Virus record (IMG/VR): IMGVR_UViG_3300042691_032761
Source of the DNA: a virus
Direction: 5' to 3' (one strand)
DNA length: 64,000 bases
Part shown: positions 1 through 64,000 of the stretch, piece after piece
Layout of the letters: the number at the start of each line of letters is the position of its first letter
Numbering within the stretch: the first letter of the stretch is position 1
Notes under the pieces: model-generated
What the model was told of the DNA's origin: nothing
What the model saw: the letters and a program-made list of their open reading frames with translations, nothing else
The model's database searches: none
Program-made: the position numbers and the translations under genes

Positions 1-55
1 TGTTTAGATGAATCTTCTGGAAAAATGCCGGTTTTTTCAATCCAGTAATTACTCA

Positions 56-247
56 TTAGTTATTCTCCAAGTAGTTATTAATAAAATCGGCCAAACCCCT
101 TAGTTCATTCTTACTAAATTTCATCCTCATCCAATCCCAAGAGATAGTATTATTAATAGTCAGATCAAATAGACCATTAACTCTCTCCAAATGAAATTTG
201 AAAACATCGGTTTTATAAAAGTCTTTTTTGATTAGTGGATTATTCAT
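56..247 (-). CDS. hypothetical protein
   Basis: 63-aa ORF with GGAG RBS; flanked by an 18-bp direct repeat. Confidence 0.6.
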   Translation of the reverse strand: MNNPLIKKDFYKTDVFKFHLERVNGLFDLTINNTISWDWMRMKFSKNELRGLADFINNYLENN

Positions 248-1062
248 TAGTTATTCTCCAATTTGCGGGTTAAGAACCCATTAAGGTTTGATTGTTTTGA
301 TTTCTTGCCCATTTCATCCCTATTTACCATAATTAAAGAATTGATTATTAGAAACTAGGGGCTTGATTTCTCTTAGACGGTTATGAATAATGGTCAAATT
401 TTTGGCTTCTGACACAAGTTTTTCGTGCAAAGTATCACCAATAATTCTTTTCAGGAGACAAATTTCCTTATCGGTTAGCAAAACTGTCCTATACATAAAA
501 GTTCATTTTCCCCGTTAAATATTAAGAAAACTACCATTACCACTAGTAGCGAGTATACCACAGAACCAAACGCTTGTCAATAGGGTTTATCGGCCATTTC
601 CTATAGTGGCCTTTAATCCATTTCTACCACGGCCATATTCAATAAGTAAAAATTGCTCGATTTTTTTGTCAAACTGATCGTATAAACTATTATTCCCCTG
701 CTTTTGCAGTATTGTACGATGGTGATCCTGTATATTCCTGGGAGTATTGGTATGACTGATAGAGTTTAGGAATATAAAAATGTGCGAAAGTCATGGTAAA
801 AACAGTGACTAATGCAACTACTACGAGACTTTTGATAAAAGGAACATGAAATTCATCGTTTTTCATTTTTCGGCCCTGATTATAAAAAAGGATACTATTG
901 TGCAGAAAAGGTAAAGGGTTCCCAAAAAAGTCCAGACTAAAATTTCTTGATCACTCATATGGATAACCATAAACATGATGCAGATATGAAACAAAAGATG
1001 CTTGGCCCATAGTAAGAACATACATTATTAGTAGGCCGTAATCTTGCATAATTCCTAGTTCA

Positions 1063-1248
1063 TTAATTATCATGTTTGTATTCTAGTTTTGGTAAAGGAC
1101 TATCTCCTGTGTGATCAATTATATTTGATATTGATACTATTAGCACCTTGTTTCTGTTGTCCGCAGAATCTTGTTGCTGTATTAGTTTCTGAATATCTCT
1201 AATTAATTTTTCCGCTTCCAAATTTTTATTCAACCTATAATATAACAT
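1063..1248 (-). CDS. hypothetical protein
   Basis: 61-aa ORF, same strand as neighbours. Confidence 0.5.
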   Translation of the reverse strand: MLYYRLNKNLEAEKLIRDIQKLIQQQDSADNRNKVLIVSISNIIDHTGDSPLPKLEYKHDN

Positions 1249-1353
1249 ACACTTTTGCTGACTACAACCACAAAAACCAAACTTGTTAGTTATGCTGGGA
1301 CAATTGACTGACTGTCTTCATGTCCGCAACTTTGTTAGATTAGATAATACAAA

Positions 1354-1440
1354 CGGAGAAAATAGGATTCGAACCTATGAAGGATTTTAACCCTTGACGG
1401 TTTAGTAAACCGTTGCATTAGACCTCTCTGCCATTTCTCC
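1354..1440 (-). tRNA. tRNA-Ser(ACT)
   Basis: Acceptor GGAGAAA/TTTCTCC, G73, long variable arm, T-arm ATAGG-TTCGAAT-CCTAT, anticodon arm ACGGT-TTACTAA-ACCGT. Confidence 0.85.
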
Positions 1441-1465
1441 ACCCCGATTATTTCAGGAAATTAAT

Positions 1466-1693
1466 TCACTGACAATGACGAGCATTGTATCGTGCAACCC
1501 TCCTTGATTTAGAATTCTGTGCCACCTTGTTGACAACTTTAAACGGTGCTGTTACAATCGCTCCAGTGGTTCGTGCAACAACAGATGCGGCAGAACGAAC
1601 TGGTGTTCTTGAACAGGTTCCGTTTGTGCAGTCAGCAAAAACAACCGAGGATGAAATTGCTGATACAACAATTGCTAGCATAAGATTCTTCAT
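1466..1693 (-). CDS. small secreted protein (signal peptide, CxNGxC)
   Basis: MKNLMLAIVVSAISSSVVFA signal peptide; AGGAG RBS. Confidence 0.7.
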   Translation of the reverse strand: MKNLMLAIVVSAISSSVVFADCTNGTCSRTPVRSAASVVARTTGAIVTAPFKVVNKVAQNSKSRRVARYNARHCQ

Positions 1694-2096
1694 AAATAAT
1701 CTCCTAAGTTAAAATTAAATTCTTTTCATTCCGTCCAAACAGCCTAGTATTCCAATTATTACCAATAAAGCGTACATATCCAACTTTCTTTTTTTGAGGT
1801 CATCACACTCTCAGTACCATAGTAACAACGAGGCCAGATTGTGTCAGCCTCTGGTTTCTTAGGCCACTTTCTTAATAAGAGATGGTCATAAAAAATTCTT
1901 ACCTTGACATACAAATTCCAAGACTCTATGTATTATGCAGCCGGTTTGTTAATAGTTTGAGTTTGAATAACAATAATCTCTATTACTACTCTCCTGCATA
2001 ACTAGTAGTAAGAAAGACTATAGTACTTCTAACAAGGGGAATAAGAAATTCTAGGTTGACCACAAATTCCACCTGACTACTATAGGGTACATCACA

Positions 2097-2324
2097 CTAC
2101 TGACTATCACCAAGTTCATCCAAGATAAGATCGTATAATATATCACAATCCATTTTGGGCGGCGCACAAATAGTCATCATATATTCTCTAGCCTCATTAC
2201 TATAATCATCACACAAGTAATATGGTTCAGAATCTATGTTGTAAGATACTGAAAGAGCCGATGAAACTATTAGGATATTTATTGGATTTAACATAATTAT
2301 TATCTCTGCATAAGGACCATACAT
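2097..2324 (-). CDS. hypothetical protein
   Basis: 75-aa ORF with hydrophobic N-terminus and acidic C-terminus. Confidence 0.45.
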   Translation of the reverse strand: MYGPYAEIIIMLNPINILIVSSALSVSYNIDSEPYYLCDDYSNEAREYMMTICAPPKMDCDILYDLILDELGDSQ

Positions 2325-2737
2325 TTTCGCTGACTACCAGCAACGGCAGCAAATCTGAAAGATTAGGTAATACAATCTAAATATTTTTGTGCCTTACATG
2401 CGTCTTTACAATACCAGTATACCACACAGTAACAATCGTCACAAGTCCTTGGTATTCATAGACTTGTGTTCAGTCTGACTATTACTATCCGCTTGCTGAC
2501 TGTTGGCATATTCGGCAAATCCGGTGGTTTTCATAGGACAAAATCATTTTATAATCCACAATAGATTTTTGCCCTAAACCCAACAGTACCAAGCACTTAC
2601 ATCCATTGTATCGTCAATCAGGCGGCTCGTCCATGAGGATGTAACAGATTCTTTGACATAAACCGTTGGTATCACTTAACTTAGGACGAAATTCGCGGGC
2701 CGGTTTGCTCTAAGTCCTTTGCTGTCAAGCACTTAGG

Positions 2738-2792
2738 AAAAGAGCAAGGACCGCCGCAGGTTATTCCCACTGTCCCTACGGCGGCCCCGCTC
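2738..2792 (-). terminator. intrinsic terminator after the DUF932 gene
   Basis: Long GC stem GAGC-GGGGCCGCCGTAGG/CCTGCGGCGGTCCT-TGCTC followed by TTTT. Confidence 0.6.
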
Positions 2793-2814
2793 CATCACGC
2801 ACCCCACGAAAGGA

Positions 2815-3762
2815 CTAGATGGCGTTGGCAAAATCCAGAGCCTTTGCCAGAGCCTTATTGTTGTCGTTAGCATTAACACCGAACCACAGAGAGTCGAGGC
2901 GGTTATCCTCGGTGCGACCCTTGTTGTAGTTCAGATATTCGTTGAAGCCGTTATAAGCGGCCCACCAAGTACCCCGAACATTGGTTGCACTCTGCTTCGG
3001 ACCCTCAACGAGAGCCAGAATCTCGTCCATGATATTGCGGGTACGAGTCTTAATATCGCCATCCGCAGTACCTTCGATGCCCAGCATCACTTTCACATAC
3101 CGACGAATATCGGCCTGATTGAAGTTCTTCGACGCGAGGAATCGGTACTGTTCCGCAGTAGCCTCAAACCCAGCATTGATATTGTCCATGATATCACGAA
3201 CCTGTTCCAGATTATTCTTGCTGGAACGAGTGTGACGAATACGAATCAGTTTGCTGTCCGCGTGACTGTGAGCAAACGCGAGCGTATTCACACAGACCAC
3301 CCGAATGGGGGTATAGCCCACGCGAATGGCGGTTGTGCCATCGTGCGAGTTGCTGAGCAGAATGAACTTGCACACTTCATCACCCGGAACAATCTCGCTA
3401 TTGTCGCGGTTGAGTTGAGCAAGCACCCAAACCTTTTGACCGCTATGGAGCGATCCGGCAGTATGGATTCCACACTCGCCAGCATCGAGAAACGGCTGGA
3501 ACCAATCAAACGCCTCACGATTCTGGAGCGGAGTATAACGCGGCCCAACAACGCCAAGGATGCTACCGTCGCTCTTGCGATAGGTGGCACGATGGTTGAC
3601 CGGAACACCGTCAACGGTCTGCAAGTCCTTCAGACCCACTTCCCAATCCAGACCAGCGGACACAATCGCGTCCTCAATACCGATATCGGCTTCGACCTTG
3701 TTGCCAAGGCCATGCCAAGGGGTGGTACCAACAAACATCATCTGTTCAACAGCAGCGGGCAT
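2815..3762 (-). CDS. DUF932/DUF945 phage-plasmid protein (TIGR03299 family)
   Basis: TPWHGLG N-terminus, LLSNSHDG and TPIRVVCVNTL motifs, GTWWAAYNGFNEY C-terminal motif. Confidence 0.85.
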   Translation of the reverse strand: MPAAVEQMMFVGTTPWHGLGNKVEADIGIEDAIVSAGLDWEVGLKDLQTVDGVPVNHRATYRKSDGSILGVVGPRYTPLQNREAFDWFQPFLDAGECGIHTAGSLHSGQKVWVLAQLNRDNSEIVPGDEVCKFILLSNSHDGTTAIRVGYTPIRVVCVNTLAFAHSHADSKLIRIRHTRSSKNNLEQVRDIMDNINAGFEATAEQYRFLASKNFNQADIRRYVKVMLGIEGTADGDIKTRTRNIMDEILALVEGPKQSATNVRGTWWAAYNGFNEYLNYNKGRTEDNRLDSLWFGVNANDNNKALAKALDFANAI

Positions 3763-3914
3763 ATCTAACTCCTTCGTGGTTGTGATTCTCGTTCTGATAC
3801 GCTGATTCTACACTATGGTATCGGCTTGTCAAGAGTCAAAACTTGCGAAAATCTTTTTTGCTCTAAGTCGTTGTGCTGTAAGGGTTTGCGTCGAGCGGGC
3901 CCGCCGCCTCGATC

Positions 3915-4421
3915 CTAAACCCTTGGCTTGCAAGGATTTAGGAAAGGCAGATTAAAATCTCTTTCAAAGAGTTTTACTGTTTCGGTATTATAGGCACATT
4001 CTTCTGGTATATAACAATATAGTCCTACACACCTTGCCCTCTCATGTTCATCAGAGATACTCCGTTGTATATGCCGCACAGTATTACCACTACATATAAG
4101 ATCGTCAAGGATAATGTACCTAAATGGTGCTACTCCCTCTATGGTAAAGTCCGAATAACATTTGTCATTTTTTTTACGAATAACAATAATATGCTTATTC
4201 AGTAGTTCAGCAACTTGCGGAACAACCATAAGGCCACTAGTCCCGCAGCAAGCAATACTATCAAAATCTTCAGATATCTTTCTCAAATCGCATACAGCCT
4301 TGATAATAATCTTATTTCTAACCTTATGGTTTAGAACATGGCAAGTATGACTAGCACCTTGAATGATTTTTCCATCTAAAGTTTTACGAATATCGTCGAT
4401 AGTATTGTTTAATACGTTCAT
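3915..4421 (-). CDS. type I phosphoribosyltransferase
   Basis: PRPP-binding loop YIILDDLICSGNT and VIRK motif; start moved to ATG 4421 because the upstream extension is a tRNA-like element. Confidence 0.8.
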   Translation of the reverse strand: MNVLNNTIDDIRKTLDGKIIQGASHTCHVLNHKVRNKIIIKAVCDLRKISEDFDSIACCGTSGLMVVPQVAELLNKHIIVIRKKNDKCYSDFTIEGVAPFRYIILDDLICSGNTVRHIQRSISDEHERARCVGLYCYIPEECAYNTETVKLFERDFNLPFLNPCKPRV

Positions 4422-4427
4422 AGTGAA

Positions 4428-4501
4428 AACAGACGGATGGATTCGAACCATCTAATAGAAAGAGAGATAATAGAATACTTGTCCCACCAAGTTGCGTCTG
4501 T
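4428..4501 (-). ncRNA. tRNA-like element with no pairable anticodon arm
   Basis: Acceptor ACAGACG/CGTCTGT, D-arm ACTT-GGTGGGAC-AAGT, T-arm GATGG-TTCGAAT-CCATC; central region pyrimidine-rich and unpaired. Confidence 0.6.
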
Positions 4502-4511
4502 TGCAGAGAAG

Positions 4512-4664
4512 TTAATCGTCCACTAGTTCGTCGGTTAGATTATGATAGTTATATTCCCACGAATCCTGGGAATCTTGTTCGTTTTCACAAAAAACGTATT
4601 CATCGTCATACAACTCATCAATGTTGTTGTAATCAAGATAATCACGATCATCATAATAAAGCAT
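4512..4664 (-). CDS. 50-aa highly acidic protein
   Basis: Not in the ORF track: MLYYDDRDYLDYNNIDELYDDEYVFCENEQDSQDSWEYNYHNLTDELVDD; AGGAG RBS and own promoter at 4687-4715. Confidence 0.7.
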   Translation of the reverse strand: MLYYDDRDYLDYNNIDELYDDEYVFCENEQDSQDSWEYNYHNLTDELVDD

Positions 4665-4716
4665 AAGTCTCTCCTTCTTTGCTTCTATTCTACACCAAAC
4701 CGGTCAAACTGTCAAG

Positions 4717-4790
4717 TGGGCCTCCCGGGACTCGAACCCGGAACTTACGGTTTAAAAGACCGCTACTCTAACCAGTTGAGTTAGAGGCCC
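4717..4790 (-). tRNA. tRNA-Lys(TTT)
   Basis: Full cloverleaf; anticodon arm GCGGT-CTTTTAA-ACCGT. Confidence 0.95.
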
Positions 4791-4845
4791 ATGTGAGACT
4801 GATTATACAGGAGCCTCAACCTGTTGTCAAGCGTCAGCCTCCGAG

Positions 4846-4921
4846 TAGGGCGAGTAGGAGTCGAACCTACCTATGAACACCTTATAAGAGTGTCGGATGC
4901 AACCGGCTTACCTTCCGCCCC
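4846..4921 (-). tRNA. tRNA-Ile(TAT)
   Basis: Anticodon arm ACACT-CTTATAA-GGTGT; T-arm GTAGG-TTCGACT-CCTAC; non-canonical A8 and weak D-stem. Confidence 0.75.
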
Positions 4922-4975
4922 GTGTTGTGATTATACTATAGTTATCGGCGTTGTCAAGAGTAAACTTTAATCTAA

Positions 4976-5047
4976 CTGGCTCGGTAGGACTCGAACCTAC
5001 AACCGGGCGGTTAACAGCCGCCAGCTCGACCATTGAGCTACGAGCCA
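4976..5047 (-). tRNA. tRNA-Asn(GTT)
   Basis: Cloverleaf; GGCGG-CTGTTAA-CCGCC; G73. Confidence 0.95.
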
Positions 5048-5052
5048 ATAAG

Positions 5053-5123
5053 TTCCGGGGCTAGGATTCGAACCCAGACAAAGAGAACCAAAATCTCTGG
5101 TGCTACCGTTACACTACCCCGGA
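5053..5123 (-). tRNA. tRNA-Gln(TTG)
   Basis: Cloverleaf; AGAGA-TTTTGGT-TCTCT; U1-A72. Confidence 0.92.
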
Positions 5124-5125
5124 GT

Positions 5126-5329
5126 CTACATATCATACTCACGACGCCACTGTTTGTCAACGGCCTTGCGGGTACGCTGTCGCTTGGGGCGATTGTCGAA
5201 CGTAGTATCCGTTTTGTGTTCCCTGTGTCCCTGACGCATTTCCCACGGCATAACCTTCTTGATTTTGATTACGTTGCGGCGTGGCCTCATATCGTCGTTG
5301 TTGTGGAGGGTAATCATACCATGTACCAT
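5126..5329 (-). CDS. basic hypothetical protein
   Basis: Arg/Lys-rich ORF ending 2 nt before tRNA-Gln; overlaps the next ORF in another frame. Confidence 0.5.
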   Translation of the reverse strand: MVHGMITLHNNDDMRPRRNVIKIKKVMPWEMRQGHREHKTDTTFDNRPKRQRTRKAVDKQWRREYDM

Positions 5330-5516
5330 TTTCGTGTTGGTAATAAACCTTATTTGTGTTAGGATCGTAAGCCATCAAACAATACTGAATCGGATAGTTA
5401 GTTTTTACACTATCGGTTTGATTTGTCAAGGGTTTGAGTTGACCGTTTGAATAATCCTTATACCCATTATAAACAAAACCCAATAATGCCAAAACTATTG
5501 GAATCCATTGTACCAT
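5157..5516 (-). CDS. membrane-anchored hypothetical protein
   Basis: N-terminal TM segment MVQWIPIVLALLGFVY; AAGGG RBS; sigma28-type promoter at 5559-5586. Confidence 0.55.
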   Translation of the reverse strand: MVQWIPIVLALLGFVYNGYKDYSNGQLKPLTNQTDSVKTNYPIQYCLMAYDPNTNKVYYQHENGTWYDYPPQQRRYEATPQRNQNQEGYAVGNASGTQGTQNGYYVRQSPQATAYPQGR

Positions 5517-5656
5517 ACCGTTTCCCTTTGTCAAGAGCCGCTTCGTTCCCATACCCTAGTATCGACATTCTGTAGACATCACTTTAAAAAATCTTTGGCA
5601 TGGTATTCGCCGCCCGCGGATTTGCCCTAAGTCCTTTATGGCCAAAGGTTTAGGAA

Positions 5657-5728
5657 TAGCCCCAAGAGGAATCGAACCTCTAACCAGTGCTTAGAAGGCA
5701 CTTGTTATATCCATTTAACTATGGGGCC
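5657..5728 (-). tRNA. tRNA-Arg(TCT)
   Basis: Cloverleaf; AGTGC-CTTCTAA-GCACT. Confidence 0.93.
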
Positions 5729-5729
5729 G

Positions 5730-5910
5730 TCAACGCCGCAAGCCCCGGTGGCGTCCCACCGAGGCTATGCGGTTCGATAGTGTTGTCATCTTACTATCTT
5801 ATATAGTAATAATCTCTAAAGGGTAGACAACTTCGTGGTTACCATCCACTTATCTGGTTGGTTAGACCCCTTTAGGTTGCACCTTTGGCCTTGCAACGAG
5901 CCATCTTACC
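5730..5910 (-). ncRNA. candidate structured RNA leader upstream of tRNA-Arg
   Basis: No ORF; stems GTTGCA/TGCAAC, CTAAAGGG/CCCTTTAG, TTACTAT/ATAGTAA, CCGCA-AGCCTCGGTGG/CCACCGGGGCT-TGCGG. Confidence 0.45.
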
Positions 5911-6192
5911 TATTACGCGGGAGTTACCCCGCCGCACTATGCCTAAAATCTATTTATACTGGCATAGTCCAGTGATATTCAACTTTCGATAAGCGTAGCC
6001 TTGGTTTCGGTTCCAGTAGCATCATTTGCAAGATTCAACTGGTCATTCAACCATCGAACAAACTCGCTCTTATCAAAATCTTGATTATCTGTAATCTCAA
6101 CTGTAAACTTCATAATATTCTCTCTTTCTTATTACGCGGGTCGAAACCCGCCGCACTATGCCTAAAACCTGTTTATACTGGCATAGTCCAGT
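5911..6192. repeat. 63-nt structured direct repeat (5911-5973, 6130-6192)
   Basis: Identical except for a 6-nt hairpin loop and one compensatory pair. Confidence 0.85.
5979..6113 (-). CDS. 44-aa hypothetical protein between the 63-nt repeats
   Basis: MKFTVEITDNQDFDKSEFVRWLNDQLNLANDATGTETKATLIES; purine-rich RBS. Confidence 0.6.
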   Translation of the reverse strand: MKFTVEITDNQDFDKSEFVRWLNDQLNLANDATGTETKATLIES

Positions 6193-6196
6193 TTTG

Positions 6197-6457
6197 TCAA
6201 GCGGTAGCCTCCGCAGTCTCACGCTTAGACTTTTTCGGATTCGCGGAATCACCCGCAGCATCCGCAGTCACGCCGGTCACCCTGGCACGCCAAACCTTGT
6301 AACCCTGCTCCGAAAACGCCTTGACTTCTCCAGCCTTGACGCTCGCGTGAACGTCACCGGGAAGCGTATCGGCCAGACACTCACGAATAGCCTCAGTCAC
6401 AACTTCGCGGTCGAGAGCATCGGCAACAACGTCAACATTGAAAGAAAACTTCTGCAT
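6197..6457 (-). CDS. hypothetical protein
   Basis: Start MQKFSF with GGAG RBS; promoter at 6497-6526. Confidence 0.7.
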   Translation of the reverse strand: MQKFSFNVDVVADALDREVVTEAIRECLADTLPGDVHASVKAGEVKAFSEQGYKVWRARVTGVTADAAGDSANPKKSKRETAEATA

Positions 6458-6695
6458 GATAAAAACTCCAAAAAGTGTAATCGAACCAAGTAAAGTAATG
6501 ATACCCAAACCATCATCACTTGTCAAGTGCTAGACCGAACTTTTTGGCGTTGCGGTTGGTTAGCGTCTTGTCGTGTGATGCTATCAGTATACCACTGTTA
6601 TCGGCACTGTCAACACCGCTTCATGAATCTTTTTTTGATTTGCTGTAAGTTGTTGTGTAGCAAGGGTTTACGTCAAGGCGGCCGGCCGCCCTCGC

Positions 6696-6944
6696 CTATT
6701 CTTCGTCGCCCCTAGATAGTTCCCAACCCGCAGCCCTTACAATACTTTTAGTAGCGATCACATTAGTTTGTGGATCAGCACTAACATAATCCCTATAGCC
6801 ACGTTCATCAACATAGAAATACTCGTCGATAGTATCAAACTTATTAGTCAATAACAATCCACTAATCGCAGCCTCAAGAGCATCTCTTTTACTTAGTGTA
6901 ACTTCTAGTGTGCCAGATTTGATATAAAACTTACCCATGGTCAA
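6696..6944 (-). CDS. hypothetical protein
   Basis: Translationally coupled to the upstream ORF. Confidence 0.65.
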   Translation of the reverse strand: MTMGKFYIKSGTLEVTLSKRDALEAAISGLLLTNKFDTIDEYFYVDERGYRDYVSADPQTNVIATKSIVRAAGWELSRGDEE

Positions 6945-7165
6945 CTCCCAAGGCTAATAAGAATATCGTCGTCAAAATCGCCAAAATCCAAATCCTCGTC
7001 AATATCCAGCAGAGCATTTAGCCAGTAACCATGAATAAGTGTGTCGGCATTAGTACCAAAACTTATATCACTATTAGAAATAGCGTCCATTACATCGTCA
7101 TAGTCTAACTTATTATGATCGCACACATCCTTCAAGGCCAGACATTCGTGAGTAAAACTTTTCAT
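6941..7165 (-). CDS. acidic hypothetical protein
   Basis: Asp-rich; AGGAG RBS. Confidence 0.7.
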   Translation of the reverse strand: MKSFTHECLALKDVCDHNKLDYDDVMDAISNSDISFGTNADTLIHGYWLNALLDIDEDLDFGDFDDDILISLGS

Positions 7166-7173
7166 TACAACTC

Positions 7174-7878
7174 CTAGTGAGAGGGAAACAACACGTTAGC
7201 CAAACCGCGAACACACAAGTTACAGTCTACACTACCCTTAGTCGGAGTGCAAGTCACAACGCCACGACCACGGCGGATTTCGGGACAAGTCACAAACTTC
7301 TCTCCGTCGATGATTACCAGTTTAGGCAGACTCTTACGCCACACTTCCGCAGCGGCTTTACGCTTGGGACGCTTTTTGGCAATCTTTTCGTCACTATCGC
7401 ACCACGCGAACAGTTTGAAACCCGCCAGCGATGCCGTAGCCTTGTCATTAGCATTATGCACACTGGCATAGACTGCCATATACTTATCCATCATGCTAAG
7501 GCGAGGATCATAGATATGGGTATAAAACCACATATCGGGAAGCGTAGCACCATCGGCAAGAATACTCTCGCAAGCCCACACTACATTGTCAACGTAGTCG
7601 GTGTCTAGTTCGCCATTGAGAAACCAATCGCCACGCTCATGCCAACGAATACTCTTACCTTGACGAATAGCGTCCAGAATCATGGAGCGAATACGTCCAC
7701 GCTCAGTAATGACGTTTTGCATACCAGCAGGACGAACATTAGGATACATTTTCTCAGTCTGCTCGGCATAACAACCGTTACCGAGAAACTCACACGTTGA
7801 CGGACAAGTATCGCCAACTGGCCTAGAAACGACCAAACAACCCTTGCCCAACTTGTCATTACCGTTTGCAACTTTCAT
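7174..7878 (-). CDS. GP88-like Cys-rich phage protein (probable Fe-S/metal binding)
   Basis: GNDKLG, TCPxxCxxxxxxCYA, IRWHERGDW, WFYTH and C-terminal CP...CxxC motifs. Confidence 0.65.
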   Translation of the reverse strand: MKVANGNDKLGKGCLVVSRPVGDTCPSTCEFLGNGCYAEQTEKMYPNVRPAGMQNVITERGRIRSMILDAIRQGKSIRWHERGDWFLNGELDTDYVDNVVWACESILADGATLPDMWFYTHIYDPRLSMMDKYMAVYASVHNANDKATASLAGFKLFAWCDSDEKIAKKRPKRKAAAEVWRKSLPKLVIIDGEKFVTCPEIRRGRGVVTCTPTKGSVDCNLCVRGLANVLFPSH

Positions 7879-8011
7879 GATTCTCTCCTAGCGTGTCTCG
7901 TGATTCTACACTAGATTATCGGCACTGTCAAGCGGTTTTCTTTAGAAAAAGTTTGGCACGGTATTCGCGCCCGCCGCCTTGCCCTAAGTTGTTTAGCAGC
8001 AAGGCTTTAGG

Positions 8012-8404
8012 TCAAGAGAGATAACCCTCACAACCCAAATCGACCAGTTCTCGCAGCAGATTCTCAGCCGCTTCGGGAGTTGCAAGAGAGATGCTGTGCT
8101 TTGCTCCAACCTTAGCCGGAACAAACTTATCATACTTCCAACCGCCAACCAGATAGTCGGTCCATTCCTTGGCTTCCCTCAGTCCCCAGCCAGTATGGAT
8201 ACGAATAGCCTTGATGCACTTGATTCTGTTATCAAGGCTCAAGCCGCCGGTAATGGTAACGATCTTGTTCTGGTTCACACCCAACGCCACTTCGATAGCG
8301 TTGATGATGCGATCACGAAGGCTTCTGCCCTCATCACCACCGTAGTTGTCGCACTGGTTAGCGAACAGAACAGCCTCACGCACAGTCAAATCAACCTTGA
8401 TCAT
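8012..8404 (-). CDS. ribosomal protein bL12 (L7/L12) C-terminal-domain-like protein
   Basis: RIKCIKAIRIHTGWGLREAKEW...EAAENLLRELVDLG matches the bL12 CTD pattern KIxVIKxVRxxTGLGLKEAKxxV...EEAExxKxxLEEAG. Confidence 0.75.
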   Translation of the reverse strand: MIKVDLTVREAVLFANQCDNYGGDEGRSLRDRIINAIEVALGVNQNKIVTITGGLSLDNRIKCIKAIRIHTGWGLREAKEWTDYLVGGWKYDKFVPAKVGAKHSISLATPEAAENLLRELVDLGCEGYLS

Positions 8405-8832
8405 TCTCTTTCCTCTAAAATGTAGACTTGTTTACCGTTAGTAATCAGTGTTGCGTATTCAGTCTCATCCCACACAAACTCATTACTATCACTCTCACGA
8501 CGCCAGTATGGATCACGAATGGGATTATAGTATAACTTCTCAAGGTTGTCAACAGGCAAAATCGGATAAAAATCCTTGCGAAGCATAACCTCTTGGCACT
8601 TTACCCACCCACTCACATCATGCACACCACTCTCAAATACTTGCTTGGCTTTATTGGGCCGATTGCGAAGTCTACAACCCCTCATTTCCAACTGATATTC
8701 ATTAGGGTCATAATAATACTCATCGACCTTCTTACTACCCTGCATAACCTTGATTTGCCAGTGCATAAAATGCTTTCCACCACCAAGATGGAATCGCACC
8801 TCACCGTACATTGGTTTCTGTTTCATGCTCAT
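8401..8832 (-). CDS. hypothetical protein
   Basis: 143 aa; VRFHLGGGKHFMHWQIK; start sits directly after the promoter (near-leaderless). Confidence 0.7.
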   Translation of the reverse strand: MSMKQKPMYGEVRFHLGGGKHFMHWQIKVMQGSKKVDEYYYDPNEYQLEMRGCRLRNRPNKAKQVFESGVHDVSGWVKCQEVMLRKDFYPILPVDNLEKLYYNPIRDPYWRRESDSNEFVWDETEYATLITNGKQVYILEERE

Positions 8833-8915
8833 AGTATACCTTATCGACCAATGGTTGTCAAGACCTTTAATCTTTCGCTGACTACAGCCACCCCAGCCAA
8901 ATCCGAAGGATTAGG

Positions 8916-9003
8916 AAAAACAAGCGTTGGGTTGAGCCATACTCGACCGCCATTTAACCGTGGCTTCTTTGATATCATTCTGCCAACGGCCCACCCACTT
9001 GTC
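8916..9003 (-). ncRNA. candidate 88-nt sRNA (three-way junction followed by U-tract)
   Basis: Own promoter at 9010-9049; closing stem ACAAGUG/CGCUUGU, inner hairpins, UUUUU end; no ORF. Confidence 0.55.
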
Positions 9004-9114
9004 TCTCTAAGTATACTCTATTATCGGGCATTCGTCAAGCATCTCTTTAAAAAATCTTTGGCACAAAACGTGCCCGCGGCCTCGCCCTAAGTGCTTTAGG
9101 AGCAAGGCTTTGCG

Positions 9115-9330
9115 TCAGATCACTAGATCGGCAGAGTTCTGTATGGATACTCTCTCTCTGGCCGCTCCGACTTTCTGGATCACCACCCTGTGGTCACCGA
9201 GAAACTCCACCGTACCATCCTCGCCCAGTGCGATCCACGCCTGACCACCGCCGCCATCGGCCGGATGGAAGAAAAACAGCGTCTCGCCCTCCTCCTCAAA
9301 ATCGCTCCGAACCCACTTGCCATTGCTCAT
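9115..9330 (-). CDS. hypothetical protein
   Basis: Last gene of a 4-gene GC-rich cassette; stop abuts the dyad at 9086-9114. Confidence 0.65.
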   Translation of the reverse strand: MSNGKWVRSDFEEEGETLFFFHPADGGGGQAWIALGEDGTVEFLGDHRVVIQKVGAARERVSIQNSADLVI

Positions 9331-9497
9331 CGCTTCTCCTCCACTACTTGATACCGATGCTCATTGATGGTAATCGTACCACCAAACATACTCCAAGTCA
9401 ACTCCTCTTTCATCGCTCGCTTGTGGGCCTTGAGCAGAGCAGGGTAGTCCTGCTGAAACTGCTCGTCGGTCGCATCAGTCCAGATTATTTGCATCAT
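9327..9497 (-). CDS. hypothetical protein
   Basis: Start MMQIIW with AGGAG RBS. Confidence 0.6.
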   Translation of the reverse strand: MMQIIWTDATDEQFQQDYPALLKAHKRAMKEELTWSMFGGTITINEHRYQVVEEKR

Positions 9498-9648
9498 TTG
9501 TGATCTCCTTGAGTTCTGCCAGACGAGCATCCTTCTCGGTCCCGTCATCGTATTCGACCCACGCGGCCCAACGCCCGATCAGTTGCACTACGGTTCCCTC
9601 ATGGCCGATAATGCCGTTCCAACGAATCCGACTTCCAACGGTAATCAT
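9475..9648 (-). CDS. SH3/KOW-like mini-protein
   Basis: MITVGSRIRW...EGTVVQL...WVEYDDG beta-barrel pattern. Confidence 0.55.
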   Translation of the reverse strand: MITVGSRIRWNGIIGHEGTVVQLIGRWAAWVEYDDGTEKDARLAELKEITNDANNLD

Positions 9649-9908
9649 TCGACGTTCACTCCGTATTTGTGACACTGAAACCTTTCGTCCACCTGTTCCG
9701 GCTCGTCGCACGGCTCGATCATTATCGAAATGCCGTTTGGTGCGGTGAACACGGTGCGATAGGGACCATCTTCCCAATCCGGCATATCGTTGTTCACGCC
9801 GATCTGATCCATTACCAGTGCGTCGGCATGGAACGTGGCTAGATCGAAGTTGCGGAACGCCTTGACATGGATCACCCTGTCTCCCGTCACCATCAACACC
9901 AGATGCAT
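9645..9908 (-). CDS. hypothetical protein
   Basis: AGGAG RBS; promoter at 9931-9971. Confidence 0.65.
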   Translation of the reverse strand: MHLVLMVTGDRVIHVKAFRNFDLATFHADALVMDQIGVNNDMPDWEDGPYRTVFTAPNGISIMIEPCDEPEQVDERFQCHKYGVNVE

Positions 9909-10033
9909 AACCCTTCTCCTTGTGATGCTAAGTCTACCATCTATTATCGGCCTGTCAAGAGGCTTTCTTTAAAAAAGTTTTGGCACGGCATTCGCGCCCG
10001 CGGCCTCGCTGTAAGTTATTTACTAGCAAGGCT

Positions 10034-10294
10034 TTATGGCGACCACGGATAATCCTTTGGATATGGTTCGCTAGGCGGTTGCGGCTTGTCCTGTCCCTCG
10101 TCGGGCATCCACCACGGAGCATCCATATAATCTACATTTCCCCAAGATTCCCCACAATAGATATTATGAATACAAAACTTATCCTCATAGTTTATCTTAT
10201 AAACCCCACGCCACACACCAATAGCCTCACCATAATAGATGATCTTTTGGCCGTTGATTGGGCGACGAGGCCCGTGAAAACTAATCCACTCCAT
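10034..10294 (-). CDS. hypothetical protein (DUF551-like)
   Basis: MEWIS...PxxGQ N-terminus and WMP C-terminal pattern. Confidence 0.55.
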   Translation of the reverse strand: MEWISFHGPRRPINGQKIIYYGEAIGVWRGVYKINYEDKFCIHNIYCGESWGNVDYMDAPWWMPDEGQDKPQPPSEPYPKDYPWSP

Positions 10295-10455
10295 TATACC
10301 CTCATTGCTATCTTTTCGTATTCACTAATCAAATCTGCTACCGTTATACCATGCTCTTCTGCTAAAGTCAATGCCTCTTTCTTAGCAGGACTCATAATCA
10401 ACATGGCATTCTTTAGAACCCTGAGAATCTTAAATATTGCTTCTTCTTTAGTCAT
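10294..10455 (-). CDS. hypothetical protein
   Basis: Start MTKEEA with GGAGG RBS. Confidence 0.6.
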   Translation of the reverse strand: MTKEEAIFKILRVLKNAMLIMSPAKKEALTLAEEHGITVADLISEYEKIAMRV

Positions 10456-10715
10456 TCTTCCTCCGGTGGAAACAACCTGTTCCAAGCCTCATCATCGTTA
10501 CCCGTCATCAGAATCTCACGCTGCTCCGCAGTCAGATGCGGAAAGCATTCTTGAATCAAACCACCATTAGCCCAACGATTAGCCTCGTCAAGATACGTCA
10601 CAATAGAAAAACTATTACCGCTATTTGTAGTGCCACTAAAAGTCACGGTGCCACCATCATGGCTAACCCAACGCTCAACACGATCACTCAAACCAAATCT
10701 CTGAAAGCCAAGCAT
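10452..10715 (-). CDS. hypothetical phage protein
   Basis: LIQECFPHLTAEQREILMTG motif; AGGAG RBS. Confidence 0.7.
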   Translation of the reverse strand: MLGFQRFGLSDRVERWVSHDGGTVTFSGTTNSGNSFSIVTYLDEANRWANGGLIQECFPHLTAEQREILMTGNDDEAWNRLFPPEEE

Positions 10716-10774
10716 AACTTTTCTCCTTGTGCTACCATTCTACTCTAGTATTATCGTCAAGTCAATAGGAAAAA

Positions 10775-11168
10775 ACCAGCGAATCTTTTACGCCCCGATT
10801 CTATTGTCCTGGTGGCTACCCTGTTACGGACCATAGGAAACCGCCCACGGAAATCCTTCCTAGGCATAGTTCATGACTCATGCTGTCTGGCTCTTGGGAA
10901 CGGTTACTGGTTGTATTGTAATGAGTTTAGGCTGCTCTCGCCGTTTCCGTGCTGCGCTTTCCTAGTTGGCTCTTTTATACGTTATTTATCCAACTAGCCT
11001 ACTCATTGTATTACTCGTGGTCTGGATGCAATCCCACATAGATTAGCACTACTATACAGCGTATAAGCCCGCTGTCAACCCACAGCCCGATGTGACGGTA
11101 GGTTTATCGTAATGGCTTATCCTAATCTAGTCCCTCAGCATGGACCCACGGATGTTTGTTTTGTCTTA
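10775..11168 (-). ncRNA. candidate large (about 390 nt) structured ncRNA
   Basis: Own promoter at 11176-11203, no credible ORF, many nested complementary stems, hairpin plus U-tract at the end. Confidence 0.6.
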
Positions 11169-11306
11169 CTCTTTCATTCTACACTCTATTATCGGCCTGT
11201 CAAGAGCATGATCGTGAGAAAATAAAAGATTCCGCCCGCCCGCGGCCTCGCCCTAAGTCCTTTGTTTCCAAAGGGTTAGGGTTAGAGGCTTTAGCGAGAA
11301 GACGGC

Positions 11307-11714
11307 TTAGAACATCATTGCCGCAACACCGCTCTTGAACAGAGCCCCACCCAAGAGGGGGCGACGGCAGTTCACAACGCGCTCTGCGTAGAAGTTGCGA
11401 ACAGTACCATCGGGACTCTCACCAGTAATAAGGTGATGAGTACGCTTGAACTTACTATCATTTCGTCGGTAGTTGCTAGTAGCATTCAGCCGACTAATCT
11501 GATTATCATTCAGCGTACAAACATCACGCACCTTGACCATATAACGCTCAGGATCACCCTTGTGAGGCTGGAGATACTCAAAGTTATACACTTCTCCAAC
11601 CCTAGCCGAACTCAGACTAGCGTTCACGCCAGAGTAAACATGAAACAACACAAAAGCAACAACAACACCAACCACACCAACGGCAAACAGACCATAAGAA
11701 AAAACATCAGTCAT
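11307..11714 (-). CDS. membrane-anchored WYL-like protein
   Basis: N-terminal TM helix; VYNFEY...ERY...GTVRNFYAERV resembles the WYL RxF...RI pattern. Confidence 0.55.
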   Translation of the reverse strand: MTDVFSYGLFAVGVVGVVVAFVLFHVYSGVNASLSSARVGEVYNFEYLQPHKGDPERYMVKVRDVCTLNDNQISRLNATSNYRRNDSKFKRTHHLITGESPDGTVRNFYAERVVNCRRPLLGGALFKSGVAAMMF

Positions 11715-11774
11715 TTAGAACCCTTTCGTTGAAATGAAACCTTTTCTAGAGTATACCACACCAAACCACGCTTG

Positions 11775-12062
11775 TCAATCTTCTTTCCACTGAATCGTGG
11801 GAGTTGACGGACCATAATATCGATACAGATATTCAAAGTCCATATTTCCATACCGCTCATAGTTCAGGATCAAATCACTCACCCTGCACTGGTACAGCGT
11901 AGGAGGAGTCATCTTGCTCCACTTGTAGGTACGATAACCATCCTTTGTGATGCAAGTAATCCAATCCTTACCAAACTTCAAAATAGTACCCCAAACATTC
12001 TTACCATTATAGGTAAAGTTTAGGGTGTTGCTAACCCAGTAGGGCCAATAGGGATTGCTCAT
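11775..12062 (-). CDS. WYL/Sm-like small protein
   Basis: LNFTYNGK...G...TKDGYRTYKWSKM; similar to 18214-18480. Confidence 0.5.
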   Translation of the reverse strand: MSNPYWPYWVSNTLNFTYNGKNVWGTILKFGKDWITCITKDGYRTYKWSKMTPPTLYQCRVSDLILNYERYGNMDFEYLYRYYGPSTPTIQWKED

Positions 12063-12202
12063 CTTTTCACTCTCTTTCTTCTACTTCTATTATCGACATT
12101 CTACCACGGGAACTTTAGCCCGTCAAGCAGAAAATAAAAAATTTTGGCGGCCGGCCAGCTTGCCCTAAGTCATTGTGTTTAAACAACTTAGAGCGAGCCG
12201 TT

Positions 12203-12409
12203 TTAGTTTGTGGACGGAGTTGACTTTTCCACACACTTCTCCACAATCTTTCCCATAACCATCTTATGAAAAAGTTGTTCTGCAATCATAATAGCATCTG
12301 CCCTCATTTCGGCAGGATACTCCCTCATTTCGGTCAAACGCACCACGGTGGCCGTAAAGTTCATAATGTCAATCATCATCTGCTCATGCTCGGTCACAAC
12401 GGCTTTCAT
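12203..12409 (-). CDS. hypothetical protein
   Basis: Start MKAVVT with AGGAG RBS; own promoter. Confidence 0.65.
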   Translation of the reverse strand: MKAVVTEHEQMMIDIMNFTATVVRLTEMREYPAEMRADAIMIAEQLFHKMVMGKIVEKCVEKSTPSTN

Positions 12410-12523
12410 CTCTTTTTCTCCTAGTAAGACCATTCTACTCTGCTAAAGACCGCTTGTCAACACCAAAAACTTTCGCTGACTACGCCCACGCCGCCCAAAT
12501 CCGTAGGATTAGGCAGGACAAAA

Positions 12524-12596
12524 TGACCCCACGGGGATTCGAACCCCGGTAAACGGAACGAAAATCCGTTGTCCTAGGCCACTAGACGATGGGGCC
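12524..12596 (-). tRNA. tRNA-Glu(TTC)
   Basis: Cloverleaf; D-arm GTC-TAGTGGCCTAG-GAC; ACGGA-TTTTCGT-TCCGT. Confidence 0.92.
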
Positions 12597-12598
12597 AA

Positions 12599-12757
12599 TC
12601 AACCAAAAATCGTTTCTTCAATCCTTAGATCGCTACCATACTTGTCCTTTGCTTTTTGCCAAGCATCATAGCGACTAAAAGCCACCACATAACCAACGAA
12701 TCGGCCATGCTTGAATACTCTCCACGACGTTCCGGCAAGGCATTGAGCAGTGGTCAT
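12599..12757 (-). CDS. hypothetical protein
   Basis: Start MTTAQC with AGGAG RBS. Confidence 0.6.
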   Translation of the reverse strand: MTTAQCLAGTSWRVFKHGRFVGYVVAFSRYDAWQKAKDKYGSDLRIEETIFG

Positions 12758-13060
12758 GAGCAATCTCCTTTGCCGGATTATACACATTATCGACGCATTG
12801 TCAACACTAACTTTAGAAAAAATTTGGCACAGATTTCGCGGGCGCGCCGCCTTAGCGTAACCCTTTATGTCTCAAGAGTTTACGATCCATGCCGCAACGC
12901 AACCCGCCACGAATGATACAACCAAAACAATCTTATCCATTTACTAATCCTTTTTTATTGGAAAAACAAGATCAGAAACAATGTAACAACCAACAATGCC
13001 AGCAATAAATCCCACACCAATCTGTACCCAGTTTATATCGACCATCCGTGGCCCCTTTCT

Positions 13061-13387
13061 TTAAGGAATAACAAGATATTCATTTGTAACCAGCATATTA
13101 TCTTCAAACTCTGGCTCGTTTCCAGCATTAACATACCATGTATAGTTTTTCTGGTAAACTTTAACAGGGCTATACTGATTAATACGCTTTTTAGTGGTAC
13201 TGGTACGATATCCCCCACTATTCAACTTATAAAGCCCGTTAGGGTAGATCACCACCACCTTAGTACCGTGGAGTTCAATCGCCACACTGCCATCGTGTTC
13301 AATGTAAGCGTAGGTATTATTTCCAACCTTACGCTGGCTGCGATTACGCTTGCCCAAAACCATCTTTGTCGCTTCGGCGTGAGTCAT
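13061..13387 (-). CDS. conserved hypothetical phage early protein
   Basis: LHGTKVV...LNSGGYRTSTTKKRINQ motif; own promoter. Confidence 0.7.
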   Translation of the reverse strand: MTHAEATKMVLGKRNRSQRKVGNNTYAYIEHDGSVAIELHGTKVVVIYPNGLYKLNSGGYRTSTTKKRINQYSPVKVYQKNYTWYVNAGNEPEFEDNMLVTNEYLVIP

Positions 13388-13438
13388 TTTCTTTTCCTTT
13401 GGGATGATGCTCTAAGTCTACAGGATATCATCGGCCTG

Positions 13439-13675
13439 TCAAGCGTTTTTCTTGAAAAAATGTTGGATCATTCCACAGATATCGAAAACGATTCCCCAGA
13501 TCGTGAACGCGATGGTTGAAGTACCTACTAGCATCATCCACCAACCCAGATACGTTTCGCCCTCACCCGTCAACACGTTAGGCTCACCATATCCCAAAGC
13601 CCACATGCACACCACGATCACGCACAGGGCAGCACTATAAACCAAACCAACGCCGGTCATGAACAGAGTATTCAT
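13439..13675 (-). CDS. two-TM membrane protein
   Basis: Two hydrophobic helices. Confidence 0.65.
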   Translation of the reverse strand: MNTLFMTGVGLVYSAALCVIVVCMWALGYGEPNVLTGEGETYLGWWMMLVGTSTIAFTIWGIVFDICGMIQHFFKKNA

Positions 13676-13811
13676 TTCTTTTCCCTTTTGTGTTACTACT
13701 TATATCGGTATTCTACAGGCCAAAACTTTACCTGTCAACAACAAAATAAAAGATTCCGCGGCCCCGCCCGCTCGCCCTAAGTGCTTATGCACAAAGGGTT
13801 TGCGGCAAGCG

Positions 13812-14042
13812 TCACTCAAAATCCACGAAGATTACTTGAGCATATCCTCGTGGCCTGATGGTGATACTATCCCCATAATCATAGGTGTCAGCCCTTACTC
13901 CCGTCATATTGGCGAGAGCCTTAGCCCTCCTCACAATAGTACGCTGAGAAACATCATCAGTCACATTGAACTGGTGAAAGTTAACCCACCCATAGTTAGC
14001 CTCACCACCGAAAGTATCAGTAACTGTAACAGCACATTTCAT
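13812..14042 (-). CDS. hypothetical protein
   Basis: VTDTFGGEANYGWV motif; GGAGG RBS. Confidence 0.7.
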   Translation of the reverse strand: MKCAVTVTDTFGGEANYGWVNFHQFNVTDDVSQRTIVRRAKALANMTGVRADTYDYGDSITIRPRGYAQVIFVDFE

Positions 14043-14284
14043 CAGAAATCCTCCCCGTAGTAACCGTAGTCCTCGTCGGTCCCCCAACCGGCGGATTCCA
14101 TCGCGGAATCGTGGTCGCCGTCCATGCTATCGTCGTAATCGTCGTAAAAATCGTTATCGTCCATTTCCGGCTCGTCGCCGTAGAAATCGTCGCTGTAATC
14201 GTAGTGGTAATCCGTGAAGTTGCTGACCATACCATCCTCCTCGTGAGAGTTATCGGGATCGAAACAGGGATCGGGGTGACTCAT
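14042..14284 (-). CDS. extremely acidic protein
   Basis: Asp/Glu/Tyr-rich; ends SAMESAGWGTDEDYGYY. Confidence 0.7.
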   Translation of the reverse strand: MSHPDPCFDPDNSHEEDGMVSNFTDYHYDYSDDFYGDEPEMDDNDFYDDYDDSMDGDHDSAMESAGWGTDEDYGYYGEDF

Positions 14285-14297
14285 GACTTTCTCCTTT

Positions 14298-14504
14298 TCA
14301 GTAAACATACCACGGAACACCGTTCTCGTCAACCATCATTTCCGGCTCGGGGTACATCTCGTCGGCCAGACCCGTGACTTCGGCCCAATCCATCGGGTCG
14401 CAAGTCGGCTCGTCAATCGGCTCAACCATCGGCTCCAGCGTACCCTGCTCCGCAAGGTCGGCCAGGATCGCATTCACATCGTCGAAGGCATTGAACATGG
14501 TCAT
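14298..14504 (-). CDS. acidic protein
   Basis: No Lys or Arg; many D/E; GGAG RBS. Confidence 0.7.
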   Translation of the reverse strand: MTMFNAFDDVNAILADLAEQGTLEPMVEPIDEPTCDPMDWAEVTGLADEMYPEPEMMVDENGVPWYVY

Positions 14505-14665
14505 TTCTCCGGGGTGATGCTCTGATTCTACAGAGTATTATCGGCGTGTCAACAAACAAAAATCCAGAAAATAAAAGATTTTGTTATTCGCTCTAAGGTG
14601 TTGATACCAAAGGGTTTACGCCGCAGCGGCGGGCGGCTGTCAACCCCCACACAGAGGGGATATTG

Positions 14666-14998
14666 TCAACCCCTCCAGCCGAAGGGGGAGACTTCCTCAC
14701 CAGCGGCCAAAATGGCGGCGTACTGCTCGGCCAGTGCGGCCTTGCGTTCCGGCGAACCCGGCTTGCCCACCTTCACGATCATGGTATCTTCACCCCCCAC
14801 CATGCGGGGATCGGCCTTCTCAACCTTCACACCCCCCTTGCGACGGAGAGCCTTGCGATTGAACTTGAGAACCTTTTCGCTGCGGATCGGACCATACTCG
14901 CCGTTTGCGAGTCGGGGCTGGTGAGGGATTGCGATGCCGAGAAAGCACATACGAGCCTGACGCTTGGCATCTTCGATGATCTTGAACTTGGTAGCCAT
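14666..14998 (-). CDS. basic hypothetical protein
   Basis: Start MATKFK with AGGA RBS. Confidence 0.7.
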   Translation of the reverse strand: MATKFKIIEDAKRQARMCFLGIAIPHQPRLANGEYGPIRSEKVLKFNRKALRRKGGVKVEKADPRMVGGEDTMIVKVGKPGSPERKAALAEQYAAILAAGEEVSPFGWRG

Positions 14999-15446
14999 TT
15001 TCTTTTTCCTTTTGGTGATGATGGTAGTATATGAAACTTTTTCCGCCGCCGCAACCCCCCTTATTCGGGGATCGGCCAGATTTGCACATCGGCCCCACAG
15101 TGTTCGCCACACTGAGGGCAAACGCCGTGTTCGGCGTGAATCGGGGTCATTTCAGCCCCACAGCAATCGGACACAATCAGGATATCATTCATCATCTTTC
15201 ACTCTCACTTATCGACATTATACCCTGCATTCTTTAGATAGCAAGAAAAAAAAATGTATTTTTTGTGGCACACGATTTGCTAATGCAAAAACCGTGCCAA
15301 AAATCGGGCGCGGCGATTAGCCCTAAGTCCTTGCCACATAACGAGTTACGCTGGCTGTCGGTATCGTTATCCGGCTAGAATAGCCGGTACAACCCCCGCA
15401 GATAGGGGGCTACCCCCCTTTCGAGGGATAGCTCCCACACCCCCTT

Positions 15447-15635
15447 TCAGGTGGCATGAATGAACACACGTTCACTTACAGTTTTGTTAGTAACAGTTAC
15501 AATCCAGTTTTTACCGCTACCATCCTCTCGCATGATAGCATTGATGAGTCCAACGTGAGCGTTACCCTTCGGGTCGATCACGCTACCATACTTGCCACTC
15601 CGCATCGCGGCCAGAATCTTATCAAGGCTATTCAT
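15447..15635 (-). CDS. hypothetical protein
   Basis: GLINAIMREDGSGKNWIV; GAGGAG RBS. Confidence 0.65.
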   Translation of the reverse strand: MNSLDKILAAMRSGKYGSVIDPKGNAHVGLINAIMREDGSGKNWIVTVTNKTVSERVFIHAT

Positions 15636-15817
15636 TTCAGAGATTCTCCTCGTAAAAAGAAATACCAGCGTTCACACACTGGCTAAAAGCGTAGGTGATC
15701 CAAGCCGCAACGCTCAGATAGGCCACCAGAGCCATCCAATCATTGAAAGTCAGATACATGATTTCCCTTTCGTGTGAGTGTATTCTACCGAAACTTTTTC
15801 GCGGCGTCAACCCCCTC

Positions 15818-15976
15818 TCAGGCAGGGGTCAGTTCGCTATCGCAGAAAGTCGATATCGTCTGATCCTGCACCCTAACGACCCACACGTTTCCCTCGTCGT
15901 AGTACCACTTCACGATCACCCCCTCTTTCGGAGTGGTGTAACTGTTCACGATAACCTTGTCGCCAACTTCGAACAC
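15818..15976 (-). CDS. SH3/KOW-like mini-protein
   Basis: GTG start; FEVGDKVIV...EGVIVK...VVRV. Confidence 0.6.
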   Translation of the reverse strand: MFEVGDKVIVNSYTTPKEGVIVKWYYDEGNVWVVRVQDQTISTFCDSELTPA

Positions 15977-16112
15977 GCTAGCCTCTCTTTCTCGTGAGTG
16001 TATTCTACAGTATAGTATCGGCTTGTCAACAAAAAAAATCCACAAAAAATAAAATCGTCACAAGTCCTTATGGCACAAGGGTTTACGTCGAGGCGGCGCC
16101 CCGGCCACCCCC

Positions 16113-16358
16113 CTATTCGGGGTACGATTCCCCTCGCTCCACCATAGCACAGTAGTCGTTCAGTTTATCATAGAACGAATCGGCATAGTAAAGCAACACG
16201 CGGTCGGGGTGATTGTTGATGGTAACATAGTAACCACCATTGTAAGGCTGATCCATCTTGGCATGGCCACTATGCGTGATAGAGTATTCGCAATCATCGC
16301 CCATCATTTCGTGGATAGCGTGAACGATTTCGTTGACGGTAACGTGGCGAAGCATCAT
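16113..16358 (-). CDS. hypothetical protein
   Basis: Follows directly after the 16360-16593 gene. Confidence 0.55.
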   Translation of the reverse strand: MMLRHVTVNEIVHAIHEMMGDDCEYSITHSGHAKMDQPYNGGYYVTINNHPDRVLLYYADSFYDKLNDYCAMVERGESYPE

Positions 16359-16359
16359 G

Positions 16360-16593
16360 TTAGTTGTCCCATCCGATATTTTGGTCAATGAAAGGCCCAT
16401 ACACCATACCCTCATCCACCCAACTCTCATTCGGCGTGGGGGTGAGAGTCACGATATCCTTACCCGTACTGTCAAACCGAATCCGATACATAGCCTGTCG
16501 GTAATCGTTGCCGGGGATGATATCCACCACAACTCCCCGTGCGATGGTATCGTTTCGACCACCAGCACACACTCTATCACCAATCTGAATCAT
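16360..16593 (-). CDS. SH3/KOW-like mini-protein
   Basis: IQIGDRV...RGVVVDI...YRIRFD. Confidence 0.6.
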   Translation of the reverse strand: MIQIGDRVCAGGRNDTIARGVVVDIIPGNDYRQAMYRIRFDSTGKDIVTLTPTPNESWVDEGMVYGPFIDQNIGWDN

Positions 16594-16653
16594 GTTTTCC
16601 CTTTCGTGTTGAGTGGATCGTACCAGACTTTTTTCGCCCCGTCAACCCCACTA

Positions 16654-16830
16654 TTAGGTGGGTTCCGAAAGCCATTTGTCCAGAGCATCTACGCTAGTGC
16701 AGTCAGCACGGGGGATTTCGATTTCCTCGTCGCCAACTCTGACTAGATAGGTATCGGTATCCATCTGGACGATCACGCCCGTGGCGTACATATGAGCAAT
16801 CCGCACGAAAACCTTGTCACCGATTCGCAT
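16654..16830 (-). CDS. SH3/KOW-like mini-protein
   Basis: MRIGDKVFV...TGVIVQ...YLVRV. Confidence 0.6.
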   Translation of the reverse strand: MRIGDKVFVRIAHMYATGVIVQMDTDTYLVRVGDEEIEIPRADCTSVDALDKWLSEPT

Positions 16831-16876
16831 GGTCTTTTTCCTCTTGTGACTATTGTACCAGACTTTTTTGGCCCCG

Positions 16877-17080
16877 TCAAGCCCCCACAACGGGGGAGCG
16901 ATTCCGACGGTTGTATTCCATCATCGCCTTTTCATCCTGAATCATCCGGACTACGCTATCCCGGAACGCGGTCACGAGCACATCGTAACCCATCTTCACA
17001 TCGTACAGGTGGTAGAATCCACGAGCATCCTTCGTCAGCACGAAACCCACCTTCACGGCTTCCATCTTCAGATTTTTCAT
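16877..17080 (-). CDS. hypothetical protein
   Basis: Own sigma70/sigma28 promoter. Confidence 0.65.
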   Translation of the reverse strand: MKNLKMEAVKVGFVLTKDARGFYHLYDVKMGYDVLVTAFRDSVVRMIQDEKAMMEYNRRNRSPVVGA

Positions 17081-17215
17081 TTTCGTTTTTCCCTTACTTT
17101 CTATATCGGTATTCTACAGTGTGAACTTTAGTTGTCAAACAAAAAAAATCGGATTTGTTTACCCCCATAGCGAGGGGGTCGCGCTGCCCGGCCGGATTGG
17201 CTGGGACACCCCCCA

Positions 17216-17674
17216 TTAGCGGGACATTTTCAAGATACGCTCCACGGTCCCGGCCTTGACCATCTTTTCCAGATGTTGCCGAATGCGGAAACCGTCAACA
17301 CCTTCCGCTCGCATCGTGGCCGCGATATCGGCCAGACTACGGATTTCGGCCTTGCGAGCATCGTCGAGCATCCGCACAAAAACTTCCCGGCGATGCATGA
17401 CTTCGATAGGGTTGCCGAAACCGTCGGCCATGGACAGCGGCGGAAGGATCGACAACTCGCCGACACTGGTATTTTGCTTCCGATTGTTGCACACTCCACA
17501 AAGAGCCTGCAGATTGTCCAGACTGTCGGAACCACCCTTGCTTTCCGGCACAATGTGATCACACTGTAGAGCATCGCGGTCGCCGATACCACAAGCACGG
17601 CAACGGCCGTTGTCGCGGGCGATAACTTGTTCGCGGATCGTCGCGGGAATCGGCTTTTTTCGTCGCATGATCAT
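17216..17674 (-). CDS. HNH endonuclease
   Basis: RDNGRCRAC...DHIVPESKGGSDSLDNLQALCGVCNNRK. Confidence 0.9.
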   Translation of the reverse strand: MIMRRKKPIPATIREQVIARDNGRCRACGIGDRDALQCDHIVPESKGGSDSLDNLQALCGVCNNRKQNTSVGELSILPPLSMADGFGNPIEVMHRREVFVRMLDDARKAEIRSLADIAATMRAEGVDGFRIRQHLEKMVKAGTVERILKMSR

Positions 17675-17911
17675 TTTCCCTGCTAGGTTATATCGGCATT
17701 TTACCCTACGATACTTGAATGTCAAAGAAAAAAAATCTGAAAAAATAATCGCTAGAAATATCTTATTTGGCACAAGGTTTGCATATGCAAATGCCATGCC
17801 AAAATATATTATTCCGCGTAAAAGATTACATTAGGTAGTACATCCCCCATAGGTGGGGGTTCGGCTGCCCGGGCGGATTGGCTGGTACAACCTATCCCCC
17901 CTAGTGGGGGA

Positions 17912-18136
17912 TCATGAAACCCCCATCCAACTCGCGTTTTCCACGCAATAATCGTAGAACATATCGTTCAAAACACGTTCGGCCGTGTTGAGTGTGATTC
18001 GCTTTTCTGTCATGATAGCGTCACACTTTGCCACGAAGCGGTTCAGACGGGGATAGTAGATGATCGACACTTCGTGAGAGTTATCTTGCCAGATGCGAGC
18101 CTTGATATTGTTCAGTTGGTTGAGCGTCTTTTCCAT
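17912..18136 (-). CDS. hypothetical protein
   Basis: 74-aa ORF with purine-rich RBS. Confidence 0.65.
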   Translation of the reverse strand: MEKTLNQLNNIKARIWQDNSHEVSIIYYPRLNRFVAKCDAIMTEKRITLNTAERVLNDMFYDYCVENASWMGVS

Positions 18137-18213
18137 TTTCTTTCTCTTTTCTTTGTGTTAGACTAGATTGTAAAGACCACCGAACCCTGCCGTCTACCCC
18201 CCCCGATGGGGGA

Positions 18214-18480
18214 TCACCGGATCCCGTAGCGTGTGACCCTGCGATCCTTCACCGCGTCGTAGCCGTCATCCGTGCTGCGGAAGGTGGGGACGAGCGGCCG
18301 AAAGATGCAATCGACAGACTTTTCCCAATAGATAGACTTGACACCATCGGCAGTCTCGACCACGAGGAGATTGCCTTTTTCCGTCTTACGCTGCGACAGC
18401 ACTTTGCCAGCGTAGGGCTTGCCGTTATAGGTGCAACGGATCGAACCACCGACGACATCGTAACCAGCACACTTGATCAT
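18214..18480 (-). CDS. WYL/Sm-like small protein
   Basis: IRCTYNGK...GKV...ETADGVKSIYWEK; similar to 11775-12062. Confidence 0.55.
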   Translation of the reverse strand: MIKCAGYDVVGGSIRCTYNGKPYAGKVLSQRKTEKGNLLVVETADGVKSIYWEKSVDCIFRPLVPTFRSTDDGYDAVKDRRVTRYGIR

Positions 18481-19006
18481 GTCAAAACCTTTCGTAGTAG
18501 TGATGCCCCGATTATACAGTATGGTATCGTCAACGCAAGAAAAAAAAATGAGAAAATCTTTTTCTTTCGATATTGTAAGGATTGGATTTTTGGCATAGGT
18601 TTTGCTGCCAGATTGGATTAGGTAATCCATAGGATACTCTCCCTCGTTAGGGGGGAATCGTATCATTGTGGGATTGTATCCCCCTATTGGGGGGTATACG
18701 CTTGTTCATCCTCCTATTGGGGGGTAGGATCCCTCTGGCGTGGTAGTGTACACTTGTGATCCCTCTGTCGGGGGGTATCTCCCTCTCCCTCTATTGGGGG
18801 GAGTCTCCCCTCCCCTCTCGCGGGGGGTATGTAGCGTTCCCCCAACTAGGGGGGTTTTTCTGTTTCCCCCACGAATAGGGGGGTTTTCGGCCGGGGCGGC
18901 CGGTGGTCCAAAAAAAATAAGCACCCCCATATAAAAATTGGCCAGTTTATAAAAAAAGAGGCGAGTGTTGCCACCCGCCCCTTTTGAACCAAGGGTCGAA
19001 ACTATT

Positions 19007-19291
19007 TTAGTAGCGATATCGAACCCAAGGATTATAAACGTAAACAGGATAAGTAGCCACGGGTTGAGAATAAACCACAACCGGTTGTGGCTGATATACT
19101 ACCACAGGCACATAAACCACTTGAGGCCGCACTTCCTGCACAACCACACACTGAGGTTGAACAACAATAACTTGTGGTTTTTGACAAGATGTCCATTCAC
19201 AAGCAAAACAACTATTTGCACAGTATGCTACCATGAAAATAGCGCAAAATAATGAAGCCTTAACCATTGATATCACCAGAAGTTTGAGCAA
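19007..19291 (-). CDS. small secreted Val/Pro/Gln/Tyr-rich protein
   Basis: Signal peptide ending CFA; low-complexity VVYQPQP. Confidence 0.65.
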   Translation of the reverse strand: MLKLLVISMVKASLFCAIFMVAYCANSCFACEWTSCQKPQVIVVQPQCVVVQEVRPQVVYVPVVVYQPQPVVVYSQPVATYPVYVYNPWVRYRY

Positions 19292-19484
19292 CCTTAATCT
19301 TTGGTGGTCTGCCTCGTTTCTTCTTAATATCTAACTTGCGCCTTTGACGGCGTATCATGCTTCGAGTAATATTTTGACCCGTCATCTCACTTAGTTTTAT
19401 GGCCAAAACCTCATCATTCATTAGATCCTGATTGTTTCTAATAAATTCTAGTTCACTATCAAGCCATTTCTTATAATTCGCCAT
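19260..19484 (-). CDS. Myb/HTH-like DNA-binding protein with AT-hook
   Basis: KKWLDSELEFIRNN...LAIKL...RRKLDI followed by KRGRPPK; GGAGG RBS. Confidence 0.65.
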   Translation of the reverse strand: MANYKKWLDSELEFIRNNQDLMNDEVLAIKLSEMTGQNITRSMIRRQRRKLDIKKKRGRPPKIKVAQTSGDING

Positions 19485-19689
19485 TTTATAACCTCCATAA
19501 ATTGCACAAAATGTGTAACTGTTTATTATAGTATTGTTGACCAGAATAGCAAGAGGGCAATTATGATAAACGACCAAAATCCACAATTTGTTGATAGCGT
19601 ACTAGAAACCAAAGCAGAAGCCTCTTTAAACGAACAAATACAAAAAGATTTAGAATTACCAGAGGGTAAATCTATAGCGGAACTATTAG

Positions 19690-20346
19690 ATGACCAAGAA
19701 AAATCAGAAAAATAATATTTATGAACAATATGGCGTTACTGAACAAGATTTTTTGAACGTATTAGACAACATTAGTAAACGATTAGCATATAAATTTAAA
19801 TTTGGATATCATGAATATGAGGACATGAAGCAACAAGCCGCTATATTTGCTATAGAGGGTTTGCAGAAGTATGATCAAAAACGCCCACTAGAAAACTTTC
19901 TTTGGACCCACGTTCGTAACAGATTATTTAATTACAAACGAAATAATTATCAGCGCCCAGATAAACCGTGCTTAACCTGTCCACTATTTGACAAGTCCAG
20001 AGCAAGCCAGTGTTCAGAGTATGATAATAAAAATGATTGTGAATTATATTCAAATTGGAAAAACAGAAACGAAAATAAAAAAAATATTATGAGGCCCCAA
20101 AGCATTCATAAAGATGCTGACAACGAAGATACCCCAATAGCAGACAAACACGACTCATCAACTTTTCTGCAAAACCAGGAAATAATAAACTTTCTAGATT
20201 CACATATAGTTAGCACAGAATATAGAGAAATTTATTTAAAATTGAAACATGGAGTAAAAGTAAATAAGCCCCTATTAGATAAACTAAAAATCCATATAGA
20301 AACATTATTGAAAGATTACCAATGTCAAAAAAACGAGGACAATTAA
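19690..20346 (+). CDS. phage sigma70-family sigma factor (probable late sigma)
   Basis: Region-2-like EDMKQQAAIFAIEGLQKYD...FLWTHVRNRLFNYKR; Cys4 insertion. Confidence 0.7.
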   Translation: MTKKNQKNNIYEQYGVTEQDFLNVLDNISKRLAYKFKFGYHEYEDMKQQAAIFAIEGLQKYDQKRPLENFLWTHVRNRLFNYKRNNYQRPDKPCLTCPLFDKSRASQCSEYDNKNDCELYSNWKNRNENKKNIMRPQSIHKDADNEDTPIADKHDSSTFLQNQEIINFLDSHIVSTEYREIYLKLKHGVKVNKPLLDKLKIHIETLLKDYQCQKNEDN

Positions 20347-21137
20347 GCTTAGACGAAGAAAAATTTATTCGTGATAATGTTAATACTTTACCAATTGAAA
20401 ATATTGCTGATCAACTAAACAGAAGCGAAGCTCCAGTAAAGAGATACATAGAAGAAAATAATCTTTATCTAAGCAATGATGAAAAAAAGGATAATGAAAC
20501 ATTACGATACAAATTATATAGCAAAACATTTTGGCCAGAAATCGCCCGTCAGTTTGATGAAGATAGCGGAGAACTAGAATACTTTGAGAACACATGGATT
20601 GGTCTTATTAAACAGTTCAGAGAGGATGTGCTTCCTGCTGAAGAATTACAGATCAAACAATTCATCACCATAGATATTCTTATTAACCGAAGCATGAAAG
20701 AACGAAAGCGCCACATAGCCATGACAGAAAAACTTCAACGAGAAGTAGACAAAGAATATGAAAAGCCAGAAGATCAAAGAGATGTTCCAAAATTGATGAA
20801 TATGGAAACCCAATTAAGTTTTGCTCGAAATAGCATTGCTAATTATACTAATGAGTATACCAAACTGCTCAACGAACAACAAAAAATTAGCAAGGATTTA
20901 AAAGCCACAAGAGAGCAAAGAATCAAAAGAATAGAGGATGGAAAGAGTTCGTGGGTTGGCCTAATTAGAATGTTAGAGGAGGAACAAGTAAGAGAAAGAG
21001 AAGGACGAGAAATGGAAATACTTAAATTGGCCACGGAAAGATCAAAAAATAAATTAGAAGAATATCATAATTATGCAGACAATTCAGTAGACCGACCATT
21101 TTTTACACCCGAAAGCGTACTAAAGGAAGAATCATGA
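20322..21137 (+). CDS. probable terminase small subunit (HTH plus coiled coil)
   Basis: N-terminal HTH IENIADQLNRSEAPVKRY; helical core; position upstream of TerL. Confidence 0.45.
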   Translation: MSKKRGQLSLDEEKFIRDNVNTLPIENIADQLNRSEAPVKRYIEENNLYLSNDEKKDNETLRYKLYSKTFWPEIARQFDEDSGELEYFENTWIGLIKQFREDVLPAEELQIKQFITIDILINRSMKERKRHIAMTEKLQREVDKEYEKPEDQRDVPKLMNMETQLSFARNSIANYTNEYTKLLNEQQKISKDLKATREQRIKRIEDGKSSWVGLIRMLEEEQVREREGREMEILKLATERSKNKLEEYHNYADNSVDRPFFTPESVLKEES

Positions 21138-22114
21138 AAAAAGCAATTATAACAGGAATCAATGGACAGGATGGAAGTTATTTGGCCGATCTTTTATTAG
21201 AGAAAAATTATAAGGTAGTTGGCCTATTTCGCCGCAGTAGCACAAACACCCTAAACAGAGTATCTCATCTGCTCAACAATCCAAATTTTATTTTAGAAGA
21301 ATTTGATTTGACAGATCCATCTAATATCAACAATATCCTATCAGAACACAAACCAGATGAACTATATAATCTTGCTGCTCAGAGTCATGTGGCAACCAGT
21401 TTCAAACAGCCCACCACAACTTTTGAAATAGACACTCTTGGCGTTGTGAATCTCCTAGAAGCCATTAAAAATTATTCATTTAAAACCAAATTTTATCAGG
21501 CAAGTACTAGTGAGATGTTTGGGTTTAATTATAGCTCAACTGATTTTAAGGGTAAATATCAGGACGAAAACACACCAATGTTGCCACAGAGTCCATATGG
21601 AGTGGCAAAGCTAGCAGCGCACAATATGGTGCGAATATATCGTTCTGGCTATGGAGTATTTGGTTGTTGTGGCATTCTATTTAATCACGAAAGTCCGCGA
21701 CGAGGAGAAAACTTTGTTACTCGTAAAATTACTAAATATATTGGTCAAGTTAAAAGAGGAGAAACAACAGAAAAACTCAAACTTGGAAATCTTAATGCTC
21801 AAAGAGACTGGGGACACGCTAAAGATTATGTTAGAGCAATGTGGTTAATGCTACAGCAGTCAGAACCTTCTGATTATGTCATTGCCACAGGACACACATG
21901 GAGCGTACAAGAATTCTTGGATACCGCATTTAAATATGCTGAATTAGATCCCACAAATTATGTTGAGATAGATCCTGAATTATATAGACCAGCAGAAGTA
22001 GAATATCTTAAGGGCGTATCAACCAAAGCAAAAAACGATCTTGATTGGTATCCAGAGATATCTTTCACACAGTTAGTTAAAGATATGGTGGATCATGACA
22101 TTCAGAAATTATAA
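21134..22114 (+). CDS. gmd: GDP-mannose 4,6-dehydratase
   Basis: ITGINGQDGSYLA, NLAAQSHV, YQASTSEMFG, SPYGVAK, FNHESPRRGENFVTRKI, RDWGHAKDYV. Confidence 0.97.
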   Translation: MKKAIITGINGQDGSYLADLLLEKNYKVVGLFRRSSTNTLNRVSHLLNNPNFILEEFDLTDPSNINNILSEHKPDELYNLAAQSHVATSFKQPTTTFEIDTLGVVNLLEAIKNYSFKTKFYQASTSEMFGFNYSSTDFKGKYQDENTPMLPQSPYGVAKLAAHNMVRIYRSGYGVFGCCGILFNHESPRRGENFVTRKITKYIGQVKRGETTEKLKLGNLNAQRDWGHAKDYVRAMWLMLQQSEPSDYVIATGHTWSVQEFLDTAFKYAELDPTNYVEIDPELYRPAEVEYLKGVSTKAKNDLDWYPEISFTQLVKDMVDHDIQKL

Positions 22115-22370
22115 AGATCCATTATATAAACAATGGAGAGAAAATGTTTACGCAAGAGATAAGTATACTTGTCAGTGGCCCGGGTGTACTAAAAAGACAG
22201 GATTAAATGCTCATCATATTAAAACTTGGGCAGAATACCCTGGTTTAAGGTTTTTAGTAGACAATGGTATAACATTGTGTAGATTACATCATAAATTTAT
22301 TAAGGGTATGGAAGACATATATGAATCTGTATTCTATAAAATAGTGGCTAAAAATAATGGTAGACTATAA
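22095..22370 (+). CDS. HNH endonuclease (packaging-associated type)
   Basis: WRENVYARDKYTCQ...AHHIK...NGITLC...H. Confidence 0.85.
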   Translation: MTFRNYKDPLYKQWRENVYARDKYTCQWPGCTKKTGLNAHHIKTWAEYPGLRFLVDNGITLCRLHHKFIKGMEDIYESVFYKIVAKNNGRL

Positions 22371-22839
22371 TAAATTCAAAGTAATTATCGATACACGAGA
22401 ACAACAGCCGTGGATCTTTGAAAGAACAACAGCAGAAAATAAAAAACTTGACACAGGAGACTACAGTGTTGAGGGATACGAAAATATTTTATGCATAGAA
22501 CGTAAAAAAAGTGTTAGCGAAATAGCTAATAATATTACAGAAAGCAGATTTAAAGATGTAATAGAAAGAATGAATAGCTATAAATATGCATTTCTTATTT
22601 TAGAATTTAATTTGAATGATATATACCGATATCCTGTGGGAAGCAATGTTCCAAAACACATGTGGAGTAAGATTAAAATCTCTTCTGGTTTTATTATAAA
22701 AAATTTACTAGAACTACAAATTAAAAATAATATTAAAATTTTATTTTGTGATAATGCTATAAATGCTAGTAAAATAGCTTTGTCTTTAATGAAAAAGGTA
22801 TATGAAATTGAAGAATCAAACAAATCAGAAAATATTTGA
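22357..22839 (+). CDS. ERCC4 (XPF/Mus81) domain nuclease
   Basis: IIDTREQ, LDTGDY and IERKxxxE motifs. Confidence 0.85.
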   Translation: MVDYNKFKVIIDTREQQPWIFERTTAENKKLDTGDYSVEGYENILCIERKKSVSEIANNITESRFKDVIERMNSYKYAFLILEFNLNDIYRYPVGSNVPKHMWSKIKISSGFIIKNLLELQIKNNIKILFCDNAINASKIALSLMKKVYEIEESNKSENI

Positions 22840-24838
22840 TGACGCATGGTTAGGTCTAGGAGACCTTTCTTTATTAAGCATTGATCGCAATCTTATGATC
22901 AATCGAGATAAAGAAGATATAGAAAATCCAGATCTACATCTTATGCGTATCATAAAAAATCCTCAATACTTTGGCATCACATGTAAACTTTTATTTGGTA
23001 TAGAATTACATCCCATTCAAATAGCCATCTTACAGGAATTCTGGGATAGACCATTTCCTATGTATATTGCTAGCCGAGGCTTTGGTAAAAGTTTCATGTT
23101 ATCCCTGTATGCTGTATTAAAATGTATTTTTGTTCCTGGTACCAAAATAGTTATTGTGGGAGCAGCTTTTAGACAGAGTAAAGTTATTTTTGAATATATG
23201 GAAACTATTTGGAGAAATAGTCCCATATTAAGAAGCATATATAGTGGAAACGATGATGGTCCACGACGAGATGTTGATAGATGCACATTAAGACTTGGTG
23301 AAAGTTGGGCAATGGCAATTCCAATGGGCGATGGTAGTAAAATTAGAGGACTAAGAGCACATATTATCATTGCAGACGAATTTGCATCTATATCTCCAGA
23401 TATTTATGAGACAGTAGTTTCTGGTTTCGCTGCGGTATCTGCCAATCCAATACAGAACGTTAAAGAACAAGCTAAAAAACAAGCTATGATTGAAAATGGA
23501 ATATGGAATGCAGATCTAGAATCGTTAGACAAAAAAATGGGCAATCAAGCTATTATAGCAGGAACTGCTGATTATAGTTTTAAGCATTTTGCCCAATATT
23601 GGAACAGATATCATACCATAATAGAAAGTAAAGGAGATACTAGAAAACTCGAAGAAATGTTTAAAGGAGAGATTCCTGTAAATTTTAATTGGAAAGATTA
23701 TAGTATCATTCGAATACCATATGAACTTATTCCAAAAGGCTTTATGGATGACAAACAAGTTAGTAGAGCAAAAGCCACAATACATACTGGCATATATAAT
23801 ATGGAGTATGCTGCTTGTTTTACCAAAGATAGCGATGGATTCTTTAAACGAAGTTTAATAGAAAGCTGTGTTGTTAGCGAAGCAAAACCCATATATATTG
23901 GAGATAAAAATATTATATTTGATCCTATGGTAAAAGGAAACTTAAACCATAAATATATCTATGGAATAGATCCTGCAAGCGAACAAGATAATTTTAGTAT
24001 CACTATACTAGAGGCTCATCATGATCATACAAGGATAGTATATTGTTGGACAACAAATAGAAATAACTTTAAAGAAAGACAAAAAACTGGATTAGTACAA
24101 GAGCATGATTTTTATGGTTTTTGTGCTAGAAAAATTAGAAATTTAATGAAAATATTTCCATGCGAGAGAATTGGTATGGATGCTCAGGGAGGTGGAGTTG
24201 CTATCGAAGAAGCTTTGCATGATCCATCAAAACTAGAAGAAGGAGAAAATCTTCTATGGCCAGTAATAGATTATGACAAGCCAAAAGATACAGACGATCA
24301 ACAAGGTTTACATATCATTGAATTAGTACAGTTTGCCAAGGCAGATTGGACGAGTCAAGCAAACCATGGATTAAGAAAAGATTTAGAGGATAAAGTTTTA
24401 TTATTTCCCAGATTTGATAATTTAACTCTCGGTTTGGCGCTTGATGCAGAAGGTAAGGATATCATGGGTTCTAACTTAGAAAATTTATATGATAGTTTAA
24501 GCGAATGTATTTTAGAAATAGAAGAACTCAAAAATGAATTAACCACAATTGTAATGACACAAACTAGCACAGGACCAAATGCTAGAGATCGGTGGGATAC
24601 TCCAGAAGTAAAATTACAAAATGGTAAAAAGGGTAGATTAAGAAAAGACCGTTATAGCTCATTATTAATAGCAAATATGCTAGCAAGACAAATCACCAGA
24701 ACTTTACAGCCAATTAATTATGATATAGTTGGAGGAAATATGAAAGATATGGTCAAACAAGATGGTCAAATGTACAAAGGACCGGAATGGTTTACATCTG
24801 GAGCTAATGATTCAATATATTGTAGTATAAGAAAATAA
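22802..24838 (+). CDS. terL: terminase large subunit
   Basis: Walker A ASRGFGKS, Walker B IIIADEF, RNase H-like YGIDPA, C-terminal KDRYS. Confidence 0.92.
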   Translation: MKLKNQTNQKIFDDAWLGLGDLSLLSIDRNLMINRDKEDIENPDLHLMRIIKNPQYFGITCKLLFGIELHPIQIAILQEFWDRPFPMYIASRGFGKSFMLSLYAVLKCIFVPGTKIVIVGAAFRQSKVIFEYMETIWRNSPILRSIYSGNDDGPRRDVDRCTLRLGESWAMAIPMGDGSKIRGLRAHIIIADEFASISPDIYETVVSGFAAVSANPIQNVKEQAKKQAMIENGIWNADLESLDKKMGNQAIIAGTADYSFKHFAQYWNRYHTIIESKGDTRKLEEMFKGEIPVNFNWKDYSIIRIPYELIPKGFMDDKQVSRAKATIHTGIYNMEYAACFTKDSDGFFKRSLIESCVVSEAKPIYIGDKNIIFDPMVKGNLNHKYIYGIDPASEQDNFSITILEAHHDHTRIVYCWTTNRNNFKERQKTGLVQEHDFYGFCARKIRNLMKIFPCERIGMDAQGGGVAIEEALHDPSKLEEGENLLWPVIDYDKPKDTDDQQGLHIIELVQFAKADWTSQANHGLRKDLEDKVLLFPRFDNLTLGLALDAEGKDIMGSNLENLYDSLSECILEIEELKNELTTIVMTQTSTGPNARDRWDTPEVKLQNGKKGRLRKDRYSSLLIANMLARQITRTLQPINYDIVGGNMKDMVKQDGQMYKGPEWFTSGANDSIYCSIRK

Positions 24839-24889
24839 GGTGTATATCATTAATTATATTACATTAGAATTACAATCAAATTAAATAAT

Positions 24890-27073
24890 ATGGCTAAAAA
24901 ATATCCAAAAAGCGAAGCTATTCAGGACGCATCTTTGATAGGAGCAGAAGCATATGTTGCTTGGGGTGATGATTTAGCAAGTAAAAGAGAAGCATTAAAA
25001 GCATCTTCTGAATCCTTAACAGAATTTACTGGAGTACAAAAAAGTTCCGCTGGCATGACCGCCAGATTTAGAGACTATTCTGGTTTGACCACAAATACTG
25101 ATGGAAGACCAGGATTTTTAAAATCTGACTATGATTATTTTAGACCAGATGAAGCTGTTCCTGTAAAGCAAAAAGAAATTATAGCAAGAGCGGAACAAAT
25201 TTATCAAAGAGTTGGTTTAGTTAAAAATATCATTGATCTCATGGGAGATTTTGCTGTCCAAGGAATCAGACTTTCTCATAAAAATAAAAGAATAGAAAGA
25301 TTCTATAGAAGATGGTTTAAAAAAGTTAATGGTAAAGATCGAAGCGAAAGATTTTTAAATAATCTATATAAAACTGGCAATGTTATTATCAATAAACAAA
25401 CAGCAAAAATCAGTTTAAAGGTGACAGAAAATCTTTACAAGAGTTTAGGATCTCCTGATTTACAGATTACAGAAATGGAAGAGATCAAAGTTGAAAAAAG
25501 AGAAATTCCTTGGAGATATACTTTTCTAGATCCTCTGGTAGTAGAGGTTGCTTCAGGACCATTAGCATCATTTGTTCAGAGAAAACAATATCAACTCTTA
25601 TTGCCAGCAACGTTAAGAAAATTAATTAACTCTCCTAAAACTGATGCTGATAGAAATATTGTAAATAATTTGCCAACTCAAATTATAGAAGCAGCAAAAA
25701 ACAAAAAACCATATCCATTGGATCCAGATAAAACATTAGTGTTTCATTACAAAAAAGATGATTGGCAGCCATGGGCCTATCCAATGATTTATGCTATTAT
25801 GGATGATATTAATGTAATAGAAAAACTAAAACTAGCAGATATGGCAGCTCTAGATGGTGCAATAAGTAATATTAGAATCTTTAAGCTTGGTAGTTTAGAG
25901 CATAAAATTGCCCCCACCAAAGCAGCAACAGCCAAGCTAGCACAAATTTTAGGAAATAACGTTGGTGGTGGAACAATGGATCTTGTTTGGGGGCCAGACA
26001 TAGAGTTAATAGAAAGCAATACTAATGTACATAATTTCCTTGGTGAAGGAAAATATATTCCACATTTAAATAGTATATACGCTGGTCTAGGAATTCCTCC
26101 AACTCTCACAGGAACATTTGGTGCTTCTGGAACAACTAATAACTTTATATCATTAAAGACATTAACACAAAGACTACAATATGGTAGAGATATTTTAATT
26201 TCTTTTTGGGAAGCAGAAATAGCATTAGTTCAAAAAGCAATGGGATTTAGATATCCAGCAAAAATAGAATTTGATAGGATGGACCTAAGCAATGAGGACG
26301 CAGAGAAAGCACTATTAGTACAATTAGCTGATAGAAACTTAATTAGTGACGAATTATTGCAAACAAGATTTGGATTTGATCCAGAAATGGAAAAGAGTAG
26401 ACTCAATAGAGAAAATAAAGAAAGAGATAGTGAACGCATGGTTCCAAAAGCTGGTCCATGGTATGATCCTCAGTTTGAAAATTCTTTAAAGAAAATTGCA
26501 TTACAATCAGGAGCAGTATCTCCTAGTCAAGTTGGTCTTGAATTAGAAAAGAAGAAATCTGGAGAAAAAGCCGCCCTCGAAATGAAAACACCTACGAATC
26601 CAACAAAGTTGGCAAAAGATTCGCCAGAATCTTTGCCAAAAGAAGCTGGAGAAGGAAGACCCAAACTATCAAGGGACTCTCAGAAACGAAAGCAAAAAAC
26701 ATTTACGCCACAAACAGGCGCAAGTCTTTTGATTTGGACTAATCAAGCTCAAGATAAAATTAGTGAAACTTTAAATCCAATATTATTAGATTTTTATAAT
26801 AAGAAAAATTTAAGAAGTTTATCTAAAGCTGAAATAGAGGAAGCAGAAAATATCAGAACAAAAATTTTGTTTAGTTTTCAGCCATTTGCCTCTATTACCG
26901 AAGAAAAAATAATTGCTGCATTCACGAATATAAATAATCCAGAGTTTACCACGGTCATGTCAACATATAATAATTGGCTAAATAACCTTAAACATCAACT
27001 GCATAAAGAATTGTCCGTTGAAGATCTTAAACAAGCCAAAGCTTCTTTCTATTGTTCGGTGTATTCGAAGTAA
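24890..27073 (+). CDS. portal protein
   Basis: Position after TerL; helical content; GLGIPPTL motif; size. Confidence 0.8.
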   Translation: MAKKYPKSEAIQDASLIGAEAYVAWGDDLASKREALKASSESLTEFTGVQKSSAGMTARFRDYSGLTTNTDGRPGFLKSDYDYFRPDEAVPVKQKEIIARAEQIYQRVGLVKNIIDLMGDFAVQGIRLSHKNKRIERFYRRWFKKVNGKDRSERFLNNLYKTGNVIINKQTAKISLKVTENLYKSLGSPDLQITEMEEIKVEKREIPWRYTFLDPLVVEVASGPLASFVQRKQYQLLLPATLRKLINSPKTDADRNIVNNLPTQIIEAAKNKKPYPLDPDKTLVFHYKKDDWQPWAYPMIYAIMDDINVIEKLKLADMAALDGAISNIRIFKLGSLEHKIAPTKAATAKLAQILGNNVGGGTMDLVWGPDIELIESNTNVHNFLGEGKYIPHLNSIYAGLGIPPTLTGTFGASGTTNNFISLKTLTQRLQYGRDILISFWEAEIALVQKAMGFRYPAKIEFDRMDLSNEDAEKALLVQLADRNLISDELLQTRFGFDPEMEKSRLNRENKERDSERMVPKAGPWYDPQFENSLKKIALQSGAVSPSQVGLELEKKKSGEKAALEMKTPTNPTKLAKDSPESLPKEAGEGRPKLSRDSQKRKQKTFTPQTGASLLIWTNQAQDKISETLNPILLDFYNKKNLRSLSKAEIEEAENIRTKILFSFQPFASITEEKIIAAFTNINNPEFTTVMSTYNNWLNNLKHQLHKELSVEDLKQAKASFYCSVYSK

Positions 27074-27097
27074 TCTATCCTATAAAAAGAGGTTATC

Positions 27098-28579
27098 ATG
27101 AAAATTTTTGCTCAAGAAATTGAAGACGGCCTAGAAGAAAAATTAAAGACCTCGGCTTCTATTTCCTACGCTTCTGTTGCAGAACCATGCGATTCTGACT
27201 CAACAATTAAACATATTAAAAGTATTGCATCTATAAATGATAATGATCTTTATTATGTTCAATCAATTTTAGTTAGTTCATCTTGGAATAAAAATGATGA
27301 CATATTTGATAAAAATGAAGTTTGGGAAGCAAGAAATACTCCAGAAGATAAGCCAACAAATCTTGAGCATGATGAAAATACTATTATCGGTCATATAACA
27401 TCAAATTGGCCAATCACAGAGGATGGAATTTTAATTGATGAAAATACTCCTTTAGAAAATATACCAGAAAAATTTCATATATTAACAGGATCTGTAATTT
27501 ACAAATCTTTTTCCAATCCAGAACTCAAAGCCAGATCTGCACAACTTATAGAGGAAATAGAATCTGGACAAAAATTTGTTAGTATGGAATGCTATTTTAA
27601 GAATTTTGATTATGGAATAATAGATAAAACTTCAGGATCATATAAAGTTTTAGAAAGAAATGAAGATACCTCTTATTTAACAAAATTTTTAAGAGCATAT
27701 GGAGGTATGGGAGAGCACGAAAACTATAAAATAGGTAGAGTATTAAGGAATATCACATTTTCTGGCAAAGGCTTTGTTAATAAACCAGCCAATCCAGACA
27801 GTATCATTTTTAGTAAAAATATGATCGTTGATGACAACAATAAAAATATTACAGAAAAAACAAGCAATTTAACAAATGCAGGTGTATTTAATAATCAGTC
27901 CAATCCAAATGTGGAGAATAATACTATGAATCTAGAACAACAGATCGCTGACCTTGCCGAAAAAGTTGCATTATTCGCGGATGCCTCAGCACTAAAAGAA
28001 AAAACAGTAGAATTAGAAAACACAATCAAGGCTCAAGAAGTTGCTTTGACTGAAGCTCAAGCTGCCATTGAAGTAGCAAATTCAGAAAAAGAATTAGCTG
28101 CTAAGAAAATGGAAGACGAAATGAAAAAGAAAGACGAAGAAATGAGCAAGGTCAAGTCAGAACTTGATTCAGCTAACGAAGTTATAGCAGGATATATGCA
28201 AAAAGAGCAAGAAATGATGAAGAAAGAGAAGAAAATGAAGAGAATGGCTTCTCTCATTGAGGCTGGGTTAGACAATGAAGCTGCTTCTGCTACAGCAGAT
28301 AAGTTTGAGTCATTAGATGACGAAGCCTTTACTGCAATGACAACTCTATTTGCTGCTAAAATGCCTCCTTGGTTAGAGAAAAAGAAAAAAGATGAAGAAG
28401 CCAAACCAAAAGCTTCTGAAGTTGTTAATACAGAAGAAGCACTAGAGAATGCAGAAGCTGATACAGATCTCAATCTCAGTGTTAGTAGCGATGAAGATTC
28501 TCAAATCGAATCAACTCGCGCAGCATTAGTAGAATTCGTTTGTGCTAGACTCGGTAAAAAACTCAATAAGGGAGAATAA
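27098..28579 (+). CDS. prohead protease-scaffold fusion
   Basis: NKNDD, NLEH, VSMEC, FSGKGFVNKPANP protease motifs; acidic coiled-coil C-terminal half. Confidence 0.8.
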   Translation: MKIFAQEIEDGLEEKLKTSASISYASVAEPCDSDSTIKHIKSIASINDNDLYYVQSILVSSSWNKNDDIFDKNEVWEARNTPEDKPTNLEHDENTIIGHITSNWPITEDGILIDENTPLENIPEKFHILTGSVIYKSFSNPELKARSAQLIEEIESGQKFVSMECYFKNFDYGIIDKTSGSYKVLERNEDTSYLTKFLRAYGGMGEHENYKIGRVLRNITFSGKGFVNKPANPDSIIFSKNMIVDDNNKNITEKTSNLTNAGVFNNQSNPNVENNTMNLEQQIADLAEKVALFADASALKEKTVELENTIKAQEVALTEAQAAIEVANSEKELAAKKMEDEMKKKDEEMSKVKSELDSANEVIAGYMQKEQEMMKKEKKMKRMASLIEAGLDNEAASATADKFESLDDEAFTAMTTLFAAKMPPWLEKKKKDEEAKPKASEVVNTEEALENAEADTDLNLSVSSDEDSQIESTRAALVEFVCARLGKKLNKGE

Positions 28580-28581
28580 AA

Positions 28582-29037
28582 ATGGCTCTTAAACCAGATC
28601 GTATCGAATTTCTTTCAGATATCTCATTTTTCATGACATCAACAGCTGAACGCGGTGGTGTTGCTACTGTTGTAACAACCAGTAGCGGTGTTGGTGTCTC
28701 TATGGACGATGCTAACGCTGTAGTAAGCTATGCATCAAGTCCATCTGGCGCTAAGCCAGTAGGTATTCTATTAAATGATGTTGTTAGTCTTGATCTAACA
28801 AGACAGCACATCAACTGGCACCGTGATGAAGTACAAGTTGGCGGCAAGGTCGCTTTACTTCGCAATGGTCAGGTTACAACCAATTTAGTCGGCGGTACTC
28901 CAAGTGCTGGTGCTGATGCTTATGTTGCCGCAAGCGGCTATATTAGCTCTGTTCAAGCAACTGGTGCTGTTAAAATCGGTCAGTTTTTGAGTGCCAAAGA
29001 CTCCGATGGTTACGCAAAAGTCTCTGTAAATCTTTAA
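28582..29037 (+). CDS. capsid decoration/cement protein
   Basis: Between scaffold and MCP; small beta-rich protein with PVGILL and GQVTT. Confidence 0.65.
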   Translation: MALKPDRIEFLSDISFFMTSTAERGGVATVVTTSSGVGVSMDDANAVVSYASSPSGAKPVGILLNDVVSLDLTRQHINWHRDEVQVGGKVALLRNGQVTTNLVGGTPSAGADAYVAASGYISSVQATGAVKIGQFLSAKDSDGYAKVSVNL

Positions 29038-29055
29038 TCTATAAGGGAGAAAAAC

Positions 29056-30075
29056 ATGTCAGGTAACACCAAAGTATTTCAACCAACACCAGAACTAACA
29101 GATCTTCTTGTTCGTTCTGGCTCACTAAAGAAAGAAGAGGCTCTTGCGGCCAATGCTGAATTTGCAAAGGCACTAGAGTTACCACTTCGTCAAGGTATTC
29201 TAAATGGCGATATTCTTGATGGTATTTTCGAGCCAATTCAATTAGCTCAAAGTGCTACCCCAGAATTTCCATTAGACTTCCTTGCTCCTGGTACCGAAAG
29301 AAATTTCGTTGCTTATACCATTCCTAACCACGGATATATTCCAGAGCGTCACGTTGAAGGCGATTACGTCATGGTTCCAACCTATGACATCGGCTCCTCA
29401 ATCGACTATCTCTTAAAGTATGCTCGTGATGCTCGCTGGGATGTTGTTGGTCGCGCAATGGAAGTTCTAGAGGCTTCGTTTGTTAAGAAGATGAATGATG
29501 ATGGCTGGCATACTTTACTTGCTGCTGGCGTTGATCGCAATATCGTAGTTTACGATAGCGATGCTTCTGCTGGTCAGTTCACTAAGCGTTTAGTAAGTCT
29601 TATGAAGACTGTTATGAGACGTAACGGTGGCGGTAACTCTGCTAGTAACAATCGTGGTCTACTAACAGATCTTTATGTTTCTCCAGAAGCTATGGAAGAC
29701 ATTCGCAACTGGGGTGTTGATCAACTTGACGAGGTTACTCGTCGTGAGATCTATACCGCTGCTGATGGTAGTGTTAACCGTATCTTCGGCGTTAATCTCC
29801 ATGATCGTGATGAACTTGGAGAAGGTCAAGAATATCAACTATTCTATAGTAATGTACTAAGTGGTACTCTTCCATCTAGTCCAAATCAGAAAGTAGAACT
29901 AGTTGTTGGTCTCGATCTACGCAAGAGAGATAGTTTCATTATGCCAGTTCGTCAAGAAGTTCAAATCTTCGAAGACGATACTCTACATCGTCAAAAGAGA
30001 GCTGGTTTCTACGGCTGGGCAGAGCAAGGCTTTGCTGTTCTAGATAACCGTAGAGTTCTATTAGGCGCTCTCTAA
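29056..30075 (+). CDS. major capsid protein (HK97 fold)
   Basis: Position, 339 aa, strong codon bias, strong terminator after it. Confidence 0.85.
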   Translation: MSGNTKVFQPTPELTDLLVRSGSLKKEEALAANAEFAKALELPLRQGILNGDILDGIFEPIQLAQSATPEFPLDFLAPGTERNFVAYTIPNHGYIPERHVEGDYVMVPTYDIGSSIDYLLKYARDARWDVVGRAMEVLEASFVKKMNDDGWHTLLAAGVDRNIVVYDSDASAGQFTKRLVSLMKTVMRRNGGGNSASNNRGLLTDLYVSPEAMEDIRNWGVDQLDEVTRREIYTAADGSVNRIFGVNLHDRDELGEGQEYQLFYSNVLSGTLPSSPNQKVELVVGLDLRKRDSFIMPVRQEVQIFEDDTLHRQKRAGFYGWAEQGFAVLDNRRVLLGAL

Positions 30076-30103
30076 TCATAACTGGCACTAGTTAGAAGAA
30101 GAT

Positions 30104-30138
30104 AGGATCGGGGAGAAATCCCCGGTCCTTCTTTTTTT
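30104..30138 (+). terminator. intrinsic terminator after MCP
   Basis: AGGATCGGGGA-GAAA-TCCCCGGTCCT followed by T-tract. Confidence 0.9.
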
Positions 30139-30220
30139 ATATAGTGTTTCATTGGTGTATTTTATATATATAAGCGCTTATAAAAATTAACTAGGCCATT
30201 TACAATAATAGGGCCCAATT

Positions 30221-30628
30221 ATGGCTGCAAGCAAATATGACTTTGCTATCGAACAAGGTTCATCGTTCAAAATATCATTAATCTATAAAGACCCTAATGG
30301 AGATGCTATTAATTTAACAAATTGGTGTGCTAGACTCATATGGAAAACCAACACCAACATAACCCAGGTCTTCACAACAGAGAATGATGACTACGGTGTA
30401 TATAAATTCACAATAGATGAAGTTGCTGGTAAATTAACATTAATGATTCCAGCTAGTAAAACAAATGAATTTATCTTTAACACAGCAAAATATGATCTGG
30501 AGCTTCAGTCCCCAGATGATCTATATGGTGGAGGAGGAGGTAAATATATTATTCGTTTATTATATGGAACAATAACAATAATTAAGAGATTTAGTCAGTC
30601 TGCAACTCTATTAGAGTGTTCGCCATGA
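30221..30628 (+). CDS. virion structural protein (Ig/BppU-N-like); paralogue of 38244-38681
   Basis: YDFAIEQGSSF...INLTNW...AKYDLEL. Confidence 0.6.
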   Translation: MAASKYDFAIEQGSSFKISLIYKDPNGDAINLTNWCARLIWKTNTNITQVFTTENDDYGVYKFTIDEVAGKLTLMIPASKTNEFIFNTAKYDLELQSPDDLYGGGGGKYIIRLLYGTITIIKRFSQSATLLECSP

Positions 30629-30930
30629 GTTCACAATTTATAATAGAAATTGCTGAGCCAGTGACTAATACTATTCAAATAGAGACGAGCTTCTTGGATA
30701 CTGTAACAGATTCTGTTGAGGTAGAAAGATATGATATTTTTAATGTTGAAATAACAAATAATGCTATAGTTTTAGCTAGTGATTTACCAGACGATATTCC
30801 TATGACTAAAATTATTGGTAATTTATCTATACAAAGAATAGATTTTGGAGTACCATTCGGAATTGGAATTAGCGGTTTGGGAGCATTTTTAGATGATTAT
30901 GATTATGATTTTGATTGTGGCACACCATAA
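30616..30930 (+). CDS. virion protein
   Basis: Acidic; ends DCGTP like the neighbouring fibre (NGGTP). Confidence 0.6.
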   Translation: MFAMSSQFIIEIAEPVTNTIQIETSFLDTVTDSVEVERYDIFNVEITNNAIVLASDLPDDIPMTKIIGNLSIQRIDFGVPFGIGISGLGAFLDDYDYDFDCGTP

Positions 30931-30948
30931 CTAACCGGAGTATACAAA

Positions 30949-32940
30949 ATGCCAGTTCAAACAAGAATTCAAATAAGAAGAGGCACCACAGCTGAATGGG
31001 CCAGTTCTGCTAATAGTTTAGGCAATGGCATTTTATACCAAGGAGAGCTTGGATATGATACAGAAGCTAAGATATTCAAAATTGGAGATGGAACTACACA
31101 TTGGACTAATTTAGCTTCAGCTGGAGGATCTGTTCCAGGAGCAGGAAGTGGTATGATTATTGTTCCTAGTGGGACTAATCAGTATGCTTTTCATAGCATT
31201 ATAGTCCCCTCTGGAAGCGGAGTATCAGCAACACTAGTTTCCGCATCTTCTGGCTCATACTATTCGATTAATCTAAATGAAAAATTAAGAGATATTGCAG
31301 CTTTATCTTCTCAGGGCTTTATAGTTAACAATGGAGCTTCTGATGTTTACGAGAGAACACTTGCTAGTGGATCTAACATATTATTAACAAATGCTAATGG
31401 TGTTGCAGGAAATCCAACAATATCTTTAAATAGTAATTTAACTGGTATATCTAATATTAGTGCTACTGGAGGATTAACAATTAGTGGTGGCTCTGGTGGA
31501 GAGGTTACTGTAGACGATGATCTTACAGTCACTGGTTTATTAACTGTCAATGATATATCTATTAATATTGCTGCAGAAATCTTAGCCCAAGGATCAATAA
31601 CATATTCTGGTAATCCAACAAGATTTCAGGGAGATGTTTATTTTGATAATATTCCAAAGGTTGGACCAACAGGAGATGGTGGAATATATGCTACAGGAGT
31701 TAGTTTAAGTGGACACAAGCATATATATTCAGATATTACAGATTTCTGTTCTGGTGTCGCAACGTGTGTTGATACATCTTTACTCGCTGGTACTGGTATT
31801 CAATTTATATCTGGAGCCAATTCGTTAACGATAGCGCTGTCCGGACAAGCTCTTAATTTACATAATTATACCGGCACTGGTATTATGGTTAGAGATAATG
31901 CTGGAAATTTTTATAATAGAGCTATCACAACTTCTAACAATAATATTGTATTAACTGATGCCGATGGAGTTGCTGGAAATCCTAGTGTTAGTCTAAACAA
32001 CACAATTACTGGATTAACAAGCGTCACATCAGATATCTTATCCACAACAAATATTACCACAAACAAAGTATTTAGTAGCGGATCAACTGTCACTATTGAT
32101 GCTCCAAATGTTAGTGTAACAGGCAATCTTAGTGTCGGAGGAAACGTACTAATAAATGGAACTGGAGTATTGGTACAAAGTACTGTTGTTGTTGTTGATG
32201 ATCCTATTTTTACTCTTGGTGGTTCGGGAATAGCTCTAAATGATAGTAAAGATCGAGGTATTGAATTTAAATATAATGACGGATCCTCAAGGGTTGGATT
32301 TTTTGGATATCAAGATAGTAGCGATAAATTTATATTTTTAAGACAAGCAACAAATACTAATGAAGTTTTTAGTGGAACAAAAGGTGAAATTGATGCTTAT
32401 CTCAATTGGTCAAATCTAACTGGAAATATTCCAGATCCAACAGTAACTGTAACTCTCAATGGAGCAGTGTCTGGTAGTGCAAACGGAACCATAACAAATC
32501 TTTCTGGTAATCCAACCATTACTATTAATGCTAGTATGGGTAATGACCAAGTGACTCTTGGCACTCATACTGTGGGTAATTATGTAGCATCAATAACTAA
32601 TGGTAATTATCTTACTGGAGGAAATGGAGGTAGTGAGGGCGCAGCATTAACATTGGCTGTGGACGCAACATCATCAAATACTGCTAGTAAAGTAGTTGCT
32701 AGAGATTCTAATGGTAATTTTAGTGCTGGAACTATAACTGCAACTGGATTTATTGGTAGTGGATCAGGATTAACTGATTTAAATGCATCTAATTTAACTA
32801 CTGGAATAGTTTCTTCTGCTAGACTCAGTGGAACATACAACATTTCAGTCACAGGAGTTGTTCCAGGAACAAGTGGAATGTTATTACAAAGTGATGGTGT
32901 TGTATCGTATTGGGGATGGATTAATGGTGGAACTCCTTGA
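30949..32940 (+). CDS. fibre protein with Mtd-N/hyaluronidase-N-like anchor
   Basis: RIQIRRGTTAEW...GELGYDT...KIGDG; Gly/Ser/Thr-rich repeats. Confidence 0.75.
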   Translation: MPVQTRIQIRRGTTAEWASSANSLGNGILYQGELGYDTEAKIFKIGDGTTHWTNLASAGGSVPGAGSGMIIVPSGTNQYAFHSIIVPSGSGVSATLVSASSGSYYSINLNEKLRDIAALSSQGFIVNNGASDVYERTLASGSNILLTNANGVAGNPTISLNSNLTGISNISATGGLTISGGSGGEVTVDDDLTVTGLLTVNDISINIAAEILAQGSITYSGNPTRFQGDVYFDNIPKVGPTGDGGIYATGVSLSGHKHIYSDITDFCSGVATCVDTSLLAGTGIQFISGANSLTIALSGQALNLHNYTGTGIMVRDNAGNFYNRAITTSNNNIVLTDADGVAGNPSVSLNNTITGLTSVTSDILSTTNITTNKVFSSGSTVTIDAPNVSVTGNLSVGGNVLINGTGVLVQSTVVVVDDPIFTLGGSGIALNDSKDRGIEFKYNDGSSRVGFFGYQDSSDKFIFLRQATNTNEVFSGTKGEIDAYLNWSNLTGNIPDPTVTVTLNGAVSGSANGTITNLSGNPTITINASMGNDQVTLGTHTVGNYVASITNGNYLTGGNGGSEGAALTLAVDATSSNTASKVVARDSNGNFSAGTITATGFIGSGSGLTDLNASNLTTGIVSSARLSGTYNISVTGVVPGTSGMLLQSDGVVSYWGWINGGTP

Positions 32941-33018
32941 TAGTATATAATTAGACATTTTTAGTCTAATATTTACTATAAATTTATTAGGACTAACAAC
33001 TAATTTAAAAGTATTATT

Positions 33019-35568
33019 ATGCCAAGACACAATCTTATATCATTACGATCAGGAACAGAAAATCAATGGACTTCTACTAATCCTATTTTATCTAGTGGTG
33101 AACCAGGATTCGAAATAGATACCGGACGTGTCAAGATAGGCAATGGAACAACAGCATGGAGTGGATTGTATTATAATTCTATTATTCCAACAGGATTAAT
33201 TGCTGGAAATAATATCAATATAAATCTAGGAACAAATGGATCTACCGCAACAATAGGGGTTAGTGGATCCGTACAACAGTCAGAGTCTTTGGTAACTAGT
33301 GTTTTTAATGAAACTGGTGCTACTCTTTCCAAGATGACTGCTGTTTATATTAATGGTGGTCACGGAGATTTGCCAACTATCCAAAAGGCTATTGCTACTA
33401 GTGATATTACTAGCGCTGGCACCTATGGACTAGTATATCAAGATATTGATAATATGGAAATTGGTCAAGTTGTAGTTTTTGGATTAATGGGAGGAGTCAA
33501 TACTGATCCTGCTCATGGAGGCATTGCTGGTGCTACAGAGGGCTCTGTGCTATATCTTAGTCCCACAGTTTCAGGTGCTATTACAACTACGAAACCATAT
33601 GCCCCTGACCATATTGTTTCTATTGGTACCGTTGTTAGAGTTCATCAAAATGAGGGTGTTATAGAAGTTAGAGTTCAAAATGGATTTGAATTAGAAGAAC
33701 TACATAATGTTGCGGTTACTGGTGCTACAAATGGTCAGTTCTTGCAATATAATAGCGGTAGTGGATTATGGGTTCCTAGTAGTAGTGGAAACTTTACTTC
33801 ACTAAGCGTTAATAATACTGGAGTTGTAGTTGGTAGCGGTGGCTCTGCTGGGTATTTAAGTAAATTTACAAACTCAAACACTATAGAGAATAGTTCAATA
33901 TATCAAGAATTTTCTAATAAAATTAGAATAGGAGAAAATCAGCAAGGCTATATCGTTGTATCTGATGACTCTTATGGAGGAGAATTAGGAATATTAACTA
34001 ATCTTGATGAAGTTATAGCAATTAAATTCCAAGATGGATCTTTTAGATATGGCGGTGGATATGTTGGTGGAGAAAATATTGTTGTTGCTTCTAATGGGAA
34101 TGTTGGAATAGGAACCGACACGCCTACTGAAAAATTAACTGTTAATGGTAATGGTAATTTTATTGGAAATCTTACTGTTAGTGGCAATCTATCTCCAGGA
34201 TCCATTAGTGGAGTTGATCCTTTATACATACAGACACAAACGGCGAGTATGATCTTAAATGATTATACTATATTCTTACAAAATGATGCTAAGTCGCAAG
34301 GTAATTTTTATCTAGAAGGACCATCAATAGTACAAGATGCTTTGCTAGTAACAGATTCTGATAGAATCGTAACATCATTGTCTTCTCCCTCTTTAACAGA
34401 AATTGGTTATGTTGGCGGCGTTACTAGTAATATACAAACTCAATTAGATAGTAAACAAAATACACTAATAAATCCTATTACTGGTACTGGTGTAGCAAAT
34501 CATATTCCTTACTGGAGTAGCACTAGCGGATTGCTTGCTGATAGTAATCAGTTGGTTTGGGATAGTACTAATAATAGGTTGGGAATAGGAACAGCTAGTC
34601 CGACCAGCACATTACAAGTTAGCGGACTAATAACGGCTAATAGTGGAACATTTGAGTCTATTAATGTTACTGGCCCAGCCGTTTCTAGCGGTTCATTAGT
34701 ATCATTTACGCATCCAGATAATACCGGCTCTTCCGATTATGATGCAATTATTTCTGGACAATTACATCTTACTAGAAATGCAAATAATGGAATATATAAT
34801 TTAGCTACAGAGGCTAGCTGGGACCAAAGTTTAAGCCCATCTGGAACAATATGGAACAATGAAGGCTGGAGCAATCTAGAAAATTTTAAATCTAGAACAT
34901 ATTCTGCTTTATGGAGTGCTGTTGGTGGTCAGCTTGGATACAATCTTCCAGGTGCTGAATTGATAATGAAACACGTTGATACTAATAGATATTGGAAAGT
35001 TAAATTTACTAGCTGGACTCAAGGTGGCGGCGGCGGATTTGCTTATGAAAGACAAGAGATATTTATTGATAATGCTATGAATGTTAGTGGTAGTTCTAAT
35101 TTTAATGATTTATTAACTGCTAATAAGTTATCAGCAAGTGAATTAACTTGTGAAAAATTATCTGTTATTGGAGAAGATTTAACGGTTGGTGGTCAGACAC
35201 CAAGCATAAGCCTAAAAGGATATTCATGGTTTGGTAAAGTCGATGGATCTGTGGGCATAGCAGTTTCAGTTAATAATTCTGGAACATTTGGTAGTTCGTC
35301 AGCTTTTGCTACCTTTGGTGGATTTAATGAAAGCGTAACAGCATATACTCCTATGTGTTTTGCTTCTAATTTTTCGCCACAATTATATCTAAATACTAAT
35401 GGTAATGTTGGTATAAATAAAGCAACCCCATCACAAAAACTTGATGTCAATGGAAATATTAATATTAGTGAAAATTTAATCTTCAATAACAATACATCCT
35501 TGTCAGAATCTGAGTTAACAACTATAATAAATAGTAAAAATATATACATGTGGTCTAATTATATATAG
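33019..35568 (+). CDS. fibre protein with Mtd-N-like anchor
   Basis: LRSGTENQW...GEPGFEIDTGRVKIGNG; GNVGIGTxxP repeats. Confidence 0.75.
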   Translation: MPRHNLISLRSGTENQWTSTNPILSSGEPGFEIDTGRVKIGNGTTAWSGLYYNSIIPTGLIAGNNININLGTNGSTATIGVSGSVQQSESLVTSVFNETGATLSKMTAVYINGGHGDLPTIQKAIATSDITSAGTYGLVYQDIDNMEIGQVVVFGLMGGVNTDPAHGGIAGATEGSVLYLSPTVSGAITTTKPYAPDHIVSIGTVVRVHQNEGVIEVRVQNGFELEELHNVAVTGATNGQFLQYNSGSGLWVPSSSGNFTSLSVNNTGVVVGSGGSAGYLSKFTNSNTIENSSIYQEFSNKIRIGENQQGYIVVSDDSYGGELGILTNLDEVIAIKFQDGSFRYGGGYVGGENIVVASNGNVGIGTDTPTEKLTVNGNGNFIGNLTVSGNLSPGSISGVDPLYIQTQTASMILNDYTIFLQNDAKSQGNFYLEGPSIVQDALLVTDSDRIVTSLSSPSLTEIGYVGGVTSNIQTQLDSKQNTLINPITGTGVANHIPYWSSTSGLLADSNQLVWDSTNNRLGIGTASPTSTLQVSGLITANSGTFESINVTGPAVSSGSLVSFTHPDNTGSSDYDAIISGQLHLTRNANNGIYNLATEASWDQSLSPSGTIWNNEGWSNLENFKSRTYSALWSAVGGQLGYNLPGAELIMKHVDTNRYWKVKFTSWTQGGGGGFAYERQEIFIDNAMNVSGSSNFNDLLTANKLSASELTCEKLSVIGEDLTVGGQTPSISLKGYSWFGKVDGSVGIAVSVNNSGTFGSSSAFATFGGFNESVTAYTPMCFASNFSPQLYLNTNGNVGINKATPSQKLDVNGNINISENLIFNNNTSLSESELTTIINSKNIYMWSNYI

Positions 35569-35576
35569 GAGAAGAT

Positions 35577-35960
35577 ATGGCTACAGCACCAGTTTTTTCA
35601 GTAATTCCAAGAGTTGGTTTAGGACAGGTAAGCACCGCGAATACTAATAGAGATGGTACAGGTACTATAGCTACTATTTTAACTGGTGGCTCATCTGGTA
35701 CAAAAATTACAGAGATTGTTGTTGAGGCAACTGGCACAACGACCGCCGGAATGGTTAGAATATATCTAAATGATGGAACTAATACTAGATTATTTGATGA
35801 ATTTCTTGTCATAGCAGTAACTGCCGGTGCCTCAACTGTTGTTTATAGAGGATCAAGAGTTTATGAAAACTTAACTCTTCCAAATAATTCATGGAGTATA
35901 AGAGCCTCAACTCATAACGCTGAAACATTTAATGTGTTTGTATTAGGTGCTGATTTATGA
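35577..35960 (+). CDS. fibre-associated small protein
   Basis: Beta-rich; AGGAG RBS; precedes the Gly-rich protein. Confidence 0.6.
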   Translation: MATAPVFSVIPRVGLGQVSTANTNRDGTGTIATILTGGSSGTKITEIVVEATGTTTAGMVRIYLNDGTNTRLFDEFLVIAVTAGASTVVYRGSRVYENLTLPNNSWSIRASTHNAETFNVFVLGADL

Positions 35961-36880
35961 ATGATGGAATTTATTCTATAAATAAATCTACTATTGAAAG
36001 TTTTCTGTTTACAAGAAACAGTAAGCCAGACGGAGCTATTGGTTCTAATGGCACTTATTATTGGTCTATTCCAGAAAAAGCTAAATATATAGAAATAGAA
36101 GCTGTTGCTTCTGGTGGGGGCGGAGGTGGCGGTAGAAGAGGAGCTGCCGGAACCATAAGAGGCGGCGGTGCTGGTGGGGCAACAGGAGGAAGAACAAGAT
36201 ATAATTTTCCAGTATCAGATATAGCAAATTTTGCTACATCAAAAATGTTAGTAATATCTGTTGGCGCTGGCGGAGGTGGTGGTGCGGCTGTTACAACAGA
36301 TGACACAAATGGAAATCCTGGATCAATAGGTAACCCATCTTCTGTTAGACTCTTACAAAATGCTAATTTTTTTCTAGCATACGCTTGGCAAACAACAGCA
36401 TCTACTGGTGGAACTTCTTCTGCTGGAGGAACTGGTGGAAGTCCCGCTTGGGTATCTATGTACCCTGGCGTGGTAGGAGGTGCTGGTTCTAACGGAACCT
36501 CTGCAGCAGGAAGTAACGGTGGCACAGTTGCTCAAAATCCAGGCGCGGGCGGAGGAGGAGTAAACGCATCTAATACAGCAACTGCTGGAGCAACAGCGTA
36601 TGGAACAGAAATTGCGAGAACCGCACCAACAGCCTTGAATCCCGCTGGAGGAAATAATACTGGAGGGAATGGAACAAATGGAACAACAGCAATACCGGGT
36701 GGATATGGTATGGGTGGTGGCGGCGGAGGAGGAAACCCTTCTGGCGCTGGCGGAAGCGGAGGAAACGGAGGTTTTCCGGGTGGAGGCGGAGGCGGCGGCG
36801 GCGGAGGCTTAAATGGTTTTACTGGTGGGGCCGGAGGCAACGGGGCCGATGGCATGGTTCGCATTTATGTGTGGTATTAA
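35957..36880 (+). CDS. glycine-rich fibre-tip/receptor-binding protein
   Basis: GGGGGG runs and C-terminal GGxGADGMVRI motif. Confidence 0.7.
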   Translation: MNDGIYSINKSTIESFLFTRNSKPDGAIGSNGTYYWSIPEKAKYIEIEAVASGGGGGGGRRGAAGTIRGGGAGGATGGRTRYNFPVSDIANFATSKMLVISVGAGGGGGAAVTTDDTNGNPGSIGNPSSVRLLQNANFFLAYAWQTTASTGGTSSAGGTGGSPAWVSMYPGVVGGAGSNGTSAAGSNGGTVAQNPGAGGGGVNASNTATAGATAYGTEIARTAPTALNPAGGNNTGGNGTNGTTAIPGGYGMGGGGGGGNPSGAGGSGGNGGFPGGGGGGGGGGLNGFTGGAGGNGADGMVRIYVWY

Positions 36881-37293
36881 TTATGGGAAATAATCAAAAT
36901 TCATGGGCATTAATTCGTCCAGACGGCTTAGTTGAAACTTTTTTAAGAATAGACTTACCAGAAAATTGGGAACCGCCAGAAGGATACAGCGTTCTTCCTG
37001 ACGATGAACTTCCCGAAAATTGGCAAAAATTTGTTGAACCAAACATTGTGCCACAGAGCATATCTGCTAGACAGATTAGATTATGGTTGATTAAAAATGG
37101 TTTTAGTTTATCAGATATTGAAATAGCTATTAATAGTATCCAAGATCAAGCTGTAAGAGATATGACTTTAGTGGAATGGGAATACGCCCCATATGTTGAA
37201 AGAAATCATCCTATGGTTTCAGCAATTGCTAATGCTCTTGGCTTAAACAATGAACAAATTGATACATCTTTTATAGAAGCCTCTCGGCTTTGA
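36871..37293 (+). CDS. fibre assembly chaperone-like protein
   Basis: VPQSISARQIRLWL...EWEYA...LGLxxEQID...F pattern. Confidence 0.6.
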   Translation: MVLIMGNNQNSWALIRPDGLVETFLRIDLPENWEPPEGYSVLPDDELPENWQKFVEPNIVPQSISARQIRLWLIKNGFSLSDIEIAINSIQDQAVRDMTLVEWEYAPYVERNHPMVSAIANALGLNNEQIDTSFIEASRL

Positions 37294-37390
37294 TTAATAA
37301 ATAATTAAAAAAAATAGTATAAGCATATTAAACTCTCAACCAGCACAAACTATTGCAAATGATTTAAAGAATTCTACAAAACAAATCTTT

Positions 37391-37651
37391 ATGATGATAA
37401 AGAACGCTTTTAATGCTGGGTCCATAAATTTTTGGAATAATCCTAAAGCAACTCCAACCCAAATTGCGGACGCACTCGGAACAGATGCCAAAGAAGTATT
37501 TGAATTACACTATGCTCTTGGTCAATTAATTGGTTCAGTAAAACCACAAGTAATATCATCAGGATTAAGTTTAATTGGTCAATTTACAATGAACGAAGAT
37601 GGCACTGTTACTATTACTGAACAAATTCCAGGCCCTTCTGGACCACCATAA
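37391..37651 (+). CDS. hypothetical protein
   Basis: ORF in the operon; true start may be upstream. Confidence 0.55.
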   Translation: MMIKNAFNAGSINFWNNPKATPTQIADALGTDAKEVFELHYALGQLIGSVKPQVISSGLSLIGQFTMNEDGTVTITEQIPGPSGPP

Positions 37652-37704
37652 ACACTATTGGGTGTATTCAATAATATTGAAATTTCTTTCAGAAAGGCCA
37701 TATT

Positions 37705-38229
37705 ATGTCATGGAATCTAGAACTACCAATTATAGTACGAACTTTAATTAATGATTGGTCAGACAATCCAACATACTCTGATGAAAGAATAGTACAAGTA
37801 TTAACTGTAGCAGCTAAATATGTTCAATTTGATGTAGTTTTAGATCATACATATGAAGTTGATGTGACTAATAATACCATTTCTCCTGATCCAACGGAAG
37901 ATGGTGATAAGGATGAAATTTTTGTTAGTTTACTTGCTCTTAAAGCAGCATGTATTATAGATCAAAGCACATTCAGAACAAAAGCCACTATGGAGGGGTT
38001 GAGAGCATCTCTTGGTCCAGCAGCATTTTCTGTTGGAGGAAGTTTGGCTGGATGGAAAGAAATTTTAGAAAAAGGACCATGCGCTTTGTATAATGACTTT
38101 GTTGAGCACTGGGATGTTGCAAATGCTTCTTCTGTTAAAGCTATACTCAGTCCATTTGCTGGAAATAAATTTGATCCAAGCATCCTTGGTATGTATTCGA
38201 GTCAAAGAGGTAGAACATTTTTCTCCTAA
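37705..38229 (+). CDS. head-tail adaptor (neck) protein
   Basis: VRTLIND...YSDERI pattern; position. Confidence 0.55.
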   Translation: MSWNLELPIIVRTLINDWSDNPTYSDERIVQVLTVAAKYVQFDVVLDHTYEVDVTNNTISPDPTEDGDKDEIFVSLLALKAACIIDQSTFRTKATMEGLRASLGPAAFSVGGSLAGWKEILEKGPCALYNDFVEHWDVANASSVKAILSPFAGNKFDPSILGMYSSQRGRTFFS

Positions 38230-38243
38230 TTAGGTAATAAATT

Positions 38244-38681
38244 ATGTCAGCAGCAGAATACAATTTTAACTTAGATAAAGGATCTATTTTTTATATATCT
38301 TTTTCTTATCTAGATGATTCAAGCCAAATCATTAACTTAACAAATTGGCTTGGAAGATTCAGCTTTACACCTGTTGATGGATCGTTTGTTAATACAACAA
38401 CAACATATTTTACAGGCAATACTAATGCTAATTATAGTTTCTTAATAGATGAAGATAATGGTAAGTTAATTTTAAGACTACCTTCGTCCACAACTTCTTC
38501 TTTTGATTTTTCTGCCGCTAGATATGATCTTGATCTCAAGGCGCCAAACGAATTATATAGTGGCGCTGGAGACAATATATTTAAACTTGTAAAAGGAACA
38601 ATAACAATTTTACCAGGAAATTCTACTAGTCCGCAAGACTTTCCTATTAGTGAGGAAGAAACCCCTTGTGAGGGCTGCTAA
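38244..38681 (+). CDS. virion structural protein; paralogue of 30221-30628
   Basis: YNFNLDKGS...INLTNW...ARYDLDL. Confidence 0.6.
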   Translation: MSAAEYNFNLDKGSIFYISFSYLDDSSQIINLTNWLGRFSFTPVDGSFVNTTTTYFTGNTNANYSFLIDEDNGKLILRLPSSTTSSFDFSAARYDLDLKAPNELYSGAGDNIFKLVKGTITILPGNSTSPQDFPISEEETPCEGC

Positions 38682-38959
38682 TGAGCAATGTAATAGTCAA
38701 CACATCTCAATCATATATAAATGTAACATCATCGGATGTGGATGGAAATTTAATAACTAATACTGTTGTGGCTGACAATATGCCACAAATCCAAATTGTT
38801 GATACCAACTCTCAGTCAATGTCTCGCTTAATAGGAGGATCTGCTCCTCAATCCTCAGTTGATGTTGGTCAACCAGGAGAAATTAGATGGGACAGTAATT
38901 ATTTGTATCTGTGCGTATCTGCAAACAGATGGAAAAAAATAACTTTATTGGAACTATAA
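38681..38959 (+). CDS. short fibre-like protein
   Basis: GQPGEIRWDSNYLYLCV...WKK motif. Confidence 0.55.
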   Translation: MSNVIVNTSQSYINVTSSDVDGNLITNTVVADNMPQIQIVDTNSQSMSRLIGGSAPQSSVDVGQPGEIRWDSNYLYLCVSANRWKKITLLEL

Positions 38960-38960
38960 T

Positions 38961-39482
38961 ATGAATATATTTAATGGATTAATAAATGCAGAATTTAAAA
39001 ATCTGTATAATCAAGCAATAGAGAGTCTGTTGGATTCTACAGCACTATCTGTTGCCTGTAAATTAAAATATAATACCACGGACAGATCATTTTGTACGAA
39101 TTGCGTATATAATCCTATCTTAGAAAAATCATTTAATAAATATAATGGCACTGGTCCAGTGTCTTTTGCTGAAGGTTCAATCTGTCCTGTTTGCGGAGGA
39201 TTTGGTAAGATTATATATGACGCAGAAGAAATAGTTTATCTTGGAGTTATATTTGATAGTAAATATTGGTTAAATTGGGGACCTAAAAATATACAGATTC
39301 CAAATCTCGCCGCTCAAACCCTATGCGCTATTTCTTTGATGCCAAAACTACAAAATGCTACTCAAATGATTGTTGCAGATAATGAATCGTATGATAACAA
39401 TTTATATTCTAAGGCCGGACCACCAATTCCCATGGGACTTGGAGAACACAAGTTTATTCTTACAAACTGGACAAGGCCATGA
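38961..39482 (+). CDS. head-closure/neck protein with Zn-binding Cys pairs
   Basis: CTNC...CPVCGG; position. Confidence 0.5.
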   Translation: MNIFNGLINAEFKNLYNQAIESLLDSTALSVACKLKYNTTDRSFCTNCVYNPILEKSFNKYNGTGPVSFAEGSICPVCGGFGKIIYDAEEIVYLGVIFDSKYWLNWGPKNIQIPNLAAQTLCAISLMPKLQNATQMIVADNESYDNNLYSKAGPPIPMGLGEHKFILTNWTRP

Positions 39483-40129
39483 CATTAAAATTTAGTTTGA
39501 AGCTTATAGAATCTGATACTCAGATTAAAAAAGTTATTTTATCTAGCATAAGAGATATTCTAGACACAGCCCTGTCAAAATCCTTACCGTCAATAAAACA
39601 GCAGTTACAACAAGTTATAATTGATGCAATTAAAAATGAATCAGAATATATGTCATTAAAAAGTGGTCAGCTCAGATATGAATTTGGTATTCCTGACGTG
39701 TCAATTATTGATAAAGTAATAGAAGATATGTGTCAAGGACAAGCAATCAAACTTCCAATAAATATAAATTCTAGAGGAATATCTGGAGGATTAAAATATA
39801 TTGTTATAGATGGTGAAAAAGTATCTCAAACAATAGAAGATCCAAGTAATTTTGTTAGAGATATTAAGGGATATGCTATGCCATGGTTAAAGTGGCTATT
39901 AACACATGGAACAAACACAATAGTTAAAAATTTTGAAGTTCGATTGGGCCCGAATCCCAGGTCAAGAAGTGGTATGGCAATCATGGTTGAGTCATCAGGA
40001 TCACAGTGGTACGTTCCTGCTCAATTTGCTGGAACAACATCAAATAATTGGATAACCAGAGCTATTAATAGGCTTAATGATGACAGTTTTTCTAAAATCA
40101 TTCAAAACAATATTGAGAAAAATATATGA
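39479..40129 (+). CDS. neck/tail completion protein
   Basis: Position; PWLKWLL and NWITRAI motifs. Confidence 0.5.
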   Translation: MTLKFSLKLIESDTQIKKVILSSIRDILDTALSKSLPSIKQQLQQVIIDAIKNESEYMSLKSGQLRYEFGIPDVSIIDKVIEDMCQGQAIKLPININSRGISGGLKYIVIDGEKVSQTIEDPSNFVRDIKGYAMPWLKWLLTHGTNTIVKNFEVRLGPNPRSRSGMAIMVESSGSQWYVPAQFAGTTSNNWITRAINRLNDDSFSKIIQNNIEKNI

Positions 40130-41091
40130 GCTGTAATGAAAATCCATATAAATTACATGGAATAAGTAGTCTTCAAGATAATACCTTAATTCCAACAGTA
40201 GAAGAAAATTTAAAAAGTTTTTTTGATTATGGATTACTCCATATAGGAGGATTCATTAATGTCAATATTCCAACGTCTGGACTTTATAAAACAACTTTTC
40301 ATACTTTAAAACCATCAAAAGATCCTTCGTATGTTGCTAATACCGTGTGGCAAACACCAAAAAAAGATTGGATATGGGAATCTGGAATTTCTTATAATAA
40401 TACTCAACCAATTAATATTAGTGGAATAAAAATAGCAAATACTTTTTATCCAGCACCTAGTGGATCTGGCACAATAGAATTTAGATTAGATTATGAAAAT
40501 GGTCAAGTAATTTTTAATAAAGCAATTAATTCATCGTCTAAAGTTGAAATGAATTATAGTTATAGATGGTGTCAGATTATTAAATCTAATCATAATATGT
40601 GGCAAACTCTTCAAACAATGACATATCAGCCAAATCCTCAAATAAGTCAGGCTGATAAAGGAGATTACTCAATATCAGCATCTCATAGATTACAATTACC
40701 AGCAATAGTTATTGAGACCATACCAAGGAATTCTAATACTCCATACGAATTAGGATCATTAGTTTCATATAGACAACAAGATATATTATGTCATATTTAT
40801 GCTGAAAATATTAATGATTGTAATATTCTAATGGATATACTAAGATTACAAAAAGACAAAACAATATTACTATATGATCTTAAAAAAGTTATAAATAATA
40901 ATTTTTATGGCTTAAATAATAATGGGTCAAAAAATAATAATGGATTAAATTATGGTCAAATTGTAAGCAATCCTAATCTTACATGGAATCGTTTATATAT
41001 AAAAGATGTCAATTTTTTGGATATACAAAAAAATACATCCTCAAGCATGGTTTGGTGTATCACTAGATTAACAGTCGAAGTTATCGTCTAA
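40126..41091 (+). CDS. tail terminator-like protein
   Basis: Directly upstream of the tail tube; LQLPAIVIE motif. Confidence 0.5.
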   Translation: MSCNENPYKLHGISSLQDNTLIPTVEENLKSFFDYGLLHIGGFINVNIPTSGLYKTTFHTLKPSKDPSYVANTVWQTPKKDWIWESGISYNNTQPINISGIKIANTFYPAPSGSGTIEFRLDYENGQVIFNKAINSSSKVEMNYSYRWCQIIKSNHNMWQTLQTMTYQPNPQISQADKGDYSISASHRLQLPAIVIETIPRNSNTPYELGSLVSYRQQDILCHIYAENINDCNILMDILRLQKDKTILLYDLKKVINNNFYGLNNNGSKNNNGLNYGQIVSNPNLTWNRLYIKDVNFLDIQKNTSSSMVWCITRLTVEVIV

Positions 41092-41109
41092 TACAAAAAC
41101 GAGGTTATC

Positions 41110-42171
41110 ATGGCAGCAAATAATCGTATTTTCTATGCCGTTCAAGCAGTAAAAGTTAAACCATGTCGCTCAGTCAATGGCTCATATACCTATGGAAGCG
41201 AATCAATATTAAAAGGTATTCAAAGCGTTGGTATGACCACCAACTTCAATCTAGAGCAAGTTTATCAATTAGGTCAATTAGAACTATATGATAATGTTGA
41301 AGAAGTTCCTGATATTGAAGTAACATTAAATAAAGTATTGGACGGAACAAGACTTGTATATAATCTAGCTTTAGACGGCAACGTAGCTAATAGCAGCGAT
41401 AATCTTACGCTCACAGAAATTTCTGATCGCAGATGTGATGTTGCTTTAGGCATTTGGGACGATACTGCTACTGGCGCTAGCGGAGCAGCAAAATATTATG
41501 TTGTTTGCACAGGTATGTATGTTAGTAGTGTAAGTTATAACTTTACTAGTGATGGTAATTTTACAGAAGATGTGACCTTGGTAGGTAATCATAAAAAGTG
41601 GGGATTAACTGGCGGCGGTGGTATAGGTGGCTTCTCAACAGGTCTTGTTGATAGTGGAGACCAAACCAAGAGAGTATCAAAGAGATGGTCATTTAGTAAA
41701 ACCGATAGTGTTCTACCTAGTGGTAGTGGCGGTATTCCAGGTAGCTTTGCTGCTGGCTCAGGCTTGCATGTAAATAGTGTTACTCTTTCTTGCAATCTAG
41801 GAAGAGAAGCTATTAATGAACTTGGTAAGAGAAGTCCATATTACAGATATATTCAATTCCCAGTAGAAATAACTTCTGAAATTGAAATTACTGCTACTGA
41901 AGGAGATCAGGTTGATGCTGATGACTTTGAGTCAGCAACCGGTTGCAGTGCTGCGTCAAAGAGTAATCTTACAAATAAGTCAATTAAAGTTGCTGTTTGT
42001 GATGCTAATAATGCAGACGGCAGTATCGATTATATGATTGATTTAGGTAGTAAAAATAAACTAACTTCAGTTAATTACACTGGTGGTGACACGGGTGGTG
42101 GAAATGCTACTATAACATATAGCTTCCAAACCTTTAATACCTTTAAGGTTAGTGGCGTAGCCGCCAGCTGA
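41110..42171 (+). CDS. major tail tube protein
   Basis: GIQSVG...EQVYQLGQ and REAINELG duplicated tube-like motifs; GAGG RBS; late motif upstream. Confidence 0.7.
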   Translation: MAANNRIFYAVQAVKVKPCRSVNGSYTYGSESILKGIQSVGMTTNFNLEQVYQLGQLELYDNVEEVPDIEVTLNKVLDGTRLVYNLALDGNVANSSDNLTLTEISDRRCDVALGIWDDTATGASGAAKYYVVCTGMYVSSVSYNFTSDGNFTEDVTLVGNHKKWGLTGGGGIGGFSTGLVDSGDQTKRVSKRWSFSKTDSVLPSGSGGIPGSFAAGSGLHVNSVTLSCNLGREAINELGKRSPYYRYIQFPVEITSEIEITATEGDQVDADDFESATGCSAASKSNLTNKSIKVAVCDANNADGSIDYMIDLGSKNKLTSVNYTGGDTGGGNATITYSFQTFNTFKVSGVAAS

Positions 42172-42206
42172 TTGTAGTTAGTATTCGGAAATAATAGGAG
42201 GACACA

Positions 42207-42356
42207 ATGGACCAAGATCAGATGTTTAATTTAATAGGTAGATTATATACAGACGCTTTTGCGGCACAAAGAGTAATAGAAATGCTGCAAAAAAAATTAC
42301 AAGAAAAAGAAAAGGAACTGATAGAACTAGAAAAAATAGTTAAAAAAGATATTTAG
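42207..42356 (+). CDS. 49-aa coiled-coil protein
   Basis: AGGAGG RBS; MDQDQMFNLIGRLY... Confidence 0.55.
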   Translation: MDQDQMFNLIGRLYTDAFAAQRVIEMLQKKLQEKEKELIELEKIVKKDI

Positions 42357-42361
42357 GATGA

Positions 42362-43381
42362 ATGAATACGGACAATATACAGCTTCTTATTCATAGAATA
42401 AGTCTTGGAAAATTGTATTTTAAACATAAACACAAAGAGTATGTTTATACTAGTCCATCAACAGAGATAAAATATCAAGCAGAATTATTATATCAGCAAG
42501 TATTAGAAGACAACAAATTTGAATCTTGGATGACACAAAAGGATCTTGATAATTTTTTGGACAAAATTGAGATATGGGACGAACAAGATCAACAACTTTT
42601 AAAAACTACTGAAAAAAATCTAGAAAAGCTTAAACTTAGTCTTTATCTTAATAGATTACAAAAAGAAAAAATAACTAAAATTAAAAAAGATATAGAATGG
42701 TCTAAAGAATCTATTAATAAGTTGTTAAAAAGAAAACATAGTTTTGATTATCTAACTTTAGAGGAATATGCATCATTTCAAAAAAATGAATTTATTTTTA
42801 TAAACACTATTTATTACAAAAAAAATAATAAGAAAGTTTTTAAAGGTAATCCAGAATATGAACTATTTATGGCAATAACTTCTTATATCACTAATAATTT
42901 TATTAATATTGAACAATATAAAAAAATTGCCAGAAGTGAATATTGGAAAACATTATGGAATAGCAATAAAAATAATGTTTTTAATAAAGCAGCATATGAA
43001 TTGACAGATGAACAAAAAACTCTTATTAATATAAGTATAATGTATGATAGAATATATGAAAATGTTGAGTGTCCTCCAGACTTTGTTATAGAAGATGATG
43101 ATATGCTGGACGGATGGATGTTGGACCAGAAACAAAAAATGGAAAATTTGAAAAAAGAAAAAACGGGTGACGAACTATTATCTAAACACAAAAATGCAAA
43201 AGAAGTCTTTGTAGTATCAAATAAAGAAGATGCTGAAAATATTTTTAATTTAAATTCTACTGATTCTAGCAGGATTATAAAACAAAGAACAAAAGCAATA
43301 ATTAATTCTAAAGATGGAATAGATGAATGCCAATTGCCTGATGTACAAAGAGAACTTTTAATGAAAGTTAATACAAAATAG
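42362..43381 (+). CDS. tail assembly chaperone-like/hypothetical protein
   Basis: Between tube and TMP; PPDFVIEDDDMLDGW motif. Confidence 0.5.
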   Translation: MNTDNIQLLIHRISLGKLYFKHKHKEYVYTSPSTEIKYQAELLYQQVLEDNKFESWMTQKDLDNFLDKIEIWDEQDQQLLKTTEKNLEKLKLSLYLNRLQKEKITKIKKDIEWSKESINKLLKRKHSFDYLTLEEYASFQKNEFIFINTIYYKKNNKKVFKGNPEYELFMAITSYITNNFINIEQYKKIARSEYWKTLWNSNKNNVFNKAAYELTDEQKTLINISIMYDRIYENVECPPDFVIEDDDMLDGWMLDQKQKMENLKKEKTGDELLSKHKNAKEVFVVSNKEDAENIFNLNSTDSSRIIKQRTKAIINSKDGIDECQLPDVQRELLMKVNTK

Positions 43382-43390
43382 GACTAAAAT

Positions 43391-43711
43391 ATGAATCAAG
43401 AACAAATAATATCACAATTAGCAGTTAAAAGATTAGAAACCACAATGATCGGAGCTTTAGCAAGATTCGAAAATGTTTTTGGATATTTATGGGGACATCA
43501 TAAAAATATAGATGAGCCACTATCAGAATCAGAAATACATTTTGATAATATGTGGCAAGATGTTAGGAATAATATTCTTAATCATGGAAATCAGCAAATA
43601 AGAGCAATAACAGATGATATATCCAGAAATCTAAGAAATGGACCGGATGTAAAATTTAATTACAAATTTAAAGTTAAACCGTTAAACAAGGAGAATGACA
43701 ATGCAAACTAG
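43391..43711 (+). CDS. hypothetical protein
   Basis: 106-aa ORF in the operon. Confidence 0.6.
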   Translation: MNQEQIISQLAVKRLETTMIGALARFENVFGYLWGHHKNIDEPLSESEIHFDNMWQDVRNNILNHGNQQIRAITDDISRNLRNGPDVKFNYKFKVKPLNKENDNAN

Positions 43712-44567
43712 ATCTTTTACTGCTAAAGCCAACGATAAGGACTCTGAATTCCTAGTAAAATCCCCTTCTTTAAATGATCAGAGAGAAGCACAAAAGGTTT
43801 ATAACCAAGCCTTTACTGACGCAATAAAGAGTAAGAGTGTTGTAAGAGCAAAGCTAGATGATCTTCTAAGAGATCAAGGATTATGGAATGATGAAAAACA
43901 GGCCGAATACTCCACTATGCAAAAACAACTATTAGATGGAGAAAGACGATTAGCTAAGGGCGGATTTGGTATTAATGAGGCCAAGCAGTTAGCATTTGAG
44001 ATGCAAGAAATTAGAGATAAAATAAAAGACCTTATTAGTGTTAGAACTAGTTTAGATAATCATAGCGCTGAAGGACAGGCAGATAATGCTAGATTTAACT
44101 ACTTAGTATCTGTGTGCGTGGTGTATAAAGATAGTGGAGAAAAATATTTTTCAAGCTTAGAGGATTATCTAAATAAGTCAACAGATCCTGTTGCTATTAG
44201 TGGTGCTCAAAATTTGGCTAATATGATATATGGCTTGGATAATAATTTTGAAAAAAATCTTCCAGAAAACAAATTTTTATGCAAGTATAAGTTTGTTGAT
44301 GAAAAACTAAGAAGAATAGATAAAAAGGGAAGGCTGATAGATGCTGATGGACGCTTAGTAGATGAAAATGGCAGAATAATAGATGAAAATGGTAATTTTA
44401 TAGATAGAGATGGCAACAGAGTAGACGAAACAGGAGAATATGTTGTTGAATCAAAACCATTTTTGGACGAGGAAGGCAACCCAATATTGCCACCAGACGA
44501 AATTAAGCAACCAGAAAAGCCAGTTGCTATTGCCTCTTCACAGCCAGAGACAAAGCAAGACTCTTGA
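43695..44567 (+). CDS. tail assembly chaperone-like protein with 7-aa DxxG repeats
   Basis: Directly upstream of the TMP; IDKKGRLIDADGRLVDENGRIIDENG. Confidence 0.55.
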   Translation: MTMQTRSFTAKANDKDSEFLVKSPSLNDQREAQKVYNQAFTDAIKSKSVVRAKLDDLLRDQGLWNDEKQAEYSTMQKQLLDGERRLAKGGFGINEAKQLAFEMQEIRDKIKDLISVRTSLDNHSAEGQADNARFNYLVSVCVVYKDSGEKYFSSLEDYLNKSTDPVAISGAQNLANMIYGLDNNFEKNLPENKFLCKYKFVDEKLRRIDKKGRLIDADGRLVDENGRIIDENGNFIDRDGNRVDETGEYVVESKPFLDEEGNPILPPDEIKQPEKPVAIASSQPETKQDS

Positions 44568-44596
44568 TAGTTTTGTAAATTTTGCTTTTTCATTTG

Positions 44597-44638
44597 TAAC
44601 GCCGGTCATCAACAAAGATGATTCGGCGTTATATTTTT
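44597..44638 (+). terminator. hairpin/terminator before the tape measure gene
   Basis: TAACGCCG-GTCATC-AACAAA-GATGAT-T-CGGCGTTA followed by TATTTTT. Confidence 0.55.
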
Positions 44639-44652
44639 AATAGGTAATAAAT

Positions 44653-47600
44653 ATGTCAAGATCTTTTAATTTAACAGCAGAATTAAATTTAAGAGGACCA
44701 TCTAATATTCGGCCGATCATTGCTGATATTAGAAGGCAGTTGACTGGTATAACAGCAAATGTTAATGTAACAGTTAATAATACGACTACTCGTAATGTCA
44801 ATAATCTACAACAGTCTGTTACTAGATTAAACACCGCCCTCACCGCAACAAGAGGAACAGCAACAAATGCTACCGCAGCACTAAATGCTTTTGCAAGAGC
44901 AGCGGCAAATGTTAATAATAATATTGGAAATATACCTCGTAATTTAACTAGAATTAATACAGGTGCTGGTGCAACAACTACTACTCTTAATCAAGTTACT
45001 AGAGCCACTCAGCAAGCAACAGTTGGTTTTGAAGACTTTGGTAGACAATCAGCATTGGCTGTTAGACGTTTTGCTGCTTTTGCAACCGTGACTAGCGTAA
45101 TATATAGATTCTCTAATGCGGTTACTTCTGCAACATCAGAATTCATAGATTTTAATAGAGAACTTGTTAGAGTTGCACAAGTTACTGATTCTAGTTTGTC
45201 AGAACTTAGACCACTAGTCTCTCAGATCACTAATTTGTCTACTAGCTTAGGCGTAGCATCTAAAGATTTGATTCAAGTTTCTAGTACATTAGCACAGGCT
45301 GGTTTAAGTGCAAGAGACACAGAAAAAGCTCTTAGGGCTCTTGCTCTTAGTGCGTTAGCCCCGTCGTTTGATAGCCTAAGCGATACAGTAGAAGGATCTA
45401 TTGCTTTAATGAGACAGTTCGGCATTAGTGCAGGAGATTTAGAGGATGCATTGGGTAGTGTAAATTCTGTTGCTGCAAAGTTCGCAGTTGAAGCAAGCGA
45501 CTTAATTACTGCTATTCAGCGTACCGGCGGTGTGTTTGCAACAGCAAGTAAAGGTGTTAGCGAGGGCAAGGATGCTCTTAATGAGTTTTTAGCTGTATTT
45601 ACAAGTATTCGTGCTACTACTCGTGAAAGCGCAGAAACTATTGCTACAGGCTTAAGAACTATTTTTACTCGTATTCAAAGAGCGGATACTATTGATGCAT
45701 TAAAAGCATTCGGAGTTACTCTTACTGATCTAGAAGGTAAATTCGTTGGTCCATATGAAGCTGTAAGGAGACTAAGCGAAGGATTAAGCAGACTCGATCC
45801 TAGAGATTTAAGATTTTCTCAAATTGTTGAAGAACTTGGCGGTTTTCGACAGATTGGTAAAGTGATTCCACTTATTCAGCAGTTTGCCACAGCACAAGCA
45901 GCGCTAAAGGTTGCTCAACAAGGACAAGGATCATTAGCAAAAGACGCATCAACTGCACAACAAAGTTTAGCAAATCAAATTGCTAAAGTACGAGAAGAAT
46001 TTACTGCTCTTATAAGATCATTAGGAGAAAGTTCCACATTTCAAACATTCGTTAGATTAAGTTTGGATCTTGCTAGCGCATTAATTAGATTGGCTGATAG
46101 TGCTAAAACTGTATTACCAGCATTAACTGCTATTGCTGCATTTAGGGGCGTCTCCGCTCTTACAAGGTTTGGTGCTGGATTTGCTGGTGGACTAAGAAGA
46201 CAAAATAATGGAGGTCCAGTAAGAGGATTTGCTAGGGGAGGAATAGTTCCAGGGGTAGGCAGCGGAGACACTGTTCCAGCTATGTTAGAAGCTGGAGAAT
46301 TTGTAATTAGAAAAAAAGCAGTAGAAAAAATTGGAGCTGGTAATTTACATAAAATAAATAAATATGCCACTGGAGGTAAGGTCAAAGATCTTTTATTAGA
46401 TAAGCCACTACTAAAAGCTAAATATGATACATCTAATATTGAGGATCTATATAGTTTTATAAGGATAGATAGGAGCAAACAAAATAAATTATCACAAAGT
46501 AGAGAAAAATATAGAGATAAAGCAGAACAAATATGGAGTCAAGCATCTTCTGCTTACTCTTCTAAGGGATCTCTTTCTGGTGCTAATACTTTAATAAGAA
46601 GAAAAACTGGAATAAATCTTCCATCTAAATTAAGTAGTAAAGATTTAAATCCAAATAATAAAGATAGTCAAAGACTAAATAAAATTCAAGGATCATTGGC
46701 AGAAAAAGAAGTCTATAATAAAATGGGTAATCTAAAACAATTACCAACAAAAGCTGGTGCTGACTTTACAATTGGTGGATCCGCAATCAACTTTGTTGAA
46801 GTTAAAAATAGACTAGAACCAACATCAGATAATGATTTAAGAGGAAAAGCATTACTAGGTCATCAATACCTTAGTGGAAAACAATATCTTAATAATAAGT
46901 TAGATAAAACTCCTAGACTAACTATTTCTTTATTTTCTAGCAATGAAGGAGATTATAAGAAAAAAAACTTTGGAGGATTAATTCAAAAATTTGCTCTCGG
47001 AGGAAAAGGAAGAGCATTAGGAGCACGAAGTAAATTTAAAGAATTAGACGCAAGCGAATTAGATAAACTTAGTACAGCTGATTTAATTAAGTATGCAAAA
47101 AGACAGGCTCGTGATATTTTTAGTACAGGCGGGGCTGGGATGGCGATGCGTAGCAGATTTATTGAAACCCCAGCAAATAAAATAATTCCAGAATTAGAGC
47201 CTCATTTAACATCATATATGGGGAAAAAAGGATTTTGGAGAGAAGAGATTGCCCCCTTTGGAAGACCATCAAAACAACAAGCAGCGAAAGCATCAAAAAC
47301 AGGAAGAGAAGCAGCTCTTAAAAAACAAGAAGCAAGACAAGCAGACGAAGTTGCGGCCAGAGCACAACAGTGGAAATTAATACGATCAGGATCTAAAATA
47401 GATTCTTATTTACTGTCTTCTTTAAAAGATCCTATTTTATCTGACTACAAGTCAGCCAAAGCTGGGCAGCCGCTAGCAAAAGCTTTTCATGATACTAGAT
47501 TAAGACAAGCTGTTAATCAAGCATTAGATAATTATGATGATTTTGATTATTCTCCAGCAAAGATCGATAAACTAGTTAGTGGAATGGCATCAAAAAGATT

Positions 47601-50600
47601 TGCAATAGGAGGATCTGTAGAAGATAAAGTTCCGGCACTATTAACTCCTGGTGAATTTGTAATTAATAAAAAAGCTGCTAGCAGAATAGGAGCTAGTAGA
47701 CTACATCAATTAAATAGAGCAGATAGAATTAAAGGATTTAATAAGGGCGGAGCTGTTGGAGGAATTCAGAAACTTGCTGCCGGCGGCTTTCCAACGGCTT
47801 TAACACCAGCTATGAGTGGACTATCCGCAAAAGAAACGGCTAGATTAAGTTCTGCTATAATGAATAATGTTGATGCTTTTAATACTTTGGAGGCTCAAGT
47901 TTCTGCTCTTCCAACAGATCAAATGTTGAAAGCTATGAGAATATTTGCCTCTAAACTTGAGGGAGGAGCAACAGATATAGACCGAGCGGCTACAGAAGCG
48001 GCAACATTGGCTCAATCTGGCGGTGGAGGAAGTAGACAGTCTAAAAAAGCAAGAGTAGCAAATTCTGGAGTTACGGTTGGGCCAGCGAATCCAACAACCG
48101 GAATAGTAGAAACAAGACCGACAACTAATCCTGCTGTTAGCGGTTTTGCTGCAAGTCAAGCTAGAATAAATCAAATATCTGCAAACGTTGGACAATATCA
48201 GGCTGGTCAAGATGTTGTTAGTCGTAGAGATACTGTATTAGGTGGTACTACTTCAGGAAATCTATCAAACGCTGGAATGCAACGACTTGCTCAACTAAAC
48301 CAAACAGGAGGAGGATTTGCTCAAAGAGGTCAAGATTATGCTCAAAGAGCACAGGTCTCATCTCAAAAAACTTATTCTGCAAGTTCTTTTGATCCAACAC
48401 AAATTTATCAAGGATTGGCTAAATTAAATCAGGGAATTGCAACAGCAGCTAATGGTTTAACTAGCTTAACTACAGCATCTAAAACTGCTGGTAGTGGTAT
48501 AATGTCTTTAGGCAAAGGAGCATTAGGAGCAGTTGGACGAGGAGCAGGAGGATTAGTTAGTAAAATTGGAGGAGGAGCTTTAAATATGGTGGGACTTGGA
48601 GGATTAGCTTCCAAAGGAGCAGGAGCAGCAATGGGTGGTGGTGGCGGTGGTGGAATGATGGGCATGGTGGCTATGATGGCAGCAGGGCCATTATTGGAAG
48701 CTGCAAGTCAGTCAATGGGAGGAGAAAAAACAGAAGCTGGAAGAAATACTACTGCTGTTGGTGGCGCTATGATGAATTATGCTGCTATTGGAGCAACACT
48801 AGGAAGTGTTATTCCTGGAGTTGGAACCGCTTTGGGAGGAGTTGTTGGAGCAGCGGCTGGTCTTGTTGTGGGTCTTCAGGATGCCACAAAAGCTAATGAA
48901 GAATATGCACAGAGTCAAAGAGAAGCAAAGGCCGCAACAGCATCAGATAAGAGTGGAAAAGCACTAGAAGCATACATGGCCAAACCTGGAGCTGCTCAAA
49001 AACAAGCTTTCATGAGTTCATTTGCTGCCACATCAGAAGCAGAAGCAGCCGTAAAAGCAGGAACAAAAAGACAAACAGCTAGTAGTTTTGGAAAAATGTT
49101 AGGATACCAAGATGAAAATATAAATGATTTTGCAGCAAGAACGGCTAAAACACAAACAGCAGGAGCCGATCAAGCCAAGCAATTTTTAACTGCTGAGATG
49201 ATGAGAACCGGTAAAAATTTTGGTGAAATTAGTAAAACTATGAGTCCAGAACAGTTTAAAACTCTAGCGACTAATATTGCAGAAGCAGATGAAACATATG
49301 CTTATTTCCAGATCCAAAGAGCTAATGAAATTAAAAAACTTAGAGATAGTGGTCGAGGAGCAGAGGCAGATGCTTTACAAGCACAGACCAATGCTGAACA
49401 AGAAAATTTAGCTAAAAATATTGCTGAACGTCAATTAGCAGAAGCATCAGCGGCCGCTCAGGCCAAAGCAGCATCAGAAGCTTCTAAAAAGCTAAATATG
49501 GTAATGATGCAAGCTGTTATGAGTCTTGAAAAATCATTTAATACAATGGAAGAGGTATTAAATAGATCAAGTTTTGAACTTGGACAAATATCTGGCAAAG
49601 CAGATGAAATTTTCAGTGGCAAAGCATCATTAACTAGCTCTACTTTTGCACAAACAAATAATGTTCTTCAAAATCCAAATGCTTACTCTGCGAAAGAAAG
49701 ACAAAATGCTATAAATAGTTCTGCCGCCAGAATGGGACCAGCCGGGGCATTAGTTGGTCGAGTAGCCACATTTGGTGCTCAAGCAACAGAAGAGGCTTCT
49801 AGAAGGGCTAATGCTGTGTTCAATGGTGGAGGAGATAACGAAGCTGTTGGTAATGAGGTTACTAGAAGTTTAACAAATAATATTCTTGCCACGTTTGGTC
49901 CAAATAGTTCCATGTCCCAAACCCTGATTGATGGTGTTAAACGAAGCGTAGACGAGGCAGTAAAAACAGCAAAAGAAAATGGAGAAACGCTCGATCCAAA
50001 TGAATTGGTAGAAAAAGCCACAGGACCACTAAATAGAGCTGCTCAACAAGCGGGTCAATTGTTAATTAAAAATAATGAGAATGTTGCTAAACACTTAGAA
50101 GAGTTGGGTAAGGTTGCTGAAAGAGTAGTAGAAATAGAAAATAGAAGAGTAGAAAGAACAGCAGCATTGGTAGAAATGCAAGCTCAGGGAGGAATATCAA
50201 CCAAAGAAGCACTAGGACAAAAAGTTTCTTTAGACGAAAGAATGAGCGCAAGATTTGCAGGAAGTAGAGCGAGATTAGGAATACAGGACCAAGCTAATTT
50301 TACTCCTCAAAATATTGCCAATATGAGATCTCAAGCTCAAAGAGAGCAAGCTGCATTACAATCACAAATAGATAGAAGATCAAAAGATGTTGGATCAGAC
50401 CCAACTGGCAGAGCAGCGAGAGAGGTTGCTAATTTACAACTAAAACTTGCTAAGGTAAATTCCACAATAGAACAAACTAATAAAGAATTAGAAGATTTAC
50501 CAGGAGCATTAGAAGGAGCTATTAGTGATGTAACATCAGAGATTCAAAATAGAGTAGCAAAATTAGATGCTCAAAAACAAGCATCAGGAGCTTTTGCTGA

Positions 50601-53600
50601 AAAATTAGTAGGAAGCACTCCACAGGAATTGGCTGAATTAGGTAGAACATTTAATTTATTAGATTCTACTCTTAGAGGACAAATAACAACAGTGCAGCAA
50701 TCACAAGTTGCTCAACAAGCATATATTCAATCTATACAAGAAGGAAAAACAGCACAAGAAGCAATGACTGATGCTCAAGCAGCATTTGCTAATGAAAATA
50801 AAAAAGCATTAAGCTTATTTGGAGAATTGACTCAGATCGCCGGAATAGAAGGCCCAGAACTTGACTTAATGAAAGCAGATTTATTAGAAAATTTTGCAAA
50901 AGCACAAGGAGCAGGACTAGAAAATAATCCATTCTTCCAAAGATTGTTAGGAATACTTAGACAAGATCCTGCTCAAAGAGCACAAAACGATCCAGTCTTA
51001 AAAGCTTTACAAGCAAGAATGACAGAACTAAGAGAGCAGCAAGTAGAAGCTGTAAGACTACAAAACGAAGCTGATAGAGGTATTCAAAAACAACTATTAG
51101 AACAAGTTGGTCAAAATATTATAACAAGTTTGGAAGCTACGCAAAGAGCATTTGTTGCAGCAATGAACGATATAGCAATGAGAATGGGAGCGGCTCCTCC
51201 TAGACCAATGCCAGCCAGACCTCGTTCTACCGGAGGATTAATATACGCATCAAATGGACAATATGTTAATTTTCAACCAAAAGGAACAGACACAGTTCCT
51301 GCTATGTTAACTCCGGGCGAATTTGTGGTTAATGCTAAATCCACAAAGGAAAATTTAGGTTTATTAATGTCTATAAATAATAGTCGCGGAGGCAGAATAA
51401 GTTATCTTGCTGATGGCGGAATGTCTGATATTTCCGGAGTCTCATCAAGAACTCAGTCTGCAAAACAAGAAGATATGGCCAGAAGTGGATTAATTAACCA
51501 AAGAGCACTAAGTAATAAAATTGATACCGTTAAAAGCTTATCTAATAATATTAATTCTACCACATCATTTACTAAAGATAATCAAATTCCATCATTAGAT
51601 GGATCAATAGATAACAATCAATCAATTAATAATAAACAATTTAAATCATTATTAATTGGAGTAGATAAAATTTCCAAAGTTATAGAGAATAAGAGTTCTA
51701 AGGGATTATCTAGAGGAGGAGTCGTTTATGCCAGCAGCGGAGGATACATAGGCAACGGCACTCCCGCTATGCTTTCGCCGGGAGAGTTTGTGGTCAACCA
51801 AGCTTCTGCTAAAAAATATGGTGGAGTTTTACAAGCTATAAATAGACAAGATGGTGGAGGCACACCATTTAGCGTTCCTGTATTAGATATGACTAAAGAT
51901 AATAAAGATGGTGTTTTTGTCAGAAGTCGTTACAGAGGACCGAGAGATAAGTTTATGTCCGCTAGAGAAGCAGCATCCGCTGGCATACCGTATAGCACTG
52001 GCACAGGATTTAATACAACTTATTTTGGAAAAAATACAGGAATTACTAAGGCAGACTTTGATGCTTTAACTAAACAAGACGAAAAAGATTTTTCTATATT
52101 CAATCATCCAACATTGGTTTCTCAAGGAAGACAAGCAGCTTTTACTGCTGGCTTGGCAGAAGGAGTGCCGGTCGGTGTCGCTTCATCAACAGCCGGAACC
52201 GCAGCAGCCGCTGGAACAGGAGTTGCGGCTACGGCACTAGGAGTAACAGCACCAGCATGGCTACCAGTGGCTTTAGCAATAACTGCTGCGATTGGAGCAG
52301 GATATGCTATGTCAAAATTGGCAAGAGCAACTTCTAATAAAGCTCTTGCAGCAGGAGGCAGTAATGTTACGATGGATATGATGCAGGAAGATTATCCGTT
52401 ATCTTTTATGGCTGGATCAACACTTGGAGACGCAATTGGTGGAGTAGGCGGGTCTAAATTAGGCTCACAAGCGTTCTCTGGAACATTATCTAAACAACAA
52501 GAGAAATTATTAAGACTAAAAACTATAAAAGAACGTAAAGAAGTTAACGCTGCGATATCTGAATTTAGAGAAAGAGTTGTAGCAAGATGGGAGGATATGT
52601 CTGAATTGGAAGCCTCAGCAATTTCTAGAATGTCAGGGCGTAAAACAGATTTAACTGGTCAAGAAATAATTGATTCAGCTACAGCAAGATTAAAATTATT
52701 AAATCCAAAAGCTAATCCAGATGACTATCTTCCAATAGATTTAGACACAAGGGTTATTAAGGATCCTTTTGGTGATGGTACTATTGGATGGCACAGAAGG
52801 AAAGGTAGAAAAGGAACACCAGAAATACGAACAACAGATCCTCAAGATTTAACTGTTTTACCTCATGAAGCTATTCATGCTATGATTGGAGAAAATCCTC
52901 AAATCCGTGATCTAACGATGGATTTCATCATCAAACATGAAGATTTAATTCAAGAATGGTTATCTAAAACAAAAATGACTGGATATAATTTAGATACTAT
53001 GAAATATGGGACTTCATACAGAATGAGGCAACTTGAGACGAAAATTAATTATACAGATATTCCATCGGTAATTGAAACAGAAAAACTTTTTGCTAGAGCT
53101 TTAAGCGGTAAAGAAACTGCTTCATTAGATTTTATACAAAACACAAAAGGTGGATTAGAATATATTGATAGATTATTAAAACAACAGTCTTCCAGAAGTT
53201 TTTTCACAGATGAGTCAGAAATAATAAAATGGGTTGATAAAAAATGGGATAGATCTAGTTTAGATTCCCTCAAAAAAACCATAGATGATTTTAGAAATAG
53301 AGATAAAAAACTTTATGAAGATATAATGACACATATGGGACCTGGAGGGTATCCCGGAGTTGGAACAAAAAGACTTCCAAAAGATTTGTTAGAATCTTTG
53401 AACGAAATATTTTCTCCACATGCCTCCAGAGCTGGGCCAGAAGAATTTTTAGCAACATTAGCTCAAGATGATTTAACAGGAAATGCTGCTGGTCAACAGT
53501 TGCAAAGACTCGTACAAAGAGAAATATTTGAAAAAGCCGATCAAATAAAATATAAATTTATGGGCTTTCCTGAACGACCCATTGTTGGAGTACCAGAAGG

Positions 53601-55434
53601 ATTAGAAGGATTTAATAATGGTGGTATGGTATATGCTTCAGAAGGCAAATACATAAATTTCAAACCAAAGGGCACGGACACTGTTCCCGCGATGCTAACT
53701 CCAGGAGAGTTTGTTGTTAATGCTAAAGCCACTAAAGATAATTTATCGACATTGCAAGCTATTAATACTGGATACTATGAAAGAGGTGGAATTGCTGGTG
53801 TTGATCCTAGTCCAAGTAATTTTGCAAGAAGTATTGTTGGCATGAGAGGAGCCAGAATTAACCAATTAGCACAACAGGGTAAATATTATGTTTATGAGGG
53901 TAATACAGCAATATTAGATGATGATAATGGTAGATTTCCTAATAGATATGCGTCTGTTAGCGGAGCCAGAAATATACAAGAAGCAATTGAGCTTGCTAAA
54001 CAGAAATATGAATGGTTCGAAGGAGGCGGATATTCCCTTAAAGAAGCCTCTGCGATTGAAAGAGGACGTATGGGTTCGACAACATTGGCAGATAAAATAA
54101 TAGACGAATTACAAGATCAGATAATTGAGGGTGGTCCAAGATTATTTACCTCAACAGGATTTAATCAAAAAAATAAACAAGATAAAATTAATGAAATTAT
54201 AAAAAAAATAGATGAACAAGGCGCAAATCCTCAAGAATTATATAGGAAAGCCACCAAAAGACAAAATTATTTAAGACAAGTTGAAAATAATACTAGACTT
54301 GGTCTTAATGTAATAGCAGGATCTGATAGAACAATAAATCTCGGAGGAAGAAGAGAACTATTAGCAACAAAGCTTCTAGAATTACAAAGAGATTATGCTC
54401 AAAAAGAATTAAGTCTTATACCTAGAGTTTGGGATGATATAGCCACAATGAAAGGATATCAAGGCTTACCAAGAGATTACACAACATCTTTTAATGCTCT
54501 TAATCCTAGTAGTCTTCCTGGTCCTGAATATTTTAGTTCTGGCGGCATGTCAATGCCTAAAAAATTTGATAAAACAACCGATCCGGCAGATCGTATTTTG
54601 CAAAGAGCTAATGAAGCAAGATTAAACAACTTTTCGAATATATACGAGTCCCTTTTAGTGAAAAAATATGGAAAATCTATCAAGCCATTTCGTAATACTG
54701 ATGTTTTAGAAAATCTAAGACAATATCAAGAATTTGATTCTCTTTCTGATGAAGAACTAAGAAGTCTAGAAACACAACATATACAATCAAAAATAAATAA
54801 ACAATCAAGATTAAATAAATTCAACTCAGGAGGAATAGTATACGCAAACAAAGGAACTTTAGTTCCTTATCAGCCCAAAGGCACAGATACTGTTCCAGCA
54901 ATGTTAACTCCAGGAGAGTTTGTAATAAATAGACAAGCATCTCAAAAACATCTTGGATTATTACAATCTATCAACAATGGTAACTATTCAAGAGGAGGTC
55001 CTGTTTACCTTGCCGAAGGAACACAAGGAACACAAGCGTTTGATGCTAACATGACCTATTTATCGGATATCTTGAAAAAAGGAGCAGATACTCTAAATAC
55101 AGCATTTATAGAAGCTGTTAGAAAATTAAATAATATTGCTGATAATTCTCCTCAAATAAGACAGGGTACATCAAACGGTGTATCTAATAATCAGAGCAAT
55201 CCTTTGGCTAATATAGAAGCATTGGGCAATAGATTAGACCAGTTTATAGAACAACTAAAAAATGCGGTGCCTTCAACAGTAACTCTAGAGGTTCCAACAG
55301 CTATTCCAGTTAATGTTAATATAAATGGAGCAAGCATTCTTAAAGATGTTCTTGGTGGACCAATAGGAAATATCGTACAAAAAGCTATCAAAGATGCATT
55401 TGATGCAAAAAGTAGACAAAATGAAGGGTATTAA
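44653..55434 (+). CDS. tape measure protein (3593 aa) with inserted domains
   Basis: N-terminal TP901-type TMP core, Ala/Gln helical regions, Gly-rich hydrophobic segments, six DTVPAMLTPGEFV-type motifs. Confidence 0.9.
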   Translation: MSRSFNLTAELNLRGPSNIRPIIADIRRQLTGITANVNVTVNNTTTRNVNNLQQSVTRLNTALTATRGTATNATAALNAFARAAANVNNNIGNIPRNLTRINTGAGATTTTLNQVTRATQQATVGFEDFGRQSALAVRRFAAFATVTSVIYRFSNAVTSATSEFIDFNRELVRVAQVTDSSLSELRPLVSQITNLSTSLGVASKDLIQVSSTLAQAGLSARDTEKALRALALSALAPSFDSLSDTVEGSIALMRQFGISAGDLEDALGSVNSVAAKFAVEASDLITAIQRTGGVFATASKGVSEGKDALNEFLAVFTSIRATTRESAETIATGLRTIFTRIQRADTIDALKAFGVTLTDLEGKFVGPYEAVRRLSEGLSRLDPRDLRFSQIVEELGGFRQIGKVIPLIQQFATAQAALKVAQQGQGSLAKDASTAQQSLANQIAKVREEFTALIRSLGESSTFQTFVRLSLDLASALIRLADSAKTVLPALTAIAAFRGVSALTRFGAGFAGGLRRQNNGGPVRGFARGGIVPGVGSGDTVPAMLEAGEFVIRKKAVEKIGAGNLHKINKYATGGKVKDLLLDKPLLKAKYDTSNIEDLYSFIRIDRSKQNKLSQSREKYRDKAEQIWSQASSAYSSKGSLSGANTLIRRKTGINLPSKLSSKDLNPNNKDSQRLNKIQGSLAEKEVYNKMGNLKQLPTKAGADFTIGGSAINFVEVKNRLEPTSDNDLRGKALLGHQYLSGKQYLNNKLDKTPRLTISLFSSNEGDYKKKNFGGLIQKFALGGKGRALGARSKFKELDASELDKLSTADLIKYAKRQARDIFSTGGAGMAMRSRFIETPANKIIPELEPHLTSYMGKKGFWREEIAPFGRPSKQQAAKASKTGREAALKKQEARQADEVAARAQQWKLIRSGSKIDSYLLSSLKDPILSDYKSAKAGQPLAKAFHDTRLRQAVNQALDNYDDFDYSPAKIDKLVSGMASKRFAIGGSVEDKVPALLTPGEFVINKKAASRIGASRLHQLNRADRIKGFNKGGAVGGIQKLAAGGFPTALTPAMSGLSAKETARLSSAIMNNVDAFNTLEAQVSALPTDQMLKAMRIFASKLEGGATDIDRAATEAATLAQSGGGGSRQSKKARVANSGVTVGPANPTTGIVETRPTTNPAVSGFAASQARINQISANVGQYQAGQDVVSRRDTVLGGTTSGNLSNAGMQRLAQLNQTGGGFAQRGQDYAQRAQVSSQKTYSASSFDPTQIYQGLAKLNQGIATAANGLTSLTTASKTAGSGIMSLGKGALGAVGRGAGGLVSKIGGGALNMVGLGGLASKGAGAAMGGGGGGGMMGMVAMMAAGPLLEAASQSMGGEKTEAGRNTTAVGGAMMNYAAIGATLGSVIPGVGTALGGVVGAAAGLVVGLQDATKANEEYAQSQREAKAATASDKSGKALEAYMAKPGAAQKQAFMSSFAATSEAEAAVKAGTKRQTASSFGKMLGYQDENINDFAARTAKTQTAGADQAKQFLTAEMMRTGKNFGEISKTMSPEQFKTLATNIAEADETYAYFQIQRANEIKKLRDSGRGAEADALQAQTNAEQENLAKNIAERQLAEASAAAQAKAASEASKKLNMVMMQAVMSLEKSFNTMEEVLNRSSFELGQISGKADEIFSGKASLTSSTFAQTNNVLQNPNAYSAKERQNAINSSAARMGPAGALVGRVATFGAQATEEASRRANAVFNGGGDNEAVGNEVTRSLTNNILATFGPNSSMSQTLIDGVKRSVDEAVKTAKENGETLDPNELVEKATGPLNRAAQQAGQLLIKNNENVAKHLEELGKVAERVVEIENRRVERTAALVEMQAQGGISTKEALGQKVSLDERMSARFAGSRARLGIQDQANFTPQNIANMRSQAQREQAALQSQIDRRSKDVGSDPTGRAAREVANLQLKLAKVNSTIEQTNKELEDLPGALEGAISDVTSEIQNRVAKLDAQKQASGAFAEKLVGSTPQELAELGRTFNLLDSTLRGQITTVQQSQVAQQAYIQSIQEGKTAQEAMTDAQAAFANENKKALSLFGELTQIAGIEGPELDLMKADLLENFAKAQGAGLENNPFFQRLLGILRQDPAQRAQNDPVLKALQARMTELREQQVEAVRLQNEADRGIQKQLLEQVGQNIITSLEATQRAFVAAMNDIAMRMGAAPPRPMPARPRSTGGLIYASNGQYVNFQPKGTDTVPAMLTPGEFVVNAKSTKENLGLLMSINNSRGGRISYLADGGMSDISGVSSRTQSAKQEDMARSGLINQRALSNKIDTVKSLSNNINSTTSFTKDNQIPSLDGSIDNNQSINNKQFKSLLIGVDKISKVIENKSSKGLSRGGVVYASSGGYIGNGTPAMLSPGEFVVNQASAKKYGGVLQAINRQDGGGTPFSVPVLDMTKDNKDGVFVRSRYRGPRDKFMSAREAASAGIPYSTGTGFNTTYFGKNTGITKADFDALTKQDEKDFSIFNHPTLVSQGRQAAFTAGLAEGVPVGVASSTAGTAAAAGTGVAATALGVTAPAWLPVALAITAAIGAGYAMSKLARATSNKALAAGGSNVTMDMMQEDYPLSFMAGSTLGDAIGGVGGSKLGSQAFSGTLSKQQEKLLRLKTIKERKEVNAAISEFRERVVARWEDMSELEASAISRMSGRKTDLTGQEIIDSATARLKLLNPKANPDDYLPIDLDTRVIKDPFGDGTIGWHRRKGRKGTPEIRTTDPQDLTVLPHEAIHAMIGENPQIRDLTMDFIIKHEDLIQEWLSKTKMTGYNLDTMKYGTSYRMRQLETKINYTDIPSVIETEKLFARALSGKETASLDFIQNTKGGLEYIDRLLKQQSSRSFFTDESEIIKWVDKKWDRSSLDSLKKTIDDFRNRDKKLYEDIMTHMGPGGYPGVGTKRLPKDLLESLNEIFSPHASRAGPEEFLATLAQDDLTGNAAGQQLQRLVQREIFEKADQIKYKFMGFPERPIVGVPEGLEGFNNGGMVYASEGKYINFKPKGTDTVPAMLTPGEFVVNAKATKDNLSTLQAINTGYYERGGIAGVDPSPSNFARSIVGMRGARINQLAQQGKYYVYEGNTAILDDDNGRFPNRYASVSGARNIQEAIELAKQKYEWFEGGGYSLKEASAIERGRMGSTTLADKIIDELQDQIIEGGPRLFTSTGFNQKNKQDKINEIIKKIDEQGANPQELYRKATKRQNYLRQVENNTRLGLNVIAGSDRTINLGGRRELLATKLLELQRDYAQKELSLIPRVWDDIATMKGYQGLPRDYTTSFNALNPSSLPGPEYFSSGGMSMPKKFDKTTDPADRILQRANEARLNNFSNIYESLLVKKYGKSIKPFRNTDVLENLRQYQEFDSLSDEELRSLETQHIQSKINKQSRLNKFNSGGIVYANKGTLVPYQPKGTDTVPAMLTPGEFVINRQASQKHLGLLQSINNGNYSRGGPVYLAEGTQGTQAFDANMTYLSDILKKGADTLNTAFIEAVRKLNNIADNSPQIRQGTSNGVSNNQSNPLANIEALGNRLDQFIEQLKNAVPSTVTLEVPTAIPVNVNINGASILKDVLGGPIGNIVQKAIKDAFDAKSRQNEGY

Positions 55435-55436
55435 TT

Positions 55437-58211
55437 ATGACAGTATACTATTACGATAATAATCTTGGCAACACAACAAGTAGCGATGGTCTAAATGATC
55501 TTTTGCTTGGAGCAGCTATATCTTATCATACTTCTTTGGAGGCATTATTAGATAAATATGTTCCATATTATTTAAAACATAACTCATTAGAAGAATGGGA
55601 ATATGGTTTAGGCAAAGTGATCAACAGCGAAGGACAAATAATATTAGCCAGAGGAGGCTATGATAGTTCCACAACAATCTACAAGTCTTCCAATTCTAAC
55701 GCTAAAGTATCACTAAGTGCTGGAACAAAAACTGTCACAGCCATTATAAATGCTGAAAGAATCAATCACGGCGGGAATAATTTTACTCTTAAGAATTCTA
55801 ATTTCACCGCGGATACTGTTCAAACAATATATGGTGTGACCGCTAGTGGATCCAATGTAACAGCCTCTCTCCCTTCTGCTTCTGGTAATAAAAATTTAGT
55901 ACTATCTTTTAGATCATTAAATTCATCAACGAATAATGTGATAATAACCCCATCTGGATCACAACTTATTGATGGATCATCATCATTAACTTTAACTCCA
56001 GATACCAAATTTACATCTATAATATCTGATGGATCAGGATGGTATGAACTAAATAATGAAATTCAAGTTGATAGTGCTGGCTTGCCAGCGGGATCTTCTG
56101 GAAATATACAGTTTAAACTTAATTCAGTAGATTTTGGAGCATCAAATAATCTTCATTGGAATGGATCTGGTTTATTAATTGGCGGATCAACCAGTGGTAC
56201 AGCAAACATAATGCTTCCATCTGTATCTGGCCAAAACACAATTATTAATAATCAAGCCTATGATGCGGACTTTCAAGTTAAAGGCACAGGAACTATAAAT
56301 CAATTATATTTTGATGCGTCAACAGGACGATTAGGCATCAACACTAATAATCCCTCTTCTATTTTACATCTTGTTGGTAAATGCGCTAATGAGACATTGA
56401 GATTAGAAACATCAACAGAATGCCCAAGTGGGACAGCTCTAACTCTATATCATAATTCTAGTATCGGCTCTCAAGTTGGAGACTACCCCGCGATTATTAA
56501 TCTTGCTGGAAGAAATAGTAATGGTCAACAAGTAAATTATGCTCAAATTAAGAGTAGAGTTTTAGGTACCTCCATCAATAATACTAGTGGAGAGTTACTA
56601 TTCTATGTTGATTTATCAGGAGTCTCCACAAATATATTATCTGTTCATCCCACAAGAACCAGTATCGGTTTGAATAATCAAAGTAATAATAATAATAACA
56701 TACTAATTGGTAATCAAGTAAATAATAGTGGATATAATAATTTTGTTGCTGGAAATAATGTTACCATAACAGGTTCTGGATCAAATACATCAACCGTAAT
56801 GGGTAATGGAAATATTATAAATGGTAGTAATAACATAGTCGCTGGACACTCTTCTGTTGCTTCTGGCAATAATCTGTATGTTATAGGATCAGATGTGGTT
56901 TATGGATCATCTGGCGTAGTAATAGGCAACAATTCTTCTGTATCAGGAACCTATATAACAGCCGCCGGATATGGTATTTATGCTACTGGAAATTATATTT
57001 CTAGCGTTGGACATAATAATACTGTTATTGGAAATTCTGGAAGCACAATAGGATTAAATAATACAGTTAATCAGCTCTCTACATCTGTTGGTATTGGTTC
57101 TAATGTTTCTGGAGCTTATTCAACATCTGTTGGTTATCTTAATTCAGTTAGTGGAGCAGATGTTAATAACTTAGGAAATATTAATACTATAAATGGAAAT
57201 AATAATATAGTTGTTGGAAATAATATCAGTCTGAGTGGAATTAGTGGCATTATTATAGGTCATAATATTACTTCTACAAATAATAACAATATTGTTATTG
57301 GCATTAATAATCCATCCATAAGCATACTTCCATCTAGTATAGTTGTAAATTCAGGACTAATAGACTCTGTGTCAATTTATGGGGCTTCATCGTCTTCTGG
57401 AATATTTATTACCAAAAGTGGAATTGGACTGAATAAAATTCCATCCTCATATTCATTAGATGTTAGTGGCACAATATCCACAGATTCAATATATACTCAA
57501 AATATAATTATTAATTCAGGATCTTCTCCGGCCCCCGTTTCTGGCGCTATTGCTACATACCAGCCGAATGGTTATGTGTCATTTGTTCCGCCATCTGCTG
57601 TAATTCCAAGTGATACTGCACAGTTATCTTCAGTTATGTCTAGTGGAGCCATGTTGATTTATAATGGATCGAGACTAGTTTCTACTACTGGAGTATATTG
57701 GAATTCTACAAGTGGAGTATATTTTGGTGATTTAAATACAGTATTTCCAACAGGACAAGGCACGGTATTGATAAATAATAATAAAGCATCATTGACAAAT
57801 GCTTTTAATATACTTGGATCTACTAATAATAATTTATTTGTCGTAAATAGCGAATATAATAGAGTTGGCATTAATGTTAGTCCAAGTTATAATTTACATG
57901 TATCAGGAACAACAAGACTTTTTAATAGCACATATTATTTTGTTGAATACAATAATGATCAATTTACAATATCTTACGACACCGGCCCATCGTCCCCTAA
58001 TAGATTTGCTGTAACATCTTCTGGCTTGTATATCAACCAAGGAGCCGGAGAAGGTATTTTACCACAACAAACATATGCTACATCATATCCAACAACCACA
58101 ACAGCAAATAATATTAAAATGACAGTATTTGATACTACTAACAATAAATTAGCTTATGCAGAAACAATTGTGGCCGGATATGGGGCATTTTCAGGAACAT
58201 CAGATACTTAA
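55437..58211 (+). CDS. tail fibre/adhesin with YadA-like beta-roll repeats
   Basis: Asn/Gly/Ser repeats (GxxNxxxG...VG) and RLGINT fibre motifs. Confidence 0.7.
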   Translation: MTVYYYDNNLGNTTSSDGLNDLLLGAAISYHTSLEALLDKYVPYYLKHNSLEEWEYGLGKVINSEGQIILARGGYDSSTTIYKSSNSNAKVSLSAGTKTVTAIINAERINHGGNNFTLKNSNFTADTVQTIYGVTASGSNVTASLPSASGNKNLVLSFRSLNSSTNNVIITPSGSQLIDGSSSLTLTPDTKFTSIISDGSGWYELNNEIQVDSAGLPAGSSGNIQFKLNSVDFGASNNLHWNGSGLLIGGSTSGTANIMLPSVSGQNTIINNQAYDADFQVKGTGTINQLYFDASTGRLGINTNNPSSILHLVGKCANETLRLETSTECPSGTALTLYHNSSIGSQVGDYPAIINLAGRNSNGQQVNYAQIKSRVLGTSINNTSGELLFYVDLSGVSTNILSVHPTRTSIGLNNQSNNNNNILIGNQVNNSGYNNFVAGNNVTITGSGSNTSTVMGNGNIINGSNNIVAGHSSVASGNNLYVIGSDVVYGSSGVVIGNNSSVSGTYITAAGYGIYATGNYISSVGHNNTVIGNSGSTIGLNNTVNQLSTSVGIGSNVSGAYSTSVGYLNSVSGADVNNLGNINTINGNNNIVVGNNISLSGISGIIIGHNITSTNNNNIVIGINNPSISILPSSIVVNSGLIDSVSIYGASSSSGIFITKSGIGLNKIPSSYSLDVSGTISTDSIYTQNIIINSGSSPAPVSGAIATYQPNGYVSFVPPSAVIPSDTAQLSSVMSSGAMLIYNGSRLVSTTGVYWNSTSGVYFGDLNTVFPTGQGTVLINNNKASLTNAFNILGSTNNNLFVVNSEYNRVGINVSPSYNLHVSGTTRLFNSTYYFVEYNNDQFTISYDTGPSSPNRFAVTSSGLYINQGAGEGILPQQTYATSYPTTTTANNIKMTVFDTTNNKLAYAETIVAGYGAFSGTSDT

Positions 58212-58222
58212 AAGGTTAAAAC

Positions 58223-59515
58223 ATGAGTAAATATTTTCATAGAACAAATCTAAACACAAATACTACTCCATCTGCTGGAGAAATGACAGAAGGCGAAATT
58301 GCTATAAATGCTTCTACTCTGGGTTCTGCATCTAATGGATTTAATAATGGTAGACTATATATTAAACTTAGTAATGGTGAAATTAGAAGATTTATTGGTT
58401 TAGGTTTACCAGGAACATCAGAAGAAGCATTTAAAACCAAATATGGTGGAACCAATAATTCTTTTAGCGGAGCAACTGCCCCGTCTGTTGGCAACTCAAA
58501 GCCATTAATGTATTTTAACTATAATGCTAATGGTAACCATACTATTGATAAGGCCACCAATGACACATTAACATGGAATCCAAGTACAGGAAGATTGAAT
58601 GTTAATAGATCAACAGAAGCTCTGGCCACCCTAGATGTTGGCGGAGATGTAAGGATACAAACTGTGCCAGACTGGACAACAGGATTTGCCGAGTCATTCA
58701 AAATAATTGGCTGGAGTAGTTCAAATCAAAATGTTTATGGTCTGACCTCTACGTCTTTTATGAGCAATCTATCCGATAATTCATTACCTCCTGTAAAAAT
58801 ATCTGGCGCTGTTGGGGTAACAAAGGGAGGTACGGGCGCTGATTTGTCTGCTTTAACTACTCAGGAGGGCAATGTATTCTTTTACAATTCTTCCTCAAGT
58901 AGATTTGATGTGTCAAGCAGTTTAAGATGGGACAACTCATATAATATACTAAAAATATCTGGAACTATTGAGAATGAATGTCCAACAGATAGCACAACAT
59001 CCGCCATACCATTAGGTCTTAATAGTTCTAATAGAATCGTTAAGTTATCATCAGACAATATAAACAATACTTGCTTTAAAAATATACTAGTTAGTGGTGT
59101 TGTTGTAGAAACTTTAGTGGCTGATTCTAATCAAGATACACTAATAATAAAAGCCGGAGATGGTATATCAATAGATGGAAATGCTTCTACAGATACTGTT
59201 ACAATTTCTAATACTTTCGTTCCTGCTGCTATTAGAGTAACATCATTAACTATGACCACTGGCTTAAATTTAAATATTAGTTCTGACAAATATCAATTTT
59301 TGAATCCAGGAGGATCAAATAGAGATGTATTTTTACTGTTTACTGTTTCGGAAGGGTCTGAATTCTTGATTAGAAACACAGACACGACATATAATTTAGA
59401 TGTATACAATGGACCAACAACTTCAGAATTATTGATAACATTGGATTCAAGTTATCCAGCAGCATCTTTTGTTAACGATGGATCTAACTGGAGATTAACG
59501 TTGAAATCAACTTGA
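58223..59515 (+). CDS. tail fibre-related protein
   Basis: EGEIAIN...GRLYIK N-terminus, KGGTGA motif. Confidence 0.65.
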   Translation: MSKYFHRTNLNTNTTPSAGEMTEGEIAINASTLGSASNGFNNGRLYIKLSNGEIRRFIGLGLPGTSEEAFKTKYGGTNNSFSGATAPSVGNSKPLMYFNYNANGNHTIDKATNDTLTWNPSTGRLNVNRSTEALATLDVGGDVRIQTVPDWTTGFAESFKIIGWSSSNQNVYGLTSTSFMSNLSDNSLPPVKISGAVGVTKGGTGADLSALTTQEGNVFFYNSSSSRFDVSSSLRWDNSYNILKISGTIENECPTDSTTSAIPLGLNSSNRIVKLSSDNINNTCFKNILVSGVVVETLVADSNQDTLIIKAGDGISIDGNASTDTVTISNTFVPAAIRVTSLTMTTGLNLNISSDKYQFLNPGGSNRDVFLLFTVSEGSEFLIRNTDTTYNLDVYNGPTTSELLITLDSSYPAASFVNDGSNWRLTLKST

Positions 59516-59535
59516 TATAATAATAAGGACTTTAT

Positions 59536-61296
59536 ATGGCTAATTCTGTTAATATAAGATATGGAGGATCTCTTTTTAGCATTCCTCCTGCTTCTGGAAG
59601 AGCTATTCCTCTTGTAACAATAGATACAGTTGCGAATAGAGATATAGATAATAATATTTTATCTTATAAATCTACACTACAGTTAGAAGGTACTATTATT
59701 GGCACAGGACTAAGCCATTGCCTATCCCAATATAGTGGAATAGAAACATACTTTTCTGATCCAGCAAAACAAAATAAAACTTTTGAAATAATTTGTGATG
59801 GATTTCAATTAAGCAGCTACTCTGGAACATACTTTGTTTCTAGCAATGCAGCAAGAAGTGAAAACAATTGGGTTGTGACTCTTCCGTATTCTATTAGTTT
59901 AGAAAGTATATACGCGACAGGAAACAGTGTTATAGAATCATATGATGATAGTTGGACAATAGAGCCTTTGGAAGAGGTTTATTATTTTGATTATACTCCA
60001 AAAACAACATTGTATGAATATAAATCTTCTAGTACTATAGATGTTTCAAAAGCTCCTAGTCAAACAGATTTAGAAACAAAAATTGTAGATATTCCAATGC
60101 GTAACTTTTTACAGTATAGAATTACACACAGACTTAGTGCTGTTGGCAAAGCAATTGACAGATCAAATCCAAATAATCCAAATAATCCAGGGTTAAATAG
60201 TAAAGCATATCATGAGGCTGCTAAATGGGTTAAAGAGAGAGCAGATGTGGCATATGGTCCATTTGTGTCAAGTACTCCGCCAACAGGAATTCAGATATAT
60301 AATAAGCCTTATGGAACAACTGAGAATGGTTTAAGATTATATAATCATATGAGGACAGTAGAATCAAATGTTTCTGCTGGATCGTATGGTATTACAGATA
60401 CTTGGCTTGCTCTTGGAACCGGAGTTAAATATACTGAAGATTTTACATGGGAAATTTCTACAGACGATAAGTTCTTAAAAACAGTTGCTATTAATGGAAC
60501 AATAAAAGGATTAGAAGAAGCTCCAAATGGTTATGTAATTTTTCCTAGTTCTTTAATGACAGGGTATATTTCAGATGAATTTTTACCATCGTTTAAAGAT
60601 CAAACTAAAACAAACAATAAATTTATTAATGCTATTAATGGCTATATGTCTGGAGTCAAACCATATTTATATGAAAGGGCATCAGCCGCTTTATCTTCTG
60701 TGCCTAGTCCAAATGCTCCACAAGGAAGAACATTGCCTGTTAGATGGATTGGTGCTAAAAATATAGTTCCATTAAATATTACGCCATTAACTTATACTGA
60801 AACTTTAAATCCTATTGCTGGTTCCATAAGTTATAATGTGTCTTATAATAATAAGCCGGGGTCATGGTTATCTGGCGTATTGTCGTCAACATTAAATATA
60901 ACGGACAATAGGCAATCAGATGTTGTTGCAGAAACATTCGTTCTTGGTAGGCCATTGGGTCCAATTTTAGAAAAAGTGGGTAATTCAAAATCCGAAAGAA
61001 GAGTGAATCTTGAAGTTTTGTTCCCAGTACCAACAGGATTTAAGTCTAGTCATCCACAATCTCCAGAATGTGTAATCTATAGAGATAGGGCAGAATATAA
61101 ACAAATGAAAGAATTAATGGATGCCTTTAAGCCAATTGGAGCGGCAACTTTTGCGTCACTAGTTCCAACCTCTTCTTATTCATTAGCAGATGTTGGAATA
61201 GTATTTAAAACTAGTGATTCTCAAACCTGGACACCGTTTGAAGGGAGATTTAGTTGGGATATAACATGGGTTTATACCTCCGGATTCTGCTCATAA
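59536..61296 (+). CDS. tail tip/distal tail protein
   Basis: Beta-rich; repeated DSW/WEI segments; position after TMP and fibres. Confidence 0.55.
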   Translation: MANSVNIRYGGSLFSIPPASGRAIPLVTIDTVANRDIDNNILSYKSTLQLEGTIIGTGLSHCLSQYSGIETYFSDPAKQNKTFEIICDGFQLSSYSGTYFVSSNAARSENNWVVTLPYSISLESIYATGNSVIESYDDSWTIEPLEEVYYFDYTPKTTLYEYKSSSTIDVSKAPSQTDLETKIVDIPMRNFLQYRITHRLSAVGKAIDRSNPNNPNNPGLNSKAYHEAAKWVKERADVAYGPFVSSTPPTGIQIYNKPYGTTENGLRLYNHMRTVESNVSAGSYGITDTWLALGTGVKYTEDFTWEISTDDKFLKTVAINGTIKGLEEAPNGYVIFPSSLMTGYISDEFLPSFKDQTKTNNKFINAINGYMSGVKPYLYERASAALSSVPSPNAPQGRTLPVRWIGAKNIVPLNITPLTYTETLNPIAGSISYNVSYNNKPGSWLSGVLSSTLNITDNRQSDVVAETFVLGRPLGPILEKVGNSKSERRVNLEVLFPVPTGFKSSHPQSPECVIYRDRAEYKQMKELMDAFKPIGAATFASLVPTSSYSLADVGIVFKTSDSQTWTPFEGRFSWDITWVYTSGFCS

Positions 61297-61321
61297 TTCA
61301 TAAATTAATAGGATAAAACAA

Positions 61322-64000
61322 ATGGTTTGTTCGACAATTTTAAATATACCAGGAAAACAAGGAGGAGATACAAAAACATATAATATTTGTTGTACTAAAG
61401 TGTATAGTCAAACACTATTTTTAGGAGGTAGCGTAAAAGCATTCAATGCGTCTTTAGCATGGGGATCAGAAGCGAGTAAATTAACTGTTGAAATTAGTGT
61501 TGACAAATGCGACTACCCTGTTCAAAAAGATCTAAATGGAAATATTGTATTAGTAATGCCAGAAGCAAATAGCTATACTGTCAATAGATTAAATAATACA
61601 TTTCAAAAAGATGAAAACGGTAACTCTCTTATTCCAGCAAAAGTTTATTATAAACCCTACTATGATACAACTAAAAAAAGTGGATATTTAGCATCATACT
61701 ATTGGACTGGTTCTGATCCAGGATTTTATGGAGAAATATTTGATGCATATGGAAATGTAGATGTTGCAAAGAGTGTGGATATTGTTGGTTGCGCAGTATA
61801 TTTTAAATATGATGATTTTGAGTTTTATGGCATTGTTAAAGGATGGCAACGACAAGGAGGATCAAGTGGCACAATAACTTATTCCATAGATATAGAATCT
61901 CCATCATTTTTATTAACTCAAACTCAAATGATTTTGTCAGATTATAATGGAGCTATTTTTTCTAAAACCAATGGATCTGATGGTTCTCAATTTACAAAAT
62001 TTGGCTTTCCAAAAACAAATGCCGGAACCTACACCGGAGCCATATCTGAACAAAATATTCCAAACCTAATAAATGTATTTGGATATCTCGAAGATTCTGC
62101 AGCAATCACCTCTGCAACACCGGCTTATAGGTATGGTCGCTCTGAAAGAAATGATCAAGGAATATCAGCTTTATATATTATGCAAGGAATTTATGATCTA
62201 CTAAATAGTACTAAGCCAGTTACATCTAATAAACAAAAAATTCTCAGATACTCACCATATGGAAGAATTGTTGGGAAAGCTCCAAAATTTAAATCATCAT
62301 TAAATGATGTATTTGTATCATTGAATGACTTAGAGCAAAAACCATATTCTTTTGGTTTGCTAAAGCCTAGTTTTTATACCAAATATACTGATCAAAATTT
62401 AGATTTATATGTGATGCCATATTCTATTAATTTTAATGATATATTAAATAATGGAATTATTCCATCATATTATCGTATATCCGACCAAAAGATGGATTTG
62501 CTTCAATTTTTCACAACCGTTGCTGAAAATACTGGACAAAATATATTCATTTCAATGGAATTAGATATAACAGAAGAGGGAACTTTTCCAGTTATTAAAA
62601 TTAATAGTATTAGTAAACTCATAAATAGTCCAGATGGTATAGTTCAAGAATTTATTGATGATATAGTATCTAAAGGAGTATCTGTTACCTCCTACTCCAA
62701 AGGAGAAGAATTAAATAATAACGATCCAATTAGAACCATGGTTGTTGGAGGAAAACAGCAAAGACTTTACCAGGTGTCAAACTTAAAATATGCTTTAAAG
62801 CAAAGTACTTTGAGATATAGTGCTTATGTGAACAAATTTGTAAAGATAGATCATTTCAATGCTTTAGCAGGATCTGAGAGTCAACAAAGATATAGACTAT
62901 TTGACCCTGTTAATATAAGAAATCCAGATCTTTATAGATCACAGGATAAAACTCCAGCATTACCATTCGGCAGAGTAGAACTCTATTCTGCAGCATTTAA
63001 AGAGAAAAAAAGTTTACTAGGAGGATATGTTCAGAATAAAGGAAACTATTTACCAGAAATAAGTTTCGTTAAAAACGAATTAGATCCAACAAAAAGACAA
63101 TCTAAAAAAGGTGGATGGGTATATGATTCTTATATTTATGATGCAATATGTCCCTACTTCGGCAACGACGAATTAACAGGATATGTAAGGCCAGTCTTTC
63201 AGCACTACAATAATATGATAAATGATATATCCGCTTCTTCTATTAGCGCAGACGGAAATGGCGGAGGAGTAGGATTTTTAGTTGGATTTACATTGGCAGA
63301 AATAGGTGCGGCAATAGGAGTAAATTACTCCCAAGCAAATTTTAGAGTTAGAATAAGTGAAACAGAGATTAGAGCAGCGATGAGTGGTTATGATGCTTAT
63401 GTTGCTTTTTTGACCGGTATGCTTGAGGATGGAGTTGTTCTTAATTGTTTTAATTCTGTGGAAAAACCAAATTTTCCTGTAGATATATGGAAACATGTTC
63501 TTGGTCCAATAATCATGCCAGTAAAGGTTGCTGCTGGAGCAGCTTCTTATGATAGTTTTTCTTCTCCTTTTTTAAAGGGTCTGGTTAGCGGATTAACAAG
63601 AGACTTTAATGTCGCGGCAACAACCGGGGTATCAGGTAAAGATGGAAATGCTAGCGTAGCATTGGCTGCTCAATCATCTGTTGCTACCGATCCAAGACTA
63701 TATGATATCCTTGTAAAATTACATGGTTTTTTTAAAAATATTGGTGATACTTATTATGGTAAACAATATATGATAAATGTTCCGTCGCCACAAGTTTGGA
63801 CGGATGTACAATATTTTAAAGATACACAAGGAAATAATCTACAAATACCGATAGGGGTAGATTCTAATAACAAGCCAATATATCTATTGTCTGGTTCAAA
63901 AAAAACATATTATTCATTTGAACCAACAGATTTTGCATGGGAAGAGCCAGGAAATTATATAGATGATTGTTTGATGGTTGGAAATGCTATTCTGGATCCG
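61322..64000 (+). CDS. large tail-tip/baseplate hub protein (truncated by window end)
   Basis: ATG at 61322 (MVCSTILNIPG...QTLFLGGSVKAFNASLAWG); no stop found to the end of the window, which would explain its absence from the ORF track. Confidence 0.7.
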   Translation, partial: MVCSTILNIPGKQGGDTKTYNICCTKVYSQTLFLGGSVKAFNASLAWGSEASKLTVEISVDKCDYPVQKDLNGNIVLVMPEANSYTVNRLNNTFQKDENGNSLIPAKVYYKPYYDTTKKSGYLASYYWTGSDPGFYGEIFDAYGNVDVAKSVDIVGCAVYFKYDDFEFYGIVKGWQRQGGSSGTITYSIDIESPSFLLTQTQMILSDYNGAIFSKTNGSDGSQFTKFGFPKTNAGTYTGAISEQNIPNLINVFGYLEDSAAITSATPAYRYGRSERNDQGISALYIMQGIYDLLNSTKPVTSNKQKILRYSPYGRIVGKAPKFKSSLNDVFVSLNDLEQKPYSFGLLKPSFYTKYTDQNLDLYVMPYSINFNDILNNGIIPSYYRISDQKMDLLQFFTTVAENTGQNIFISMELDITEEGTFPVIKINSISKLINSPDGIVQEFIDDIVSKGVSVTSYSKGEELNNNDPIRTMVVGGKQQRLYQVSNLKYALKQSTLRYSAYVNKFVKIDHFNALAGSESQQRYRLFDPVNIRNPDLYRSQDKTPALPFGRVELYSAAFKEKKSLLGGYVQNKGNYLPEISFVKNELDPTKRQSKKGGWVYDSYIYDAICPYFGNDELTGYVRPVFQHYNNMINDISASSISADGNGGGVGFLVGFTLAEIGAAIGVNYSQANFRVRISETEIRAAMSGYDAYVAFLTGMLEDGVVLNCFNSVEKPNFPVDIWKHVLGPIIMPVKVAAGAASYDSFSSPFLKGLVSGLTRDFNVAATTGVSGKDGNASVALAAQSSVATDPRLYDILVKLHGFFKNIGDTYYGKQYMINVPSPQVWTDVQYFKDTQGNNLQIPIGVDSNNKPIYLLSGSKKTYYSFEPTDFAWEEPGNYIDDCLMVGNAILDP

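Follow-up and report, generated by a model that had tools for sequence, protein, structure and literature searches.

Candidate PeSL-like promoter and boundary cassettes with two added promoter-type motifs in the early region of an uncultured freshwater phage

The window analysed here is the whole 64,000-nucleotide stretch of IMG/VR record IMGVR_UViG_3300042691_032761, in which the genes between 2.4 and 19.6 kb lie on the minus strand. Divergent from them is a plus-strand block opened by a gene (19690-20346) for a sigma70-family protein of 218 amino acids, whose recognisable part is region 2 only. Because the early genes are on the minus strand, the intergenic modules among them are best read on that strand, where the stop codon is followed in turn by a 29-bp inverted repeat (11-7-11, the dyad), a G+C-only tract, the reverse complement of TGGCAY-N5-TYGC (the sigma54-type box), an A/T tract, TTGACA-N16/17-TAnAAT, a Shine-Dalgarno sequence and ATG. 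Seventeen modules with at least three of these elements were counted between 2.7 and 18.6 kb, all of them for minus-strand genes, which bears out the original prediction of about 15 modules of common order and optional composition. Its five clear examples (5559-5654, 7904-8011, 9010-9114, 9931-10038 and 12777-12884) are as it described them, and dyads do abut the upstream stop, at 8012, 9115, 10034 and 3915.

All the modules are minus-strand units. Module 0 (2694-2737), downstream of a DUF932 gene (2815-3762), has a G+C tract at 2694-2703 and a dyad at 2709-2737. The fullest unit, Module 1 (3805-3942), comprises a flipped dyad (3913-3942) that overlaps the stop codon (3915), a G+C tract (3895-3908), a second dyad (3862-3890), an A/T tract and a sigma70-type promoter (3805-3832) with CCGATAC in its spacer; its plus-strand fold has an energy of -43.9 kcal/mol (z = -3.97). 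Module 2 (5507-5654), after tRNA-Arg, has a dyad at 5626-5654, a G+C tract at 5608-5619, an antisense sigma54-type box at 5596-5610 (+), a T run with TAAAG-N-GTCGATAC at about 5553-5582 (a CGATAC variant, outside the strict CGATAW count given below) and a sigma70-type promoter at 5507-5534. Module 3 (6586-6691) consists of a G+C tract (6677-6691), a dyad (6644-6672) and a promoter (6586-6613) with GCCGATAA in the spacer. In Module 4 (7903-8011) the dyad (7983-8011) is followed by a G+C tract (7966-7978), an antisense box (7954-7968, +) that is the 3' arm of a terminator-like hairpin (7955-7971, -), a sigma28-like pair (7916-7944) and a sigma70-type promoter (7903-7931). Module 5 (9010-9114) repeats this arrangement with a dyad at 9086-9114, a G+C tract at 9072-9081, a near-box at 9060-9074 (+) in which GTGC replaces TYGC and which forms a hairpin (9060-9074, -), a sigma28-like pair at 9021-9049 and a promoter at 9010-9038; so does Module 6 (9931-10038), with a dyad at 10010-10038, a G+C tract at 9993-10005, an antisense box at 9981-9995 (+) serving as the 3' arm of a hairpin (9982-9998, -), a pair at 9944-9971 and a promoter at 9931-9958.

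Module 7 (11176-11280) is without a sigma54-type box and has a dyad (11252-11280), a G+C tract (11232-11247), a T-rich tract and a promoter (11176-11203) with GGCCGATAAT in its spacer. Module 8 (12090-12192) places a dyad (12164-12192) and a G+C tract (12146-12156) before a class II promoter, in which the sigma70-type promoter (12098-12126) has TAAAGTT in its spacer and GTCGATAA just past the -10 hexamer, the pair spanning 12090-12117. Module 9 (12777-12884) carries a variant dyad (about 12852-12884), a G+C tract (12837-12851), an antisense box (12825-12839, +; TGGCACAGATTTCGC), a sigma28-like pair (12787-12815) and a sigma70-type promoter (12777-12804) matching 12 of 12 consensus positions. 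Module 10 (13702-13804) has a dyad (13776-13804), a G+C tract (13756-13771) and a class II promoter (13710-13738) interleaved with TAAAGTTT...ACCGATAT (13702-13730), while Module 11 (14525-14637) has a G+C tract (14626-14637), a dyad (14592-14620) and a promoter (14525-14552) with GCCGATAA in the spacer. In Module 12 (15209-15350) a dyad (15322-15350) and a G+C tract (15305-15315) precede a palindromic double box (15266-15280, +, and 15285-15299, -) and a class II promoter, TTGCTA...TATAAT, at 15217-15244 with its pair at 15209-15236. Module 13 (16002-16106) has a G+C tract (16092-16106), a dyad (16059-16087) and a promoter (16002-16029) with GCCGATAC in the spacer.

Hairpin-type modules of the D12 family occupy 15782-16896. 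Their C4/5-loop-G5 hairpins (16882-16896 and 15811-15828), and a shorter CCCAC-loop-GTGGGG hairpin (about 16646-16661) outside the general hairpin pattern, directly adjoin promoters with a common conserved spacer at 16852-16880, 15782-15810 and 16617-16645, the last of these matching 9 of 12 consensus positions. Module 14 (17103-17178) has a C5-loop-G5 hairpin (17162-17178) and a class II promoter (17111-17138) interleaved with TAAAGTT...ACCGATAT (17103-17130). Module 15 (17690-17801), before an HNH endonuclease gene, has a palindromic double box (17768-17782, +, and 17787-17801, -), T tracts and a sigma70-type promoter (17698-17725) followed by GCCGATAT, and Module 16 (18514-18605) has an antisense box (18591-18605, +), a T tract and a promoter, TTGCGT...TATAAT, at about 18514-18541 with ACGATAC in its spacer.

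Counts within the window were compared with dinucleotide shuffles, and every module element proved enriched, as had been predicted; module copies within one genome are paralogous, however, so the counts are not independent events. The dyad is present in 14 alignable copies with nine invariant columns, but a second module type has C5-loop-G5 hairpins in its place. The predicted order holds in general, except that in four modules (3860, 6642, 14590 and 16057) the G+C tract lies on the opposite side of the dyad. These four are partial copies of a fuller dyad-G+C tract-dyad unit, which is found complete at 3862-3942 and also in one relative (L018). G+C-only tracts of at least 10 nt number 19, against 6.2 +/- 2.4 expected.

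The sigma70-type promoter, TTGACR-N16/17-TANAMT, has 26 exact matches where 0.46 are expected, 25 of them on the minus (gene) strand and preceding a ribosome-binding site or a tRNA. Four belong to the tRNA cluster (Gln, Asn, Ile, Lys; minus-strand promoters at 5132-5160, 4930-4957, 4802-4830 and 4687-4715); the second also holds TAAAGTTT-N-GCCGATAA at 4942-4969, and the last heads a small ORF (4512-4664) after tRNA-Lys. When unique promoters were anchored on the sigma70 hexamers only, CGATA was present in the spacer or just past the -10 hexamer in 110 of 200, against a background of 1.8% per 17-nt window.

About half of the sigma70 promoters have the sigma28-like pair, TAAAG-N17/18-CGATAW, interleaved with them. 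The window has 12 copies, all on the minus strand, where 0.25 are expected; the copy at 13035-13063 is to be discounted, since it is the conserved start of a gene. Among relatives 68 unique contexts have TAAAG at 22-23 nt before CGATA, compared with about one for any other offset. The spacing does not depend on the position of TTGACA, which may be 30 or 10 nt upstream or in between, the sigma70 hexamers shifting by about 20 bp relative to a pair that keeps its own spacing. The same is seen on the minus strand at 8833-8869, where the TAAAG-CGATAA distance (pair 8841-8869, promoter 8833-8861) is unchanged although TTGACA is displaced relative to other promoters. Stand-alone copies also precede genes, at L013:3324 and L042:2248 in relatives and at 587-615 in the window. 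The canonical sigma28 promoter has a spacer of n11, whereas that of the present pair is n12-13, 1-2 bp longer (PMC2859248).

The sigma54-type box, TGGCAYN5TYGC, occurs nine times in the window where 0.31 are expected. Across the family TYGC follows TGGCAY at exactly N5 in 131 of 1,097 contexts, against 3-18 at other spacings, and the flanks match the sigma54 consensus, giving a full -24/-12 element of TTTGGCAY-N5-TTGCT. On sequence evidence, both this box and the sigma28-like pair are real bipartite elements, beyond chance, as the original prediction had held. Phage YuA has been reported to possess a sigma54-like promoter (PMC10914365). The orientation of the 133 unique boxes (49 sense, 84 antisense) is unusual for a promoter. 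In the window seven of nine point in the opposite direction to the cargo gene; the two that are co-oriented are second arms of palindromic double boxes, so that the boxes cannot drive the downstream genes here, contrary to what had been proposed.

Might the pair and the box be mere passengers of duplicated repeats or terminator arms, with only the sigma70 promoter and the hairpins functional? Five window modules of the D11 family are indeed paralogous copies, and in three cases a box also supplies the 3' arm of a G+C-rich, terminator-like hairpin that a T run follows on the gene strand. The pair in the form TAAAGA-N17-GATAAT can be read as at most a weak, staggered sigma70-type promoter, and TAAAGA can serve sigma70 (PMC2859248). 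Yet N5 and the flanks of the box vary while its specified positions are kept, between phages whose terminases are only 77-82% identical; 113 of the 133 unique boxes lie outside any palindrome; the sigma28-like spacing survives in non-homologous contexts and in the stand-alone copies; and terminator-like sites show no more than a marginal enrichment (22, with 14.9 +/- 4.2 expected). We regard this explanation as very improbable.

According to the original prediction each module is a single portable unit by which three host holoenzymes (sigma70, sigma28 and sigma54) are recruited or titrated, so that cargo fires in any host state. All three motif classes do stand together in modules 4, 6 and 9, and in looser versions in modules 5 (near-box) and 2 (CGATAC variant). 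In 13 cases in relatives a sense box is found 30-39 nt upstream of a sigma70 promoter; before at least seven different genes one stands alone, some 32-49 nt from the ATG and with no sigma70 promoter, and is there the only promoter-like element. A low-abundance sigma factor could also be titrated by the large number of boxes per genome once phage replication multiplies them. What speaks against a fixed composition is that the elements assort independently, every combination being present, and that the sets vary between orthologous genes of different relatives: the orthologue of the Module 12 gene in L010 has a sense box only. In the window, besides the orientation of the boxes, the stretch from box to dyad is G+C-only and poor for melting. 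No sigma54 or enhancer-binding ATPase is encoded in the four complete relatives, where the sole PF00158 match is RuvB, so productive sigma54 transcription would need a host activator. Such a unit is thus unlikely; the observation behind it is confirmed and its interpretation partly supported.

That absence of an encoded activator would suit another possibility, namely that the motifs are sites for phage-encoded factors instead of host alternative sigmas: TAAAG...CGATA would be a middle-type promoter for a phage sigma70-family protein, and box and dyad would be operators for DNA-binding proteins of the phage, with no more than a resemblance to sigma54 sites. The family encodes two divergent sigma70-family proteins. 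A non-sigma70 motif might be read by the product of 19690-20346; the second protein, of 186 amino acids with region 4, is present in all four complete relatives, and its best specific matches, which are weak, include WhiG/FliA models. The dyad, moreover, is conserved in sequence, no covariation supporting it (84.8% paired against 83.8% in shuffles), and one subgroup of relatives has a different palindrome, CTGCCATTTTGGCAG, at its position, as expected of a co-evolving binding protein. Against this, the box fits the sigma54 consensus at every specified position, with exact GG-N10-GC and flanks, which is unlikely for an unrelated protein. To our knowledge, a sigma70-family protein cannot, given the promoter geometry of that family, read elements only 5 bp apart, as those of the box are. 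Nor was the sigma28-like motif found in the late and replication regions of G000, G001 and G002, where promoters for a phage sigma would be expected. We consider this alternative unlikely as a whole, though both proteins are possible alternative readers of the sigma28-like motif.

A large family of freshwater phages carries all the elements in its G+C-rich early region, and in G000, G001 and G002 all the motifs are limited to that region. Among relatives the late region is collinear and the early region mosaic. BLAST HSPs span one gene, with or without its own promoter, and homology to L004 and L005 stops exactly at 14552, the edge of the Module 11 promoter. Such breaks at modules, together with the differing element sets of orthologues, support the predicted portability of the cassettes, although more rapid divergence outside coding sequence could explain some of the breakpoints.

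The reading we favour, with somewhat better than even confidence, is that about 2.4-19.6 kb is a hyperplastic early or accessory region of an uncultured freshwater jumbo siphophage, built of PeSL-like promoter/boundary cassettes to which sigma28-type and sigma54-type motifs have been added. The block would comprise about 30 minus-strand cassettes, each complete in itself and containing a gene or a tRNA. A near-consensus sigma70-type promoter of its own, preceded by an A/T-rich tract, would drive each cassette, and boundary elements from a small repertoire would set it apart from its neighbours: the 29-bp inverted repeat, in many cases present twice with a G+C-only tract between the copies; hairpins of the C5-loop-G5 kind; and G+C-rich hairpins with a T run after them. 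The two added motifs are real and selected, and each assorts without regard to the sigma70 promoter or the other motif. TAAAG-N17/18-CGATA(A/T) is most likely a second entry point for a FliA-type holoenzyme, containing either host sigma28 or one of the two phage sigma proteins, and the box is most likely a binding site for host sigma54 holoenzyme. In the window, where nearly all the boxes are backwards and adjoin a 13-bp G+C-only stretch resisting melting, they would serve as antisense promoters or as closed complexes bound at the boundary, and not as drivers of cargo. Like the PeSL cassettes described previously (PMC2839356, PMC4122927), these would be promoter/terminator units between which homologous recombination shuffles genes among related phages, as the mosaic homology suggests; what this phage would add to that shared plan is two further promoter classes.

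The window was taken from a 75-kb virus record of IMG/VR, of which it covers bases 1650-65649; CheckV estimated the completeness of this record at about 53%. From 19.7 kb onwards the plus strand, at about 33% G+C, carries the terminase, portal and structural genes and a gene for a 3,593-aa tape-measure protein; the region from 2.4 to 19.6 kb, at 43-52% G+C, is transcribed in the opposite direction, and houses about 40 small genes together with six of the seven tRNAs of the window. The G+C content of this early region exceeds that of the rest of the genome by 12-18 percentage points. The 3,593-aa protein was at first thought to be an N4-like virion RNA polymerase, an assignment that was rejected once it was recognised as the tape measure. 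A search with the terminase returned more than 590 related viral contigs, among them complete genomes of 153-230 kb, so that the phage belongs to a large family. No near-identical phage records were found, and public runs containing the stretch include freshwater and lake-water metagenomes. Matches to the epimerase gene, considered as a clue to the host, were scattered over many phyla with Planctomycetota slightly over-represented, and were not informative. The seven tRNAs (window 1353-12597; anticodons TTT, TAT, GTT, TTG, TCT, TTC and ACT) all read codons ending in A or U. Since they lie mostly in the G+C-elevated early block, the tRNA set and the G+C profile together suggest a host of higher G+C content, in which early-expressed tRNAs would serve the A+T-rich late genes.

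The order of elements between early genes, read on the gene strand, is: stop codon; dyad (a 29-bp inverted repeat, 11-7-11); G+C-only tract; the reverse complement of TGGCAY-N5-TYGC, referred to here as the sigma54-type box; A/T tract; the promoter TTGACA-N16/17-TAnAAT; Shine-Dalgarno sequence; and ATG. The original prediction was of about 15 intergenic modules sharing one order. In the early region of the window 17 modules were counted that have at least three of these elements, the five modules that had been named as clear examples proved exact, and the dyad was indeed seen to abut or overlap the upstream stop codon. Each element was also enriched above shuffle controls, as had been anticipated. 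A near-consensus sigma70-type promoter is the core of every cassette: TTGACR-N16/17-TANAMT has 26 exact matches when 0.46 are expected, and each of the 25 on the gene strand is followed at 20-40 nt by a ribosome-binding site or a tRNA, with T/A runs upstream of the -35 hexamer. The most complete boundary is dyad - G+C tract - dyad (window 3862-3942, and related locus L018), of which the modules that have one dyad with the G+C tract on its 'wrong' side are incomplete copies. In another type of module C5-loop-G5 hairpins take the place of the dyad and are set directly against the -35 hexamer; 16 C4+-loop-G4+ hairpins were found in all, several of them adjoining this hexamer, and about half of the module folds reached z = -2 to -2.7. 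In the three genomes scanned end to end the early motifs are limited to one G+C-elevated block on the terminase side, and none of the three promoter-type motifs occurs upstream of late genes.

Several other features were seen in the window. An ORF-free array at 18650-18905, which separates the last early cassette from the divergent junction, consists of about nine tandem C5/6-loop-G4/6 hairpins with a period of 26-29 nt, and hairpins of the same type close cassettes between 14.6 and 18.2 kb. On the minus strand, a 440-nt ORF-free stretch (10737-11176) has two consensus promoters at its head (11203 and 11078) and is conserved in parts, at the nucleotide level, in related locus L005; Rfam offers no match to it even at E = 1, which makes the stretch a candidate for a non-coding RNA. 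Rfam searches gave only tRNAs and two pistol ribozymes (RF02679; 5911-5973 and 6130-6192, minus strand), scoring 54 and 57 bits where the gathering score is 34.5, both within a 70-nt direct repeat and each just 3' of a small early-region ORF. The 55-nt repeat family D9, with a UUCG-type tetraloop hairpin, occurs at 1249-1303, 2321-2375, 8869-8923 and 12467-12521, at least two copies lying directly after a tRNA gene and before a promoter.

Comparison with the closest relatives (terminase 94-95% identical) revealed a late region that is collinear from end to end and an early region broken into short reordered blocks. Each block of BLAST similarity comprises a gene, which in some blocks is joined by its own promoter and in others is not, or just a promoter, and one stops exactly at a -35 hexamer (14552), in keeping with the prediction that breakpoints of gene gain and loss fall in the modules. 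Orthologous genes in different phages have different sets of upstream elements. The small cassettes resemble those of integrons in the imperfect inverted repeat at the 3' end of each, as in attC, and in their gain and loss among relatives; they differ in that each has its own promoter and in that the repeat sequence is unlike the attC R-box. No match to a tyrosine (PF00589) or serine (PF00239) recombinase was found in five genomes, and integron-like site-specific recombination was rejected on this ground. Given this result, it is likely that shuffling is driven by homologous exchange between the repeated modules, as has been proposed for the promoter-early stem-loop (PeSL) cassettes of T4-type phages (PMC2839356, PMC4122927). 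An HNH endonuclease gene (17216-17674, minus strand) lies between a module with a double box (17768-17801) and one of the hairpin type, and its product could contribute to cassette mobility.

The first of the two additional motifs is interleaved with the sigma70-type promoter. When the promoters of the window and of 80 related loci were anchored on the sigma70 hexamers only, CGATA was found in 110 of 200 unique early promoters, inside the spacer in 63 of them and no more than 9 nt past the -10 hexamer in 47, against a background of 1.8% per 17-nt window. With contexts anchored in turn on CGATA, the start of TAAAG falls 22 or 23 nt upstream in 68 unique contexts, compared with about one for each other offset. 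This distance is the same in class I, where TTGACA lies 9-12 nt upstream and CCGATAA falls within the sigma70 spacer; in class II, where TTGACA lies 30-31 nt upstream (TTGACA-nn-TAAAGTT-N8-TAGAAT-n-CCGATAT); and at intermediate positions of TTGACA (window 8841-8869). The pair also precedes genes without any sigma70 promoter in related loci L013, L042 and L044, and another copy is found at window 587-615. Judged by this constancy of spacing while TTGACA shifts, and by the copies that stand alone, the pair is an independent bipartite element. The consensus for sigma28 (FliA/SigD) class 3 flagellar promoters is TAAAGTTT-n11-GCCGATAA (PMC2859248); the phage pair has both FliA-type blocks, TAAA(GTTT) at -35 and GCCGATAA at -10, separated by n12 or n13 instead of n11, which places TAAAG 22-23 nt before CGATA compared with 21 in the consensus.

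The phage family itself encodes two very divergent sigma70-family proteins, one at window 19690-20346, the first plus-strand gene of the window and adjacent to the early region, and the other at L092:1090-1650. The latter, a protein of 186 aa, contains region 4, and its best matches to specific models, WhiG/FliA among them, are weak. The identification of these proteins as FliA was rejected, given that weak similarity in region 4 and uninformative PDB searches. They are possible alternative readers of the sigma28-like pair. The broader proposal, that the additional motifs as a whole are sites for phage factors, is considered unlikely.

The second additional motif, the sigma54-type box, is present in the window in nine exact copies when 0.31 are expected, plus a near-match at 9060-9074. 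Related loci contribute about 125 further unique boxes, with the consensus TTTGGCAY-RRnAT-TTGCT, and TYGC follows at exactly N5 in 131 of 1,097 TGGCAY contexts, as against 3-18 at other spacings. It is very improbable that the additional motifs are simply passenger sequence. The TCGC variant seen in window boxes is the form found in E. coli glnAp2. The box was first read as merely the arm of a hairpin, and it does form the 3' arm of a terminator-like hairpin in three window copies (7955-7971, 9060-9074 and 9982-9998). This cannot be the general explanation, because 113 of 133 unique boxes have no palindromic partner, the remainder forming 10 palindromic pairs. In relatives, sense boxes are found before at least seven different genes, with a short conserved leader and no sigma70 promoter, a position which, from its distance to the start codon, is ordinary promoter geometry. 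One such gene is the orthologue of window gene 15061-15195, which has a palindromic double box and a class II promoter. Family-wide, 84 boxes are antisense and 49 sense; in the window seven of nine are antisense, and the two sense copies are the second halves of palindromes 15266-15299 and 17768-17801. The mixed orientation and the bias in the window count against a simple promoter role for the box, and the original proposal of a single unit for three sigma factors, whose elements do recur together in the modules, is judged distinctly unlikely. A sigma54 (PF04552) was sought in genomes G000-G004 and none was found, and the only PF00158 match was a weak one, RuvB; a sigma54 or enhancer-binding ATPase of phage origin was therefore rejected for four complete relatives and the fragment holding the window. 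An activator may instead be supplied by the host. A precedent is Pseudomonas phage YuA, which is reported to use a sigma54-like promoter (PMC10914365, citing Ceyssens et al. 2008).

From 14 window copies of the dyad a sequence-only covariance model was built, which gave 324 matches in the window and 42 loci. In the best 150 of these, 137 of them distinct, pairing in the 11-bp helix amounts to 84.8%, compared with 83.8% when partners are shuffled, and about 40% of copies have broken inner pairs, so the dyad is conserved as sequence and not by compensatory change, and a covarying RNA hairpin is not supported. The two arms differ consistently (TAAGT and TAAAC), so that the strand opposite the genes has G-U pairs, and the orientation of the arms is the same in 118 of the best 150 of the 324 matches. 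Copies are often paired about 53 nt apart with the G+C tract between them, and both strands of the dyad region can fold. In antisense copies of the box the dyad starts 8 or 13 nt past it, the 13 nt being G+C-only in the window. The early regions of one subgroup (L034, L040, L059 and L062) have, instead of the 29-bp dyads, pairs of CTGCCATTTTGGCAG palindromes at the same two positions after the sigma54-type box, around a G+C-rich linker. Sequence conservation without covariation, arm asymmetry, orientation bias, paired copies and replacement by CTGCCATTTTGGCAG favour a putative protein-binding boundary element over an RNA hairpin. No clear periodicity was seen in the helical phasing of the dyad to the -35 hexamer.

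Phage early regions are usually thought to run solely on the housekeeping sigma factor of the host. Analysis at the level of DNA sequence demonstrates autonomous cassettes with consensus sigma70 promoters, two further bipartite motifs under selection, boundary palindromes conserved in sequence, and mosaic inheritance. We lean towards a composite reading of these features, which we hold to be somewhat better than evenly probable. As infection begins, sigma70 holoenzyme would drive the cassettes; the interleaved pair may give a FliA-type holoenzyme, of host or phage, a second promoter; and sigma54 holoenzyme, which according to PMC4591121 is able to sit inactive on promoters, may occupy the boxes. 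Transcription could start from a box where it faces a gene and an activator is available, and in the window box-bound sigma54 holoenzyme might serve as a boundary complex or an antisense promoter. It is also conceivable, but doubtful, that the boundaries combine working sigma70, FliA-type and sigma54 promoters with a doubled palindrome acting as the enhancer-like site of a subgroup-specific activator or repressor; if so, expression or antisense silencing of accessory genes would be coupled to the motility and the nitrogen or stress state of the host. Two extra promoter-type signals are kept under clear selection in the gene-shuffling cassettes of a widespread freshwater phage family, and a literature search found no description of arrays of sigma54-type boxes, nor any of early promoters with a sigma28-type pair interleaved. 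If an alternative sigma factor of the host reads either motif, then the start of infection and the anti-host accessory genes would depend on host physiology, and the cassettes would make up a naturally occurring set of multi-input promoters that are portable. The three motifs are now sharply delimited, have coordinates and are directly testable.

Compared with known sigma54 (-24/-12) promoters, the phage box TGGCAC-N5-TTGC(A/T) matches every consensus position, with GG and GC exactly 10 bp apart (GG-N10-GC), T before, a purine after, and A/T following TTGC; and in relatives sense copies lie 32-49 nt before the start codons of at least seven genes. It differs from them in being present in dozens of copies per genome, in both orientations and mostly antisense in the window, in the palindrome that starts 8 or 13 bp past it, and in the lack of an activator gene or a typical upstream activator site 80-150 bp away in the phage. 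The TAAAG/CGATA pair shares with sigma28 promoters TAAAG(T/A)T and (G/T)(C/T)CGATA(A/T), with the CGA core included, as well as fixed spacing and stand-alone copies before genes. It departs from them in a spacer that is 1-2 bp longer, in its interleaving with a sigma70 promoter in two alternative registers, in genes downstream that have no link to motility, and in a carrier phage that encodes its own sigma proteins.

The nearest counterparts of the cassettes as a whole are the PeSLs of T4-type phages (Arbiol et al. 2010, PMC2839356; Comeau et al. 2014, PMC4122927), for which terminator activity and recombination mini-circles have been shown. Both have strong, near-consensus sigma70 promoters with an A/T-rich upstream tract; adjacent stem-loops at variable position, including poly-C/poly-G stems and hairpins within the promoter spacer; and about 100 bp of conserved intergenic sequence. 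Both cluster in a hyperplastic region that holds small orphan genes, and relatives gain, lose and reorder genes at these elements. Unlike PeSLs, the present cassettes have the sigma28-like and sigma54-like motif classes, a sequence-conserved 29-bp inverted repeat that is often doubled around a G+C tract, and an early region 12-18 percentage points richer in G+C; and they occur not in a T4-like myovirus but in a siphovirus-type jumbo phage. Because its terminase is closest to those of Bacillus siphophages and it has a giant tape-measure protein, the cassettes are, as far as sequence features define them, analogues of PeSLs and not homologous members of that class.

Follow-up and report, generated by a model that had tools for sequence, protein, structure and literature searches.

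Sigma-54 (RpoN) is the one bacterial sigma factor that parks RNA polymerase silently until an ATPase fires it. Its -24/-12 promoters, such as glnAp2 (TGGCAC-N5-TTGCW), are resembled by the boxes described here in the bipartite motif, the strict GG-N10-GC, the tolerated variants at -12 and the flank preferences. In relatives of the phage analysed, the likeness extends to upstream repeats, an A/T tract and the place of the box before genes. The boxes of our window, by which we mean the whole 64,000-nt stretch of DNA analysed, from an uncultured freshwater phage (IMG/VR record IMGVR_UViG_3300042691_032761), differ from such promoters in that they are phage-borne, mostly face away from genes, are GC-clamped at several sites, form interdigitating pairs and have no activator or enhancer that we could find.

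Phage use of sigma-54 has been documented in very few cases, and YuA is the one we found. In the account of PMC10914365, which cites Ceyssens 2008, YuA is reported as sigma-54-dependent. Its genome record (NC_010116) holds three annotated -24/-12 promoters with measured activity, driving structural and lysis genes. YuA is comparable as a tailed phage using host sigma-54; unlike the boxes here, its sites have sense orientation, belong to the late region, and form no pairs or repeated cassettes. As examples of strong-consensus sites, the YuA promoters were rejected: they are weak matches, and the loose pattern TGGYAY-N7-GC was met 3 times where 5.6 hits would be expected. In our literature search, sigma-54 boxes or dyads were nowhere described for the early regions of phages. 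At such boxes, phages probably capture host sigma-54 polymerase by an as yet undescribed strategy.

In E. coli and Salmonella, polymerase is held inactive at non-productive and intragenic sigma-54 sites, in either orientation, and such sites repress when they overlap another promoter (PMC4591121, PMC3844500). Sigma-54 polymerase bound inside E. coli genes is not a roadblock (PMC4591121), which argues against a roadblock role for the boxes. Like the phage boxes, these sites score highly and occur in either orientation; they are scattered inside genes, whereas the phage boxes occur between genes, often in pairs, at a constant position of a repeated cassette and in phase with a sigma-70 promoter.

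The PeSL cassettes of T4-type phages are repeated modules of promoter and hairpin that flank small variable early genes and precede unrelated ORFs, and the window has repeated promoter-plus-hairpin modules beside variable small ORFs as well. PeSLs reportedly consist of a sigma-70 early promoter and a stem-loop alone, whereas the window cassettes also contain a sigma-54-type box, a GC core and a sigma-28-like pair. The stoperators of mycobacteriophage L5 occur as many asymmetric copies in short intergenic spaces, all in one orientation, and bind the phage repressor. The phage boxes are likewise numerous, asymmetric and intergenic, but their orientation is mixed and their motif equals the box of a host sigma factor.

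We propose, with a probability of roughly 55%, that host sigma-54 RNA polymerase docks at these boxes, which form part of the repeated regulatory cassettes lying between small early genes.

Sigma-54-type boxes in the early region

The pattern TGGCAY-N5-TYGC has nine exact matches in the window, compared to 0.31 ± 0.54 expected, and none of 100 shuffles reached nine. Seven start on the plus strand (5596, 7954, 9981, 12825, 15266, 17768 and 18591) and two lie on the minus strand (15285-15299 and 17787-17801). The complete 75-kb record holds no further site, and the reversed control gave none. A tenth box, TGGCAC-N5-GTGC at 9059-9073, is a variant that retains GG-N10-GC. The first-pass annotation had reported TGGCAY-N5-TTGC/TCGC boxes at eight modules, and the nine exact matches bear this out once the variant is taken for the eighth module. 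All ten boxes are intergenic and spread over these modules in the early region of the phage, between 5.6 and 18.6 kb. The elements are as follows.

5596-5610, plus strand: box 1, with TCGC at -12, then a GC-rich core; tRNA-Arg upstream on the gene strand
7903-7953, minus strand: sigma-70-type promoter, an example of the partner element (-35 at 7931-7926, -10 ending at 7903), with an A/T tract common to box 2
7954-7968, plus strand: box 2, with TCGC at -12, 22 nt from the -35 of the promoter of a GP88-like gene; GC core after it
7969-8018, minus strand: GC-rich core and conserved hairpin closing the upstream cassette, an example of a repeat family at nine window sites
9059-9073, plus strand: variant box of the eighth module, with GTGC at -12 and GG-N10-GC kept; a small hairpin is possible
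9981-9995, plus strand: box 3, with TCGC at -12, 22 nt from the -35 at 9958; GC core after it
12825-12839, plus strand: box 4, with TCGC at -12, 20 nt from the -35 at 12804; GC core after it
15266-15299, both strands: dyad 1, plus box 15266-15280 and minus box 15285-15299 around a 4-nt centre
17768-17801, both strands: dyad 2, plus box 17768-17782 and minus box 17787-17801 around a 4-nt centre
18591-18605, plus strand: box 9, with TTGC at -12, between a C5/G5 hairpin array and the last early cassette
5534-5507, 9038-9010, 9958-9931, 12804-12777, 15244-15217 and 17725-17698, minus strand: equivalent sigma-70-type promoters

Within a cassette the order is hairpin, GC core, box, phased A/T tract and sigma-70 promoter. 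Because the window genes and some 25 strong sigma-70-type promoters are on the minus strand, eight of the ten boxes point away from the genes; they have the TGGCAC/TTGC elements of a sigma-54 promoter, with GG and GC exactly 10 nt apart, and are not placed upstream of and co-oriented with a gene as such a promoter is. The two co-oriented boxes are the minus-strand halves of the dyads. In dyad 1 this half points to the promoter at 15244-15217 and to the ORF at 14666-15121, and dyad 2 is upstream of the promoter at 17725-17698 and an HNH endonuclease gene.

A GC-rich block, which should resist melting and so speaks against docking, directly follows four of the window boxes; the corresponding sequence is A/T-rich at the dyads and at the sense boxes of relatives. 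A further point against docking is that we found no enhancer-like repeats in the window; the enhancers of sigma-54 promoters, where an AAA+ activator binds, lie about 80-150 bp upstream.

A terminator scan called a hairpin plus T-run on the minus strand at 7971-7955, 9998-9982 and 9074-9060, as would be seen if, on the mRNA strand, the box supplied the 3' arm of a short intrinsic terminator stem and the A/T tract supplied the U-run. We regard this as very improbable. The three folds are no more stable than shuffles (z -1.24 to +0.89), and a stable GC-rich hairpin directly before a U-run, the hallmark of an intrinsic terminator, was not found. Furthermore, no complementary sequence is conserved behind the box in the family logo, pairing leaves no role for the TTGC half, the box unit also occurs inverted, and the dyad spacers do not covary.

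Conservation of the motif in related phages

Across 80 related phage loci, the N5 spacing gave 193 matches, compared to 2-11 for the other spacings between N2 and N9. In a logo of 152 unique boxes, positions that the search had not imposed were nonetheless biased: T-T before TGG, R after CAY, a T-rich position before TTGC and T after GC. These agree with the sigma-54 consensus TGGCAC-N5-7-TTGCT, derived from 720 validated promoters (PMC12316311). Judged by the sequences, selection is maintaining the motif. Its sigma-54 identity, put forward in the first-pass annotation, is well supported at this level by the strict spacing and the consensus-like flanks. The same annotation had staked its reading on conservation of GG-N10-GC in orthologous modules; we checked this spacing and it is conserved.

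The counter-orientation that had been described for the window turned out to be only a bias in the family, in which 89 boxes are antisense and 54 sense. The excess of antisense boxes (62% of those in the family) contrasts with sigma-70 promoters, 95% of which are sense, and argues against docking. The DNA that follows the GC of the box is A/T-rich at sense boxes, with a GC content of 27%, but not at antisense boxes, where it is 48%.

Relatives contain 17 sense cassettes in which the box is upstream of, and co-oriented with, a gene, all of them on the gene strand and in front of unrelated ORFs. The -12 element varies among them (TTGCT, GTGCA, ATGCA, CTGCA, TCGCA) and GG-N10-GC is invariant. In every cassette the box is accompanied by an A/T-rich melting region, a Shine-Dalgarno site and a start codon; those inspected for repeats have one to four upstream 12-mers, candidate activator sites at about 70-110 nt. 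The sense cassettes are thus built like real sigma-54 promoters: upstream repeats, A/T tract, box, melting region, ribosome site and start codon.

Geometry of boxes and promoters

Gaps between boxes and sigma-70 promoters cluster at 20-23, 30-33, 42-47, 54-58 and 64-69 nt, a phasing of about 11 bp (Rayleigh Z 34.6 for a period of 11) with respect to the sigma-70 -35. Computed from these gap classes, box centres lie at about -65, -76 and -87 from the sigma-70 start, similar to the positions of class I activators. Pairs of boxes also have preferred geometries: 13 are convergent with a gap of 4-6 nt, five of nine divergent pairs have an 8-nt gap, and three of nine tandem pairs have an 11-nt gap. 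In other phages, boxes of alternating orientation form arrays with a repeat of 20-25 bp. Tandem pairs 26 bp apart and arrays of this kind are too dense for several holoenzymes at once, another point against docking.

Much of this geometry would suit a small DNA-binding protein with sequence specificity, encoded by the phage or as yet unrecognised in the host, whose operator resembles or mimics a sigma-54 box. At cassette boundaries it would shut off or tune early promoters, in the manner of the L5 stoperators, and the dyads would be full dimer or tetramer sites. The dimeric repressor that the first-pass annotation offered as its alternative may thus still apply. Occurrence in either orientation, the conserved pair geometries, the activator-like positions and the GC-rich downstream flank at several boxes all favour such an operator, as does the failure to find a PF00158 activator in the genomes searched, and the dense arrays accommodate a small protein better than polymerase. 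We still think it unlikely, though a serious competitor. The unimposed logo positions and the pattern of -12 variation obey sigma-54 rules, and no common candidate gene emerged. The sole protein family linking the groups is GP88 (PF17338), which has no known function and is present in Mycobacterium, Streptomyces and Synechococcus phages too. As a candidate box reader, the GP88-like protein was set aside: its structural model (pLDDT 49.5) was too poor for a fold search, and it had no PDB or NCBIfam matches.

Symmetry and reading direction of the dyads

The first-pass annotation had described two identical 34-bp dyads in head-to-head arrangement. Both are present, at 15266-15299 and 17768-17801, and have the pattern in common but not the sequence. 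The term head-to-head is misleading: by the standard distance from -12 to +1, the halves would fire outward from starts ~19 bp apart, which would make the dyad a bidirectional element rather than a colliding one. In the dyad spacers, 15 of 65 positions pair, which is the level expected by chance. Complementarity does not run along the whole arms as in a palindrome; symmetry is confined to the box positions, and the dyads are therefore not hairpins.

Proposed docking of sigma-54 polymerase

If host sigma-54 polymerase docks at the boxes, each dyad would comprise two interdigitated sigma-54 promoters with outward starts 12 nt past each GC, one transcript entering the downstream cassette and the other running antisense. 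The single counter-oriented boxes would mostly hold polymerase as a silent closed complex; four of them run into the GC-rich core and lack enhancer-like repeats. A silent complex would share the A/T tract with the neighbouring sigma-70 promoter and occupy its helical face, and may compete with or tune that promoter; silent boxes may also soak up host sigma-54.

A gene for a bEBP, which had been suggested as a check, did not turn up: PF00158 was not found in the record of the window or in five complete relatives (G001-G005). The sigma-54 DNA-binding domain PF04552 was not found in G001-G005 either, and PF04963 had no match in G001, G004, G005 and two partial relatives; these negative results weigh against docking. 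Any activator would have to come from the host or be of some novel, unrecognised kind. Docking also presupposes a host that encodes RpoN, which Actinomycetota and Cyanobacteria lack.

Spread of the dyad among other phages

Dyads were detected in at least 118 viral contig stretches, whose GC contents range from 30 to 68%. In control scans, the reversed pattern gave 0 hits, a 2-nt centre 1 and an 8-nt centre 26. Such pan-viral spread is readily explained only by a host factor of invariant specificity. For a phage protein, keeping one 15-bp specificity across this range of GC content and alongside unrelated terminases would be unusual.

One carrier is a cultured phage, Pakpunavirus Ab02, which infects P. 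aeruginosa, a bacterium that has RpoN. Its sites include record positions 80808 and 80960-80993, and four boxes lie inside its 1165-bp terminal repeat. In other phages the dyad precedes terminase operons and is found 200-600 nt upstream of small-terminase-like genes. In every case scored, the flanking terminase genes read away from the dyad, both in small-subunit-like clusters (32/32 and 5/5) and in large-subunit clusters (19/19 and 8/8), and at least three unrelated terminase families accompany the motif. Several contigs end within 100 nt of a dyad.

The proximity to small-terminase-like genes, the boxes in the Ab02 terminal repeat and these contig ends are what one would look for if dyads and arrays were packaging, genome-end or replication sites (pac-, cos- or origin-like) rather than transcription signals. 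Such a role is improbable: the window boxes are 4-17 kb from the terminase gene and extend over eight early cassettes, the terminase families are unrelated, and contig ends at repeats can be assembly breaks.

Returning to docking, we tentatively extend it beyond the family, at somewhat less than even odds. The 34-bp dyad and the box arrays may represent a widespread phage device that captures host sigma-54 polymerase, serving as a compact bidirectional promoter or else as a high-affinity sponge, in the early regions, in the terminal repeats and before the packaging genes of many unrelated phages.

If the boxes do bind sigma-54, polymerase docking would be part of the regulatory cassettes in a large group of abundant phages from freshwater as well as in many other phages. 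Through it they could couple a switch to the physiological state of the host (its nitrogen status, envelope stress or flagellar programme), or drain a host stress sigma factor. The dyad would moreover be the first sigma-54 element that is both symmetric and bidirectional, and it is open to direct testing in the cultured P. aeruginosa phage that carries one.

Hosts and cultured relatives

In a megablast search, the early region had no match in the cultured-phage collection. The closest cultured terminases are from Bacillus phages, at 25% identity; for the dyad group, the closest reach at most 49% identity over half the protein. Pseudoalteromonas phage H101 was considered as a dyad carrier and rejected, since it has 18 nt in common with dyad 2 but one box only. 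Homologues of the GDP-mannose dehydratase-like gene gave no indication of the host. MAG bins that include contigs with related terminases disagree, pointing variously to Rickettsiales, Alphaproteobacteria, Flavobacteriales, SAR202 and Silvanigrellaceae.

Organization of the early region and its boxes

The window belongs to a 75-kb IMG/VR record with an estimated completeness of ∼53%. The late genes lie on the plus strand from 19.7 kb; among their products are a sigma-like protein, terminase, portal and a tape measure protein of 3593 residues. The stretch at ∼2.7–19.6 kb carries small genes and seven tRNA genes on the minus strand. Composition breaks sharply, with 43–52% GC and negative GC skew at 1–20000 and ∼29–41% GC (mostly 32–37%) at 20000–64000. 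Several of the seven tRNAs serve A/T-ending codons (AAA, AUA, AGA, CAA, GAA), and this set, together with the composition break, suggests that the host may be more GC-rich than the phage late genes. The early genes are driven by ∼25 near-consensus sigma-70-type promoters with an extended –10 (80 promoter-like sites in a consensus scan versus 25.6 expected), and their intergenic spaces consist of recurring units, in which a conserved hairpin and a GC-rich core are combined with an A/T tract and a promoter.

The sigma-54-type box TGGCAY-N5-TYGC occurs nine times in the window, compared to 0.31 expected; the whole record holds no further copy, and the reversed control gave none. The first-pass annotation had counted eight modules, and the eighth is indeed supplied by a tenth, variant box.

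9059–9073, box with GTGC as its –12 element, GG-N10-GC kept
15266–15299, both strands, dyad of two boxes with –12 ends 4 nt apart
17768–17801, both strands, second dyad of the same form

All ten boxes are intergenic, placed between the hairpin/GC core that closes one cassette and the A/T tract preceding the next sigma-70 promoter. They had been described as pointing away from the early genes, which holds for eight of the ten and fails for the two minus-strand dyad halves, which run in the direction of the genes. Four boxes abut the GC-rich core directly, and the core that follows them should be resistant to melting.

Conservation of the box and its phasing

We compared 80 related loci, recovered from lake viromes with the GP88-like gene (7174–7878). 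The GG-N10-GC spacing, whose loss in orthologous modules the annotation had named as refuting its reading, is kept, with 193 matches for N5 versus 2–11 for N2–N9. The 4-mer found most often 11 nt past TGGCA is TTGC, well ahead of all others with 143 occurrences (runner-up, 60). In the logo of 152 unique boxes, positions that the search did not impose are conserved as well (T-T before TGG, a purine after CAY, T before TTGC, T after GC), and these are the positions of the sigma-54 consensus compiled from 720 validated promoters (PMC12316311). In complete relatives, boxes are concentrated in one part of the early region, a few kilobases long. At the orthologous GP88-like gene, the upstream box and its A/T flank are found either way round, or are missing. 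Family-wide, 89 boxes are antisense and 54 sense; for sigma-70 promoters, the numbers are 45 and 878.

Gaps between antisense boxes and the neighbouring sigma-70 –35 fall into classes of 20–23, 30–33, 42–47, 54–58 and 64–69 nt, made from differing A/T tracts. The Rayleigh statistic is 34.6 at an 11-nt period, a value inflated by copies related by descent; the sense boxes likewise peak at 11 nt. Either the protein on the box has to face the sigma-70 polymerase, or the curved A/T tract in between spans whole helical turns.

Promoter-like cassettes in relatives

Close relatives contain 17 unique cassettes with the box on the sense strand, of which the window has none. Each reads, in order, A/T tract, box, A/T-rich stretch, strong ribosome site and start codon, preceding unrelated small ORFs. 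None of the 17 has usable sigma-70 hexamers. The –12 varies (TTGCT, GTGCA, ATGCA, CTGCA, TCGCA), while GG-N10-GC is invariant. In the cassettes inspected, one to four 12-mer repeats lie ∼70–110 nt upstream of the box. Judged from sequence, the cassettes are arranged and vary as genuine enhancer-bearing sigma-54 promoters should, and the repeats look like enhancer sites. GC content after the box is 27% for sense and 48% for antisense copies, consistent with promoter-like sense cassettes. The repeats, GCAAAATGCTAC or the palindromic TTGCA-N3-TGCAA, are always on the gene strand (related loci L001:4621–4652, L019:5253–5328, L036:4593–4668, others) and are absent from the window.

Dyads and arrays across viruses

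The dyad with a 4-nt centre matched at least 118 viral-contig stretches, of 30–68% GC and from many habitats; controls gave 0 (reversed), 1 (2-nt centre) and 26 (8-nt centre). We clustered the ORFs flanking the dyads. Among the matches listed, a small-terminase-like gene lies 200–600 nt downstream in 32 loci and reads away from the dyad in 32/32, as do two unrelated large terminase families (19/19 and 8/8). Often the dyad separates terminase genes from a divergent GP88-like gene. The GP88 family (PF17338/DUF7227; invariant Cys25, Cys36, Arg78 and Asp84) is the only gene family common to the window's phages and other dyad-bearing phages. Arrays of 8–11 boxes in alternating orientation, one per 20–25 bp, occur in unrelated viral contigs.

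GP88-family proteins and box arrays (L-numbers, related loci and other viral contigs)
GP88-family protein: window 7174–7878, minus strand; L175:5811–6593; L148:5023–5664; others
Alternating box arrays: L106:328–523; L146:418–596; L200:231–676; L204:5667–6037

One dyad carrier is in culture, Pseudomonas phage vB_PaeM_C2-10_Ab02, with 11 boxes versus 1 control match. Its dyad and one single box share a 620-nt intergenic gap, and four boxes lie inside each 1165-bp terminal repeat. The single strong box, TTGGCAC-N5-TTGCA, stands just before the dyad (L212:3300–3420; LN610572.1 about 80800–80920) and is followed by a GC-rich stretch of ∼110 nt in which no gene is annotated; this stretch may be a small RNA from a sigma-54-type promoter.

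That the boxes serve packaging or terminus roles, or act in RNA, is the least probable explanation. Neither an RNA nor a DNA hairpin accounts for the motif. A terminator scan called small hairpins at three modules; these are not stabler than shuffled sequence, and the family logo has no counterpart to them. Spacer pairing in 13 unique convergent dyads (15/65 positions) is at chance level. Symmetry is confined to the box positions, which points to recognition by a protein.

Candidate readers of the box

The annotation had proposed searching the rest of the genome for a bEBP; the activator domain PF00158 was not found in the record or in five complete relatives (G001–G005). The sigma-54 DNA-binding domain PF04552 was not found in G001–G005, nor the core-binding domain PF04963 in G001, G004, G005 and two partial relatives. 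Any sigma-54 and activator would therefore come from the host, unless the activator is of an unfamiliar kind. Phage YuA, described as sigma-54-dependent (PMC10914365), provides a precedent; its three annotated –24/–12 promoters (NC_010116) are weak matches to the box.

The box is close to the sigma-54 consensus, varies at –12 in the way that sigma-54 tolerates and is spread over unrelated phages; together these features favour sigma-54, a reader whose specificity does not vary among bacteria. Against docking by sigma-54 stand the antisense majority and the lack of an enhancer in the window; pairs and arrays are also overcrowded for several simultaneous holoenzymes. Recognition by an unknown small DNA-binding protein is a less probable but serious alternative. 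On balance, we predict that the boxes are docking sites for sigma-54, with a probability slightly above one half (roughly 0.55).

With +1 placed, by standard numbering, 12 nt after the C of GC, starts in the 4-nt-centre dyad would fall at position 27 rightward and 8 leftward, giving divergent transcripts from sites 19 bp apart. If sigma-54 does dock, dyads would act as bidirectional promoters. Counter-oriented, GC-clamped boxes would for the most part be silent; phased with the adjacent sigma-70 promoter, they would modulate it and also sequester sigma-54. In E. coli, sigma-54 polymerase bound within genes leaves transcription unblocked, and overlap with another promoter leads to repression (PMC4591121). 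The sigma-54 motif class and one sigma-54-dependent phage are already known; our literature search found no description of the cassette placement, counter-orientation, phasing or pan-viral interdigitated dyad.

Other elements of the early region

The early region holds several further elements.

3800–17750, minus strand, sigma-28-like pair TAAA-N16/17-GCCGATA (e.g. 7952–7903, 13738–13700, 17139–17100)
18640–18882 and 15414–15454, tandem short C5-N4-5-G5 hairpins
1249–1303, 2321–2375, 8869–8923 and 12467–12521, 55-nt repeat family

The sigma-28-like pair has 138 unique copies family-wide, never with the canonical N15. Its CCGATA lies within the sigma-70 spacer or directly past the –10. Internal spacing is fixed even as the pair shifts by ∼21 nt against the sigma-70 hexamers, so that it behaves as a bipartite element in its own right. 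The C5-N4-5-G5 hairpins form a row of five at intervals of ∼26–29 nt, beyond the last early cassette on its genome-interior side. The 55-nt repeats adjoin tRNA genes (tRNA-Ser, tRNA-Glu); no tRNA was called beside the 8869 copy, and an undetected small RNA may lie next to it, at about 8925–9000. A further TGGCA-containing element, the 15-nt palindrome CTGCCA-AAA-TGGCAG, flanks the GC core in some relatives, substituting for the usual cassette hairpins; it is found upstream of the GP88-like gene in L033, L041, L042, L044, L061 and L064.

Follow-up and report, generated by a model that had tools for sequence, protein, structure and literature searches.

Genomic context of the RNA locus

The window (the whole stretch of 64,000 nt analysed here) comes from a 75-kb IMG/VR virus record that is about half complete. 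Between 1 and 19 kb every gene is encoded by the minus strand and many promoters of a near-consensus sigma-70 type precede them; the early region around the RNA locus contains seven tRNA genes and two pistol ribozymes. The latter (window 6130-6192 and 5911-5973, minus strand; 57 and 54 bits) are each flanked by small ORFs and placed a short way ahead of a ribosome-binding site, and pistol ribozymes were also found in the homologous loci L012, L014 and L016. About 180 nt without an ORF, rich in self-complementary segments, lie between the second pistol ribozyme and tRNA-Arg (window 5730-5910, minus strand) and possibly constitute further stem-closed modules of a similar array. In the structural region, a single plus-strand ORF of 3,593 aa (window 44653-55434) was read as a tape measure protein.

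At the locus itself, the order along the minus strand is the end of a 135-aa gene at 11307, a promoter, an RNA region of about 400 nt, a second promoter and an 87-aa gene. The RNA region consists of three modules, A, B and C, each with its own terminal helix and joined by A/C-rich linkers of the AAUACAA type. The elements delimiting it are:

11203-11176, minus strand: sigma-70-type promoter TTGACA-16-TAGAAT
11151-11170, minus strand: unpaired A/C-rich (ACA-rich) leader, of the same kind as the linkers between the modules
10770-10775, minus strand: U6 tract, directly 3′ of the P1 3′ strand and preceded by GCUGG
10765-10737, minus strand: downstream promoter TTGACT-17-TAGAAT, outside the RNA and serving the 87-aa gene

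The first of these promoters had already been named in an earlier note on this DNA and is confirmed, matching the consensus at 11 of 12 positions; transcription would start near 11169-11170. The identical promoter and leader GUAAGACAAAACAAAC stands ahead of module A in the loci L005/6, L008, L017 and L051. The claim that the region holds no ORF with a ribosome-binding site is likewise correct: the longest minus-strand ORF within it spans 36 aa and overlaps module C, and none is preceded by a Shine-Dalgarno sequence. In the homologs, complete sense ORFs have a median length of 14 aa in module A and 21 aa in module C. That A and C encode a tag peptide or another small ORF was rejected, as the reading frames vary among the homologs.

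For the 3′ end, the earlier note had assumed a hairpin followed by U6. The U6 tract is present at 10775-10770 and is probably the end of the transcript; what precedes it is the branched P1 helix of module C instead of a simple hairpin, and a scan for intrinsic terminators lists none at this position. Across the homologs, 21 of the 22 C copies with a U-run of at least 5 nt behind them have another promoter no more than 30 nt away. Of the 46 C copies lacking such a run, 41 are not close to any promoter and continue into other RNA modules, a tRNA or an ORF. This association fits P1 plus U6 acting as a terminator at the ends of arrays. The 87-aa gene has a Shine-Dalgarno sequence between the downstream promoter and its start. 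In metatranscriptome run X20, the only RNA run containing part of the 1.5-kb stretch around the locus and searched as strandless contigs, the single contig covers 11539-11705, i.e., the upstream gene, outside the RNA; this speaks neither for nor against expression of the RNA.

The earlier note had further described the region as highly base-paired. Measured by folding energy it is not: the whole unit reaches a z-score of -0.67, and 21 of 100 dinucleotide shuffles fold as well. Calculated per module with RNAfold, the z-scores are -1.4 (A), -3.4 (B) and -0.2 (C), so that only B stands out. Because the energy is no better than that of shuffles and Rfam contributes no match, the case for a structured RNA rests on comparison among homologs.

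Homologs of the RNA region in uncultured phages

With the upstream protein as the query, eight related viral contigs were recovered (52-82% aa protein identity over all eight). The RNA region, module A in particular, is about 84-86% identical at the nucleotide level to its counterparts in L005/6 and L008, although the neighbouring protein shares only 60-66% of its amino acids there. A 26-nt pattern taken from the 3′ end of module C and matched exactly retrieved 44 viral contigs, a looser pattern from its 5′ part 87 contigs (a handful of them GC-rich coding false positives), and a pattern for the core of module A a further 87 metagenome contigs. Searching with the window's module A alone, nhmmer found 41 loci, and blastn also recovered relatives. 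Judged by these sequence matches, A and C are kept in well over 150 phage contigs; the contigs of the carriers range from about 11 to 230 kb.

Covariance models built for C (R1) and A (R2) identified 92 copies of C and 88 of A in 98 sources. The window, which is among the seeds of both, scores 171.7 bits with R2 and 126.9 bits with R1; it matches the consensus of both modules over their full length, with A preceding C, and its own genome carries exactly one copy of each. A distant-mode blastn search of 50,697 records of cultured or deposited phages yielded no match, and the exact 26-nt C pattern had no match in 185,579 prokaryote species genomes (one genome each, this exact pattern). The public DNA sequencing runs containing the stretch come from 14 studies and were for the most part made from freshwater metagenomes; six of them, dated 2019, are labelled "fungus metagenome". 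A and C belong to two conserved RNA families under structural constraint, which are restricted to contigs of uncultured phages, mostly from freshwater.

Structure of module A

The helices of module A were derived from the covariation alignment and the minimum free energy (MFE) fold, and are as follows:

11150-11016, minus strand: module A, tRNA-shaped RNA, 135 nt
11150-11146/11020-11016, minus strand: acceptor-like terminal stem, 5 bp, CGUGG/CCACG
11145-11142/11133-11130, minus strand: D-like hairpin
11129-11122/11046-11039, minus strand: long stem S1, 8 bp
11114-11109/11052-11047, minus strand: stem S2
11104-11101/11080-11077, minus strand: stem S4, enclosing a variable hairpin
11075-11070/11061-11056, minus strand: hairpin S3, 6 of 6 pairs covarying
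11120-11115 with 11068-11063, minus strand: pseudoknot between the S3 loop GGCUUAU and AUAAGCC 3′ of S1, three covarying pairs
11036-11031/11027-11022, minus strand: T-like hairpin beside the 3′ strand of the terminal stem

The check among homologs that the earlier note had proposed, covariation, is strongly positive. In alignment A2, with 28 distinct A sequences, 97% of the cells are paired, and in 20 of 45 pairs both partners have changed; controls with slid partners gave 2-6 such pairs, and none of 500 shuffles was as good. Covariation extends to 28 of 39 pairs when 65 distinct sequences are used, in an alignment that was fitted to the model and hence leans towards it. The single-sequence MFE fold of the window copy by RNAfold reproduces the module A helices.

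Nine pairings had been proposed for the region in the earlier note, of which six are real or plausible and three are not conserved. Within module A, the pairing 11016-22/11143-50 corresponds to the acceptor-like stem and 11039-46/11122-29 to stem S1, and both covary. The pairing 11063-69/11114-20 is real as well, yet it is a pseudoknot of a hairpin loop with an upstream strand, whereas 11071-75/11082-86 had to be given up since it clashes with hairpin S3. The same hairpin accounts for a supposed internal promoter, TTGACA-16-TATAGT at 11078-11051, which consists of the 5′ flank and stem of S3: the hexamers vary among homologs (TTGCCA ... GATAGA) in step with the covariation of the stem, marking them as structure and not as a conserved promoter. 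Stems S2, S3 and S4 of module A, as well as P1, P2 and P4 of module C, had been overlooked.

In outline, module A resembles a tRNA in which a pseudoknotted body may be taken to replace the anticodon loop, with an insert of about 75 nt at the position where a tRNA cloverleaf has a 7-nt loop on a 5-bp stem. "TRNA-shaped" is used here as a structural reading and assigns no family, because ARAGORN calls neither an intron-containing tRNA nor a tmRNA: at default settings with introns allowed none of the 28 A sequences was called, and at an 80% threshold the calls became inconsistent. An N-CCA follows the stem on its 3′ side in 29 of 65 homologs, but AGUA stands there in the window. In the same copy the T-like hairpin has a loop of 3 nt and no T-loop, and a canonical-looking T-loop/T-arm appears only in some divergent members (L010, L012b, L015). 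At L044:12360-12435 lies a "mini-A" of about 75 nt, near tRNA size, without the pseudoknotted insert.

There is a formal likeness to tmRNA, with which A shares a tRNA-like acceptor/T end, a long helix leading to a pseudoknot-containing body and, often, CCA in the 3′ flank. TmRNA was nevertheless rejected: neither ARAGORN with option -m nor the Rfam tmRNA models gave a match, and no frame is maintained across the indels of the variable hairpin. In tmRNA the third acceptor pair is G3-U70, whereas it is U-A in module A in all but the gapped rows of alignment A4; tmRNA also has a tag reading frame with resume and stop codons, several pseudoknots and a canonical T-arm; A has no tag frame and most copies lack a canonical T-loop. 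Other tRNA-like RNAs are exemplified by the bacterial YrlA molecules, which are Y-RNA-like.

Structure of module C

Module C was resolved from alignments A1, A3 and A6 and is organised as a four-way junction:

10912-10774, minus strand: module C, four-way junction, 139 nt
10912-10906/10780-10774, minus strand: closing helix P1, 7 bp, AACCAGU/GCUGGUU, invariant
10905-10899/10845-10839, minus strand: helix P2, beside the invariant CGUGGR
10883-10880/10867-10864 in the window, minus strand: class-variable inner hairpin
10837-10808, minus strand: optional hairpin P3, absent in several phages
10801-10797/10785-10781, minus strand: hairpin P4, 5 bp (5-6 bp across the family)
10796-10786, minus strand: P4 loop GGGGCGUAAAA, 11 nt, nearly invariant

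P4 directly abuts the 3′ strand of P1 without any spacer. The inner hairpin and P3 fall into at least five unrelated sequence classes, each of which still forms a stem; the pairings 10834-39/10857-62 and 10806-09/10828-31, listed by the earlier note for this part, are lost in homologs. The first sets of C sequences had been selected by patterns within P1, P2 and P4, so the fair test of these helices is an unbiased set of 63 distinct copies, found by the model in contigs that were chosen via module A only. Among these, four of the five P4 pairs and two P2 pairs covary, the other changes in P2 being of the wobble type. P1 is invariant across more than 120 distinct C sequences and hence shows no covariation; its pairing is supported by complementarity together with extreme conservation. 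This invariance also hints that P1 is read sequence-specifically. The 7 bp of P1, continued without a gap by the 5 bp of P4, correspond to the 7+5 layout of a tRNA acceptor/T minihelix.

Together, these alignments make it practically certain that A and C are real RNA families. Hairpins arisen by chance, coding sequence in decay or a gene for a small protein might be invoked on the grounds of the shuffle-level folding energy and the 36-aa ORF across module C, but these readings can be virtually dismissed in view of the massive compensatory covariation, of indels that are not multiples of three, of the loss of the ORF where the hairpin class changes, and of a nucleotide conservation of the RNA exceeding that of the neighbouring genes.

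An invariant helix, a CGUGGR bulge and an 11-nt loop combined with variable stems are a pattern typical of ribozymes, so C (or A) could be an unrecognised ribozyme, whether self-cleaving or catalytic in another way, with the task of processing the array, like the pistol and theta ribozymes. HDV-like ribozymes, to which theta belongs, have a nested double pseudoknot (P1, P1.1, P2-P4) and cleave at their 5′ end. For module C an HDV-like (theta) assignment was rejected: its 5′ end pairs with its 3′ end, no upstream P1 strand exists and Rfam gives no match. A catalytic role is more generally made attractive by the position of C next to tRNAs in some phages and by pistol ribozymes in the same phages, and one study describes theta ribozymes as flanking viral tRNAs (PMC10879173). 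Like A and C, the theta ribozymes (PMC10879173) and the pistol ribozymes of this region are small structured RNAs within phage tRNA or ncRNA arrays; A and C differ from them in fold and match none of their models. We give the catalytic reading only a small chance, since no Rfam ribozyme matches even at E≤10, the topology of C lacks the nested double pseudoknot, and a U-run terminator often follows C, which is at odds with self-cleavage according to Weinberg et al. (PMC5737381).

Module B and the linkers

Between A and C, the window carries an inserted cassette and its two linkers:

11008-11015, minus strand: linker A-B, AGUAAUAC
11007-10920, minus strand: module B, inserted cassette of about 88 nt, closed by AAUGAGU/ACUCAUU
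11001-10996/10933-10928 and 10997-10990/10969-10962, minus strand: inner stems of B, predicted by RNAfold
10913-10919, minus strand: linker B-C, ACAAUAC(AA), the recurrent AAUACAA junction

Three of the pairings in the earlier note (10920-26/11001-07, 10928-33/10996-11001 and 10962-69/10990-97) are the stems of this cassette; they are plausible and reproduced by RNAfold. No credible homolog of B emerged from nhmmer against 98 loci (one weak match, E 0.015) or from a pattern search of viral contigs, so its structure rests on one sequence. Module B is missing from L005/6 and L008, where A abuts C, and metagenome contigs from three independent runs join 10910 to 11006 or 10918 to 11014. Since these contigs skip B, forms without B circulate in the same waters.

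Array architecture

The order of the two families is strict: for 87 of the 92 C copies (~95%), an A precedes them on the strand they share. Among these 87, A and C are adjacent in 50, separated by one cassette in 26 and by more in 11 (0-3 cassettes overall). The inserts are diverse, comprising stem-closed RNAs, a second A, a second C or true tRNAs, all flanked by the same linker. When 80 contigs were chosen by A alone, they yielded 71 C matches.

Such an order could mean that A and C are one two-domain RNA and not separate products. They would then be the 5′ and 3′ domains of a single molecule of about 290 nt or more, for instance an RNP scaffold or a larger ribozyme, with a hinge tolerating inserts like B. 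Besides the order and the frequent adjacency, the recovery of C from most A-selected contigs and the single copy of each module in the window's own genome speak for it. Nonetheless, C occurs without A in L039 and L097 (in the latter directly after a promoter and before a tRNA), both A and C occur in tandem, and true tRNAs stand between A and C in L022 and L050, where C lies directly 3′ of them. Every module is, moreover, closed by its own terminal helix, and the summed contig depths of A and C are several-fold apart in the same samples. A scan for covariation between A and C, which is a weak test, found no stacked Watson-Crick signal, with columns that were mostly G/U-promiscuous; nor did CGUGG of C with CCACG of A, or the P4 loop with UUACG of A, show matching covariation. 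We therefore consider a single RNA rather unlikely. The earlier note was right in seeing a multi-domain structured phage ncRNA here, whereas its single RNA of about 390 nt gives way to three stem-closed, independently recombining modules.

The tandem copies are C at L096:6521-6763, one of them a minimal 94-nt form, and A at L012:7333-7642 and L067:3387-3832. The C of L097 (L097:11501-11601) is a minimal form too, 101 nt long, beginning right after a -10 box and followed within about 12 nt by a canonical tRNA gene. At least six further recurrent stem-closed modules with AAUACAA linkers were noticed (for example in L015:3346-3520, L027, L016 and L013), including one with GUCGGGCCGAGCAGCCGGUAAAAACGG and one with twin UUCAUCGGGUA hairpins; these had no Rfam match in the 13 loci scanned. 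In L009 (6303-6400), L014 and L054 a tRNA-like gene of about 98 nt with a long extra arm opens the array upstream of A, scoring 30 bits on the tRNA model in L054.

In metagenome assemblies, contigs break exactly at the module borders (10775, 10917, 11006-11014, 11157-11168 and 11203), and their summed depth is far greater for A than for C, which in turn exceeds B and the flanks. In runs X1, X6 and X8, contigs end or switch partners at the promoter and at module borders, and A reaches 50-80 times the depth of the flanking genes. Both the breaks and the order of depths are what one would expect of modules common to many co-occurring phages; shared RNA modules fragment the assemblies of lake phages.

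What follows C was classified for 65 contexts. In 21 of them, as in the window, a U-run and then another promoter come next; in 18 an ORF with its Shine-Dalgarno sequence, but no promoter, follows; 23 continue with additional RNA modules or tRNAs, and 3 have a promoter without a U-run. The 18 copies running into an ORF imply that some arrays also serve as mRNA leaders, and they are an argument for a purely cis-acting role as leader, stabiliser or complex terminator of the flanking protein genes, as is the probable termination by P1 plus U6 in the window. However, the gene downstream in the window has its own promoter, the flanking genes vary by locus and share no common function, 23 of the 65 copies lead into RNA modules or tRNAs, and the conservation is far above what a terminator needs; a cis-acting role is very improbable as the full explanation.

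Pfam and PHROGs searches with six neighbouring small proteins found no function. One protein of 53 aa (window 10294-10455, minus strand), which starts with MTKEEAIFKILRVL and has no Pfam or PHROG function, has homologs (MTKDEAI..., MTKEEAI...) that directly follow C in L015, L026, L047, L062 and L093, separated from it by a Shine-Dalgarno sequence only.

Comparison with known RNAs

Rfam 15 contains nothing that matches the RNA region at the gathering score or at E≤10, in agreement with the earlier note, which had been unable to assign it to tmRNA, RNase P or intron families and had suggested this search; ARAGORN adds neither a tmRNA nor a tRNA call. The tRNA model (RF00005) has no match between 10600 and 11350 at E≤10. 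A cmscan of the window (gathering score) and of 13 homologous loci reported only tRNA and pistol, and neither GOLLD nor ROOL.

RNAC and RNAD of phage T4 (species 1 and 2) are matured along with the tRNAs and have tRNA-like ends. They are small phage ncRNAs encoded near phage tRNA genes, of still unknown function, and are classed as late RNAs (PMC9697503). The unit in the window differs from them in lying among early-type consensus promoters and in possessing a pseudoknotted insert and exchangeable cassettes. When R1 and R2 were run on the whole genomes of T4 (NC_000866) and T5 (NC_005859), the best E values were about 0.09-1, i.e., noise; these matches, the best at 0.12 and 0.088, fell on the wrong strand or inside promoters, outside the tRNA regions.

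GOLLD and ROOL are structured RNAs of unknown function, often phage-borne and located near tRNAs (PMC5737381). A and C resemble them in combining a conserved core with variable peripheral stems, and differ in size, being 135-140 nt each compared with roughly 580-800 nt. Multimeric cages, as described for these ornate large RNAs (10.1101/2024.12.08.627333), are not indicated for A and C. A large survey of IMG/VR gives predictions for about 8,500 structured RNAs without a name, tRNA-like ones included, and its unnamed candidates number 10,006 (PMC10690425). As far as the catalogues go, the A-C system is undescribed.

Proposed function and significance

We propose that the host RNA polymerase starts at the promoter at 11203-11176 and produces a non-coding transcript of about 400 nt, which would end at the P1-plus-U6 element (10780-10770) and comprise three autonomously folding RNAs on single-stranded AAUACAA linkers. 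Host tRNA-maturation enzymes may then cut the linkers and the tRNA-like helices, RNase P at the 5′ side and trimming or CCA addition at the 3′ side; the unpaired, ACA-rich linkers would be natural cutting sites, and the acceptor-like stem plus T-like hairpin of A, like the P1/P4 stack of C, could offer the geometry that RNase P, trimming and CCA addition call for. Three stable products would result, about 135, 88 and 139 nt long. They may serve as tRNA mimics without an anticodon, acting in trans early in infection on a highly conserved host component of tRNA handling or translation, much as has been proposed for the stable RNAs encoded in tRNA clusters of phages. A conserved partner is argued for by the loops and P1, which are near-invariant among phages with very different genes. 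Weighing against tRNA mimicry, both ARAGORN and the Rfam tRNA model miss A and C. For the package as a whole, a co-transcribed precursor cut into stable, tRNA-mimicking small RNAs that act in trans, we see slightly better than even prospects.

In a variant, A and C would together form one new tRNA-mimicking device, be it a new class of ribozyme or a trap for a host factor of tRNA processing or translation, whose hinge takes up exchangeable folded cassettes bounded by the 7-nt AAUACAA junction. This is clearly unlikely; if true, phages would possess something like an integron for RNA modules.

Stable RNAs of unknown function have been known from phage tRNA regions for fifty years (RNAC and RNAD of T4), and the recent structures of GOLLD and ROOL illustrate that phage RNAs of such a kind can do unexpected things. 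RNA family databases have no entry for A and C, and adding one would help to annotate "gene-free" stretches in the genomes of lake phages. With two compact families of 135 and 139 nt, a well-determined secondary structure, a pseudoknot, very strong conservation and clear modular exchange, the system is a tractable candidate for biochemistry.
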